DNA of 63,617 nucleotides, filler included, from Reclinomonas americana ATCC 50394 (lineage: Eukaryota): NCBI GenBank assembly GCA_048213135.1. It is 5 parts of 3 records of this genome, joined end to end, with 100 filler letters (N's around TTAATTAATTAA, not from the genome) between each part and the next. Parts side by side here need not be neighbours in the genome. Positions count along the whole stretch, not along the records: positions 1 to 5,255 come from PS015158.1; positions 5,356 to 30,700 come from PS015159.1; positions 30,801 to 33,779 come from PS015159.1; positions 33,880 to 62,042 come from PS015159.1; 1 more part is not named here. The stretch is one strand, 5' to 3'. The notes under the pieces are model-generated. The model made no database searches. It was not told the origin of the DNA and worked only from the letters and a program-made list of their open reading frames with translations. Within the stretch, counting starts at the first letter, position 1; each line of letters begins with the position of its first letter. The position numbers were made by a program, and so were the translations under genes. Of this stretch, positions 1 through 63,617 are shown piece by piece.

Positions 1-212
1 TGCTGCGTCCGGAAACGGGCTCAAATTGAAACCGGCTCCGCGATGCGGTGTTTTGGTGGGTACACTTTCTCCCCGCCTGTCTCTTTGTCTCCATCTCCAT
101 CTCTGACTGTCGTTTCGTTGTCACTGTTCCCCACCCCTCTTCGAGCACAATGGCCGGCAGTTTGCCAGCAGATCGTCACGTAATCGATATTCGAACACGA
201 TTACACACACAA

Positions 213-2448
213 TCAAGCATCAATGCAGAAGGTGACGAGGGCGCTCGGCTGCAGCAGTGTCACTGTGGTGTCGGTGATGCGCACGCCGAGAATGTCCTCG
301 CGCCACTCCGGCAACTGCACCACCTGGTGTCGACGCTTGTTGGCGGCGGCGGCGGCGGCGGCGGCGGCCGATATCGAGGCACTCGCTCCGTCGTACACGT
401 AAAAGTAGTTGTTGAACTCGGCCAGCACAGCGGCACTGCGTGTGTGTGTGTGTGTTCATGCAACCCCTGTGAGTTTGTGCGACAGAGAAGTCGCGGGCGC
501 GAGTGCTGGCGCCACACTTTACCTGCACGACGGCGAAAACGAGATGAATTTCTTGTTGCGCTTGCCGGACGCCACATACGCCAGCGCATCAAAGGTGGCC
601 ACGTGGCGCCACTGCAGCGCAGGTGACGACGACGATGGCGAGGAGGAGGAAGCGCCACTGTCGTCCGCGGGCTCGATGGTGAACACCACCATGTCGAGAC
701 CATTGCGGAGGCCCACCAGCGGCAGTCCTGGCTCGGATGCCCGGTCAGCGAACGAGAGAGCGCACTGACAAGCACGCGACAGAACACAAACCATTGTGCT
801 CGTCGCGTACGCCGCTGCTGTGGCCCATGTACTGATAGCCGGCCTCCTGCGGGCACACGCGACCACGCTCAATCACACCCACTGCACCGCCGGCCGCCGC
901 GCTCTCACGCCGAAATTCAAAGAGCTGCGAGGCAAACGTGCTGGCATAGCCGTCGGCGCCGGGACCGGCCGCAAACGACTCCTCATCGTACTGCTCTGCG
1001 TACACGTAGTCCTTGCGAAAGGTCTCGCCAGTCTGCCATGAACAGGAGGGAGAGCAGTCAGCTTTTTTTGAGAGGGGGTTTTCTGTCACCGCCACCACCG
1101 CTCACCTCGCGGTCCATCACACCCGGCAGTCGATCGAGATCCGTCTCCGACGTGTACTTGCGCATGTGCATCGCCAGCCGCTCCCTCTCCTCCGGATCCA
1201 GCTCATCCGTCTCATCCTCCTCCTCCATGTCCTCCGCATCCTTCACCTCCTCTACGCGCGCAAAGTGCCGCCGATCAAACTCCTCCGCCGTCGGCATGCC
1301 ACGCAACATGGCCTGCGGGTCGCCATTCGGTCGCGCCGGCGACGACTGTGTCGACACCGACATGCTGCCGCTGCTGCCCTTGGCCTGTGTCGCCGCCGTC
1401 GTGTACGTCACCGAGGCAACCGTCAGTAGGTATCCAGCAGCATGCGGATGCAGCACCAGCACATTCGGGTGCGGATCGGTGGCACCGCGACTGACAACAA
1501 CGAGTAAGAAGAAGAAGAAGAGTGAGCATCGGCATCGGCTGCGGCGGTTACCTGTCGCTGGCCACGCATCGACTCTCCACCTGCGACGCATCGCCAACGT
1601 AGCACTCCTCCAGCCGCACACCACCACCACCCGCTACAGCCGCAGCCGCAGCCGCAGTCGCCACCACACGGAACCGCGCCAACGGCACCGCCGCCACAAA
1701 CACCCGCAGAAGCGTCCGCGCCTGCTCTACGTGCTCCACTCGCGACCACTGCACCGCCACCCACAGATCGAACTGGTCCGCTCCCGCCTCCGGCACCGCA
1801 TACACCCGCGCATCCTCCACATACAAGCACGGCAAGTCGTGCAGGTCGACCTGCAACAGCGGCTCCTCCTGCTCGCCAGCCACGTACAGCCGACCCAGAC
1901 CGTCACAGTACACCACCAAGCCTAACACGCAACGCGCCTGTGAGTGACGATGGATGCAGCAGCGTGCATGCGACAAACGGAGAGACCGTGATCGGCTGCA
2001 GCCACCGATGGACTCGTCTGCTCCGCATGCTGCACATCAGCAGCTGCCGCTGAGGGTGTGATCAGCACGTGCACATCGCCACTGGCTGCGCTGACGCGAC
2101 ATAGGCGACGCTGCTCGTCTGCCACGAGAAACGCCGACGACGACGATGCACACGTCAGCGCATTGCGAAGTTGAGCATGTGCTTTGCTGCAAGCGAGAAA
2201 GAGAGTGAGAGATGCGAATCTTGCCTGCGCGTATGTGTGTCTCTGTCTCTCTCGCACCGCATGAATGTGGCCAGATCGTCGGCCTTGTCTGCGCCGCCAC
2301 CCGTGTCTTTGTACACAAAGGGGCGATTCTCCGACGTCCACACCGCGGACTGTGTCAATGCCTCGCTCTCCCGTGCATGGTGGCTCAATCGGTAGCCCTC
2401 AAACGAGGGGTTGATGAGGGATTCGTGTGTGCCTCGCCACGAGAGCAT
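213..2448 (-). CDS. NUDCD1: NudC domain-containing protein 1 homolog (7 exons)
   Basis: Spliced model with 6 GT-AG introns in frame. N-terminal MLSWRGTHESLINPSFEGYRLS and C-terminal WRHVATFDALAYVASGKRNKKF match recalled NUDCD1 motifs (LLDPRFEGYKLS; HVATFNALGYVQASK). Confidence 0.8.
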
Positions 2449-2566
2449 AAAATCTTGATCGACGTCGCATAGATTCGAACCAATTCGTCCTGTCCTGAAA
2501 CCGGTTTTCTTCGTTTCAAGTTGTTCCGAGCGCGCGTTGTCTCCCAAAGAATCGCGAGTGTGTATC

Positions 2567-3266
2567 ATGCCCGCGTGCAGTGCAATCATCACTTCACGAG
2601 TGCCGGTGAGCGATTTCAACTCGTCTGTGCACACAGAGGCGCGCGACCTGAAAGTCGTTGACCATTTATTTGGCGGTTTGTGTTCTCTCTCTCTCGCACA
2701 CACACAGGAGTGGCTGGCTGGCTTGTTGGAGAGTGAGCGTGCGCGACAACGTGCAGCAGTGTTGCGCAAACTGGAGCAACTGAAGCAACGGCGACTGGAG
2801 GAGAGCAGGAAACAGCAGGAGGAGCACGCGAGAAGAAGAGAAGAGTGCGACGATGTCATGATGAGCGCAGAGTTGCGTTCCCCTCCCTCTTTGTTTTGCC
2901 GTCCTGTTTGAGGCCTGGCGCACTCACCTCGCAGCGGTCTCCAGTTCGTGCGAGCTGGATGATATTCGATTGGAGCACTCGTACTGTCCGGTGGGTGCGC
3001 CGTTCTATGCCGAGCATTACCACTCGCCTCGTGCGCATCGCCAGCACGAGGAGGAGGAGGCGGCGAAGAAGTGGTCTCTGCCAGCGCTGCCGTCGCTCAA
3101 GTCTCCGCGCGGAGGAACCATGGCGGCAATGACTGTGGCCACCAGTCAGGCGCTTGTGACTGTGCGCTCGGGACTGCCGCAGCTGGCGGGCGTATCGTTG
3201 CCGATTGCAGCAGCTGGCGGTGAAACGCCAAGGCAACTGCCAGCAGCACCTCGACGGGCCATGTAA
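2567..3266 (+). CDS. Small hypothetical coiled-coil protein (spliced)
   Basis: Exon-like segments EWLAGLLESERARQRAAVLRKLEQLKQRRLEES and LEHSYCPVGAPFYAEHYHSP..., flanked by splice signals. Start and junctions are uncertain. Confidence 0.45.
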
Positions 3267-3383
3267 TGCAGAATCACAAGCGACGGGAACAACAAAATCA
3301 ACAAAATCACTCAATGAAATCATCCAATTTGTTTTTTTTGCCCGCTGCTGCTGTTGCTCCTCCTCCTCCTACTCCCTGCTTGC

Positions 3384-5210
3384 TTACAGCTTGCCGCGTG
3401 CCATCAAAAAGTCGCGCATAACCTTGCGACTGCGATCGGAGGCCAGCAGGCGTGCCAGCACCGGCAACTCGGCCTTGTAGGCCGCCTCCCAGCTCGCCAG
3501 CAGTGGACCGCGGATGAGCTGCGACACGCAAACAAACAAAATTCGCAGTGAGGCGACTGCGGTGACTCACATGAGTGTGAGACGAGCAGCGGCACTGTGC
3601 CTTCTTGGTCGAGTTGACCGCATCGGCTCCGATGGTAATCAGCTTGTTGACCACGGCGTCCAGCTCGGCATTGAGGGCGTCGACGTCGGCGCACACGGTG
3701 CCGACGAGACCACCGGCGTGGGCCTGCTCAACAGACAGAGTGCGACCTGTGTGTGTGCGTGTGTGTGCGCGCACAGGTGAGAGAGACAGTCTACAAGCGA
3801 CAGTGCATTGGATACGAACCGAGCATCAGCATGTCCGTGGCCACTGCGAGCAGGAGTGTAAGGCACACGACGTCGACTGTTACACATGGCAGGAGGCACG
3901 CTCACCATTCACGCCCAGCATCTGGGTCAGAGTGGCACTCGACGCTGCCTCTGGCGCAATCGACAGCTCGGAGAACGGAGTGCGGAAGTAGGCGTTCTTG
4001 GTGGCCGCGACAATGTCGCAGAGCGGCAGCATTGTGGCGCCCACACCAATGGCGCCACCGGTGACTGTGAGATGGAATTCAGCAAGCATGACTCCTGCCT
4101 CTTCGATACACTTTTTGCAGAAACGCACCTCCGACGACCACCGGCTTCTCAAAGTGCATCTGTGCAGCTCGATGGTGAATGCCAAACAGTGGATCAGCCG
4201 TAATGTCACCCAATGGAACACACCAAATCCCACAGGAACTGGAACGCATGACCGCGCTGCACCACCGACGAGGGATCGGATCCTGTCTTTGTGAGGTGAT
4301 CCTGCACGGCAGCAAACTGGCGAGGGAGGTGATGAGATGCGGAGCGGAGACATGCTGCACGTCGCCTTGCACGCACCTCGGCAATGTCGAATCCAGCGCA
4401 AAACAGGCGGCTCTCACGGCAGCCGGTGATGACCACACACAAAATATCTGGCGACTCGCGAGCATGGCGGAGGCCGCAGCGCAGCTCGCGCATGGTGCGG
4501 TCGGTGACCGTATTCACTTTGCTGTGGGGCGTAGGAGAGATGAGTAGCAAGAGAGCGAGACGGTAACCTAAGAGAGACACACACATACCGCGGCCTGTTC
4601 AACTCCATTCTCAAGCAGGCACCAGCTGGAGATGACAGTGGGGTGAGATCATCAACAAGAAAGCCACTGTCCGCGCACACACACACCGTGCGTAATGGAC
4701 ACGCGGACTTGCTCAAACTCCGACAGCGCCAAGTCGGCCGCTCCCGAGCCGAAGAACGTGGTTGGAGAAGAAGAAGACGAGGATGAGGACGACGACGAAG
4801 AAGACGAGCTGGCAACACTCGTCGCCTTGAGTGCGGCGTCCACGTTCAGCAAGACTGAGCATCGGCAAGTCAGCGACGAGATGCCAGGCAAGTGAGGAAG
4901 AGAAAAACCGAGCAGCACACAACTGTCGGTGGCTCGCTTCTCATCCGGGTCTTTGACCTCGCGTGCACGACCGCGGAGGATCTTTTCGAAATTGGCTGCC
5001 GATGCCCAGAGCGGTTTGCCGTCCTCCTCGTCGCTGCTCGCGTGATGAGTGGCAAAGGAGGGCACTGGAGCAGGAAGCCGGTGAGAATGCACGCAACGCT
5101 CCGTGCACGGCCACCTTGCCCTTGTAGATTGGAGTCATGCGCGGCGGCTCCGTGTCGGGATCACAGCGGTACTGCGCGAATTCGGTAACACCCTTTTCGC
5201 GCATAAAGTC
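3384..5210 (-). CDS. Fusion: HSDL2-like short-chain dehydrogenase C-terminus + enoyl-CoA hydratase/isomerase (crotonase) domain; 5' end truncated by contig edge
   Basis: Nine in-frame introns join DFMREKGVTEFAQYRCDPDTEPPRM, a Ser-rich linker, then LRMELNRPRKVN, FCAGFDI, FEKPVVVGVTGGAIGVGATMLPLCDIV, FRTPFSELSIAPEAASS and KKLIR. Ends ARGKL*, a PTS1-like tripeptide. Confidence 0.8.
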
Positions 5211-5299
5211 CTGTCGCCGCCACCACATGAGATTGAAGAGCACGCAAGCAAGAGANNNNNNNNNNNNNNNNNNNNNNNNNNNNNNNNNNNNNNNNNNNN

Positions 5300-5311
5300 T
5301 TAATTAATTAA
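5300..5311. other. Artificial six-frame-stop contig linker (also at 30745-30756, 33824-33835 and 62087-62098)
   Basis: Identical TTAATTAATTAA embedded in symmetric N runs four times. Confidence 0.97.
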
Positions 5312-5355
5312 NNNNNNNNNNNNNNNNNNNNNNNNNNNNNNNNNNNNNNNNNNNN

Positions 5356-6766
5356 AGGACCAGCGATAGCAGCCGCTGAGGTGGGCGCGCCAGCCGCAGA
5401 ACGCGTCACCGTGGCCCCGCTGACATCGATGGCCACCGCCTTTCGCGGTTGATTCACATGTGCCGGAATCATGTCGTTGGTGGTGGCCACCACTGGCCGG
5501 CCGACCACCAGCACCGGATCCGCCGCGTCGTAGCTAACCACACCGGCTCCTCGCAGTGAGCCAGCTGATGCCGACTCGCGCATTGGGGGTGCACGATCAG
5601 CAGCTGGTCTCGAAACGCCGCCGAGAGAGCCCGCCGAGGCCGAGCCACGAACAAGACTCGGTGGCTGCGCAGGCGCGGCAGCCGAGGGCGGAGACGGCGT
5701 CGTTGTCTGTCGAAGAGATCCGGCAGAATTCGACGAGCGCACCAGCGGAGGTGGTTCCTCAGCCACCGCCGCCGGCGGCTCCGAAGGCGTAGTGACAATG
5801 ACGGACGAGAGCGGGTGCGCAATAATGTCGGCCGACTGCAGAGCTGCGTCCAGGTATTTTGAAACCATGGCCTTCTTGCGCGGGTCACTCGTGCGGGCGA
5901 GCATGGTACGCGGCGTCAGTGGCGTGCTCTGCACGATGAATACAAATGAGAATGCGGGGGGAGAGCGCGTGTGTGTGTGCGCATTGCGTACGTACCTCGT
6001 TTGTGGGACTACCCTGAGAATCGCCGACAGTCACGTCACCGGGGCGGCGGAAAGAGTCCTGTCGCCGTGGTGCGCGGTTGGCTCCACTCTGACGTGCACC
6101 AGTGAGCGGCGGTGGCGGTGAGGACGGAGGGAGAGAGGGGGGGATAAAAGAACGCAACTCCACCGGCAGAGGGCAATCGGCGTTCCGACGGTTGAGGTGG
6201 GCGTTCCTGTGCGCACAGCAAGTGAGAAACGAGAAGCAACACCACCCACCACCGCGTTGGCGACTGCAGCGCACCGTCTTGAACGACACGCCGATTCCGA
6301 GTCCCGCCGACGGCGAAGCACGCACGCTGGTCGACGATGACGATGTAGGCGACCCAGCAGTAGTTTGCACCAGCGGCGCGGGCACAGCAGCCGCCGCAGC
6401 AGCAACAACGGTCTCGACCGTGGCAATCTGCACCCGCGACTGCGAGCGTTGCACGGCCGGTCGAGCTGGAGCCGCAGCAATAACAGGCTGTGCTCGTGCC
6501 ACAGGTGTCGGCATGGAGGCCACCAGCGGTGGCGGCTCCGCAACAGCAACAGCAACAGCCGCAGCGGCAGCAGGCTGCACTGGTCTCGGACGACCCAACA
6601 GACGAGACTCCTGCCACCACAAAGCGAGCGTCAAGAGCGCGCAACGCAACAAGGATCGATCGCAACAACAACACCAGTACCTCACTCTCCCGCGCATCGG
6701 CAATGGCCTTTTGCAAGTCGCCCAGCTTTGCGGCCGAGTACTTGGAGATCGGCTGGGCACGGAGAC

Positions 6767-6801
<35 letters not shown>

Positions 6802-6950
6802 GTGCGTGTCAGCCTTGATCATCGCTTCTCTCTCACACACACACATACACACCACTCACCGTCTGCGTCTCATCATCGAACCACGTCACCGCTTTCGTCG
6901 GCACCTCCGTCACTTGGTTTGGCGCCGACGCGAACCGAACCTTCAGCTGA
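5356..6950 (-). CDS. Partial low-complexity Ala/Pro/Ser-rich hypothetical protein
   Basis: Exons join in frame across GT-AG introns (e.g. ETQT|PISKYSAAKL; SAGG|SGANR). Both ends run into gaps. No recognisable domain. Confidence 0.55.
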
Positions 6951-7268
6951 NNNNNNNNNNNNNNNNNNNNNNNNNNNNNNNNNNNNNNNNNNNNNNNNNN
7001 NNNNNNNNNNNNNNNNNNNNNNNNNNNNNNNNNNNNNNNNNNNNNNNNNNNNNNNNNNNNNNNNNNNNNNNNNNNNNNNNNNNNNNNNNNNNNNNNNNNN
7101 NNNNNNNNNNNNNNNNNNNNNNNNNNNNNNNNNNNNNNNNNNNNNNNNNNNNNNNNNNNNNNNNNNNNNNNNNNNNNNNNNNNNNNNNNNNNNNNNNNNN
7201 NNNNNNNNNNNNNNNNNNNNNNNNNNNNNNNNNNNNNNNNNNNNNNNNNNNNNNNNNNNNNNNNNNNC

Positions 7269-8902
7269 TGGAGTTCTTTGGTGATCAGGGACCAGAGACG
7301 CCAGCTCGACGTGGAGGGGCCGGCGCTCCACGACACGGAGGAGCCGGTGCTGTGCCTGTTGGGGGCACTGGAGTGGCAGGCGAGGGAGGGCATGGGGCAG
7401 CAGCTGCAGCAGCAGCTGGTGGCTCGCGGCATGTACACTACGCGGACGGAGGGGACGGAGCCGACGATGACGACGACAGTCACGAATATGCAGTTGGCGA
7501 TCATGACGATGATGAGTATGATGATGACTCGCTGGTGGAGGACAGTGGCGATGAGCTGGCGCGAGTGCCTGTGATCTCTCCGCGAGTGAGTCGAAAAAAT
7601 GCCTCACCTTTTGCTGGTTTTCCTGCTGACAAACATCTCTTTCGCTGTGCAGGATCGTGCTCGCAGCGAGTACACGGAGGCGATGAACAGGTTCAGTGCC
7701 CACTCGGCGGACAAGGAGCTCATGATTGAGATCTTGCAGATGCAGCAGCAAGAGTTGGAGGACCTAGTGCTGCTCAGCAATGTTGGCGGCTCGGCCGAGG
7801 CTCTGGCCAAGCAGTACGCCGCATCGTTGGATTTGCCCAAGACGGAGACGGTGCGATGTAGACGATTGCAGCGTGTTTCCGTGTTATCTGCTGACTTTTC
7901 AACCATTAACACAGCATCTCGGGCGTCGACCAAATTTCTGGGCTGTTGGCGAAATCAATCGCATCATGAACAACATGAAACCAACTCCACCACCACTGGT
8001 AAGCAGCTAGCGAAGGAAGGAAGTGAGACAGTTCGACACGGCGTGGACTAACTTGGTCTCCCATTGCAGAGGAAAACCCTTTTGCGCGACGACGACGACC
8101 TCGGCGACTCGCCGTTTGCTGCCACGCACCCACCACTGACGTCGGCCATCAAACAGGATCTGAAGTCGGCCACCAGTCTGATGCGGCACTCCCTGGACAC
8201 GGTGCTGGTCATGGTACGAGAGTGTGTCGCCGGTCAACTGTGCCCCCTGTAGCTTGCTGATCATTCGTTATTCTTCGTCCAGTGCATTGATCTCGCTGAT
8301 GTTTATCAGTCGCTGGGAGGTCGGAGTGCGACGGAGCAAGAGGCCAACAGTTTGATGGGCCTGGCCAATCCCGTGGACACGTTTTCGGAGTTGTGCGAAA
8401 TGGTGTGTGTACATACATGCAGCCTGGCTGTCTTGGTGCTTCCGTGATCTCAACACGCTCCCCCTCAAGGTGATGGAGACGAGTCAAGCACGTCTGCATT
8501 TGTTGCGCTCCATTCGACACATTACTCGCAAGCTGACCCGCCCGAGCGCGAATCTCACGCCCGAGGGATTCCTTCGATGTTGCGCGCTTGCGTGTCATCA
8601 TCATTCATTGTATTTTGACATGCTCACACATTCGCCGCACAGCGACACTGATCGATGTGTGGCTGCAACACACGAATGGCGAATTGAGTCGAATCGGTAT
8701 CGTGCGTGGCGAGAGACCAGATCGTCTCGATCGCATGAGTAGACATGCCGAAAAGTTCTCGTCCATGGTGGCTGGCGATGCGGCCCCTGGGCACTCGGAC
8801 CTCACCGATGAGACCTCGCAAGTTAGTGATTCGGCGTACGATAGAACGCCGTCTGTGTTTTGTCCCGAAGCCCTGGTAGCCAATGCTGTTGGATCACGGT
8901 AG
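7269..8902 (+). CDS. Partial hypothetical protein (acidic N-terminal part, helical C-terminal part)
   Basis: Series of in-frame exons with GT-AG introns (DELAR|DRARSEY; PKTET|HLGRR; PPPL|RKTLL; GFLR|STLIDV) to the TAG at 8900-8902. 5' end lies in a gap. Confidence 0.55.
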
Positions 8903-8982
8903 TGTAGTGTACATTGTTTGCATGTGTGTGATGTGTTTACTTTTTCTTGCTGGTTGTGTCAGCTCTTTTCGGTGCGATAACT

Positions 8983-11532
8983 TCACTTGCTACGAAGCTG
9001 CAGTGCAGGGGCATTTGTGACTGTTGCTGACTGCTGTGGTTGCTGCTGCTTTGGTGCCTTCTTGCCACGCGAAGGTGCTGCGGTGGGGGCTTCGGTGGAG
9101 AGTTTGGCAATGCGCTGGATTTTTCTGTGAAAGTGTGCGAATGGTGAGTTACGAAGAATCTGTGCAGCGGTGAACAGCAGCACGGCCACCTGCCGCGTCC
9201 ACTGCTGGCGGGCGTGACCACGGGTGCGGCGATCGGCGGGGGAGGCTGACGAGCAGCAGCAGGAGCAGGGGCAGCGTGCGGTGGAGCAGTACCGCGATTG
9301 CTCACCAGAGGCGGGCGGCGGACGGCAGTGCCCACACAGCCAGCACGCAGCTTCAGTGGGGAGTAGGGTTCTGCTGGGAACTGCATCACTGGTAAGTGAC
9401 GGATAGCGGGAGGACAGATGAGTGGGGACCGCGCTGCCGCCTCACCTGCTCCAGCACCGTGCCGATGGCGTGCTGCGCCACGTCGTCCACCTCATGGTCG
9501 CAGTCATACTGAGGTGCGCCGGACAGCGAGTCGTTCATGATTTGGTCGTGCACAATGCGCTGTGACGAGACTGTCATGAGCTTCGCGTTCACGCTATCTC
9601 CCCCAGCTACGTAACATGCAGACACAGGGCGACGTGTGTCTCCACCGGCACGGCCACGTGAAAGACACTGTTCGCCGCCATGTCGGCCGCAGCTGATCGT
9701 CCTGCTCGACTGGAAGAAGTGGTGGCGGTGGTGGTGGTGGTGGCGACGTCGACCAGTGGCCACACCTGCAGATCGCGGTAGCTGGTGATGCCGCGAAGAA
9801 TGAGCGCACATTGCTGTTCGCCGTGTTCGGTAAGTCATTTTGCCGCCACCGTATGTGAGAGTTTTCAACACTCACACCTTTTGCAACAGGTGGCTGTGCA
9901 GCGCACGCAGCAATTCGGTACTGTCGTCTCGCTGAGGCCGATCGACATCCATGTCGATGGGATCGAGGTCGGCAACAGTGTTGCACGGCACCAGCATGCG
10001 CGGCTGCACGACATTTACACACGTGTAAGAGTGCACACAGGTGGAGAGGCTGGACGGGAGACGGCGAACCGTGCCAAATATCGAACTGGTCGCGATGGAA
10101 TCGAGTGGACACACGCCGACTACGTGCAGTGTGCAACCGTCAGCATGAGCGGCATGCTGGCCCTCTCTCTCCGCTCCGTCGTACAGCAGGCCAGCAAAGT
10201 CCACGACCTCGCGAAAGCCGTCTTGTGGTGAGATGTACTGGTTGGACACGCTGCAGATTTGCGCGCCGCTCAGCTGACAGTTGGTGGGCACGTCGTGGCA
10301 GTTGCAGATGCGCCGCGTGTAGAGATCGGTAGTGCGGCACATGCAGTCCACGAGAGTGCCGGTGAGGGACACTGAGGAGGAATCAGAATAGAGGAACAGG
10401 AAGAGGGAGGTGTGGAGTGAGCTCACCGTCGCCACTCAGGACCACCTCAACGCTGCGCTGCTCGAGCTGAGTGTCGTCGGGTCCCACAGTTTCCTGGCAG
10501 CATACGCGCAACAAGTCGCCGATTTCATCCTCGTCTGCGAGACACTCGCCAGTCAGTATCTTGCGGCGCGCAGCGATTTTAGGACCCCGCCCACTGACCG
10601 AGGCCGACCAGGTGGCATGTGCAACTCGGCACTGTGGCCAGTCGGTCGACCAGCCGCGCCCACGCTTCGGTGGCCGTCGCTGGCGTGCCCGGTGCCGCAC
10701 CGATGGTGTCCAGCTCCATGTCGAGCAGCTGGTCGTTGCGCACGCCGATCACGCGCAGCACCATGTTGGCCTCGAACATTTGCTCGGCTTCGTCGACCAG
10801 TGCGTCGATTGCGGCAGTGGTGAGGAACGGGTCGAGCAGTGCAAGCGTCACGTGGTCGGTGCGTGCCGTCTCACTGGCGTCCAAATGCAGTGTCTCCAAC
10901 GAAACCTCGCGATGCCGTCGAATGTGCGTCGTCACCTGCGGTGTGCGGTGTTGACATGCGTTTGAGTGGACGGCGTGCGATCGGACGGTACTGAGTGAGT
11001 AACTGGGTTGACCTTTCGCAGCGCCGCACACTCGGGAGTGGGTACAGAAGGAGCGCGCACTGTGGATGTCGGCTCGGCCACTCGCGGTCGCGTGTCTCTC
11101 ATGGCCACGGCCAGCATGTGCGGGTTGACGCTGGTCAGCGGTTGGACGACGGCCACCGGTTGCGCGTCGCCGGCATTATTTGACACGTAGGCACAGCCGA
11201 CTTGAGTGAAACTGCGAGTCAGCATGGTGAGACACGGAAGGATGCGCTGAGAGTGCACGAGGGCTCCAACCGAGGGTTCGATCGGCGGAGCAGCTGTGGC
11301 ACGGCACGAGGAAGTGCACGAGAGACGCACTCTGCAAATGCCTGTGCAGTGTGCAGACCAATCAGCACCATTCTCCCTCTCTCTCTCTCTTTTGCTGTAC
11401 ACGCACCTGTTGTCTCTCGGCATGCACGTACCGCTGCGCGGCGAACGGGGGCGCCAGCAGAGAGATGCGCTCACACACATCAAAGAGAAAGAAGTGCGTG
11501 TGGATGGTGAGGAGTGTGGGCGTGTCGGACAT
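8983..11532 (-). CDS. M1AP (meiosis 1 arrest protein)-like vWA/Ku-type protein
   Basis: Spliced model gives LHVVGVCPLDSIATSSIFGT-PRMLVP, LRALHSHLLQKQCALIL, FHVAVPVETHVALCLHRIVHDQIM and TVLEQFPAEPYSPL, in the same order as recalled M1AP motifs (YGLPFILRP; FHALCHSLLKRE; FYVIMP; YNPL). Also contains a CxCH...C..C cluster. Confidence 0.5.
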
Positions 11533-11629
11533 GTCTTGCGCGCGCAGATCAACTTCAATTGGGCGTGCAGACACGAAAGTGACGTCATGGGACAAATAGA
11601 TTGCATTGTATTGCCTCACCACCCTCTTA

Positions 11630-14600
11630 TTAGTGGACCAGGATCGGCGTCCGGCTCGTCTCAGAGCCCTCGTCCGACGGGTTTACGACAAAGGTCCACT
11701 CGCCTTGCACGGCGGCGCGCTCGCCAGTCGAGTCGACAATGGTGAGATCGTGTGCCTGGATGCCGAAGGAGTACGACTGCGATTGGCCCGGCTGCAGGAA
11801 CACCTTGCCGAAGCCGATCAGCGACTTCAGCGGAGCACCGTTGACACCTGGGCTTGGAGGAACCAAGAAACCGAGGACCGAGACAGCGCCGGCCACCTTG
11901 CCAGTGTTGGTGACCGTCACGGAGACGGTGGCGACGGGCGAAAACTCTGGACTGGACGGCAGCGGCGGCAGGTAGTGGCCGCGGTCATGCGCTTTGCGCG
12001 CGTAGTCCGCCACCGTCTCGTAGGACACCTGCAGGCCACCTCGTCGTGCCGCCGCGCTCGTGTACGTAAAGGTGGTGTAGGAGAGGCCAAAGCCGAACGC
12101 GTACACTGGCGCGCCAGTGTAGAAGCGGTACGTGCGACCGGGATTGTTCGTACCTGGACGCATGTTCATCTGCAGGGAGGGTGGCAACAGCGTGAGAAGA
12201 GGGAAGGAGACTGAGATAATGACATCTAACGCAACATCCAACATGGATACTTGTGAGGTGTACGCGGCCGGGTACATGGTGTACGGCATCCTGCCGGAGG
12301 GATTGACCTGCGCAGGGGGGATGGTAAGGGCAAGGGAACAAAACACAAAACTAGTGCATCCAAACACGGGGACGCACCGTGCCAAACAAAATGTCAGCCA
12401 GAGCAGTGCCACCACTCTGCACACCACACCGCAATCATTAGGTCACCAGCCGCAGAGTCACTCGCTTCCCATTCCCGCACACACACACACACACACCTGT
12501 CCGGGATAGCCGACCCACACAATCGCCGACACCTTGCTGGAGGTCTTGGCGACGGTGAGATCCACAGAACCGCCGGCCATCACCACCACAATGACAGGTC
12601 CGCGAGACGACGACGCGACGGCGGTGATCAGGTCGTTTTGCACTGCACGAGGGAAGAAGAGCATAGTGATCACCTAGTACCGTGCTGAAGCAACATTCTG
12701 CGAGGCCACTCACCACCAGGAAGGTCGATCGACTCACGGTCTGTGCGCAAGCAGGGGAGGTGACTGAGAATTATAGAATATCTTGCAGAATCAGGATCTT
12801 CGTCTCACAAACCGTTGCCTTCCGACTCCTGCGACTGATCGAGGCCAACAACAATGACGGTGGCATCGGCCACCGAGGCTGCGGTCTGTGCGCTCGAAAA
12901 GCCACCCTTGTCGGAGCCGCTGATCTTGCAGCCGCGGGTGAACGTGGAGCGTGGGGCGTACGCACTGATACCGGCAAAAGGAGACACGAGGAACGGCGCG
13001 ACACCTTCGTAATTGCCTTGCATTGTCTGCACGCACACGATGAGCACACCAGCCAACATCACGACGAACAAGCTCTGAGCCAACGCAACAGTGGTGGCAT
13101 CGCCATTCGGTCCGATCACGGCCACGCTTTGAATACTGCGAGTCGACAGCGGCAGCGTGCCGGCATCATTCCTCAGCAGCACGATACCCTCGCGTGCTGC
13201 ATCCAGGGCGAGGGCACGGTGTGCCTTGGTGTCGATGACGGTGGTGTTGTACTTGAGGTACGGTTGTGTGGGCACGGGGTCGAACATGCCGAGGCTGGCG
13301 AAATAGACNNNNNNNNNNNNNNNNNNNNAACGATGAGAGTGCGTGCGTGACAAGGTAACACACCGGAACTGAACGCGGAACAGGTTCGCCACATGCACAT
13401 CGATCTCAGCCGTGGAGACGGCACCGTCCGTGATGGCCGGCATGAGGTATTTGTTGAAGAAGCCACCGCATTCGATCTGTCGTTGTCGATTGAGTCACAT
13501 ACGTTCTGGGAACAGGCTCGCACACACTGCACGCAACATCCATGCCGGCATACAGCGTGACCTGCAGGGAAGAGTCAAGAAATAGAAGAGAAATCAGGAG
13601 AAGCGAGTGCGGGTGCAAGTGGAGTGCCTCGCGTCACACCTTGATGGTCTCATCCGTGGTCTTCGTGAACTTGTGCGCATACTGCACATCGTCCACAGCA
13701 CCGCAATCGCTGGTGATGTAGCCGTCGAAGCCCCACGTGTTGCGCGCCAGATCCGTCATGATGCGGCCGTTGGCGCACGAAGGAATGCCGTTGACGGCAT
13801 TGTAGGAGCACATGAGTGAGGAGACGCGACCACGCTGGATGCAGCCTTGGAAGGCGGGCAGGTAGGTGTCGGCCTGCGTGAGTAGACAAATGGTCAATGG
13901 CCCGTTGTTGAGTGCTGACGACTCGCTGTGCCTCACCTCATCTTGCGCCGTGACAATGGCGTTGAAGTGGAAGCGGTCAGTGCCCTTCCAGTTCTCGAGA
14001 GAGTAGGCGTAGTAGTGCTTGCAGCAGGCGCTGGCCTTCAAGTGGCGCGGGTCCTCGCCTGTGTGGAACACAGAGGGATGAGGTCGCACACGAGTGCGGG
14101 CACAGTGTGTGTGACTGACTACACACCCTCCTGCAGTCCCGGCACAAAGCTGGCAGCATAGGCAGCATTCATGAACGGGTCCTCGCCGGGCGTCTCCTGC
14201 CCGCGACCCCATCGCGGATCGCGAATGATGTTGATGTTGGGTGTCTGTGCACACCACCACTGCTCAGCTGCAGCATGGACCACCACCGTCGAAAGTGCAC
14301 ACAAACCCAAAACGTGAGACCCGCATGACCGGCGTTGCTAAAGGCGCGCGCCTCGGTGGAGACCACCTGCCCGATGGCGTTGAAGAGGGTGGAGTTGAAG
14401 GAGGCGGCGGTCAGAATCACTTGCGGGAACGAGGTGGCGTTGGTGGTGGGGGCGTTGAAGGAGACGCCGGGGGAGCTGAAAGGGGGGAGGAGGGGGAATG
14501 GAGGGGGAGAGAAGGGAGAGAGGAGGGAGAGTGAGAGGGCGGGAGAGACAAAGGAGAAGGGTGGCATGAGAGCACCGGCAAGTCTTGCACAAAGCAAACA

Positions 14601-15917
14601 GAGAGAGAGAGAGAAAGAGGGGGAAGTGGAGGCGGTGAGGGAACGAGGGAGAGAGAGTGAGAGAGTGAGTGAGAGAGGAAGAACGGTGGCATGACAGCAT
14701 ACATGTCGTCCAGAATGCAGAGAAACGGAGAGAAATGGAGAGAGATAGAGAGAGACAGANNNNNNNNNNNNNNNNNNNNNNNNNNNNNNNNNNNNNNNNN
14801 NNNNNNNNNNNNNNNNNNNNNNNNNNNNNNNNNNNNNNNNNNNNNNNNNNNNNNNNNNNNNNNNNNNNNNNNNNNNNNNNNNNNNNNNNNNNNNNNNNNN
14901 NNNNNNNNNNNNNNNNNNNNNNNNNNNNNNNNNNNNNNNNNNNNNNNNNNNNNNNNNNNNNNNNNNNNNNNNNNNNNNNNNNNNNNNNNNNNNNNNNNNN
15001 NNNNNNNNNNNNNNNNNNNNNNNNNNNNNNNNNNNNNNNNNNNNNNNNNNNNNNNNNNNNNNNNNNNNNNNNNNNNNNNNNNNNNNNNNNNNNNNNNNNN
15101 NNNNNNNNNNNNNNNNNNNNNNNNNNNNNNNNNNNNNNNNNNNNNNNNNNNNNNNNNNNNNNNNNNNNNNNNNNNNNNNNNNNNNNNNNNNNNNNNNNNN
15201 NNNNNNNNNNNNNNNNNNNNNNNNNNNNNNNNNNNNNNNNNNNNNNNNNNNNNNNNNNNNNNNNNNNNNNNNNNNNNNNNNNNNNNNNNNNNNNNNNNNN
15301 NNNNNNNNNNNNNNNNNNNNNNNNNNNNNNNNNNNNNNNNNNNNNNNNNNNNNNNNNNNNNNNGAGGGAGAGTGAGAGAAAGGAAGGACGACAAGTGACA
15401 AAGAGCGCACTGATAGAACACGGGTGGCATGACAGAATGCACGTCTTGCACGAAGCAAATAGAGAGGCAGAGAGAGAGAGAGAGAGAGGCAAGAGAGAGC
15501 AACGAAGGACGACACGTGACAACGGGCGCATTGAGAGAGGGAAGAAGGAAGACACGAGAAAGAGAGAGTTCGGAGAAATTGATCACCCTCATGCATGGAT
15601 GCATGCATGCATTCCCCTCTCCTCAACTCTGCGACACCATGCAGCGCCTCGCTCCACCACTGATAGGCGGGGATGTTGAGACGCGGAATGCCGGCAGCTC
15701 CATTGACAAACAGACCGGCCTTCTCCGCCGTGAGCAGCTGCGCGATGAGTGCACTCACGCGATTATTGATGGGCTTTGAGGGGTCACACACGGCGGTGGT
15801 GGAGAGCGGAGGGAGGTCACATGGGCGAGCAGCGGCGGTGATGTGCACGAGCAGTGTGGAGAGGGAGAGGCAGAAGAGGAGGGAGAGGAGGAGGAGGAGC
15901 GATGATCGGCGCGTCAT
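11630..15917 (-). CDS. Secreted glycoside hydrolase family 3 beta-xylosidase/beta-glucosidase with C-terminal FN3-like domain
   Basis: Signal peptide. Motifs [73 protein letters not shown] (catalytic nucleophile), GYPGQSGG and FGFGLSYT. First intron spans a gap. Confidence 0.95.
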
Positions 15918-16266
15918 TGCGCGATTTGGTGACTGCAGGACAGGGAGGGCACAACGGAAGTATCCGCGATGATATGTGCTGCGTCTCTCTACAGCTATGG
16001 TGCCAACTATTGCTACAGAGGAGAGCTCGAGCTCGTTGCAGTGTGGTTTGCAATTGGTAAATCCGAGCTACGAGAAACCATGCTGCTGCTGGTCACGACG
16101 GACTTGATCGATGGGCCAATCATCAGCAGAGGGCCAAAGACAGGGAAACAAAGCAAAGCTGGCGGATACGGATCCACAAAGCAAGCAATGTAGCTGGCAA
16201 CAAACACAAGACACAGCAAGTTTTTACCGATTCCCGACAATCGGCCAAATGCGGTTGGCAAATATG

Positions 16267-19196
16267 CTACGATTGCTTTGAAGAATCCTTCTCCTCTGGC
16301 GACAGAAGTGTGGCCGACAACTCAGGCAGCTCCAGCATGCCGTCCACCTCATCTGTGTCTTTCCGTGCCTGCCAAGCCGCTTTGACGCGCGGCATGAGCC
16401 ACAGATGGAGCAGGAGGCCAAAGACCAGGCTGTTGTGTCGGTGATCAGTGCATAATCTAGAGCCGTGTGAGAACGACACAGAAGCAGGCGCAACGTTGTG
16501 ACAGCCTCGCGTGCGAGAGGCGCGACACCGAGCATTCCAATGTATGAGCCGTTAAACGCATACCGCGACAACTGGGAGTGCGCGTAAGATGAAAGACGAC
16601 GCCAATAACACCCCCCTCCACACACACGCACACACACACTCTCTCATGCTCACCAATGTGATCATCAGCGTCGTGCACACGACAATGCTAACGTCGATAA
16701 CAGTGACTGCGCTATAGAACATCTGGAACACACAAGAGTTTAGAGTCGGAAGAACTGTCAGCTGCAAAGAGAGAGACAACAGATCGCGAACATAACACAA
16801 GAAGGCTGTTCTTGTAATTGTCGAGAATGCTGTACACAATTACTCGTCAGCTGCCGGCTGCTACACAACGTTCCTCGATCGCCCATTCGTGCGCTCTGAA
16901 CTCACCAGATAGCACCATCGTGACATAGACGTACGGCACCAGGCTCTTTGCTATGGGCACCACTTGCGAAAGCAGAGACGGAGGAATCATTTGATCGCCC
17001 ACCGTCTCCCACAAGTCGGCACCTGGATGGTGTGATCATGAGGAACCGTGAACGACTGAAAATCATCACCTCTCGAGAAACGCCGATACTCACCAAACGC
17101 CAGTGCCACGCCGAAAGCTAATAGGACCACGCAGCACGCGTATGAAAAGTACAGCACAAACATAAAGGATGCGTAGCGTGTGCGCACGGACAGACGACTG
17201 TGTTGATGGACGTTAGAAAGCCAGGCTGCACAAAGTGAGAGGGAGGAGTAGTAAGCGTGCACTAACCTGCCCACCACCAGCACGTAATCCTCGAAGATCG
17301 ACGGCACGACTGCACGTGTGGACATTACATGGGACGAGGTGCATGTCAGCATATTCACCAAATGACACGCAACTGCCTATGAGACCGGCCAGCGTACTCG
17401 ATGCCGAGCTGCAAAGTGCGCCACTTTGTTCGTTGCGTGTGCACATACCACTACTCTCGTTCACACCCTACCTTCCAAAGGATACCAAAACTGACAGTTG
17501 ACCGGTGTACACGCCTACATTCGGAGACGAAGGTTCAGTCACTGGCACAGTTAGGACAAGATTTGGCGCCATTGATATACAAAGCAAACCGACAACAAAA
17601 TTGACAATGGCCTCGCTGTGCTGTAAGAGGTAAGGAGCAAGCACTTCACACCAAACTGCGACGCATGACGCACATTGTGTCTTTGCTGCAGTGCAGCAAC
17701 GAGAACTTGAGCAAGTTGGAGTCGCCGGCGAGTTTGATCTTGGAAGCCACGGAGAAGTTGAAAATGCCATACTGCGGGCGAGTCACCCGATAAGTACGCG
17801 GCGCTCGCCCACGCATGAGAAACACTTTTTTGGTTCCACACCTGCTGCCGGGGAGCTTCTCGCAGTATGACACCCAGCATGAGAAGAGCGGGGACCATAT
17901 CCAGCGCAACCGTTCTGCGTTGATGGATGGAAGAGTGAACGCTTGACTCCCACTCTTCTCTTTCCCTCTAGATCTCTCACGCAACGCGATGGCAGAACCC
18001 ACAAGAGGATCAACCTGTGGCCAATAATGTAGAGAGCGTGAGAAGGCGGCTGCTCGATCGCGTCAAACAACGACGCAACATGCTCCGGCAACGTCAGTGC
18101 GAAGATTAGAAACACAACAAGACCGACGGTTTCCGCGCAAACCCCTACGCGAAAGCATGAGCATGGAGAACTCGGAAAAAACATAGGTACACGACAAACA
18201 TTCAATCGCCCGTGCTGTGCCCAGCAGCGTCCCATCCATCACCGATTTGATGGGGGTGAAGACGAAGAGGACGGAGCGAATGCGCCAATACTGGTGCCGA
18301 GTGTTTGAGTCAAAACTTGTGCACCTGTACGAAGCGACACGGAGCTAGATGCAACACTCACCGCAGTACCTGCGTCAGAGTACTCAGCTCGATCGTACAG
18401 CGCAAAGATCTGCGCCTGCAGCGGGAGAAACACGACCATGACCAGCGCACCAGAAACGAGCGCCGCCAGCATCATGGCACGAAAGACGCGTCCTACACCC
18501 CGATAAGACCACACTGCCGATCAAAGCCATCAAAAAGACAAGCCGCAGAACTCACCGACTCGAAAGTTGCAGAGGCGCTCGTCAGCACGCTCGTCACTTC
18601 GCGAGATGACATTGGTGGTGACGGCAGACATGAATGTAACTACACTGGTGACGAACGAGAAGGGGCCTTGAGCGGCCAGCCACGCGACAGACGCGCTCGT
18701 CGATGCTCGTTGTATGACTGTACGCGCAGCGATGTAGCCCGCGGATTCACTACTTATCCTACTTGTGAGTACCATCGATATCTCGCTTGAGAAACAAAAT
18801 GAGAGGCGAGCGACGCACCCGATGATCGAGCACATCATACCAACGCCCACAATAAACAGCAGATCGGCAGGAAGTCGCTCAGATGGCAGCGGAGACCTGG
18901 TCAATTTGGATGCACGCATGCAATGAGCATCTTCTCGCGCAGTTGCATGAGAAGTACGCTTGCAAACAGCCACCTGAGTTTTCGCCTCAGCCAAGTCGCC
19001 GTGCGAGTGGCACAGCCTTGCGATGCCTTGAATGCAGGCTGCGCATCTGGTGGATCCACTGGAGCTGCATTATCCTATTGGATGAAGATCGATGATCCTG
19101 TGAGATCCTGTACGATGGAGAGAGCGTGACTAACGCAACAGAGCCGATGAGTAATCCGCCGGTCAGCGACGACGCCACGCTCTCGGTGCGGAGCAT
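16267..19196 (-). CDS. Polytopic membrane protein, MATE/DinF-like efflux transporter
   Basis: Many hydrophobic exons that splice in frame. YWRIRSVLFVFTPIKSVMDGTLLG and LVGSAIATVALD resemble MATE motifs (YLRIR...G; GAAIATV). Both ends are approximate. Confidence 0.6.
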
Positions 19197-19549
19197 GTCG
19201 ATATTAGCAGCGACAGGACAGGACTTTTCAAGCGATATTAATCTTGCTTGCCCCCAACCATCACCTCAGGCTGCGTGTCACAACATAGACAACAATGAGC
19301 GACTTTCTTTCTCTTCCGCCCTCTCCCTCCTTCCCCAAAAAGCGTTACCTTTCCCTGACTTCGAATTCGAATTCCACACTGCGTGGCGACATCCAGCTCA
19401 TGTACGCGGCCAGAAGATGCCGCCGACGCCGCTGCCGCATTGTTGAAACCCGCTGCAGCTGCAACTTAGCATCTTGAGAACGAAGTTTGTTATCCCCGCG
19501 CAAGTTGTCCACCAAGAGCATATTTTCTCAATTTCCCGAACACACAAAC

Positions 19550-19826
19550 ATGTTGATTGAAGGCGGAATGACAGTGCCCCTGGTGGCCTCGGCAGTCGCC
19601 GGCATTGTGTCGCGCATCGTGTTGCACCCTGTCGACACTCTCAAGACCATTCGACAAGCCGAGGCAAGGAAGATGCATCAGTCATCTCTCATCACTCATC
19701 TCTCTCTCACTCACCTCTTCATCACACAGTCGAGTCGATTCGGCGTGCGACCAAGCCTCCTCAACACTGTGCGCACTGTCTTCCGGAACTCGGGCTTTGT
19801 CGGCTTTTACTCCGGAGTCGCAGTCG
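19550..19826 (+). CDS. Mitochondrial carrier (SLC25) family, first two exons
   Basis: ASAVAGIVSRIVLHPVDTLKTIRQ carries the Px[DE]xx[KR] signature, followed by GFVGFYSGV. Ends at a GTGAGT donor before the (CA)n run. Confidence 0.9.
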
Positions 19827-19839
19827 GTGAGTGATGCAT

Positions 19840-19959
<120 letters not shown>

Positions 19960-20850
19960 CGACGANNNNNNNNNNNNNNNNNNNNNNNNNNNNNNNNNNN
20001 NNNNNNNNNNNNNNNNNNNNNNNNNNNNNNNNNNNNNNNNNNNNNNNNNNNNNNNNNNNNNNNNNNNNNNNNNNNNNNNNNNNNNNNNNNNNNNNNNNNN
20101 NNNNNNNNNNNNNNNNNNNNNNNNNNNNNNNNNNNNNNNNNNNNNNNNNNNNNNNNNNNNNNNNNNNNNNNNNNNNNNNNNNNNNNNNNNNNNNNNNNNN
20201 NNNNNNNNNNNNNNNNNNNNNNNNNNNNNNNNNNNNNNNNNNNNNNNNNNNNNNNNNNNNNNNNNNNNNNNNNNNNNNNNNNNNNNNNNNNNNNNNNNNN
20301 NNNNNNNNNNNNNNNNNNNNNNNNNNNNNNNNNNNNNNNNNNNNNNNNNNNNNNNNNNNNNNNNNNNNNNNNNNNNNNNNNNNNNNNNNNNNNNNNNNNN
20401 NNNNNNNNNNNNNNNNNNNNNNNNNNNNNNNNNNNNNNNNNNNNNNNNNNNNNNNNNNNNNNNNNNNNNNNNNNNNNNNNNNNNNNNNNNNNNNNNNNNN
20501 NNNNNNNNNNNNNNNNNNNNNNNNNNNNNNNNNNNNNNNNNNNNNNNNNNNNNNNNNNNNNNNNNNNNNNNNNNNNNNNNNNNNNNNNNNNNNNNNNNNN
20601 NNNNNNNNNNNNNNNNNNNNNNNNNNNNNNNNNNNNNNNNNNNNNNNNNNNNNNNNNNNNNNNNNNNNNNNNNNNNNNNNNNNNNNNNNNNNNNNNNNNN
20701 NNNNNNNNNNNNNNNNNNNNNNNNNNNNNNNNNNNNNNNNNNNNNNNNNNNNNNNNNNNNNNNNNNNNNNNNNNNNNNNNNNNAAGAGGTGAATGGGGAG
20801 ACTGCGAAACTGGTACACACTCTCATGCAACGCAGGCGGCGGCTGCTCAC

Positions 20851-21471
20851 CTGCAAGCGTACTTTGATCAAGTCTATGGGATTCGTCAGAAAGGCGGCCA
20901 TGGCGCCTGCTGCAGCGCCACAAGCTGCGCGTACGCGTGTTAGCGACAGTGCAGAACCCGCTTCCTCGTGTTGAGCGGAAACGCACCGAAAAATACATAA
21001 TGCGGCAACGCGGCCACCTCCTCCACCCGATAGTGCCGCATGAAGCCGACCTTGAGCTGCTCGTAAAACATCAAGTAGAGACCGCTGTAGGGCCCAAACG
21101 TCAACAGCGTCGCGCCGAGTCCCTTGTAGAAGCCGCGAATGCCAGCCGTGTCCCAGATCTTGCCGGCTATGCGCGTCACTGGCACGTACCGCTGCGTGCT
21201 GATCGCCTGCTGTCGCTGCTTCAAAACATCCACTGGCACCCATCTGGTGCGAGGGGATCGCGGAATGAGGGGTGGTGGCACGAGACGAGACAGACAAAAA
21301 GAGAGACAGGCGAGCGCAACATGCACGAGCTGCCGAGCTCTGCGGCAAAGCCGGCACAAAAGTCGGCAATCAGTGGTCGCTCCCGCAGTGCAGGCAGGCG
21401 ATGGAGGTAGCTCTTGGTGACTTCGTACGTGGAAAAGTAAAGCATGCCCGCGGGCACAGAGCCGGTCATTG
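20851..21471 (-). CDS. Mitochondrial carrier, continuation (repeats 1-3) on an inverted contig
   Basis: AMTGSVPAGMLYFSTYE, WVPVDVLKQRQQ, GIRGFYKGLGATL and FLTNPIDLIKVRLQ. Splices in phase 1 onto the + strand exon ending at 19826. Confidence 0.9.
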
Positions 21472-22282
21472 CTGCACACAGTGCGGCGGAGTCAACAAGA
21501 GGAGGAGACAACGCATGCCTTACTCCCTCCTCTCTGTTCGCAGGTGTGTGTGTGTGTGTGTATGNNNNNNNNNNNNNNNNNNNNNNNNNNNNNNNNNNNN
21601 NNNNNNNNNNNNNNNNNNNNNNNNNNNNNNNNNNNNNNNNNNNNNNNNNNNNNNNNNNNNNNNNNNNNNNNNNNNNNNNNNNNNNNNNNNNNNNNNNNNN
21701 NNNNNNNNNNNNNNNNNNNNNNNNNNNNNNNNNNNNNNNNNNNNNNNNNNNNNNNNNNNNNNNNNNNNNNNNNNNNNNNNNNNNNNNNNNNNNNNNNNNN
21801 NNNNNNNNNNNNNNNNNNNNNNNNNNNNNNNNNNNNNNNNNNNNNNNNNNNNNNNNNNNNNNNNNNNNNNNNNNNNNNNNNNNNNNNNNNNNNNNNNNNN
21901 NNNNNNNNNNNNNNNNNNNNNNNNNNNNNNNNNNNNNNNNNNNNNNNNNNNNNNNNNNNNNNNNNNNNNNNNNNNNNNNNNNNNNNNNNNNNNNNNNNNN
22001 NNNNNNNNNNNNNNNNNNNNNNNNNNNNNNNNNNNNNNNNNNNNNNNNNNNNNNNNNNNNNNNNNNNNNNNNNNNNNNNNNNNNNNNNNNNNNNNNNNNN
22101 NNNNNNNNNNNNNNNNNNNNNNNNNNNNNNNNNNNNNNNNNNNNNNNNNNNNNNNNNNNNNNNNNNNNNNNNNNNNNNNNNNNNNNNNNNNNNNNNNNNN
22201 NNNNNNNNNNNNNNNNNNNNNNNNNNNNNGGGGGGGAAGGTGGTTAATGGGGAAAGTGAGGCAGAGAGACGAGCGTACTCAT

Positions 22283-22903
22283 TCCCTTGTGTTCTTCCGC
22301 AGACGAAGCGATGAAGAGAGTATTGACGGCGACGAGTTGAGAATTACAAGAGTGAACGCCCCTGGTGTATTAGTAGTATGCAGCCAGTGGCAGCGCTTGT
22401 CTCCAGTGCACCAGCTTCGTCGCGTCCTGCAAACGACGCATTGGACAACTCGTCGTCGTCGTCGTCGCGCGAGGCACCTGTGCCACCCAGCAGCACCTCC
22501 ACCATGAGTGACACTCCCGCCTCTGCAGCAGCACCACCAGCAGCAGCAGCTCGTTGCGTGTCCCACTGTGCACAGTCGCAGACAACTGACGTCGCTCACA
22601 CTCTGCCTGACCAACACAACAACAACCACCACCACCGCAGCAGCAGCATCAGCAGCATCCGTCAGCGCAGAAGAGCTCCAACAACGACGCATCGACATTC
22701 TCCAACGAGCCCGCGAACTACAAGAACAAGAAGGCACATTCTCTCTCTCTTTGTCTCTCTGTCTTTCTCTCATGCGCACGCTCACTCACTGCCCCACATC
22801 GCACATACGCGCTCACAGACCAAGTCTTCAACGTCATTCGTGCCACGCGACTGCTGGCCACCGCACCTGCTGCTGCAGCACAACATCCATCATCCACTCA
22901 ATG
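22283..22903 (+). CDS. 3' part of a hypothetical protein
   Basis: Exons such as SVSAEELQQRRIDILQRARELQEQE, joined through a probable GC-AG intron (22734-22818) to DQVFNVIRATRLL...STQ*. 5' end is unclear. Confidence 0.4.
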
Positions 22904-23087
22904 AACCACACTTGTCTTTTTTACTTTGCTTGTCTTGTGCACGCATGAACAGCGCAGTGTTGACTACAGACGGCGGACTGTTGCGCTCCTCACACAAACA
23001 CACACACTCTCTCACATACTCACACTCACTCATGCACACAGTGACAATGATCGTCCGCATCGTCGCTCCTCACTGAGTGAGTCAGCA

Positions 23088-25157
23088 ATGGCCGCTCGTC
23101 GTGCCACCTCTCGTTACACTCTGCAAGAGCACATCCGCACGGCCTCACTCAACTCCGTCACTGATGACGACGAGTCACTGGAGGTGCGAGTGCGCATCAT
23201 GACGGTTTTGTAACTTGCTCTTCCACTGTCTCTCTCTCATGCACATGTGCGTGTGTGTGTGTAGAGTCTTGTGCGTACTCCGCAAAGTGCCGCGCTCAAC
23301 GACTGGATCGCCGCCAATGTCATCGAGTTCTATGATGCCGCCAATTTGCTCTTTGGGAACGTGCAAGCCGACTGCACGCGGGATTCGTGTCCAAAGATGA
23401 CCGCCGGACCCAGGTTGCTCACCTGACACACATACGCAGCTTCTTGTTCTGCATGCAGCGTGTCCCCTTATGCAACATGCGCAGGTTTGAGTACTTGTGG
23501 GGAGAGCCTCCGCTGGTGCCGGCGAATGGACAACCGATCTCGGTGCCAGCGCATCAGTACGTGTCGCTGCTGCTGGAGTGGATCGATGCGTTGATGAATG
23601 ACACGGAGGTGTTTCCCGTGGAGCCGGGTGCACGGTATCCACCGCATTTCTCCGAGTTGATGCACAAGGTGTATCGGAGGCTGTTCCGCGTGTTTGCTCA
23701 CATCTACCATCATCATCTACCGACGATGAAGGTGAGGAGGTGGCAGGGGCGAGGGTGTTTATTGCGGGTGCGGGTGGGGCGTTCTGCAGTTCGTGAAATG
23801 GGGCACGTGTTGGGCACTGGGTAACGACGAGATGCAGTTCACGTGGTAGATCGCGCAAGCACTCACCTCGTTACTTGCTCAGAAACGCGGCCCAAAGGCC
23901 TCCTCGGTGCTCCATCACGCGTTCGAGCACTTTGTCTTCTTTGTGCACGAGCACAACATCATCGGCAAGAAAGACATGGCGCCCCTCGCCGATTGTGTGG
24001 AGCGCGTACTCAGCCGCGATCCCACGAGACCGACTGCCTCGGCTGCCGCCGGTGGTGCGTTTTTCCTGCACATCGTTGTTTGGGTGTGGTCAGATCACCG
24101 ATTGCGACTTCATGACACAGGTGGCTCGTCCAGCAAAGTGGGCGCGGCCTCGGCTGCCGCCGCCACGGCCGCTGCTGTCGCTGCTGGTGTGCTACATGCC
24201 TTGCGACTCTTTCCATGCGTCGGGAAGACAGTGTGCCTCACTCACTTTTGCTATCGCAGCAGGACCGAGTGCTGGATCCCGCGGTGCACCGCCCCCTCTT
24301 CCCGACCGCAAGGGCAAGCTCGGTGTTCGCCGATTAGGCACCGTTGACGAACTGGAAGACACAGCTGGTTAGCCGCAGATCCATGTCTTGCAATTCCTAT
24401 CATCACCTATCCTCATGCACGCACACCGCCTTCTGCAGAAACGCCGTCCACCTTGGTTCATGACAGCCGGTGAGTGACAAGCAAGCACCAACTTATTTGT
24501 GCATTTGTCGACTTGTGTGCTCACGTGTGCCTCGCAACGCAGTTTCGGCGGCTCTCCTTCGGCAGGTTCGACCACCTCCTTTCAAGCTGTGCCACACAGT
24601 AAGCTTGCTCACCAGTCATTTATCGCTCACAGCATCGCCGTCGTCTCGCTCGCCTGCCTCCGGTAACTCGTCGTCCTCTTCCTCCTTCTTGCTCTCCATC
24701 TCACTTGTGCATTTTGCAGCTGGTTCACCACATGCTGGAAATACGCCTGGTTCGCGTGCACGCCACCATGTTCTGCTCCTCGTACATTCCACTCATTGCC
24801 TTGCTCTCTGCCTGCAGCACCGCCGCCAAAGCCGAGGAGCATGAGCAGTGTTATCATACATGATCGTGGTGCGTGTGCGGCGCGCTTTGCAGACATTCTC
24901 GCCGTCTTCGCAATGACATCGCCCTGTGCCTCATCGCAGCCCCGGACTCACCATCATCGCCGTCTGGCAAGCCCGCCTCTCCTCAACAGCTAGAACTTGC
25001 ACGAGCTGCTCAACTCTTGCGCGCTCGTGGACCTCCACCGCCGCCACCGCCACCACCGCCGGCCAACCGCTCTCCTCCAGCGGGCACCGCGACGACAGTA
25101 ACACCTCTACCATCACCACCTCCGCCGCCGCCGCCGCCGCCGCCGCCAGCACGCTAA
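23088..25157 (+). CDS. MOB kinase activator (MOB1/phocein family) with a long Ser/Pro-rich C-terminal extension
   Basis: LNDWIAANVIEFY, CPKMTAGPRFEYLW, LLEWIDALMNDTEVFP, YRRLFRVFAHIYHHH and FEHFVFFVHEHNII. A chain of small exons then continues in frame to the poly-Pro stop at 25157. Confidence 0.9.
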
Positions 25158-25458
25158 CGCGACTCGTTTGTTCGTGGGCAATTTTCTCCCTGCGCACTCG
25201 TCCAACATTGAATCGTGTTGTTACATTCGCGTTGCGATTCATTGTCGCCCGCCCGGGTCACCGACTTCGGATTATTCATCGCTGATCGTCTGCGTGGGGT
25301 GACGTGAATCACACAGTCAGTTGGCATGCGCAGTCATCAACACGCGACAGAAGAAACGCAACAGAGAGGCTGCGCGTGTGCGCGTCCGTATGGAGACGAG
25401 AGAGCTGCAGGAAGATGCGAACAATCAGCACAACGTGATTCGGCAGCAGCAGCAGCAG

Positions 25459-26228
25459 CTAATCATACTCACGAGATGATGCCGCTGCAGCTTGTCCTCT
25501 CGTGGTCGACGAGTAGCGCCCCTGCGGCGACAGCAAGCTCTCCACTCGCAACACCGCTGGCATCGGCGACGCCGTGGCCCCGATGCCCATGCCCACCGAC
25601 GATGAGAAGCCAGCATCCACTGGTCCGCGCGAAAATCCGAGAGGCGACGAGACACCACCGGTCGCACCCAGCGACGAGGAGACCGGAGACGCTGCGGTCG
25701 GCGACTCCAGTCCCATACTGCGATGCAATTTATGGTATTCAGCATCACACAAAACCAACTCCTCCACGTCTCCTGCTCACCGGTACGTCACTTGCGCCTC
25801 GCGTCGAATCAAATCCGACAGCTCCAGCTGCAAGCGATACAAGTGATCCTCCTGATCCTTGCGCTCCATGCTCGAGTGACCAATCAACTCTGCACGAATA
25901 CAATCGGTCCGAAGCAGCGACGCACTCACTCACACCACGAAAGACAGACGCACCAGTGAGCCTGTCCACCTCCCTCCTCAACACCATTTCCCGCGACTCC
26001 GCCTCGCGCTGCTGCATCTGCACAATGCGACCCAACCGCTGCACCTCCTTCTCCACCTCGGCACGCAGACGCACTTGCCGTTCGCGGTCCTCTCGCAACG
26101 CCGCATTCTGCGCCTGCACATCGCGCAGCTCGTTCTCCCACTGCGGTCGCGCACGCTCAATCTGCTCACTGGCCACCTGCGAGGCGATATCCAGCTCACG
26201 CTCTTGCCTGCGAATGCGCGGATGAATG
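25459..26228 (-). CDS. 3' part of a coiled-coil hypothetical protein
   Basis: Heptad-rich exon WENELRDVQAQNAALREDRERQVRLRAEVEKEVQRL followed by a GTGCGT donor. Downstream exons are tentative and the 5' end is in a gap. Confidence 0.5.
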
Positions 26229-27296
26229 NNNNNNNNNNNNNNNNNNNNNNNNNNNNNNNNNNNNNNNNNNNNNNNNNNNNNNNNNNNNNNNNNNNNNNNN
26301 NNNNNNNNNNNNNNNNNNNNNNNNNNNNNNNNNNNNNNNNNNNNNNNNNNNNNNNNNNNNNNNNNNNNNNNNNNNNNNNNNNNNNNNNNNNNNNNNNNNN
26401 NNNNNNNNNNNNNNNNNNNNNNNNNNNNNNNNNNNNNNNNNNNNNNNNNNNNNNNNNNNNNNNNNNNNNNNNNNNNNNNNNNNNNNNNNNNNNNNNNNNN
26501 NNNNNNNNNNNNNNNNNNNNNNNNNNNNNNNNNNNNNNNNNNNNNNNNNNNNNNNNNNNNNNNNNNNNNNNNNNNNNNNNNNNNNNNNNNNNNNNNNNNN
26601 NNNNNNNNNNNNNNNNNNNNNNNNNNNNNNNNNNNNNNNNNNNNNNNNNNNNNNNNNNNNNNNNNNNNNNNNNNNNNNNNNNNNNNNNNNNNNNNNNNNN
26701 NNNNNNNNNNNNNNNNNNNNNNNNNNNNNNNNNNNNNNNNNNNNNNNNNNNNNNNNNNNNNNNNNNNNNNNNNNNNNNNNNNNNNNNNNNNNNNNNNNNN
26801 NNNNNNNNNNNNNNNNNNNNNNNNNNNNNNNNNNNNNNNNNNNNNNNNNNNNNNNNNNCACACACACTGAGAGAGAGAGAGAGGGAGGAGCACACGGCGC
26901 AAACCATTGCTGAATTAAAAAAATGAACGGCCGCGAGCAATGTGCGTGGACAGATGCGCGACTGTCCCGTGAAGTTGCTGGTTCTGCGACGCTGCAATTC
27001 AACACCTGCGAGAGCACGCAGCAGCAGTGGCGGTGGTAGTAAAGAGAGGAACGGGTGCAGAGAAAAAAGAGAACAGCGAGTGGCGCATTTTCTTTGCACT
27101 AAATTCCGTCATTTTGTTGCATTTCACCGACTTCCACTCAAGCACTGCTTGCACGCTCACATGCTCCATGCACGCGACACTACATCGCACACCACGACAC
27201 AAGAAACACCGAAAACACCCACTCGCAACATCGTCAGGACATCATCGGACAATGCGCAATTCCTCACTCACACGCACGCACGCACGCACACACTAG

Positions 27297-28330
27297 ATGG
27301 GCTCCTCACAATCAAAAACACGGCCTCCACGTCCTCCACCAGCAGTCGTCGTGCGCGGGAGAGGCGGTGGAGGCGCCACTCTCTCTCTGGTCGGCAGTGA
27401 CAGTGACGGTGACTTGCTCGAGGGCGGCGGAAGTGGAAGTGGCGCACCTTCGTGGGCGTCGACCGCAAATGCAAGCACTTCGTTGATTCGAGGCGGAGGG
27501 CGCAGTGAATTCGGGGCCAGTGGACGGAGAGTGACGACGGATGTGATGCTTGCGGATGATGATGCGAGGGGCGGCGAGCAGGAGGCGCAGTTGCAGACGT
27601 TTTCGACGCGCAAGACGCGCAATGTGTACAAGTTGAGTGAGAAGCAGAGAGCAGAGAGAGCAGTGAGAGCAGTCATCGCAGAAATAGAAATCATGCGGCC
27701 AATGCTCTCTTGTCTTCTTACTATTCCCTCGTGTTGCCAGCACGTTTCAGGGATCGCCGCCGCCGAATGAGCTCAGTGACTTGGCGGGCGCGTCGAAGCG
27801 GCGATTGGTGATTGATCATTGGACGCAGCCGAGTTGCGCGCGCACGCGATAGAGTGAGAGAGAGACTCTTGCGCATGTTGTCGCTCACTCGTGCGCAGCC
27901 GACACGTTGATGGGCCTCTCCGTGCGCTACAATGTCTCCGCGCAGCGTCTGAAGCAGGAGAATGGCCTCTTCTCCGACGACTTGTTCCATCTGAAGAGCA
28001 TTCTCGTGCCGTGCGCCGTCGATCCGCAGTCGGTGCTGATGGGCTCGGGGGCGGCGAGCTTTTTCGTTGGCCATGCCGAGGCGTCGTCTGTGCAAGTCGA
28101 TGTGGGTGACGATGGAAGCAGTGGCGCGGGCGACGACGGTGACGAGGGCGGGGAAGACGAGTATGGCTCGGCGTCGGGTGTCGGCGACGTGTTTGGCGGC
28201 GCTTCGTCGGCTGCCTCGCCGCCGCGATCAGCGAGCAGCCGCCGACGGAGGAACCGCAGGAAACAGCCGCAGCATGCGGTGCCGGCTCCGAAAGCACCGT
28301 TGCGTCTTCCCTCCGCTGTGCTTCTCTCTC
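27297..28330 (+). CDS. LysM-domain protein with an N-myristoylation-type start (3' end in gap)
   Basis: Starts MGSSQS. Spliced HWTQPTDTLMGLSVRYNVSAQRLKQENGLFSDDLFHLKSILVP is a typical LysM motif. Confidence 0.8.
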
Positions 28331-29102
28331 NNNNNNNNNNNNNNNNNNNNNNNNNNNNNNNNNNNNNNNNNNNNNNNNNNNNNNNNNNNNNNNNNNNNNN
28401 NNNNNNNNNNNNNNNNNNNNNNNNNNNNNNNNNNNNNNNNNNNNNNNNNNNNNNNNNNNNNNNNNNNNNNNNNNNNNNNNNNNNNNNNNNNNNNNNNNNN
28501 NNNNNNNNNNNNNNNNNNNNNNNNNNNNNNNNNNNNNNNNNNNNNNNNNNNNNNNNNNNNNNNNNNNNNNNNNNNNNNNNNNNNNNNNNNNNNNNNNNNN
28601 NNNNNNNNNNNNNNNNNNNNNNNNNNNNNNNNNNNNNNNNNNNNNNNNNNNNNNNNNNNNNNNNNNNNNNNNNNNNNNNNNNNNNNNNNNNNNNNNNNNN
28701 NNNNNNNNNNNNNNNNNNNNNNNNNNNNNNNNNNNNNNNNNNNNNNNNNNNNNNNNNNNNNNNNNNNNNNNNNNNNNNNNNNNNNNNNNNNNNNNNNNNN
28801 NNNNNNNNNNNNNNNNNNNNNNNNNNNNNNNNNNNNNNNNNNNNNNNNNNNNNNNNNNNNNNNNNNNNNNNNNNNNNNNNNNNNNNNNNNNNNNNNNNNN
28901 NNNNNNNNNNNNNNNNNNNNNNNNNNNNNNNNNNNNNNNNNNNNNNNNNNNNNNNNNNNNNNNNNNNNNNNNNNNNNNNNNNNNNNNNNNNNNNNNNNNN
29001 NNNNNNNNNNNNNNNNNNNNNNNNNNNNNNNNNNNNNNNNNNNNNNNNNNNNNNNNNNNNNNNNNNNNNNNNNNNNNNNNNNNNNNNNNNNNNNNNNNNN
29101 NN

Positions 29103-30639
29103 GCGCTGCGATGCTGAACTCCTCCATCAGCGGCTCCTTGGTGAAGTGGAACATCAGGGGATGTGCACACACAGAAAAACACAATTTGCTGATGAGATCC
29201 ACACTGCGTTCTCTCATGAGCATGCGGGAAACAAAGAGAGATATACGTATCATCCGTGGAGAGCGACACATTGAGTCCGCGCTTGAAGAAGAGCGGGAAT
29301 GGATTGCGGTCGTAGCTGAGGAAGAGCGAGTTGTTCGACAGCGGCGACATGGCGATGCCGATTTGCGTCAGGTAGTACAGGTACTGCATGACGGGGTTCT
29401 TGCGCAGCGTGATGCCGTGGTTGATGCCGTCGGCCAACAAAAAGGTGACCATGAGATGATCGTCGTCACCGGCCTCGCCAGAGTGCGGTCGGAAGCTGAA
29501 GGTGTCTGTGGGGCAACAAGGGTCACAGTGAGTGGCGCGGAAGAGAAGACACGCAGCGTCGTTCAATCCACAACGCAACTGAGACCGCGCTGCTTGCGCA
29601 GCTTATTCAGTGCAAAGCTGCAATGCAATGTGTGAGCAACAACAAAGAGGTCAGCGAGCTCATGCCCACGACGCAACATGTTTGCATAGAAGTAGTACGT
29701 GTAGTAGACGTAGGATGGATTGTCGTCGCTCGTGTAGTCTTCGGGGTGCGGATTGCTGCGTCATATACACGTCAGCAATCGCAGGGGGATGGGATGTATC
29801 AACGGACCGACTCTCTCACCTGTGGTGGAACTTCTTCTCCGCCTTCGACTCGTCATCGACACTGTCGAAGCCGACCAACTGCTGCAAAAAGTTGTTGAGG
29901 TGCGGGTGGCTCGTCGGATCGCACGTGACCTCGAACAGGGGAACAAAAATATCTGTTTGCCATGAGAGAGAGAAATCACACAACGTCAGCGCTCACTTGT
30001 CCCCAAAGGTGTGCGCCCGTCGACTGCCAGCAGTACGCAGCTATCCAAAAACTCCTGGAAATTGTACACGCCGCCCGAACGCTTGTGCACGCTGTACAGA
30101 CGCGGGATTTGCACCAACCAACGCACATTGTTCGAGTACACCTTGTGGCGATTGAACCAGTCGGCCAGTCGGTCCCACTCGTTTCGCTGAGGGTGCATGA
30201 AATCAGCGGTGGCCCAGGTATCATCGCCACACAACAACACCCAAGACGCAACATTTCTGCCGTAGATGGAAATGCGGGGCTCCGTGTTCTGATACTTGGA
30301 CTCCTCCATCTCCTGGAACACCTGTGCAATCACAACAGCATTGTTGTCAGCACAAGTGAAGAGCGACAGAGGCTCAAGCAACCGGCCGCGTAGTACCTCT
30401 TGACACAGCTCGGCAAAGTACCGTCCATGAATGTAATTGTCGGTCTTCAGGAAAATCTCACGCAGCGCACTCTGGCCCATCGGGTTGTACTTGAGGTTGA
30501 ACTTGTCGAAGCGGTGGAAGGTGGACTTGTCGGCGTGCACATCCAGCGTGTCCACACTCAGCTCGTAGGCCGTCATGTTGAGGCTCTCGAACACCTGGGC
30601 CAGCGTCATCGGGTAGCCGTTCTTCATCAGCACCACGTC
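29103..30639 (-). CDS. AMPD: AMP deaminase, internal fragment (8 exons)
   Basis: [72 protein letters not shown] and [21 protein letters not shown]. Both ends run into gaps. Confidence 0.97.
29163..29250 (-). other. AT-AC intron with U2-like signals
   Basis: Removing ATACGTAT...GTGTGCAC (88 nt) restores the invariant STDDP motif. No U12 ATATCCT or TCCTTAAC signature is present. Confidence 0.8.
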
Positions 30640-30834
30640 CTGCACGCAGAGGAGAGGGGGGGGGGAGTGAGTTGAATAGACGCCCAGGGGGAAGACTGAG
30701 NNNNNNNNNNNNNNNNNNNNNNNNNNNNNNNNNNNNNNNNNNNNTTAATTAATTAANNNNNNNNNNNNNNNNNNNNNNNNNNNNNNNNNNNNNNNNNNNN
30801 AACTGTACTGTATCTCAAACATTACATCAATGGT

Positions 30835-31977
30835 TTACTCGTCGTCGTCGGTCTTCTTCCTCCTTGTCTTCTCCTTCTTCGACTTTTTCTTCTTCTTCCC
30901 TTCCACCTCCTCCTCCTCCTTCTCGCCCTTTCTCCTCTTTTTCTTCTTCTTCTTCTCGTCCTTTTTCTCCATATCCACATCGCCGTCCTCGCTCTCCTCC
31001 TCCTCCTTCTTCGACTTCCTCGACTTCTTCTTCTTCTTCTTTTTCTTCTCCGCAGATTCCGCATCGTCGTCCTCGGCCTTCCTCTTGCTCTTCTTCGTCT
31101 TTTCCTTCTTCTCCTCCTTGTCCTTCGCCTTCTTTTCCTTCTTCTTCTTGCCATCCGCATCCTCCTTCTTCCTCCTCTTCTTCTCCGGCTGACCCTCGTC
31201 CTCCTCCACCACCTCCTCCGCCACACGTTTCCGATGCACCGTCACCGGCGGCGCAGGTGACTCTCCGTCACGCATTCGCCGCTCCTGCTCCTCAATACGA
31301 CGCAGCTTGGCCACGGGATAGTACTTGCGCAGCATGCGTCCCTCGCACGCCGCAAACAGACCCGCGCCCTTGCCAGCCACCAGCGGCGGCAATTCATCCT
31401 CACTGCTGCTGCTGCTGCCACTGCCACTGTCGTCACCGTCGCCTCCATTCGCGTGATGATCATCGTCACTGCTGCTGCCATTGCGCAGCGTGCCTCGCGA
31501 TCCATCGGGCTTCACGAATCGCCCGAGAGCCATGCTTGCCGCGTGCTGACGCACATTGACACGATGCAGCTGGCGGCGATGTTTTGGTGACGTCGATGAC
31601 GAGGAGGAAGAGGAGTCACTGTCGTCATCGCTGCTGCTGCCGCTGCCGGCTGCCCCGATTGAACCTAGGTTGGAGGCCGCAGCGTTGAAGACGTCGTCGA
31701 ACCAGTGATCCGTGTCGTGCGAGGTGACTCCCAGCTGCGTGACGAGTGTCAGAGTAAGAGTTTGGGCTCGCACGCAACAGGAGCCACCACACGCAACTCC
31801 CAGCGTGTCGGCCTTCATCGACACCTTCACAAACGAGTGCCGACCGTCGCGCTTCTTTCCCAACCCTTCGCCTCTGTGCTCGTGTCAGTCGGTGATGTGA
31901 ATGTGCACATGGCCGCACACACAGCGCAACTCTTTCCACCCAAACTTCTCCAGCTGTCGCCGCGCAAACGACGACAT
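30835..31977 (-). CDS. GPATCH4: G-patch domain protein with Lys/Glu-rich tail
   Basis: Spliced MSSFARRQLEKFGWKEGEGLGKKRDG...KADTLGLG...HWFDDVFNAAASNL, LFAACEGR and AKLRRIEEQE, followed by a KKE-rich tail. Confidence 0.8.
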
Positions 31978-32036
31978 CTTGCTGTGCGTCTCCCGGTACT
32001 TCATGAGTGCGGCAAGACGGGAATCGATCGCGCTTT

Positions 32037-32136
32037 CGGGGCTGTCTGGGACAGAAGATCCAATCTTTTTTGAGCGAGCTCCATTCTTTTTGTCCAAGAT
32101 CCATTCTTTTTTGAGCCTTGCTCCTGCTGTTGCGCG

Positions 32137-32192
<56 letters not shown>

Positions 32193-32339
32193 TTGTGCCT
32201 GCTACAGCAGCAAGCTGNNNNNNNNNNNNNNNNNNNNCGGGGCTGTCTGGGACAGAAGATCCAATCTTTTTTGAGCGAGCTCCATTCTTTTTGTCCAAGA
32301 TCCATTCTTTTTTGAGCCTTGCTCCTCGCTGTTGTCGCG

Positions 32340-32391
<52 letters not shown>

Positions 32392-32416
32392 TTGTGCCTG
32401 CTACAGCAGCAAGCTG
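32037..32416. repeat. Near-identical direct duplicate (about 180 bp x2) across a 20-N gap, each copy containing (TG)n
   Basis: 32037-32217 and 32238-32416 are almost identical; likely unmerged overlapping contig ends. Confidence 0.9.
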
Positions 32417-32523
32417 ACTCGTTGTCAACGCAGGAAACTCGCGCGCGAAGCGCGCTCGCCAGCTTGAGTGGTTTATTCACAGCTGCAGTCTGCGGGCTTG
32501 GCCTCTCACGTTACACGTTTGGT

Positions 32524-32668
32524 CGGATTCGCGTGTAGAGCCACCGAATTCGCTTGCAGAGCCACCGGATTCGCGTGCAGAGCCACCGGATTCGCGTGCA
32601 GAGCCACCGGATTCGCGTGCGTGCAGAGCCACCGGATTCGCGTGCAGAGCCACCGGATTCGCGTGCAG
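32524..32668. repeat. 21-bp minisatellite, about 6.7 copies
   Basis: Unit CGGATTCGCGTGCAGAGCCAC repeated head-to-tail. One copy has a 4-nt insertion; there are no spacers. Confidence 0.95.
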
Positions 32669-34031
32669 CGCGCCGCGCTACTAATGCCACATTTGAGCGT
32701 GTCTCGATCCTCTGTGGGAGCAGTTCCTGCTGACTGTGAAGGACGCGGATGACCTCATTCCGCACGGAAACTGTGGAGCATGGACCACGCCAACAGAGCA
32801 TCACTTCTCAGCACACTCGCGGTTCACGAGCGCGCCACATGCCACTCAACGTCGATCGCCAGTGGGTTTCCACACGCAGGAGGGTGGAAGCGCTCGCGGT
32901 ACACAGCTGGTGACTACAACAGCGGCGGTGTTGCTGTCTGGAAATACTACGGGCTCACCATCCGCATGTTGCCGCTTAACCGCGCGCGCGCTAGCGCGCC
33001 AGAAGCAATTTTTTCGGCCATCGGCACGCGGGAGTCATGGCGTCAGCAAACCAGCGTATGCCAAGCGTAACAGAGCGACGGTGGAGATGGCGGCGGTGAT
33101 ATCAGCAAGAGTGGCCTCTGTGCGCGACAAGCACAAACGGGCGCCAGGCGCTCCCAATGATTTGCTTGTCAGGGCGGCTTCAACGTATTTTCGTACGTGG
33201 GCGAGCATAGAATGCCAGCTTTGGATGCTCCGCCCGCCGTTGGCGCATCCGCGGCCACTGTGGATGCTTAGCCGATGCAGGGGGTATCGCTATGGTCAGA
33301 TTGTTGCGAGCGACGACGGGCCAGCGGCGCTTGCGGTGCAGGAGGTGGACGACGTCGGAGACAACATTCATGATTGCGGTGACGATGACGACAGGGAACG
33401 TGAAGCGGAGAAGATGGACGGGAGTGAGGCGGTGGTGTTCGCGAAGCTCATCAGTGGCGATCACGATGAATAAACGCTTTGGTTATTGTAATTACAGTGC
33501 ATATGTCCGAATTAGTTGATCGGGTGGAATTGACAGACACAACTTCTGGGTGCCGCAAGCAAAACCAACGACAACACGGAGGCTGGTGTTCTGCATGCGC
33601 GCATGCTCCTCTACACTGCTTTGGTTAACGTTTAGATACGGTCAGTGGCTGTCACAGTGTTTGAAATCACTGATGCGACAACAATGACAACAAACAACAA
33701 CAATTCATTCACCAACAAACAAGCAACAGCTGTCTACGCTCTCTTGTGTTTCAACCACGCCACACCACCACTGTTTTTGNNNNNNNNNNNNNNNNNNNNN
33801 NNNNNNNNNNNNNNNNNNNNNNNTTAATTAATTAANNNNNNNNNNNNNNNNNNNNNNNNNNNNNNNNNNNNNNNNNNNNCAGCTGTTTAGCTTGTTTGTT
33901 GGTGAATGAATTGTTGTTGTTGTAAAGATCGATCTTTGGCCTCCGACGGTCCACTCCGGCCAACGGGCGTTGATGCGGACGATTGATCATTTGCAATTTC
34001 ACACACACACACACACTCTCTCGATTTCAGT

Positions 34032-34451
34032 ATGGAGCCACTCTTGCGCCGATTTGTGAGCAACGCCAACCGCGTCCCGCAGCTGCAGAAGCACTTCCAG
34101 GTGCGTGACGCGTCATTGTGATGCGTGCGTGATGCGTTTTTGTCAATGAGAGATGCGCTGAATATGCGAGTGCTTTGCAACACAGGGCACTGACGGCCGC
34201 ATTGGCATTCACGAGGGTGCGTGTGCAGCAGCACAGAGAGGCAGGGTGTGAGAAAGAGAGAGTGCTGATGATGATATGGTGTGCAGCTGGCAAGAACGAC
34301 AAGATTACCACCATTGCCTTTGGCGCTCTGGCTGCCACTGGCCTCTCGGCCTTTGTGTACTCTGTGGTACGTGAACTACGTGAGTGAGACGCACACGTGC
34401 GTGTGAGTCTCACAGATGCCCACGCAGGTGTCCTTTGTGACTGGCGAGTAA
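34032..34451 (+). CDS. COX7A: Cytochrome c oxidase subunit VIIa-like (4 exons)
   Basis: Three GT-AG introns give MEPLLRRFVSNANRVPQLQKHFQGTDGRIGIHEAGKNDKITTIAFGALAATGLSAFVYSVVSFVTGE*, with the NRVPxxQKxFQ motif and one TM helix. Confidence 0.75.
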
Positions 34452-34581
34452 ACCGACGCAACACGCACACACACTCGTCTGTGTGCGTGGTCATGGATAC
34501 CACCAGCAGCAACAGCAGCAGCAGAACCACACTCACCCCAAAGTGAAGTACGACGGGGTCTTTTGTGGATGTTTAGTTTTT

Positions 34582-35437
34582 TTATGGGGGTGGCGAAATG
34601 TCGCGCATCTCTCTCTTCAAGTGCAGCCACAGGTGCATGGCCGCCTGTTGCACTCGGTCACCGCCATCAGTGGCCAGTGCACGCACACGTTTCGCATCGA
34701 CCAGCGGCATCAACGAGTCCGACGCATCGCGCATGAGCAGGACAAGCAGTGCATGCAGGGCGGCCTCGCGAAGTGGCGCGTCGTCGGCCCACTCGGGCAG
34801 CGCCAGCGCGCACAGCGTCGACACGAGCCGCTCTGCCACGTCACCGTTGCAGCTGCTGCTGTGAATGCAGAGTCCTGCCACGACGTCAATGGCATCGCGA
34901 CTGCCTAGTGACGCATCCGCCGCCTCAATCATGTCGCAAAGCGTGGAGAAGAGAGCAGGCGCAGATGGGATGGCCTCAAGCAGCGAGGCCGATAATCGCT
35001 CATGTTGGCTGGGATCGCAAAGAAAGAAAAGGGATGAGCGTCGAGGCTCTTGAGTTGGTGTTTTTGTTCTCCCTTCTTCTCCTTCTTGTTCTTCTTCTTC
35101 TTCTTCTTCTTCCTCTTCTCCTTTTCCTCTTCTTTCTCCTCCTCTTTCAACACGAGTTTCCAAGCAACGTCGATCACAAAGACAACTTCTCTCTCTTGCT
35201 TTCTTCTTCTCCTCTCATCTCTCCCTTCTCCTGCCTCTCACGCAACGTATAGTTCGTGCACTGCGCAAAGGCATCGTTGAGCTGACACACGGCCTCACAC
35301 CGATCGGCCACAGTTGCGGACTTGTCGCACAAGACGCGCAAATGATCGCGCAGTGTGGGTGGTGATCGAGAGGCAGAGGCTGCTGCTGCGGCGGCTACTG
35401 AGGATGATAGTGGACGGCGACTGCTGTGGCGCAGCAT
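34582..35437 (-). CDS. Small helical (ARM-like) hypothetical protein
   Basis: MLRHSSRRPLSS...AVCQLNDAFAQCTNY joined through a GTTGCGT intron to QHERLSASLLEAIPSAPALFSTLCDMI...LREAALHALLVLL. Confidence 0.55.
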
Positions 35438-35492
35438 TTGATATGAAGGAGTGGGAAGAAGGACAGTGGGACTTGTGTTGTGCTGTGTGTGG

Positions 35493-38400
35493 ATGAGCGT
35501 CAAGCAGCTGCTGCAGCAAGCACGCAGTGCTATCAATGGAGAAGCGTGGCGGGAAGTGCTGCAGCTGTGCGAGGAGGCGCGTGGATACTCACACGCACAC
35601 TCACACACTGAGCTTGCTGCTCACTCACTTTCTCTCTCACTCCAGGTTCTGCGACTCGACTCGCGCTCGTACTATGCTCGTTTGTTTGAGGGATTGGCGT
35701 ATAGCAAGCTGAATGCGCATCGTGAGGCGGAGAATGCGTATCGTGAGGCGATTGCGATTGATGGTGCCAATGTGCAGGCGTGGAAGGTGAGGTGGAGAGT
35801 GGGGGAAAGGGGAAAGGGAGAGTGAGCAGTGTTGCATGCGCTTCCCTCGGACTGCCTCGCGGCTGACACGCGTTCCTGCATCGTACATTACACAACAGAG
35901 AGTGAAAGCTCACGAGTGACCACAACACCCCACTGCATTCGCTTCCTGCTTTCTCTCTTTCCCCTTTCCCCTGTCAACTTCCACAGCAAGCAGCAGGGGG
36001 CGAGCTGTCTCGTCCTCTCTTGCATCTCCTTTCTCCTGATTGAGTACTGCACCACCCTCAGCATTTCCATCATCCATGATAGCGTCGTCAGGTCACTGCA
36101 TCACGCAGCTGAGCCAAGGGCGAAGGCAGTGAGAACTCTGGTCCTGCACTCTTTGCATGCCCTTCTCCCCTGTCTTCACGATTGAGTTCTGCGCTACTAT
36201 CAGCATTTCCTTCGTCCATGTTAGCGTCGTTGAGCTCACTGCATCACGCAACTGAGAACCACTGCACTCTTTGCATGCAATCTCTCCTGTCTTCATGAGT
36301 GAGTACTGCGCCACTATCCGCATTTCCTTCGTCCATGTTTTCGTCGTTGAGCACATCGCATCACGCAACTGAGAGTCAAGGGCAAAGTGAGTGAGAACTC
36401 TGGTCCTGCACGCTTTGCATGCCCTTCTCTCTTGTCTTCGTAATTGAACACTCAGAGCATCCCCTGCGGTCCCTTGAGCCATGTTAGGGTCGTTGAGACA
36501 ACGTAATACAGTGAGCTAACAGAACGAGTGACAGCAGAAATGCTACTAGTCAATCTGGACTACAGAAGAGTTTCTCCTGCGGTCTCACCATCCTTTTCTA
36601 CCTGCCTATCTCCTTTCCTCCTTTCCTTATCCTCCTTCCCCTTCCCCTCATCCCCCTTCCCCCCTTCCCCCTCTCCCAGGGCCTCTGCGAACTTCAAGAG
36701 GGCCGCCGTGATCGAGCACCGCTCCTGCCCACCTACCTCCAGCTGGCCAAGTTGTCTCCCAAGTTCTGTTCTCTTTGTCATACTCATCCCACCACCCCTA
36801 CTGCTCTTGTCTCACCATTACCGACAGCGATGTGGCGAAGCGTGACGATTATGTCAACAAGGCGCTGCGAGTTGCAGCCGATCTCAATCGCCTCGCAGTT
36901 GCGTGCTCTCTCTCTCTCTCTCGGTCCTTTCCTTCGTTACTGGAAACTCATCGCGACGTAGGAACTCGTGTCCACGGCACTGGAACTCGCCACACTCTTC
37001 ACCGACCCCACCGTCCTCCATCGCGCATGTGAGGCCACCGTTGCCAGCAACCGCGATCTGGCTGCCGAGGATGTGGTACGTGACACGTTGAATGATGCAA
37101 CTCTCATCAATCTTCCTTCCTCCCTCACCCCCTCCGCAGTTGGAGCCGCTGCTGGTGGCCTGTCTCGACACGGGTTCTTCGTGCCCGCTGATCGCGCTCG
37201 AGGCCATGGCGAGACGTCGCATCAAGACGCAGCTGTCGAGTGCGGATCCGGAGCAAGATGAAGTGGTGTGTGCAGAGTATGTTCGTCATCATCGTCTCCA
37301 TTGCATGCTGACTCTGTGATGACGGCGTGCAAGATCGTTTCGCTGCTGTTTCGCATCTTCCACGATCGACCAGAGAGCTATTTTGCCGCCGAATCGTTGC
37401 TGCTCTTGTCGGAGGAGATCACGGGTTCGCCATCCGTTGCCTGTCTGCACGCTTCGTGAAACGCACTTTCACACCCTTCTGTCATCGCCGCAGACGCTCG
37501 TCTCAACTTTGTGGCGCTGCGCAACCTGATTCTGCACCTCTGGCCCTTCTCGCCGCTGAGCTTGGCGCTCCTCTCCGCCTTTGTGCTGTCGTGTCGCGAG
37601 GTCGACGAGACGCAGCAGAAGCGAGCTGCCGAGGCACTGCGTGGGATTCTCAACAGCGCGTCGTCCGGCGTGACGTGGGTGAGTAACGCAGATGGCGCAG
37701 TTGTCGACGCCGGCTCACTCACGGCAAAAAATGTGTTGCAGATTGGGGGATGGCGTGCACTGATTGCCTTTGATTTGGCCGCGGGCTCCTCCCAGTCGGC
37801 AGCCGATGCTTCCGATCGTGCGCTCGACCTCGTCAATGATCGCTCCGCCACCATGTGGCACACGCAGGGCTCGTTTGTCAAGTTGCGCGCGTGCATGTGC
37901 ATTGCGCGAGGGGGAAAGAGCTGACTGTGTTCGCAGCCTGATTTCGGAGATCTACATGGAGCGTGCCGAAGCTCTTTTGCGATCTGGAGACTCGGTGGCC
38001 GCCCTGCAGCAGTACGATGAGTTGCTGGCCCGACAACCCGACAATCTGCGCGCCAGCAAGGTTCGTAACAAAGATCGCGAGTGTCAGGCACTTCGATCCA
38101 TCCTCATGCTGCTCGTGTACGCAGGGCAAAGTCGAGGCCATGTTGGACCTGGGCGATCGCACGGGTGCGCGTGCGCTTCTGCACGCCATCTGCAACGACC
38201 CGGTGCTGGTGGCCAGGGGTGGTGCTCCGTGGTTCGACAGCTTGTGCGGCTGGCTCATGTACGAAGACGAGGCCTCTAGCCGTCTGGATGCCGCACTGGC
38301 ACTCATGGAGCGCTCTGTGGCGTCGCCCGTCAGTGTCGAGTCGGTGTTCTTTTACCGTCTCGGCCGTGCGCTGTGGGAGAATCGAGGTTTGTTGTGCACT

Positions 38401-41400
38401 CTGCTGCTCCCACCGCCCCCAGCCTTCGCATTCACCTCGCCCTTGCACCATGCGCGACAGCTTCGCTGCCGGAGGCATCGCGAGCACGTGCACTGCAGAT
38501 GCTTCTCCGTGCCGCCAAACTCGATCAGAATCACGCTCGCACCTTTGCATTGCTGGGCGCGTACTATCAGGAGACTCACGACATGGAGCGTGCCAAAAAG
38601 TGCTTTGTCCGCGGTTCGTGTACTCCTCCATTCCGTCTCTCTCTTTTTTTCGCATCTCGACTGACTGCGCGTGTTTGTGTATGGTAGCGGTGACACTGGA
38701 TGCGGACGAGGCGAGTGCGGGCGTGGCCCTGAGTGACATGTACCTGGCCAACGGGCAGGAGACTCTGGCGGTGGATTTGTGGCGGCGAGCTACCGAGGCC
38801 TCGACGCAGGCACACTGGGCGTGGCTTCGGCTCGGCGTTCACGAAAAGGTAATCGTTGATGACTTCTTCACACCGCCCGCCTGTTTGTGTGACTGACGCT
38901 GCCGGCGCAGAACCACGGGCGCTTTGACGAAGCCGTGCTGGCCTTCCAGCGTGCACTCCGTGTGTACATTAATGATCTGCAGTCGTGGGTTTGCCTCTCC
39001 GAGGCCTACACCATGCAGGGCAAGTATCTGTCGGCGCTAAAGACTGTCACACGTGCCATCACGCTGGCCAACCAGCTGGAGCGAGAGCGTGGCGACGGCG
39101 TGCACTTGGCCGTGTATCCCATGTTCCTCCGTGCACGCATCAAGCAGGTGTTCGGGTTGCCGGTGGACTCGATTGTCGAGGTGCATTTTCCCAGTCTCAT
39201 GATATGTGTGTGTGTCACACATCACTGACCGACTGCATGCCTGCACGTAGTACGAGTCGGTGATTCGCCGATTCCCCACCTTCCTGCCGGCGTTGTACGG
39301 CTGCTCGTGTGTGCTGATGGAGTTGGCTCGTGATGAGAAGCGCGACAGTCAGAGCACTGTGTGCTCGATGCATGTCGCGCGTGCACTCGAGCTGAATCAC
39401 CAGGCGTTGGCGTTGTGCCAGTTTCGTTCATACATTCGTCCTCTTTGATTTCATCCGCCCCCTCTTTTCTAACTCGGTGTGCGCAGCGAGGACGCAAGCA
39501 TGACTGGCGTTTTGCAGAAAATGAATGTCGACTTGAGTCTGATTGTGGCCGACCTCACCACCGGCGCGCCCATCTCCAAGGCACTCACACTGGCACTCGG
39601 ACTGTACGGGCTCGTTGTGGACGAGCGACTTGCACATGTGCGTGCCTTCTGCACTCTGTATCTCTGCCACTCTTTGTGCCTCACTCGCAGTTGCCCACAG
39701 GGTCACTTGTCTCGCCACGTGCGACTGCAAGTGTTGCGCCTGGGTGAGCTGTGTGCACGCAAGTGCGTGGCGTGTGCTTCGCAGCCACCGTCCGCATCGA
39801 TAAGCGGGGTGCAGAGTGCCACATTCCAGCAGGATCGGCTGAGCAACAGCCGACTCGATCTGTGCAACGTGCTGCATCGGTTGGCCAGTGCTGATGCCGA
39901 TGTGCGTCGAAATTAACAACTTGTTGGATGAATTTAGGAAGGAGTCTCACACCGTCGCTCTCTTTATGATGCAGCGCGCGCCTCTGTACCTGGAAGAGGC
40001 GCAGAAGGTCGTCACCGAGTGCTTGGTGGAGGCGCCACTCTCCGATGCGCTGTGGATTGCGCGTGGTCTGGTGGAGACCGACGCCAACAAGCGGCAGCAC
40101 TGCTTTGTGCGAGCCACGAAGATCAATCCGAAGGTAAGCAACTGCAGAGTCTTTCTCTCATTGTCACTGCCACTCATGTCGTGCAACAACAGAGCTACAA
40201 GGCCTGGCTGTGTCTCGGTCACCTGTACCTGGTGCACGGCCGCCTGGACGCCGCGCAGCAGGCGCTCGAAACGAGTCAGTCACTCGAGCCTGAGCAGTCG
40301 CGTGCTTGGGCGCTGTTGAGTGTGTTGCAGGAGTTGCACACGACGGGACTCTCTCCGGTTTGCGCCCATCCTCTCTCTCCGTGCTCGTCCTCGTTCTCTC
40401 TCACTGCTCACTGCGGCGCAGACGTCTCGCGAGTTGCGAGTCAGCCTGCGTAAATACCTCGATGCGTGCGAGCAGGCCATATACTTCCGAGCTCGGGTGC
40501 GTGCACGATGCCAGTCGCTTCCTGCTTTGTATGTATATGCTGATGGCGCGCGTGACAGGCCGAAGCCCTGGAGAGTCTCGGTCTGGCGTTGATACGCGAA
40601 GGGAAAATCGAGCAGGCGCTGCATGTGCTCAAGTGGTGCTGCGACATTTCACCGCATCGCGTATCGGCGCACTACGTGTTGGGAGTCGCCTGCGAGCAAC
40701 TCGGCCTGTTTGAACGTGCGCATGACGAGTACCGCTGCGCCCTCACGCTGCTGGTGGAGCAAGCTGCAGAGGTTAGCAACCTATCGCATCGTTGAATCCT
40801 CTGTTGCCTCTGACAGCACCTGTGCAGGAAACGGCGCCGGAGTGGATTGTGGCCGCAGACAGCTCTGGGGTACAGCGACGCGAGTGGGGTGCACGAGATC
40901 ACAGTCGATTCCAGAGTGTGGTGCGCCTCGGCATCGCACGCGTGTTGGTGGCCAGTGGCAGGGCACGTGAGGCCGGCAGTGTGTTGGCTGATGTTGCGCG
41001 CTCTCTCCGTGTTGTTGTCGCTGCTGCTGTTGCATATATACTGAATCCACTCGCTGCAGGTGGATGAGGCAGCCGCGCCGTCAGCAATGTTGGCCGCCAC
41101 CCGTGCCCTCGTCCACCACGCGTCGGATGAACTTGGCGAGTGTCTGACACAGGTGGCAAAACTGGAGGAGGTGACTGTCGGCACCAAGGTCAGTGAGCAT
41201 GTGTGTGTATTGTCCCCCTGCTGCCGATTCGCGTGCTGATGCGTTTGCGGGGGAGAAGGATGCGGACATGGCCGCGGCGGCTGGTGAGCTGGCTCGTGCG
41301 CTCCTGCTTGGCGATCCTTGTCCCTCGATTGCAGCATGGCAGCAAAAGACGAGTGTGCGGTACGTCGTGCTGTTTTTCATATATCGTTTTCGGATATGAT

Positions 41401-43086
41401 GCTGAATGTGTGCGAGTGCTGGTGCAGTGCCCTTGCTGCTCGTGTGCTGGCCACTCTCCGCCGATGGGACGACGTCGGAACACTGTTGTATGACTCTGCC
41501 GAGGCACCACTCACCGACCAAGAACTGATTGCCAAGGCGCTGTCGTACCTGCGACTGGTGTGTCTCCTGCTTCTCGGCTGTGATGTCGATTGCTGGCGTC
41601 TCACTGTTGTCGTGCAGAGCGACATGGATGGCTACACTCAATTCAACATGTCGGTGAATCGCAAGACCACACAATCGGCGCGGTGGCGTCTGCTGACCAC
41701 TCTCCTGCGACTGCCGACTGCGTACTCCAATCCGGTGGACATTAAGAACACGTTTGGAACATTGACGGAGGTGCTGACGGCCATGCGCAAGGACTCAACG
41801 TTGCGCACTTCTCCCCTCTCTGCAGTCGATTCGTGTTCCTCACGTTGTCCTCCACAGTGTGTCGCGTCCGGTGTTCCGCATCGCCCTCGCCACCATGTGC
41901 ATGTTTGTGGTGGATGTGGCACACGTCCCGAATGCATTCGACTCGGTGGTGGCAAGGGAGGCCATTAATGAGGCGTACACGTGGGCCGCCGATCTCGTGC
42001 GCTCTGATCCGGGTAAGTGATAACACGCACTTTCATTCACAACAAACTTACGGACTGACTGACTGATCTTGGCTGCTTGCAGAGGACGCGACTGCACTGC
42101 ATCTGCTGTCGGTGGCGGCCACACTGCGTGCGCGGGTACGTCACACCGAGGGCGACTGGAAGACAGCCAGTGCTGCCATTGCTCTGCACGTTGTTGCGTA
42201 ATGGAGTTGCGCGGGGCGCTGATTTGAAGTATTTCCCACTCACCACACCTCGCCGCAGCACGTGAATCCCGTCGATGGCGAGCGACTGCGTCAGGCTGTG
42301 CAGAGCGAGTTGCAATCGGCTGAGCGCCTGCGAACACCGCTGGAGTCGTGCCGTTTGGTGCTGGAGCGAGCCACATCGTTGGCCCCGTTGGACCCTATGC
42401 AAGCACTCAAGGTGCGCATCTCTCCTTCCTTTCCTCGCCCGCACTCTTTTCTTCACGGTGCTGACGATGCCCGCACGCTACAGGATGTGGCACTGGTTCT
42501 GCTCAACATGGGTCGTCTCGACGAGGCGTGTGCGGCGTTGAGTGCGCTGAACGAGGTGGCGTCGGGCGACGCATCGGTGCAGCCGTGGAAGGTGGTGTAC
42601 GCATACGCGCTGCTGCAGACGGGCGCCGCCGAGGGCGCACACAAGGAGCTGAACACTTATGTCACGCGCGGATCGGGGACGGAGAGCTCACTCGGTCGCC
42701 TGATTCTCGCCCAGGCGCTGCTGGCGCTCGGCCGCGCCGACAAGGCCGAGAAGGCCGCCGAGTACGCGCTCTCCCTCGATCGCCGCCTCCCGCTCGCCAA
42801 CTTTTGCGTGTACCGTGCGCGCTACGACCAGCAGCAGTACGAGGCCGCCCTGGACCCGCTGGTCCGAGAAACCACCCTGTTCCCGCTGGAGGCCGATCTC
42901 CACTTTGAGCTGGCCAACTTTGCGTTCGAGAGCAACGATCCGCTGTCGGCACGCACGCATCTGCACCGCGCCGCTCACATTGATCCAAGTCGACCCGAGT
43001 TCGCGGAAGCTCTTGGCGCTTTGCAAGAGGCACTACGCAATCATCAGCCGGCGGCAGCCACAGCAGCGGCACCAGCAGACGAGTAA
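35493..43086 (+). CDS. SKI3: Superkiller complex TPR protein SKI3/TTC37 (about 25 exons)
   Basis: N-terminus MSVKQLLQQARSAINGEAWREVLQLCEEVLRLDSRSYYARLFEGLAY...QAWKGL matches the recalled TTC37 start. Also RAAKLDQNHARTFALLGAYY..RAKKCF, AHWAWLRLG, FQRALR, YTMQGKYLSALK and RQHCFVRATKINP. Confidence 0.88.
36015..36500. repeat. Degenerate tandem repeat (about 120-145 bp unit, about 3.5 copies) inside SKI3 intron 2
   Basis: Recurring blocks CTCTTTGCATG, GAGT(A/T)CTGC, GCATTTCC..CCATG, GCATCACGCA(A/G)CTGAG and GTGAGAACTCTGGTCCTGCAC. Confidence 0.85.
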
Positions 43087-43188
43087 ATTACATTAGAAAC
43101 GGCGCATTTGCGCGGGTCCAATTGGAGGATGACGTCATTCACCCGCAAAATTGACCACAAACCCCTTCGCGCGCGCACACACACACTC

Positions 43189-46100
43189 ATGCGCGACAAC
43201 CTGCAAGAGCAACTTGCGTGGTTGGAGCAGGCGAGTGAGGCCTGTGGAGATGCGAATCACATGCGCGCACAAGGCTTTCGCTTCTCTGGCCTCATTGGTG
43301 GCGACGACCAGTGCTGTGAGAGGAGAGCACAAGCACCACAACAACAAGCACAGTGAGTGACACACAAACACACGCACACACACACACACGCACACAGTGA
43401 CTTACTTTCTCTCTCTCTCTCTCTCTCTCTCTTTCATCAGATACACATTCGAGACATTCAATGGACCCGCGCCACCTCGTGTCAAGGCTCCTCCTCTGCC
43501 TGTGCGACCACCTCCTCCACCCCCTGTGTCCTCCTCTGTCACAGCGCGTCCAGTGGCAGTCACACGGACTGCCAGTGCGGGAGCAGAGCCACATCGCTCA
43601 TCATCACCCATTCGCATGATCGCACCGGTGAGACAAGTGGGGGAGAGAGAGAGAGAGCTTGTGTGTTTCTCACCTCTCGCCACGCAGAGCACGGGAGTCT
43701 CCGTTGCAACTGCGTCTTCTGTGGCGAGACCCATGATGGCCTCTGGCGGTGGTGGTGGTGCTGGTGGTGGTGCTGGAGGAGGGGGACGATCGCAGACACC
43801 GGTGGATGCGTTTGATCTGGACGACGACTTTCTGGCGACTGTGGTGCCGCCGCCGCAGCGCACTCCACAGCCGCCTGTGGCCAGGGCGCTGTACACTCCA
43901 CAGCCCATGGCTGCTCCGTCGCCGTTGCCGTATCATCAACAACAACAACAGCAGCAGCAGCCGCAATCAGCGTCGCGCAGTGCGCAGCAACTGGGTGGCG
44001 ATGAAGTGGCGACGAAGCGAGTGCGGCTGGAGCAGACGCGGGTGCGATTGATTGGCGAACTGCGCAAGCTGGTGGCGGTGTTGAGTGCGCCGGATCGTGA
44101 GACGCCCGCGCGTCGACAGGAGCGTGGGGATTTGGAGGACATGATGTTGCGTGAGCTTTTTGTTTTTAGCGTGCGATGCTCGCCTTTCTCACGATCATCG
44201 CAGCTCCCTGCTTACTGGCGTGGAGGAGGAAACGAAGCAGTGGTTGGCCACGCACGCCCCACTCGACGACATCACTCCACCCTCCACGCAGCAGTTTGCT
44301 GCCATGGCGGGCGGCGGTGGCGGCGGCGGCTGTGCACCTACACCCGCACCACCACCGCCGCCGCGTCCTGCCGCGCCCGGCTTTCTCGCGCCTCCGCAGT
44401 CACCGTTCTCTGTCGACTATAGCTCACGTGGCTCCGTGCCGCTGTCATCACCGGCGGCCAATGGTGCCACATCCACGAGCGTCACACCGTCGCGCAACTA
44501 CCCGCCCTTGTCGTCGACACCGTCGAACAATTTCCAGCCGCCGGCACCGCGCTCCTCTGCTGCGCCACCACCGTCCGCTCCATCGCCGCAACCCGAGTTC
44601 CTCGATCTGGAAGGTACATGCAGAGTGCTTGCCTTTTGCACATTGACAGTATCGCACACCCTCACCCCGTGCCCTGCAGAACTGAGTGCGGAGGAGACGA
44701 TGAAAATGTTCATGCAGGTCGGTCAGTCGCACTTGCAGTACAGCGGTGGTGCTCCAGGTTCTGCCCCCATGGGTGGCAGCATGGGTGGCGGTGGCGGCGG
44801 CGGCGGCGGCGGCGGTGGTGGTGGTGGTTTCTCCTCGGGGTCTGTGTCTGCACTGCTCCGAGTACTCCATCCACCGACTCATGTCGTTGTACTTTGCTCA
44901 GATATGGTGGCGACTATGGCGGCTTTGCTTCCGGCAGTCTCAGTGGAGCTGGTGGTGGTGCGGGAGCCAGTTCGTTCCCGGGCAGCTTGGCTCCTCGCGG
45001 ACCCTCTGTCGCTGCACCATGTTGCGCTTCTTCTCAAAGCCCTCTCATATATTTCCCTCCCTGGTCTCTTCACTCATCACTTGTTCTCTCCTTGCGCAGC
45101 GACGGCATGGACGCGCGAGGATTTCGATGTGCTGCAGCCAGCGCAGTTTGCTGGCGAAAAGTTCCCGTGGTCGCAGGCGTTGCGCTTTGAGCTGGGTCAG
45201 GTGTTTGGTCTCACCTCATTCCGCCCCAACCAACTGGAGGCCATCAACGCCGCCATGGCCCACCGTGATGTATTTGTGCTCATGCCCACCGGTGGTGGCA
45301 AGTCGCTGTGCTACCAGTTGCCGGCCGTCACCTCTCCAGGAGTCACGATTGTCATCTCGCCGCTCCTGTCACTGATCGAGGACCAGGTGTCGACTCTGAT
45401 CTCGCTCAACGTCGGCGCCGGCTTCATCACGGGCGACACGTCGCTGGAGGACCGCAACAAATTCCGACAGGATTTCGAGAGCGCCAGCCCGCTGACCAAG
45501 TTGCTGTATGTGACGCCCGAAGGCGTTTCGGCCAGCAAGGCTCTGCTGTCGTCGCTGCACCGTCTGGCGGCACGCGGTCTCTTGTCGCGCTTGGTCATTG
45601 ACGAGGCACACTGCATCAGCAGCTGGGGCCACGATTTCCGCCCCGATTACCGCAATCTGAGCACTCTGCGGCACGAGTTCCCCAATGTTGCGTCGCGCGT
45701 CGAGCACACTCACATTTCTTTCCATATCTCATGCTTTCTGTCGCTGCCAGGTGCCCATCATGGCCCTCACCGCCACTGCGACGCATCGAGTGCGCTCCGA
45801 CATTATTCACAACCTGGGCTTGCGCGCCCCCTGCACATATGTCACCTCATTCAACCGGCCCAATCTGGAGTACCGCGTGGAGCCCAAGCGCAAGGCTTGT
45901 CTCCGTCACTTCCCCCAGTCTTCTGCAGTTGTCTCCTTCGCCCGCTGACTTGCTCCCTTGTCCTTCAGTCGGTGGTCAAGGACATGGCCGACATTATCAA
46001 GAAGCAATTCAAGCAGCACTCGGGCATCGTGTACTGCCTCTCGCAGAAGGACTGTGAGAATGTGGCCGAAGAGCTGTGCTCATTCGGCATCACTGCGCGG

Positions 46101-48987
46101 CACTATCACGGTGCCATGAACCCGATCGAGCGTCGCCAGGTGCAACGCGACTGGACCACGGATCGCGTTCGTGTCATGGTGGCCACCGTGGCCTTTGGGA
46201 TGGGTATCGACAAGGCCGACGTGCGCTTCGTGTTCCATCACGCCGTACCGAAAAGCCTCGAGGGCTACTACCAGGAGGCCGGGCGTGCCGGTCGTGACGG
46301 CCAGAAGAGTCTGTGCGTGCTGTTCTGGGCGTTTGGCGATCGGGTACGTGCAGTTGTCTTGCGTGTTTCTGCTGTGTGCATGTGCATGCTCATTGCCCCC
46401 ACCCATCACTATCCCAGCAACGCCAAATGAGCATGATCAAGCGCGACGATGGTCCGCGTGAGAATGTGCCGGCCAAACTCGACGCCCTGCGCAAAATGTG
46501 CCTCTACGCACAGAACCAGCTCGATTGTCGACGTGTCCTGCAATTGCAGCACTTTGGCGAAAAGTTCGACCCGCAGCTGTGCCACGGAACGTGTGACAAT
46601 TGTCGGCGAAGCATGCCGTTTGTGGAGGAGGACGTGACGTCGGCCGTGCGAGACTTGCTCAGCCTGCTGCAGGAGCACTTGTCTCGCAACGACCAGTGCA
46701 CACTACTGCAGCTGCTGGACTCGTTCTCCGGCGTGCGCAAGGCCTCCAAGCGCTTCGCGTACCCCACGTTTCCGGGATATGCGTCCTCGAAAAAGTACGC
46801 CTATCTCAAGAACAAGGACAAGGTGCGCGCGTTTGGCGAGTTCCTCATTCTCGAGGGCATTTTGGAGGAGAACTACACGGAGGGCCAGTATTCCATGCTG
46901 GTGTACGTGGTGGTGCGTTGCAGTGTGCTGTTTGTTGGGAGAAGGGACGTTAACATGCAGAGCTGAAAAAACATTGTTCTGTGTGTCATGCAGCGCAATG
47001 AGCAAGTGTGCTCAGAGATCATGAGCGGCCGGCGCAAGGTCCTGTTCAAAATCATTGGCGAGGTCAGTGGCGATGCATGTGTGTCAATTACCCTTTGCGT
47101 CTAATCACCGCGATTGGCAGGGAAAGCGCAAGCCGGCAGCCAAGGAAGGAGGTACGCGCTTTCTGTATTCATGGTACGATCGTGGCAGCGCGTCTCACAT
47201 CGTCTCATGCACGCAGGCGACGAGGCCGCAGAGGGTGCAGAGTCGGCCAAGAACAAGAAGACCGCCGCTGCTGGTGCCGCCGGCGCAGCTGCTCGGCCAG
47301 CACGAACGCCACCCAAGCGCCGACTGCCCAAGGGCATTGCCGCCGACGACGATGGCGACGAAGGAGGAGGAGGTATCGACACCGTCGACCTCACCAAGGA
47401 TCGCGATGCATCGTCTGCGGCCGTTCGTCGTGGTGGTGGTGGTGGTGGTGACGACGACGAATCCGATGGCGAGCTGCTGTGGGAGCCGCCGTCAAAGGCG
47501 GCGACGCAGAGTCGATTGAGACGCAAGCTCTCGTCCTCTGGTGCGCTGACGACGACGCCAACGGCGAAGCCGTCCAACAGTGCGTCGGCGAAACCGAGTC
47601 GGCCGGCCGCCACCGCCGCCGCCGCCGCCGCAGCAGCGCCACTCTCCGACGACTCGGACGACGTGGTGCTGCCTCTCATCGGTGACTCGTCGGAGGACGA
47701 GGTGAGCGAGGGCGAAAAGGAGGTCGCCGAGAAGGTGGACGATGACTCGGAGCACAGCGACGAGGAAGATTTTGTCAGCAGTGCGCGCAAGAAGGCGCAA
47801 ATGGCCGCTGCTGCAAGCGCGGCAGCTGCCGCCGCGGCCGGTTTNNNNNNNNNNNNNNNNNNNNNNNNNNNNNNNNNNNNNNNNNNNNNNNNNNNNNNNN
47901 NNNNNNNNNNNNNNNNNNNNNNNNNNNNNNNNNNNNNNNNNNNNNNNNNNNNNNNNNNNNNNNNNNNNNNNNNNNNNNNNNNNNNNNNNNNNNNNNNNNN
48001 NNNNNNNNNNNNNNNNNNNNNNNNNNNNNNNACGACGAACTCACTGGCTGATGGCACGCACAGGTATTGGTCGTCTTCGCGAGTGTATCCCGTTCGTGAA
48101 CTACTTCCGACGAAAGATGCACGAGGCCGATCCCAAAAAGTTCCCTGCACCGACACCCGAAGACGCCATCACGGACGAGGAGCAGATTCGGGAGCTGGAG
48201 GAGGAGGCCCGTCTGAAGGCCCCCGAGCCACTCTCCCTTGCCGAGCTGGTCAGGAAAGCAGCGCATCCGAACGGGTCACCACCTGCCATGTTGCGTGTTT
48301 TTTTTGTTTGTGAAGTCGATGCCTTCCTCCGCAGCTCACAACTGTCTCTTGCCGCTACGTTTGCAGAGGCGGCAGAGGCTCGCCCGGTGCCATGTTGCGT
48401 GTGTGTGTGTTTTTTTTTATGAAGCCGATTCCCCCACAGCTGACAATTGCCTCTTGTCACCACCTTGCAGGGGCAGCAGAGGCTCGCCCGGTGCCGATGT
48501 GACCGTGTACTCGATGAACTCGTCGACAGCGTCCTCGTCGAGTCTCATCACACCGGCGCAGACGGGGAAGCGCACACGCTCGCCCGACTTTTTCGCCGAT
48601 TTTGACTCGCCAGACTCGGAGGAGCTTGGTGTGTCGTCGCACACGATGCAACAAACAAATCTCCCGCTGTTGCTCACTGCGTTACACACAGAGAAAGTGC
48701 TGGAGAAGCTGGAGAGTCCCGAAAACCCGCCGCTGTTGAAACGGCGCAAGACGGACTCTGACGAGAAAAAGAAGCGGCTGCAGCAGCGACGTCTGGGAGG
48801 CAGTGACGATGACGAAGACGAGGACGGTGATGATGATGATGATGACGACGACGACGACGATTACAGCAAGCCGCCGAAGCGGTTGCCGTCAACAGCAGTA
48901 TCGTCGACACGACCAACGGGGCCGGGAGACGGTGGATCCGTTCGACCCGGGAATCCGTTCGTGCCGGCCTCGGCGCTGCGCAAGTAA
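43189..48987 (+). CDS. BLM: RecQ DNA helicase, BLM/Sgs1 type (helicase + RQC; HRDC probably partly in the gap)
   Basis: Starts MRDNLQEQLAWL. Motifs FRPNQLEAINA, MPTGGGKSLCYQLP, VIDEAHCISSWGHDFRPDY, MALTATAT, SGIVYC, ATVAFGMGIDKADVRFV, YYQEAGRAGRDG and Zn-binding CRRVLQLQHFGE..C..CDNC. Confidence 0.93.
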
Positions 48988-49053
48988 TGGTGATTTTGTT
49001 GCCTGTTATTGTGTTTATGAATTGTGTGTAACATGATGATGATGATGTCTACG

Positions 49054-49926
49054 TCAAAAGAAGAGCACATTAGAGGTGGAGGAGTGGAGCGCTTTGGCGC
49101 CCCATCGACCGCCAATCCACGAGTAGCGGCACACGAGAGCCACCTGAATGGCGGCCAAGCACAGCGAGATCCCGTTCGGCACCACCACGAACGCGTCCTC
49201 AATCACGTACCCGTAGAACGTCCACGCAATGGCGTTGGCGAGACTGGCCACGGCCAGTGCCGACGATATCGAGTCGGCGTTCTTGGTGCGCACCACGTGT
49301 GACTGCCGCGCCTCCAAATCATCAGCATGAAGTACGATGAGAGACAACAGCGCCACGACGAAACGAGCTTGGCCAGTGGCGAGGCATTCATGGCCACAGA
49401 GGAGGCCGCACATATGAATCCCAAGTGCGTGACCGTGTGCATCGGGTTGGCCAGTGTCAAGTAGCCGAGCACGAGTACGTAGATGAGCAGAGTGCCGGCA
49501 ATGGAAACCAAAGTCGAGTCCTGCAGCAGTGAGCGACCATCTGAGCAAACGAGTGACTGGCTATGCAAACAAAGGAGAGTGAGTGGTGGTGACCTTTCGC
49601 TCGCTCCCCTGGTGATACATGTACAAGTAGGCGACACCAAGCACCATTCCACAAAAGTTGACAGTGACAATGCTCCAGTTTGGAATGAGCACGCTGCTCA
49701 GTCACAAGCAGTGAGACACTGTGTGAGAGACAGCGTTAGACAGAGAGACAGACCCATACGTCCACCACAGCCAGCACATGAGCGACGAGGCCAGCAACAC
49801 CAGAATCGGTTCTCTGTCAGTTGTGCCCTCGTGCCATCGCGTTCTTAGTGTCCGCAGTGGTGCCAGGAACACACACAGTGAGAGCACAATGCCCAGAGTG
49901 GACAGCGCCGACTCCAGCAGTGACAT
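49054..49926 (-). CDS. SWEET: SWEET (MtN3/saliva) sugar transporter
   Basis: Two MtN3 repeats: VFLAPLRTL...LWWTYG...VNFCG and MNASPLAKL..VVRTKN...WTFYGYVIEDAFVVVPNG..LAAIQ. Confidence 0.92.
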
Positions 49927-50113
49927 GTGACGAAGACGAGGACGCGACGTTGGAGTTGTCTCTCTTTCTTTCTTTCTCTGGCGACTCGTCTCGCTGCGAG
50001 CGATGGAGGCGAGTGTGAGAGACGCTCTCTTGTGCAACACTGAGCGAAGGAGGGAGAACGCCAGCACAGTGAAGGCACGCAGTTGCGTCCTGCATCGTCC
50101 TTCCATCTCAATC

Positions 50114-51140
50114 ATGCAGCGCGGGTGGTGCGAGTACGGCGACCGCGCGTGTCGCTGGGAGGAGCTACTGGAGAGAAGAGTCGTGCCGGGTGCTGGCCTC
50201 ACTGTTGCGCTCCTCTCTCTATCTCTCTCTCTCTCTCCTTCAGTCACTCATGACACTCTCTCAGAGCATTCTCGACAGCGTGGCCGCCGACGGTTCCTTC
50301 TGCACGGCCGAGTTCCTTCGTTGCGCGACCGCCAACGCAGTGCCTTGCCGCATTCTCTCCACCGAGCACACGTGGCTGCACCAGAGCACAGTCGCGCGCA
50401 AGATTGGTGGCGGACTGCGCTTGGGCGCCGGCGCTGCTGCTCCCCTCGCCTTTGTCGATGTGCTGGAGGAGACTGGTGCGAGTGGAGGCACGCTGGCACT
50501 CAAGTCGCCACTGACAGTGGAGGTCGGAGAGGCTGTGACGGCGCCTCCTCCTGTGACGCACTATCCGCTCGCGGAGGGGGGAGGAGGCGGTGCGCGTGGA
50601 CTGGTGGAGCTCATGGTGTCGCCTGTGGCGGGTGTCACTCCGCAGCTGCTCATTGTGGACTGTTTGAACACGCTGGCGCTGTTTTGGGGAGCGACAGAGG
50701 CGCTGCAGGTGGTGCACTACCTGCGCGTGTTTGCAGAGGAGGTGAGAGCGCGGGGAAGGAGACGGTGCGGTGCGGTGGGAGTGCTTGCGGCTCACATTTT
50801 GGAGCTCGTGCAGCACGGTGCTCGTCTGATTGTTCGGGCTCACGCGGATGAGGACGACGCGGAGGCGAAGCTGCTGGCGGCGTCGCTGAGACACTGGAGT
50901 CGCACAGTGCTCACAGTGCACGGACTGGAGACTGGGATCAGCAAGGACGTGCACGGACAGGTGCGAAACAACAAGCAAACAAGGAACATTCGTCTCCCAA
51001 TGCTCACTGCTCCCCCCCCCGTGCGCCAGATCACCATCGAAGAAGAGGACGAGGATCGGCGCAGTGCGTCGCTCACTCTGCACTTCAAGTGCCTCGAGCA
51101 TGGAGTGAGCTGCTTCCCACCAGGCACACTCTCAAGTTGA
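50114..51140 (+). CDS. ELP6: Elongator complex subunit 6
   Basis: GLTSILDSVAADGSF, LLIVDCLNTL, VHGLETGISKDVHGQITI and LHFKCLEHGVSCFPPG match recalled ELP6 motifs (DGSF; GLxTGxxxDVHGQL). Confidence 0.8.
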
Positions 51141-51194
51141 CATTGAATGAAAGAAGTCCTGTTGTCGCACATTCTCTTCTTTCAGCGTCCTTCG

Positions 51195-54100
51195 ATGAGC
51201 AGCGAGGTTGTGCGCTGGTGTCGCAGTCTGCTCACTCGTGCCAACACTGCCTCGCGCAGTGAGATAAGTTCCGTGTCACTCGCTCTCTTACACATCACAC
51301 AGTGATACTCATGCTCTCCGAGAACAGACGGATGGATAACCGACTTGCGCAAGCGGTTTGCACGCGCAGAGACCAGCTCGGTGCAGCACGCCATTCTCGA
51401 CACTCTGTGGAAACTCTCCCCGAATGCACGCGATGTGCTGACAAGTGCGTCGCACTCTCTCACTTGCACTTTCACATGCATGCATCAATCAGAATGACAC
51501 TGCACCTCGCACCAGTGCTCATTGAGAACGCGGGTGGCATTCATCGACGACTGTTGGGCGACATTGTGCGACACATCTTCACAATGCCGGATAGTGGGCG
51601 TGCCGATGTGCATGTGCTCTTGCGCGATCTGTGGACGTCGCGGCCGGAGATTCGAGTTGACTTGTTGCAGGCGTGCTTTGCGGTTCTCCACGGCATTCGT
51701 GATGGTGTGCTCCGTGTTTAGAATAGTGCAGGTGCTCCTTCTCCTGCTCCTGCTGCTAACGTGACGCCCGTCGTGCAGAGGCGCATGCGCAGAGTGTGCT
51801 GGCGCTGGCGAGTGAGGTGTTTCTGCCGTGCATGGTGTTTGTCGGCGAGAATGTGTCGGCCGACGCGGCCACTGCCAGTGCAACGGCAGTGGTGCGCGGC
51901 GAGTTCTGGGCGCAAGCACGAGAGTTGATGTTGCGCGCAGACTCCTCGCCGGCAGCGCTGACGGCGCTGAGTCGTCTCCTGCAACGCGCATTCTCGCCGT
52001 TTGTGTCAGTGCGTCGTGCCGTGTCCGTACCGTTGTGTTCTTTCCCCTTGTTGCCTGACGCGCGGCACTCTTCTGCGTAGTCGATCCGCTTGTCGCCCGT
52101 GTTGCGTGGGGAGTGGCCGACGGTGGCAGCAGAGAGCCTGCATGATGCGGCGTTCCGCGCCCTGTCGCACAGTCGGCACGCTTCGCCGCTGCTTGTGCAA
52201 GCTGTGCTGCAGCGCATCGTGACGGCGGTGCGAGTTGCGGAGAACGGAGCGGCACGCGAGGCAGTGGAGGTGGAGAACCACGTCCACCACTTGCGAGAGG
52301 TTTGGCACTCCGTTGCCTGAAGGTGGATTCGAGCGCACTGATGTCGCTCTGTGTGTAGCTCTTGGCGCACAGCACGACATGGCGCACCTGCCACGTCACG
52401 TTGTGTGCTCTGCTCGTGCACCTGCCGTACCTGGTGTTGCTCAGTGGCGGGGAGGACTCGGATCTGTGGCCGCCACTGCTTGACTTGTATGGCGTTGTGT
52501 TGCGGCATGCGGTGGACGTGCGCTCGGCCGTGGCGACTGCAGCTTTGGCCTGTGGCGAGCTGGCGCTGGTGTATGCGGCGTCGGCAGCGCAGCAGCTGTT
52601 GAGCGCAGACACGGCGGCGGCGGTGACCACGCGATGTGCGGAGATGTTGCAGATTGCCCGAAAGTCAATTGCAGCCGAGGAGTCCTCTGTCGACGGCGAG
52701 CAGTCGTCTCCGCCGTCTGTCGATGGCGACTTGCTTCCCGTGTTGCAGCCGCTGACGCATCTAGTTGTGTACACGCTGGCCCCGCTGTTTTCCCCGACTG
52801 CGGAGGAGGCGGTGGTGACCGACACTGTCGCCACGCTGTTGCGTGCGTTGGTGACACACGAGACGACCAATTCTGGCGTTCAGCGACAGGTTTGCGCCTC
52901 TGTTGAACTGCCCGCCATGCGCCACATCCTGCTAACACATGTGTTTTATGTGCAGGGCAAGATTGCCGAGCGCGGCCTCATTCTGAGTGCACTCACCAGC
53001 CACCCACGCAATGCACGAGTTCGACTGCTGGCAGCACGGGCGTTGGTTGACTTTCACCAGCAGTGGGTGGCGCAGGTACATGTCGAAAGCAGACAGTGGT
53101 TTTTATTGGGTGACGCTGACAGTGCGTGCAATCAATGTCGCTGTAGCACGTACGCGGACAATGGATCGACTGGATGATGCCGCTGCTCGTCTCGCTGTTG
53201 TCGTTTATCAGCAGCGACACAGCAAGCACCACGGCCGAGGATGCGCAGAGTGTGCTTGAGCTGGTGTATGCGTTGCCGAGTATGCACCCGAGCAACTTCC
53301 ACGTGCAGGCGCGCGAGACGGAGAAGCACACAGTGTTCGTTTGCGCTGCTGCCGCACGACCTGCCAGTGTTGTCGTGTGAGGCTGAACAGTACTGCATGA
53401 CGTGTGTACAGGGCTGCCGTGTTGCGCGTCATCAATGCATTGTTGAAGGCCGAGGGAATGCGGGCCGTCGGACTGCGTGCGTACTGCCGACTGGCCATTG
53501 CAAATCCGCCTTATCTCGGTCGGTTGAACAGCGCAGTGACCAGCGCGTGGGATGGTTCGACTCTTGTTGCCTAATCTCTCTCACTTTCTGCTTTCTTACT
53601 CATCGCACGACTCACATTCTCAACAGAGGCCGGAAGCAGCAACGAAGACCTGCGTGTGGCCGTCTGCATGTGCATGACCGATGTGGTGCGCAGTCCCGCC
53701 GTGTCGGACTCTGCCTCGCAGGACTACGTGCCGTTGCTGTCGCGTGTTGTTTCCTGGGCCTGCGCGGCAGTGACGGACGACGCCGACAGCATTGCGGAGC
53801 GTGGTGTGTAACTCTGTGGACGGCGATCGCGACTCACTTGTTGCATGCATCTCACTGTCTCGCTGTCGCACAGGAGCGGTGTGGGATGGCGCCGAGTCGT
53901 CGCTGCAATCCAGTGAGCGCATTTTGCGTGCGGCACTCAACTGCTTCCGCGCGTTCCTCGAGGTGGGCGTGCTCGATTATGCCTCGGCGTGGGCCGCCAT
54001 GCGAGGGCCTGTGCTGGAGTTGCGCGCGCGCACACGCACATCGCATTCTCTTTTTGGGTTCTCGCTGCTCACTCCGCCACACGTTTCAGAGTGTGTACAT

Positions 54101-57100
54101 TCAGCTCGCCAGTGGCACAGGCAACATGCGCGGTGTTGGCGCTGGCACTGTTGACTGAGGGCGCTGACGACGACGATGATGGCGATGATGACGATATGGG
54201 TCCTGGACGGAACAAGCCACTGAAGCACCCGGGCGATGGTGATGACGGCGACGAGGATGACGAGGAGCAAGAGGAGGGGGCAAAGAGAGGCGGCGACGGT
54301 GACGAGGACGAGGAGGAACCCGTGTCACACATTTTCGAGGCGATCGACTCTGCATGGCAAATCGCCGGCGACCCGTCACCTGTGTTGCGTGCGCACGAGT
54401 GAGTGCACATATTGCGTGCCTTGTCAGTACTTACCGGGAGTGCGTATGCAGAGTGCGGCAGACGGCCTACAGCACCCTTCTGGCCTTTGGTGTGGATCGC
54501 CTGATTGCACGCCAGCGGGCCACCATGCGCCTCGACGATGAGCCACCGGCTGTCGACCCAGACGCAGCGCCGCCGACAGCATCTGCACCGCGCGGCGGTG
54601 GCAGTGGCAGTGGTAGTGCTGCTACCAATGCTGAGGATGCTGAAAAGCAGGCACAGGAAGCCTGTTGCGTTGAGGGAGGAGGAGTGCTTTGGGGGGCCGG
54701 ATGCTTGTTGCTCACTGGTGATGCACAGTGGACATTTTCGAGGAGAAGCGACGCAATCAAGTGGCGTATGCAGCCTTGTGTACCGAACAGCTGAAGCCGA
54801 TTTTTGATTTCGAGGTGTGTGCAAGTGCTGTTGTTGGTATACTACCATCATTCACATGTCGCGTTGTGACGTATGGCTGTCATGCAGTCGGAGCGCATGG
54901 ATGCTGGCGACGGCAGCATGTCGTGCTTTGAGCAGACGCAGCGTCTGCTTGCAGAGTTTTTGTCGCAGGAGCTCGCCGACATGTGGCAATCCAAGGATCA
55001 CGGAACACTGCGCAGCGGCGGTGCGCAGGCGTCGCGTGGAGGCCGGCGAAAAGGTGTCGAGAGCAGCAAAGGTCAGCAGCCGCTGGACGCGGTGGTGCGC
55101 GCACTGTCGGCGGCAGAGGATGCTGTGGACGTGTACATGCAGCCGCAAAGTGGTGGTGCATCGAGTGGTGGACTTGCGGTACTCTTTGCGTACGCCGCCG
55201 AGTTTCGCGCAAACATGGCCGAGGCAAATGCGGCCTCGATCACGGTATGTGTGTTTTTGTTGTGGGTTCTGGTGCAATGGGAATGCAGAGCTCAGTCTGT
55301 GGCAGTGGAACACAAGCAGCCTGGACCACTTGTTCGCGACTCTGCTGGCCGACGTCGCTGTGGCATCGGTGGCGCTTTCCGACTGGACGCTTCAGCTGTA
55401 CGCCGCTCCGGCGTGGAATACCTTTGTTCGTGAGGTACGTGTAGACGTTCTTTCGATCTCTTCCTTTGTTGTTGCATCGTAACCATGGTCGCGCAGTACT
55501 GTCGCCTGCGAGTGCGCGTGCACATGCGTGACGGCGGACTGGGTGAGTCGGCAGCGTGGATTGATGCGGCGGCGGCGGTGCATCGCATTGGCGTGGACGT
55601 GCACGCAAGTGGGGAGATGAATGCCTCGAATGGACTGCTGGCAGTCGGCAGCTTGTTCCTGGCTGTGCCGGCCATGAGCGGCGTCGACTTGCGCTCGGTG
55701 CGACGCTCGCTCATGGCACTGGCGCCGCAAGTGACCGGCGAAGCATCGGTGCACTCACTGTGCTTGGCGCTGGCCTTGGCGGCTGATACGGGCGATGCGC
55801 GTGAGGTATTGCAGTCCTCGCAGTTATTCGCAGCGGTCCGCGCTGACAGTGGTGGTGGCAGGTGGAAGACATTGTGCACGTGTTGGAGAGCCGCATGGAG
55901 CAAGCGTTTGGAGCGGGTCTCGGACTCGGCCTGATTGCGCACGCCGTGGCCAGCGGCCGCAGTGGTTTGTGTGCCTGCTTGCGAGTGCGACACACGGCGA
56001 TGAACTCAATTCACACGTGTGTGCTCCGTCAGCCAACTTTGGTGCTCAACTCGGTGACCAGCGAGCGCGTGCTGCGCTGGCGACAGACATTTTCGAGAGG
56101 CTGCAGAGGCACGCCAGCCAGCTGCGCGGTTCAGGTGCGATGCACACCTTTGTGGTGTAACGACCCTTGCCCGCCTCACGTCCTCGTGTGTGTTGGGTAC
56201 AGCTCTGCAAGCTCGCGACCACCTGGCCTCCTCACTCGCGCCACTCGGAGCACACTTGGGCACCGCATTTGCCAGCTTGGCGCAGCCAGCAGCCAAGCAA
56301 GAAGCTCTTCTGAAAGTACTGACGCAGGCGGCGGTATCGGTTTCCGAGTCACGTGCGTGCTCCTCCTGCCCGGCTGGCTGAGCCTTCTTCGTGCTGACTC
56401 TTTTTTTGCTATGTGCAGTGAATGGACCGCCCATGTCGGCGCAGATGGTTGATGCCGCGGCCGCAGTGCTGCTATCCACCGCCCTTGTGCTGTACAATAT
56501 GCACAGCAAGGCAGCCTCGGCCGTGAAGCAGACTGGACCATTGGCCAAGCTGTTTCGTATGGAGTGAGACACTCATTTGCCATTTCGTAGTCGCGTCTCA
56601 CAATGATGTTTCAGGCTGTGGCTGGTGTGCACGCGTGACGGATGGACCGTGGATACGTCGCCGGTACTGCAGGCTGCGCTGGTCGGATCGGCGTTGGTCT
56701 TGCGCGTTGGCTTGCGTGATCGGTACATGGTTGTGTGTTGCGTCGTGATTTGTTGGCAGCTGCGATTGACTGGTTTCTTTGCTGTAGCATCCTGCTGGAG
56801 GGTGTGCCGACAGCGGCTCAGTTTGTCGACCATGTGATGCACCTGGCCTCTACCACTCCACTTGCCAAGATTCGACTGGGCTCTCTGCTGGCGTGCGTCA
56901 CCCATTTCTACATGACTGTCCTGTTGTCTCCAACTCACCCACCGTCGACGTTGCAGATGCCTCACTGTGTGCGATGGCGAGCTGTTGTCACCCGAGTTCC
57001 ACTTGGATCACGTGACGCCTCCACCACCGTCAGTGGCACGCAGCGAGGCCACACTGTGGCAGAACCGGCAGTTTGGCACGGTGCGGCTGCACTTTTCATG

Positions 57101-59727
57101 ATGCGACCCTTCTGCCCTGCTCTCACAAATTGCCACCTGCAGTTGCTGGAGAGAGCAGTCGCCTGCGTCGGTCGCGCCATTCAGCAGGATCCGCGGAGTG
57201 CCGGCGTTGCGGCCACGCTGCTCGCACTGCTGGTTGCTTCCGATCGCCTGCGAACAGCAACAGCCAATCGCACCGGCGGCTCCAATTCGTCTCCCACCAA
57301 GATTGTGCTACACGTTGCGTCGCGCGCACGTCTCTCATGGAGCGTTCTCTTCCATTCACTCATGTTAATCGGCTCTTGCACAGGACTTCCCCGAAGCGTG
57401 CCTGGCGCAGCACTTGTTGCCACTGATTTTGCAACCCATCAGTGCCGCCGAGGAGAGTTCATGCCGAGGTAAGCTGATTCGTTCATCCAGTGCGGGTATG
57501 CTTGCACTTGATTGACTTACGGCGAAATTCACTTGATGACAGCTGCGGTCGCCGCTGCTGTCAGCGTGGTCTCGCTCCTGCCTCGAGAGATGCCGTTTGC
57601 GCTGAGTGGAATCACAGTTCCCGGCATCATGGCTCCCCTACTGTCGCGACGCGCAGTCGCCAGCCACGAGGATACGCTGGCGAGTGCGGCACTCGCCGCG
57701 TGTGTGGGTATCGCCTGTGCAGAGTTGCGGGCCCGTGAGACCGACGCCTGCACGTTTGAGGTGCTGCAGGCCATGGTGTTTGAGCAGCTGCCGAGTGTGG
57801 CGCGTGTGCGCTTGCTCGAGGCACTGCCGAGCATCCTCTCGGTGTTGTCACCCGATGTCATTCGACACCACGTGCCCTCCCTGCTGGTGCTTCCGTTTAC
57901 GGCCGAGTTGCGTGTCTTCATGTTTCTTTCCAATGCCCGGCAGTGTGGGTGCGGACAACTGACCTGCCGTCACGCAGCACAAATGAGGCTGTTCGCGAAG
58001 CCGATGTGGCGGCCTTGGAGAAACTGGTGGCCATGCTCACTGGCCGTCAGCTCAATGTCGCACTCTCGCAGAGCATTGGCGGCAGTCGTGTGGCACCACT
58101 CGACGCATCGGTGGCTGCTGCCGTGCGCGACGACATTGGCAACGCAGCTGTGCAAGCGCTGCTGGCTTTTGACACTGTGCAGCAGCCGCAGTCTGTGCGA
58201 GGTGCGATGCGTATGAATTCCACTTTGTGTGTATTGTGTGTGGGAGTGCTGACGGTGCGCGTGTGCACAGAGCTGGAGGCGAGCACGGCGACCAATCACC
58301 ACTTTTACCGCGTCAGTTCGGTGGTGGCCCGACTCAAGCCGACATTTATCACGCATCAGGAAGGAGGTTGCGCTTGCTGTGTCGTCTGCAGCATGTTTCA
58401 CGCGTCTGCCCGCTAAAATCGATGCGCGCGCACAGACGATGCGTCGGGATCGGAGCACGCCTTTGCTGCCGGGTGCTGTGCAGTCATGGCTGGTGAATGT
58501 GAATTCGGCGCACTGCGCGAGCTGCGAGGCGCACTCTTCCAGTTGCGCCACTCGTGCTCCGCATCCTTGTTTCACGCATCGTCGACTGACACGGCCTGAC
58601 TCCGCCGCAGGGGCCACTTTGAGAAGCTGGACGTGTTTTCGCGCGTTCATCTGTTTGCGTCGGCGTTTTGCAACGCCGCGGCCGACGCGAGCACCAAGTG
58701 GAAGTTGAGTCGTGCCGGCGTCAGTGTGTCGTTTGTGGGTGTGTTGCGTGCTGACGATGCTGTCTAAAGGCTGCTGAACGAGATGTTGGACGTGGTGCCG
58801 ATGCAACCGTCGCTGTGGCCGCAAGCAGCCGAGGTGACCTTGGCTTGTGTGGCGCTCGGCTCATCACCGCTTCTGTACTGGAGAATGATGGCGTCGGAGG
58901 TTGGAGTCAGCAGTCGGTGGCACTGGTCACTGGAACGAGGTGAGCTCGTCACGAGTCTTTGAACGATCTCTTGTGCTGTCCACTTACTGCTCTCCACCCA
59001 ATCCCTCGTGTAGCACGTCGCTCACTGATGGTGGTTGTGAATGAGACCGCCCGCACGCCGGTGCTGACGCGAAACCGGCGCCCCGATCCAGCATCCGTCT
59101 CCACCTCCATGCATGCGCTGTTCGGGAGGATGGTGGCGCTGTTTGACAGATGCAGCGCAGCAGAGGGTACGCCGAATGCGTTGCTGATTGAATGGCTTGG
59201 AAGGGCTTGTTTCTCACCACAAGGAAGCGCAGACCGCACTCCCTCGCAGGTGCACACGTGGTACGCGGCTGCGGCGGAGTTGCTGGCCGCTTCGCGGCAC
59301 GTGCAGGACCCACAGATGCAAGAAGGTGCGATTGGAGAGCGTGCTTTGACGCCCTGCTGCTCGCTCGTTGATGACACATTGTGTGTGTGCACAGGTGGTG
59401 TGGGTGTTGACGATGAGCTAGAGGTGGCGCTGGATCAGTACATGACAGAGGACGAAAGGAGGGCCGAAGCACGCCGTTTGCGCAACCAACGAGGTACGTA
59501 AGCGGGAGTGATTTGTGCTGAACTGCGGTACGTCGCTCACTGTTGGTGACAGAACTCGTGAATCGAATGGGTCTCTCCGACATTGTGTCGCCGACAGATG
59601 TTGCGTTTTTTCCCCTTGAAGCATGGGCGCATCGCACGGCAACGCTCATCACGGTGCAACACAGAGTCCACTGGAGCGCGCCATTCAGGGCTGGAAGACG
59701 CTGCTGTATCAGTCGTGTACTGACTAA
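51195..59727 (+). CDS. FOCAD: Focadhesin/RST1-like large ARM-repeat protein (about 30 exons)
   Basis: Continuous in-frame splicing over 8.5 kb. LVYALPSM, AVGLRAYCRLA, LRVAVCMCMTDVVR..DYVPLLSRV and ALNCFRAFLEVGVLDYASAWAAM resemble the recalled DUF3730 region. Ends AIQGWKTLLYQSCTD*. Confidence 0.65.
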
Positions 59728-59838
59728 AAAGAATTGGAACAACTTGATAGAATGTTGCATAATGTTACACAAGGCAGGAGAGGAGGAGAGTGAGCAAGTC
59801 ACACTGCGCAAAAACAGTCGTCTCGCACATCCGGTCCA

Positions 59839-61442
59839 TCATAGGCTGTGCGTCGCCCCCATGGCGCTTGGAGGCGCGCTGACTTGGCGAACGAGTCGAG
59901 GTCCCGAGATCCCACCGTCTTGTGGTGCTGCTGGCCGTTGTTGACTCGTTGGTGTGCCGACCGACATGGTGTCGTCCGTGTACGGTGACGACGACGATTC
60001 GCCACCCATCGACATGGATGCACCGTGATGGCTCCGGTGCCCCGGCGACTCCACGTATGCCCCCGGCCGTGCCTTGGCCTGCGACAACGCATCAGGCGAC
60101 ACTGCCGCCCAACAAGCGAAAACAGGAGAAGGAGTGACTGACCTGCTCCAGTGATTGCCTGTACTCCTGCAAGAACGGTTTCAGCGCTTGCATGGCCTCG
60201 TGGCCCTTCTCCAACATCTCCGAGATGCCCTCGCACAGGTGCACACTTCCCTCCAGGTACTCAAAGTCGCGCTTGTACAGCAGATAGTTCATCTGCTTCA
60301 TGATTGATTTCTCGCAATCCCGCATCAGCTCCTCCTTCATGCGCAGTTTTTGTGTTTTCTGGACGAGCAGGTGAGGAAGAGAGAACAGAAAACAAAGAGT
60401 GAGTGGGCGGCTGGAGAGAGCGTACCCGCTGCATTTTCTCGGCTTTGGGTGTGGCCAAGGCCTGGTGCTTCTCCAGCGCTCGCAATGCGTGCGAGTACTC
60501 CAGTCGCGTGCTTCGATACCGCCGTCGTTGTTCCTGGATCGCAGAGTGAGAGTGGGGAACAGAGGGAGGAGCAGAGGGAGAGAGACAGAAACCTTGATGC
60601 TCTTGAGTTCCTCCAGCAGCGCCATCGCAGGTCCAATAAAATGATCCGCCGTGCGCAAGTACATGGCCTGCTGACTGAGGAAGACCGTGTGGAGGCCCTC
60701 ACCGATGCGGGTCAGCGCACCGCCTGCAACAAAAAGGTGAATGGTCTCGTGCAAAGAAGCAGCAGCGACGCCAGCCACGCCACTCACCGAGTGCCGACTC
60801 CTGGTGATCGATACCAAAGTCGCGCATGGAGCACGCCAAGGCCTCTCCACAGTTGCCGAATGCTGCATGGAAGAATATAAGCAAGGAAGCGACCAGATGA
60901 ATCGTCACTTGTCTGTCGGAACAGGAGGAGGCAACCACAGCTGCGCTGTGTGCCCCGCTCCTCGCAGCCACGAAAGAATCGTCTCGTTTGCAGTGTCCGT
61001 TTTCGTTCTCCGAAGCCTCTCTCCTTCCTCTTCTTCTCTTCCTTCTCCTCCATCTCCTCCTTCTCTCTCGCTCTCACCCACCCACCCACACACCTTGACT
61101 CGCTTGACACATCAATCTGCCACACTTGACCACATCCTCATAGTGCTGAATGGCCTCCTTCACCGCCTTCTTCAGCTGCGAATACGCCTCGGGGACGGGA
61201 GCCGGGTCGGCGCCAACAAGCTTCTCACGGAATCGCTGAGAGCCACAAGCAAGAGAGAGAGAAACAGAGATTCAGTGCTCGGAGATTCGAGTGTGATGCG
61301 ACGATGATGTGTGCGTGTGTGTGCTCGTGTGTGTGTGTGCTTGTGTGCGTATGTGTGCGCGTAGGTGCGTGTGTGTGCATGTGTGTGAAAGAGAAGAAAG
61401 GTGTCATGATCATGCAAATACCTGCTTGAATCGAGTGAACAT
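59839..61442 (-). CDS. N-BAR domain protein (endophilin/GVP36-like)
   Basis: MFTRFKQ|RFREKLVGADP amphipathic start, then ESALGGALTRIGEG, HFIGPAMALLEELKSIKEQRRRYRSTRLEY, and a disordered tail. Confidence 0.75.
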
Positions 61443-61603
61443 GATGGATGGAGAACTTGGTGTGTGTGTGTGTGTGTATGTGTTGTCTCAATCGCACAGA
61501 GTATGACACAGTGGCAAGACACGCTGTGCTCCAAGAAGGGCGGGAGATATGAGACGACTTGCCAAATTTGGTCTAGTGAGTGAATCGACCAACAGAGCAC
61601 ATA

Positions 61604-62009
61604 ATGATGGGGTTCGCGGAGGGTTCCTCCTCTGCTGTTGTTGCCATGGCCGACCCTCCGCCTGCCGCCGATGAGTCAGTGATCATTGTCGACGAGGTGC
61701 TTGTTGTGCGTGGTGGTGGCGAGGAGGAGGAAGAAGAGCGATTTGTGTTTCGCGTGGTGAGTGAGGTGCGGCGAGAGGCTGCTGCTGGAGGAGGAGTGCC
61801 ACAGGCGGCGCGGTTGTGGCGGGAGAATGTGGCGGAGGAGTCGCATGTGTTGGCGGAGGAGTATGTGTGTCCAGTGTGTCAGGTGCGACTCGAGGGAGGC
61901 TGCAGGAGGACGGAGCGGTGTGTTCATGTGTGTGTGTGTCGTGCTGCTGTGCAGGATCTGTGCGACTGGGATATGGTGTTATGTTCCAGCGAGTTGCATC
62001 ATGTGTGTC
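61604..62009 (+). CDS. RING-finger protein, 5' fragment
   Basis: EEYVCPVCQ|DLCDWDMVLCSSELHHVCR (C-x2-C...C..H..C), then a GTGAGT donor and the contig end. Confidence 0.6.
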
Positions 62010-62142
62010 GGTGAGTGGCATAACTCTTCTCTCTCTCTCTCTNNNNNNNNNNNNNNNNNNNNNNNNNNNNNNNNNNNNNNNNNNNNTTAATTAATTAANN
62101 NNNNNNNNNNNNNNNNNNNNNNNNNNNNNNNNNNNNNNNNNN

Positions 62143-62618
62143 CCGTCGGCCTCGGCCAGGGCTCGCAGGGCACCGCCAACAACAACATTGGCACGCCGAC
62201 TCAGGGCGCTCTGACCCAGACGGGCCAGGCTGCCGCTCCGGCCGCCCCGACTCAGGGCACCAACACCAACACCTCGGTCACCGTCAACTTCTCGACCCCG
62301 ATCTACACTGGTCTCGGCCTGATCACCAGCTACCAGATCCAGACGTTCCCGGAGAACGGCGGCAACGTCATCTTCGGCTACAAGAACGCCACCGACTCGA
62401 CGTCGTCGTCGCGCGCCAACTACACGTTCACTCAGTCGAACCTGCAGCCGGGCACGCCGTACGTTGTGAACGTGCGCGCCGTCAACTCGTTCGGCCAGTC
62501 GATCCCGTCGGCCAACCTGCGTGTGTCGACGACTGGTGGTGCCGGTTTCGCCGCGACCTCGTCGCTGTGGACTGTGGTGCTGATGGCCATTGCCGCGCTG
62601 CTGGCGTTCGCCTTCTAA
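62143..62618 (+). CDS. 3' end of a fibronectin type III surface protein with a GPI-anchor-like signal
   Basis: Not in the ORF track. Reads SVTVNFSTP..ITSYQI..YTFTQSNLQPGTPYVVNVRAVNSFGQSIPS, then STTGGAG and a hydrophobic C-terminus ending LLAFAF*. Confidence 0.85.
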
Positions 62619-62906
62619 ACGGTAGAGGGCTGGCAGTGATGCTTTTGTTGGTTTCGTTTTTCGTCGGTGGATTGTCGTATGTGCTTTTCCGTTCTGTGGG
62701 GTTTCCTCTTTCTGGTTTCTCTCAGCTGTTGTTTGGGGTCGTGTTGTTGAGAGAGGGAGAGACAGTCAAGGACGAGGTGACAGCAAGACTGTGCGCTCCT
62801 TTTTATTTTTTGTGGTCCGTGAGCGTGCGAGGTGATTTGTTGTTGGTTGTGTGTGCATGGTTTCCAAGTGGAAATGAATCAACGAGAGTGTTGGTCTTAA
62901 AAGTCG

Positions 62907-63540
62907 TCATGAATTCACTACCATTTCCATCTTCCTCCTCCGCACCCACCATCGAACCAGCAAGAAACACGTCGATACCAACAACACAAACGCCGTCACA
63001 CTTCGTCCGCGCCACCGGAACCGATCCCACAAAAACCACTTGATGTTGCGTGCTACACTGGAGACCGTAAATCGGAGGCGCCACCACAGACTGGCCGGCG
63101 TCCACCGTGACAGGCCTGTGGGCGACGTCTGTCCGCCATCGGCATTGTTCCTGGTCTCCGATCCCTTGTTGCTGTTGGCGACAGTTGCAGCACTCGCGGC
63201 GGCCGCTGCAGGCACTGGCGTGCCGTCGTCCATGTGACGCTGCAGCGACTCCTCCAGAGCACGAATGTGCGTGTCCATGCGCTGCACCTCGGTGCTGAAC
63301 AGCTTCTTCAGCTCCTCGTGCGGCGCCAATGCCGAGGCAATCAAACTCAGTCGGTTGGAGCGCCCCGAATCGCCTGCACCACTGCTGCTCCCCAGCGAAG
63401 TCGCGTCGTCCGTCGCATGTCGCATGGCGGGTGTGAGGGTGGTGTTTTGATTGGCCGCCGCTTCGCCAAGCACGCGCTTTTGCGCGGCATACACGGCCAG
63501 CTCCAGCTTTTCAAGGCTCCTCTCGCCGACCTTTGTGTGC
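62907..63540 (-). CDS. 3' part of a coiled-coil, tail-anchored membrane protein
   Basis: ELKKLFSTEVQRMDTHIRALEESL coil, then a terminal TM segment SVTAFVLLVSTCFLLV followed by a basic WWVRRRK tail. Confidence 0.55.
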
Positions 63541-63566
63541 GCGGGTGAGGGACGAGATAAGGGAGG

Positions 63567-63612
<46 letters not shown>

Positions 63613-63617
63613 GTACA

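What the first reader, a model, noticed from the sequence alone, without database searches (positions are those of the whole stretch)
5097..59600. A major class of one-base-shifted 5' splice sites, N|GTTGCG(T/C), lacking both -1 G and +5 G
Seen: common donors here are G|GTGCGT, GTGAGT, GTGTGT and GTACGT. At least 35 introns instead start GTTGCGT or GTTGCGC, the same hexamer with one extra T. First intron base on minus: 5097, 6158, 12235, 13089, 13537, 17373, 17985, 18079, 19139, 21320, 29579, 29677, 30252, 31797, 31930, 35246. On plus: 8579, 27833, 36898, 37882, 40993, 41800, 42193, 44146, 45021, 45687, 48290, 48394, 50204, 54019, 54664, 57314, 57907, 58367, 58542, 59600. Many are pinned by conserved protein motifs (RecQ FPN|VPIMALTAT; GH3 AGMD|IECG; AMPD RGLN|TF; G-patch GWKE|GEGLG). 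All but one (58367) have A, C or T at exon -1. Shifted versions of the other donors also occur: GTTGAGT (27632, 58704), GTTACGT (9615) and GTCACGT (56348). Established: donors without -1 G normally require +5 G, and shifted or bulged U1 pairing (mammalian GUUAAGU-type sites) is known only as a minor class. Inference: here it is about a fifth of introns, suggesting a dedicated alternative recognition register, or a variant U1/U6 snRNA or U1-associated factor.
Basis: partly seen in the sequence, partly recalled or inferred. Interest (0 to 1): 0.88.

Follow-up and report, generated by a model that had tools for sequence, protein, structure and literature searches.

The report
Second class of intron start signals
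In this unidentified GC-rich microbe roughly a quarter of the short introns start with the fixed word GTTGCG(T/C) instead of the usual signal, which hints that its splicing machinery reads intron starts in an unusual way.

Summary
All 36 listed coordinates carry GTTGCG[TC]. 35 of 36 have a branch-like motif and a YAG 55-79 nt downstream. The heptamer occurs 76 times against 30.7 +/- 5.7 in Markov simulations.

A donor-blind spliced alignment with 24-30 homologs per gene fixed 24 introns in four genes. Seven start GTTGCGT and one GCTGCGT (GC-AG). Exon -1 is G in 0 of these 8 but in 15 of the 16 other introns (Fisher 1.2e-5).

The "one extra T, shifted register" reading is only partly supported.
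- One-letter neighbours of the heptamer, and shifted forms of the commoner donors (GTTGAG, GTTGTG), sit at background.
- Predicted pairing to the textbook U1 arm is about 0 kcal/mol in any register, weaker than for random GT sites.

Best reading: a real, tightly specified second class of ordinary GT-AG donors, about 20-33% of introns. It is defined on the intron side and probably read by a non-textbook U1 arm, either co-evolved or a variant. Changed arms are reported in Amoebozoa.

This could not be tested: no genome, no RNA reads and no snRNA gene in the window were available. No mention of GTTGCG/GUUGCG donors turned up in three text searches.

The parts
5034..5097 (-). intron, donor agc|GTTGCGTG, 64 nt
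   Evidence: motif, CTCAT branch, CAG; joined frame open, coding score 9.7
6089..6158 (-). intron, donor gga|GTTGCGTT, 70 nt
   Evidence: motif, CTCAC, CAG; joined frame open but coding score -3.2 (weak)
8579..8642 (+). intron, donor gat|GTTGCGCG, 64 nt
12170..12235 (-). intron in GH3 gene, donor gat|GTTGCGTT, 66 nt, phase 0
   Evidence: 24 of 24 homologs place both ends here
13027..13089 (-). intron in GH3 gene, donor act|GTTGCGTT, 63 nt, phase 0
   Evidence: 24 of 24 homologs
13477..13537 (-). intron in GH3 gene, donor gat|GTTGCGTG, 61 nt, phase 0 (AGMD|IECG)
   Evidence: 23 of 24 homologs
17310..17373 (-). intron, donor gca|GTTGCGTG, 64 nt
17915..17985 (-). intron, donor cgc|GTTGCGTG, 71 nt
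   Evidence: coding score -1.8 (weak)
18015..18079 (-). intron, donor cat|GTTGCGTC, 65 nt
   Evidence: coding score -7.0 (weak)
19075..19139 (-). intron, donor tct|GTTGCGTT, 65 nt, ends TAG
21244..21320 (-). intron in mitochondrial-carrier gene, donor cat|GTTGCGCT, 77 nt
   Evidence: Pfam Mito_carr match starts at the downstream exon
27833..27898 (+). intron, donor cga|GTTGCGCG, 66 nt
   Evidence: coding score 12.0
29506..29579 (-). intron in AMP deaminase gene, donor tca|GTTGCGTT, 74 nt, phase 1 (RGLN|TF)
   Evidence: 24 of 24 homologs
29618..29677 (-). intron in AMP deaminase gene, donor cat|GTTGCGTC, 60 nt, phase 2
   Evidence: 24 of 24 homologs
29953..30041 (-).
   Evidence: 24 of 24 homologs
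30187..30252 (-). intron in AMP deaminase gene, donor aat|GTTGCGTC, 66 nt, phase 0
   Evidence: 24 of 24 homologs
31735..31797 (-). intron in G-patch gene, donor gga|GTTGCGTG, 63 nt
   Evidence: coding score 11.0
31874..31930 (-). intron in G-patch gene, donor aga|GTTGCGCT, 57 nt (GWKE|GEGLG)
   Evidence: the G-patch motif spacing is recalled, not tested with a profile
35238..35246 (-). listed GTTGCGTGA motif without a recognisable 3' end; doubtful as an intron
36898..36961 (+). intron, donor gca|GTTGCGTG, 64 nt, ends TAG
37882..37936 (+). intron in TPR gene, donor caa|GTTGCGCG, 55 nt
   Evidence: coding score 10.1
40993..41059 (+). intron, donor gat|GTTGCGCG, 67 nt
41800..41857 (+). intron in TPR gene, donor aac|GTTGCGCA, 58 nt
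   Evidence: (chosen by the donor-blind gene finder)
42193..42258 (+). intron in TPR gene, donor gtt|GTTGCGTA, 66 nt
44146..44203 (+). intron in RecQ/BLM gene, donor gat|GTTGCGTG, 58 nt
   Evidence: N-terminal part not conserved, so not fixed by homology
45021..45099 (+). intron in RecQ/BLM gene, donor cat|GTTGCGCT, 79 nt
   Evidence: not fixed by homology
45687..45750 (+). intron in RecQ/BLM gene, donor aat|GTTGCGTC, 64 nt, phase 0 (FPN|VPIMALTAT)
   Evidence: 24 of 24 homologs
48290..48366 (+). intron, donor cat|GTTGCGTG, 77 nt; first copy of a duplicated exon-intron unit of about 104 nt
48394..48470 (+). intron, donor cat|GTTGCGTG, 77 nt; second copy of the duplicated unit
50204..50264 (+). 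intron near the start of the ELP6-like gene, donor act|GTTGCGCT, 61 nt
54019..54089 (+). intron in a large repeat-protein gene, donor gga|GTTGCGCG, 71 nt
54664..54728 (+). intron, donor cct|GTTGCGTT, 65 nt
57314..57383 (+). intron, donor cac|GTTGCGTC, 70 nt
57907..57977 (+). intron, donor cga|GTTGCGTG, 71 nt
58367..58435 (+). intron, donor gag|GTTGCGCT, 69 nt; the only listed site with -1 G
58542..58610 (+). intron, donor cca|GTTGCGCC, 69 nt
59600..59664 (+). candidate intron, donor gat|GTTGCGTT, 65 nt; joined frame not open over 75+75 nt

Best explanation
These are ordinary short spliceosomal GT-AG introns (55-79 nt, CTCAC/CTGAC/CTCAT branch, CAG end). Their 5' splice site belongs to a second, tightly specified class with consensus A(U/A)|GUUGCG(U/C). 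It stands beside the usual class G|GU(G/U/A)NG(U/A).

Shown: the junctions, the abundance, the need for every one of the seven intron letters, and the near-exclusive split at exon -1 (G in one class, non-G in the other).

Inferred: the class is defined on the intron side. An snRNA arm pairs with UGCGY at +3 to +7, one nucleotide further from the cleavage site than in G|GUGCGY, so that the exon-end G is dispensable. The textbook U1 arm (ACUUAC) cannot do this, because C at +5 and G at +4 face the two pseudouridines. I therefore infer that this organism's U1 arm is not the textbook one. It may carry G opposite the C, as reported for Mastigamoeba (ACGUAC), or a further U1 variant may exist. The extra U would be taken up as a bulge or a one-base shift. 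The later steps (U6, U5, catalysis) would be those of the major spliceosome.
For: Junctions. A donor-blind spliced alignment (any GT or GC, any AG) put 7 GTTGCGT introns and 1 GCTGCGT intron exactly where 23-24 of 24 homologs require them.

Specificity. GTTGCG[CT] is followed by a 3' signal in 43 of 74 cases. All one-letter neighbours are at the 18-20% background: GTTGCG[AG] 3/17, GTTGCA 9/53, GTTGCC 10/36, GTTGCT 4/47, GTTGAG 4/39, GTTGTG 12/42, GTAGCGY 1/7, GTCGCGY 11/56, GTGGCGY 11/51.

Exon side. -2 A in 19/36 (p 2.6e-6), -1 T in 19/36, -1 G in 1/36. Among fixed introns -1 G is 0/8 against 15/16 (Fisher 1.2e-5).

Same machinery at the 3' end. Branch motif, length and CAG end are like those of the other introns. 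A GC-AG variant exists, as is usual for U2-type sites that are strong elsewhere.

Predicted duplexes (ViennaRNA duplexfold).
- Standard arm: this class -0.7 +/- 1.3 (n 36), the other fixed donors -7.05 (n 16), random GT sites -2.5 +/- 2.1 kcal/mol.
- Arm ACGUAC: -5.0.
- Hypothetical arm ACGCAC: -7.0.

Precedent for changed U1 arms (bioRxiv 10.1101/2022.06.08.495308, passages read). Entamoeba has ACAAAC with GUUUGU donors. Mastigamoeba has ACGUAC with GUGCGC donors. Physarum has both standard and modified U1.

General anti-correlation of exon-side and intron-side consensus: PMC11732430, sections 4 and 8 read.
Against: No U1, U6 or other snRNA of this organism was seen. No genome is held, and the window has no Rfam match at gathering score or at E up to 5 for any snRNA.

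With the ACGUAC arm the class is only about 0.5 sd better than random GT sites (-5.0 against -4.0 +/- 2.2).

No register on any arm I modelled explains why -1 G is avoided. Changing -1 to G makes every modelled duplex except the perfect-complement arm more stable.

Non-G plus GTGCGY, which such an arm should also bind, is not a donor class (25 of 151, background).

Mamiellales and Thecamonas keep a standard U1 despite GYGCGY or +4C donors (same preprint). Odd donors therefore do not imply a changed U1.

The energies ignore pseudouridine and U1 proteins. All counts come from one 63.6-kb window with 4385 masked bases.
Confidence: 0.5

Rival explanations
1. A dedicated second U1-like snRNA has a 5' arm fully complementary to the nine-letter motif (about 5'-RCGCAAC(A/U)U-3'). 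The intron population would then be split between two recognisers.
For: All seven intron letters are required. +7 is Y, which fits a G in the arm pairing with both C and U. -1 U/A and -2 A are enriched. A modelled perfect arm gives -12.6 +/- 1.1 kcal/mol for this class against -4.9 for the other donors, which is a clean separation. It is the only model in which -1 G brings no gain (-11.7 after changing -1 to G). Physarum is reported to hold both standard and modified U1 variants (bioRxiv 10.1101/2022.06.08.495308, passage).
Against: No such RNA was seen. It would need four or more changes from the conserved arm. The mixture at -1 (T 19, A 11, C 5) is looser than strict pairing would give. No published case of two U1 arms serving two intron classes was found, though I searched only for the motif words.
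Confidence: 0.2
2. The textbook U1 arm reads these sites in a noncanonical register (U bulged at +2/+3, or all pairs shifted by one as in human GUUAAGU-type sites). U1C, LUC7 or TIA-1-like proteins would supply the missing stability.
For: Right-aligned, xGUUGCGY differs from xGGUGCGY by one letter. -2 A (19/36) and -3 C (13/36) fit pairing to U10 and G11 in the canonical or bulged register. Such registers are proven in human cells (PMC4856993, passages).
Against: The predicted duplex is about 0 kcal/mol in the best register, below random GT sites. C at +5 would face a pseudouridine yet is invariant. The shifted forms of the commoner donors are absent. -1 G, which would add about 3.6 kcal/mol, is avoided. 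In human such registers cover 1.5% of sites, not 20-30%.
Confidence: 0.15
3. A sequence-specific RNA-binding protein recognises UGUUGCGY at the exon-intron border and recruits or replaces U1.
For: A very strict short motif with a looser exon flank is typical of protein sites. Pairing to standard U1 and to the U6 ACAGAGA box is poor (U6 -2.25 against -2.65 for the other donors).
Against: No candidate protein and no known domain with this specificity were identified. The GC-AG variant and the T/C choice at +7 look more like base pairing. Nothing was tested directly.
Confidence: 0.1
4. The shared start is inherited. These introns would be decayed copies of a mobile intron family (introner-like) that carried GTTGCGY at its end and inserted next to A/T.
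For: The shared heptamer, the narrow length range of 55-79 nt, and AT before the donor in 14 of 36. Transposon-made introns with a TA target are proposed for Physarum U12-type introns (bioRxiv 10.1101/2020.10.12.336362, passage).
Against: blastn among the 35 intron interiors gave only four short hits of 12-37 nt, and the clearest are CT-repeat matches. I saw no target-site duplication pattern by eye at the ends in the sequences printed. The other introns have the same length and branch signals. Decay would also have eroded T+3 and C+5 unless they are functional.
Confidence: 0.03
5. Artefact: the junctions are misplaced, and the true donors are nearby ordinary GT sites (for example the GT at +6 in GTTGCGTG).
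For: My donor-blind gene finder often chose a GT 6-15 nt away in the same frame. 16 of 36 sites have G at +8, so that a GTG lies 5 nt downstream.
Against: Homologs fix 7 sites to the base, 23-24 of 24 each. 12 of 36 are GTTGCGC, with no second GT in the heptamer. The heptamer itself, not its neighbours, carries the association with 3' signals.
Confidence: 0.02

Closest known systems
Human atypical 5' splice sites read by U1 in shifted or one-nucleotide-bulge registers (Roca and Krainer 2009 and Roca et al. 2012, recalled; Tan et al. 2016, PMC4856993, passages read)
   Same: GU followed by an extra U before the U1-complementary part. G at +6 rather than +5. The formal alignment is one base out of register.
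   Different: In human these are 1.5% of 201,541 sites (bulge +2/+3: 54-68 sites), are complementary to ACUUAC after the shift, and mostly keep -1 G. Here the class is 20-33% of introns, has one fixed heptamer, avoids -1 G, and has about zero predicted pairing to ACUUAC.
[quoted passage not shown]
   Same: A split into an exon-side class (-1 G) and an intron-side class that rarely co-occur. Here the split is 15/16 against 0/8 for -1 G.
   Different: The intron-side word is GUUGCGY, not GURAG. It does not match the U6 ACAGA box better than the other class does. The split is almost absolute rather than a tendency.
Co-evolved U1 arms in Archamoebae: Entamoeba ACAAAC with GUUUGU(U), Mastigamoeba ACGUAC with GUGCGC (bioRxiv 10.1101/2022.06.08.495308, passages read)
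   Same: A U at +3, or a GCG core, in the donors, with an snRNA arm changed to match. GUGCGY and GUUUGU donors also occur in this window.
   Different: Those genomes are described with one consensus and one arm. A second, one-base-longer class is not mentioned: the words GUUG, GTTG, bulge and shifted are absent from that text. The U1 of the present organism is unknown.
GYGCGY donors of Mamiellales such as Ostreococcus and Micromonas (same preprint; Irimia and Roy 2008, PMC2483917, seen only in the search listing)
   Same: The GCG(T/C) core with the same T/C choice at the last letter.
   Different: There the word follows GU directly and U1 is standard. Here an extra U precedes it and -1 G is lost. 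The proteins of the window are only 55-80% identical to anything in the databases, so it is not one of these algae.
U12-type (minor) introns, including their expansion in Physarum (bioRxiv 10.1101/2020.10.12.336362, passages read)
   Same: A second intron class with a long, rigid 5' word and no exon-side G. It can become abundant: 20,899 in Physarum.
   Different: The 5' word is not [AG]TATCYTT. There is no TCCTTAAC or TTTGA branch at a fixed 9-12 nt: branch-to-end distance is 8-36 nt, with the same CTSAY motif as the other introns.

Membership tests
U2-type GT-AG (GC-AG) spliceosomal introns | GT or GC at the 5' end and AG at the 3' end, and removal restores a continuous homologous protein | tested here: met
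   8 introns of the class were fixed by 23-24 of 24 homologs. 33 of 35 give an open joined frame.
U2-type GT-AG (GC-AG) spliceosomal introns | A degenerate YTNAY branch motif at a variable distance upstream of a YAG | tested here: met
   CTCAC 13, CTCAT 8 and CTGAC 7 of 35. Distance 8-36 nt. CAG in 33 of 35.
Shifted (+1) U1 register sites (Roca and Krainer type) | Pairing to the standard U1 arm clearly better in the shifted than in the canonical register, and sufficient for recognition | tested here: not met
   The best register of any kind gives -0.7 +/- 1.3 kcal/mol with AUACUUACCUG, below random GT sites at -2.5. This is a model only.
Shifted (+1) U1 register sites (Roca and Krainer type) | Rescue by suppressor U1 in the shifted register only | not testable with these tools
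   Needs experiments.
Bulge +2/+3 register sites (Roca 2012; Tan 2016) | One bulged U, with the flanking helices complementary to ACUUAC | tested here: not met
   G at +4 and C at +5 face the two pseudouridines. duplexfold does not return a bulged helix unless -1 is changed to G.
U12-type introns | 5' word [AG]TATCCTT (Physarum [AG]TATCYTT) | tested here: not met
   The word is GTTGCGY at all 36 sites.
U12-type introns | Rigid branch word 9-15 nt from the 3' end | tested here: not met
   Branch motif CTSAY at 8-36 nt, as in the other introns.
Introner-like mobile introns | Many copies alike along their length, with terminal repeats or target duplications | tested here: not met
   blastn of 35 interiors gave only four short hits of 12-37 nt, the clearest in CT repeats. 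This covers one window only.
Co-evolved U1 arm and donor consensus (Entamoeba/Mastigamoeba type) | A U1 gene whose 5' arm is changed to complement the donor word | not testable with these tools
   No genome is held and there is no snRNA in the window.
Two-class 5' splice-site system (AG//GUNNN versus NN//GURAG) | Anti-correlation of the exon-side and intron-side consensus | tested here: met
   -1 G in 0/8 against 15/16, Fisher 1.2e-5.
Two-class 5' splice-site system (AG//GUNNN versus NN//GURAG) | The intron-side class is GURAG, matching the U6 ACAGA box | tested here: not met
   The word is GUUGCGY. The U6 duplex is -2.25 against -2.65 kcal/mol for the other class.

The most novel reading that the evidence does not exclude
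The organism runs two U1-type recognisers with different 5' arms. One would serve G|GUNNGU donors. The other would be fully complementary to AU|GUUGCGY. A quarter or more of its major-type introns would then be committed through a separate snRNA: a split of the major spliceosome's first step that has not been described.
Probability: 0.2. Interest if true: 0.92.

Novelty: new variant of a known kind. Interest (0 to 1): 0.78.

Why it matters
The 5' arm of U1 and the GURAGU logic of intron starts count among the most conserved features of eukaryotic gene expression. Here a large share of introns carries a rigid start word that has neither the exon-end G nor G at +5, and that the textbook U1 arm should not bind at all.

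If the junctions hold genome-wide, the organism offers a natural experiment on three questions.
- How the cleavage site is fixed when the paired word sits one base further away.
- Whether snRNA arms co-evolve with donor words in an intron-rich genome.
- Why exon-side and intron-side signals exclude each other.

There is also a practical consequence. Gene finders trained on one donor model will misplace a quarter of the junctions in this genome. My donor-blind model shifted many of them by 6-15 nt.

Tried and rejected
RNA evidence. No RNA holder was listed for window:48100-58099.

Whole genome. None is held for this window.

snRNA genes in the window. Rfam found 0 matches at gathering score, and only 4 weak miRNA or snoRNA-like matches at E up to 5.

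Earlier notes of this scan. None exist for this genome or for look-alike stretches. A word search gave only other genomes.

Six-frame Pfam scan by long references. It was replaced by 95 stop-free ORF references, which gave few hits.

Own ab initio gene finder. It proved too rough for counting introns. It reads through in-frame introns and shifts donors, so I used it only as a donor-blind check (15 of 78 predicted introns have GTTGCG within 18 nt upstream or 24 nt downstream).

Organism identity. The best protein hits are 55-80% identical and come from many eukaryotic groups. It was left open.

Relatives in metagenomes. The 30 AMP deaminase loci found are at most 79% identical. Over about 122 kb they hold 12 sense and 10 antisense GTTGCG[CT], and 3 of the sense copies have a 3' signal. 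The class is therefore not general, and no close relative was found.

MOB-like gene. It added two ordinary donors (23414 cag|GTTGCTCA, 26 of 30; 23732 aag|GTGAGG, 25 of 30). It could not test the unlisted candidates 22553 and 22980.

U12-type, introner and misplaced-junction readings were rejected (see the rival explanations).

Literature. Text searches for GTTGCG or GUUGCG together with splice site, intron or donor words returned no paper on such donors among the rows listed: 20 of 198, 15 of 36 and 15 of 17. Supplements were not opened, and bioRxiv supplements are closed.

Full report
**What the window is.**
The window is 63,617 bases, of which 4,385 are masked as N in 17 runs. GC is about 0.58 outside the masks. 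It is a gene-dense eukaryotic stretch with many short introns.
- No whole genome is held for it.
- No RNA run was listed.
- Rfam finds no snRNA or other RNA gene at gathering score, and only four weak miRNA or snoRNA-like matches at E up to 5.
- Recognisable genes include a GH3 beta-xylosidase-like gene, an AMP deaminase, a RecQ/BLM helicase, a G-patch protein, a mitochondrial carrier, ELP6, TPR proteins and a MOB-like protein.
- The best database relatives are only 55-80% identical and come from many eukaryotic groups. Several top AMP deaminase hits are amoebozoan. I leave the organism open.

**Check of the observation.**
All 36 listed coordinates start with GTTGCGT (24) or GTTGCGC (12) on the stated strand. 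Exon -1 is T 19, A 11, C 5, G 1.
- 35 of 36 have a branch-like YTNAY motif and a YAG 55-79 nt downstream (median 65; 33 of 35 end in CAG). Site 35246 has none.
- Joined over 75+75 nt, 33 of 35 give an open frame. The misses are 29677, which is followed by a 38-nt exon, and 59600.
- The heptamer GTTGCG[TC] occurs 76 times on both strands, against 30.7 +/- 5.7 (maximum 48) in 100 second-order Markov simulations.
- In the block 36.5-60 kb, where nearly all genes lie on the + strand, 30 copies are on + and 3 on - (p 1.4e-6).

**Tests that do not assume a donor model.**
First, I collected 269 acceptor signals (CT[CGA]A[CT], then the first AG, being YAG). I asked which GT hexamers lie 48-100 nt upstream of them.
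- GTTGCG is by far the first: 38 of 93 against 11.8 expected (p 9e-12).
- GTAAGT is second: 6 of 8.
- GTGCGT (14 of 82) and GTACGT (6 of 28) are barely above expectation.

Second, I counted for each word the fraction followed by branch+YAG at 45-100 nt.
- GTTGCG[CT] reaches 43 of 74 (58%). The background is 18.4% for any heptamer and 19.7% for any GT.
- Every one-letter neighbour stays at background: GTTGCG[AG] 3/17, GTTGCA 9/53, GTTGCC 10/36, GTTGCT 4/47, GTTGAG 4/39, GTTGTG 12/42, GTTGGC 9/50, GTAGCGY 1/7, GTCGCGY 11/56, GTGGCGY 11/51, [ACT]TTGCGY 3/16 to 15/44.

All seven letters therefore matter. From the excess over background, and a sensitivity of 7/8 for this class and 10/16 for other fixed introns, I estimate about 42 true sites. 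That is roughly a fifth of all introns in the window, with wide error.

**Junctions fixed by homology.**
I wrote a protein-to-DNA spliced aligner. It accepts any GT or GC donor (GC with a penalty) and any AG, and has no sequence model. I ran it with 24-30 homologs per gene.

*GH3 gene: 12 introns, each with 23-24 of 24 votes.*
- Three are GTTGCGT: 13537, 13089 and 12235. All are phase 0, and all have -1 T.
- Nine are ordinary: GTTTGT twice, GTGTG four times, GTGAG twice, GTGCGT once. All nine have -1 G.

*AMP deaminase: 7 introns.*

| Intron start | Donor | Votes |
|---|---|---|
| 30396 | gag\|GTACTA | 22/24 |
| 30252 | aat\|GTTGCGT | 24/24 |
| 30041 | ata\|GCTGCGT (a GC-AG form of the same word) | 24/24 |
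| 29819 | cag\|GTGAGA | 20/24 |
| 29677 | cat\|GTTGCGT | 24/24 |
| 29579 | tca\|GTTGCGT | 24/24 |
| 29246 | tac\|GTATAT | 23/24 for the donor |

*RecQ/BLM.* 45687 aat|GTTGCGT has 24/24 votes. 45895 aag|GCTTGTC has 15/24. 46344 cgg|GTACGT has 10/24, with the rest on nearby GTs.

*MOB-like.* 23414 cag|GTTGCTCA has 26/30 votes. 23732 aag|GTGAGG has 25/30 for the donor.

*Tally.* Of the 24 fixed introns, 7 are GTTGCGT (29%) and one is GCTGCGT. Exon -1 is G in 0 of these 8 and in 15 of the other 16 (Fisher 1.2e-5). If I keep only donors with at least 80% of votes, the other class has -1 G in 13 of 14. GWKE|GEGLG fits the G-patch spacing as I recall it, but I did not test it with a profile.

**Anatomy of the class.**
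- Consensus: A(-2) 19/36; T/A(-1) 30/36; then G T T G C G; then T 24 / C 12 at +7; then a weak G/T preference at +8 (A 2/36). Nothing is conserved beyond that.
- Against the context of all GT sites, -2 A (p 2.6e-6), -1 T (p 0.005) and the lack of -1 G (1/36 against 21%, p 0.002) are all significant.
- Length, branch word and CAG end do not differ visibly from the ordinary introns.
- The interiors are unrelated to one another. blastn among the 35 interiors gave only four short hits of 12-37 nt, the clearest in CT repeats. One exception seen by eye is 48290 and 48394, which lie in a duplicated unit of about 104 nt.
- An exonic sense copy at 45179 (ggc|GTTGCGCT), inside the RecQ helicase exon, is read through by all 24 homologs. 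It has no YAG in range. The word alone therefore does not make an intron.

**How it probably works.**
Three results speak against that in its simple form.
- GUGCGU is rare among the ordinary donors (1 of 16 fixed). The frequent GUGUG and GUGAG types have no shifted counterparts above background.
- C at +5 and U at +3 are invariant.
- ViennaRNA duplexfold, which allows bulges and internal loops, gives poor pairing with the textbook arm AUACUUACCUG.

| U1 5' arm modelled | This class | Other fixed donors (n 16) | 1,500 random GT sites |
|---|---|---|---|
| Textbook ACUUAC | -0.7 +/- 1.3 (n 36); -0.06 for the 8 fixed | -7.05 | -2.5 +/- 2.1 |
| ACGUAC (reported for Mastigamoeba) | -5.0 | -7.9 | -4.0 +/- 2.2 |
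| Hypothetical ACGCAC | -7.0 | -8.8 | -5.25 +/- 2.8 |
| Hypothetical, fully complementary to the class | -12.6 | -4.9 | -5.2 +/- 2.5 |

Values are kcal/mol. Pairing to the U6 ACAGAGA box is equally poor for both classes (-2.25 and -2.65).

These are models without pseudouridine or proteins. The direction is clear all the same: the class is anti-matched to the textbook arm. I therefore infer recognition by a non-textbook arm, with UGCGY paired one base further from the cleavage site than in G|GUGCGY.

Changed U1 arms are on record in Amoebozoa (bioRxiv 10.1101/2022.06.08.495308, passages read).
- Entamoeba has ACAAAC with GUUUGU donors.
- Mastigamoeba has ACGUAC with GUGCGC donors.
- Physarum has both standard and modified U1.
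- That text does not mention GUUG-type donors, bulges or shifts.
- Mamiellales and Thecamonas keep a standard U1 despite GYGCGY or +4C donors. The inference is therefore not forced.

**What stays unexplained.**
The avoidance of -1 G is not predicted by any register on any arm with CC at positions 8-9. Changing -1 to G makes those modelled duplexes 3.5-3.6 kcal/mol more stable. It fits two other ideas.
- The general finding that exon-side (AG//GUNNN) and intron-side (NN//GURAG) classes rarely co-occur (PMC11732430, sections 4 and 8). Here the split is far sharper and the intron-side word is different.
- A dedicated arm that pairs with A-U at -2 and -1.

Non-G plus GTGCGY is not a donor class (25/151), which a simple stronger-arm model would not predict.

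**Comparison with known systems.**
- *Human shifted, bulged and asymmetric-loop registers.* These cover 1.5% of 201,541 sites. Bulge +2/+3 covers 54-68 sites (PMC4856993). This is the same formal idea, but the scale and the sequence logic differ.
- *U12-type introns.* They have a rigid 5' word without an exon G, and they are abundant in Physarum (20,899; bioRxiv 10.1101/2020.10.12.336362). This is an analogy only, because neither the 5' word nor a fixed branch word is present here.
- *Introners.* There is no copy similarity.

I file the feature as a new variant of a known kind: a noncanonical 5' splice-site class within major-type introns. Three text searches for GTTGCG or GUUGCG with splicing words listed no paper describing such donors. 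Only 20 of 198, 15 of 36 and 15 of 17 hits were shown. No supplements were read.

**Control in other eukaryotes.**
The metagenome collection yielded 30 AMP deaminase loci, at most 79% identical, about 122 kb in all. They hold 12 sense and 10 antisense GTTGCG[CT], and 3 of the sense copies have a 3' signal. The frequency seen here is therefore not a general eukaryotic property. No close relative was found in which to test conservation.

**Limits.**
- Everything rests on one window.
- Only 8 sites of the class are fixed by homology, and all of those are the T-ending form. The rest rest on signals, strand and frame.
- No transcript data and no snRNA sequence of the organism were available.
- The mechanism is therefore inference.

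Noticed in passing
window 29953-30041 (-): A GC-AG intron in the AMP deaminase gene has the donor ata|GCTGCGTA, the class heptamer with C at +2. It was fixed by 24 of 24 homologs. GCTGCG[CT] in general is not enriched before 3' signals (6 of 65).
   Followed up: partly
window 45895-45968 (+): A probable second GC-AG intron lies in the RecQ/BLM gene, aag|GCTTGTC, 74 nt. It has 15 of 24 homolog votes. The others choose GT at 45931.
   Followed up: partly
window 29103-30835 (-): The AMP deaminase reading frame seems to begin near 30627, only about 200 nt downstream of the stop of the G-patch gene, with masked N at 30701-30800. The N-terminal half of the catalytic domain was not seen: one exon matched Pfam profile positions 412-438 of 630. 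It could be a truncated gene, masked exons or an assembly join.
   Followed up: no
window 29189-29246 (-): The junction after the conserved STDD of AMP deaminase is odd. Homologs choose tac|GTATATCT with a 58-nt intron and extra residues. The expected PLMFHF exon is preceded by CAC, not AG.
   Followed up: no
window 36144-36374 (+), wider 36040-36500: A 117-nt tandem repeat, 2.0 copies at 87% by TRF and about four looser copies by eye, lies in an apparently non-coding gap. Two units (at 36252 and 36369) carry GTTGCGTGAT on the minus strand.
   Followed up: partly
window 48280-48480 (+): An exon-plus-intron unit of about 104 nt is duplicated in tandem. Both copies have a cat|GTTGCGTG donor and a 77-nt intron. 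TRF at score 80 did not report it.
   Followed up: no
window 14306, 12812 (-) and 23414 (+): Ordinary donors with T at +3 but G at -1: tgg|GTTTGTGT, acg|GTTTGTGA (24/24 each) and cag|GTTGCTCA (26/30). GTTTGT is the Entamoeba consensus word.
   Followed up: no
All but 54384 have a branch motif plus YAG downstream. 54384 was taken as a 68-nt intron by the gene finder. They may be additional introns of the class.
   Followed up: partly
window 5256-5355, 30701-30800, 33780-33879, 62043-62142: Four places show the same masking pattern: 44 N, 12 readable bases, 44 N. Something repeated may have been masked there.
   Followed up: no
window 45179 (+): A sense-strand GTTGCGCT lies inside the conserved RecQ helicase exon and is not spliced according to all 24 homologs. 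No YAG lies in range downstream.
   Followed up: partly
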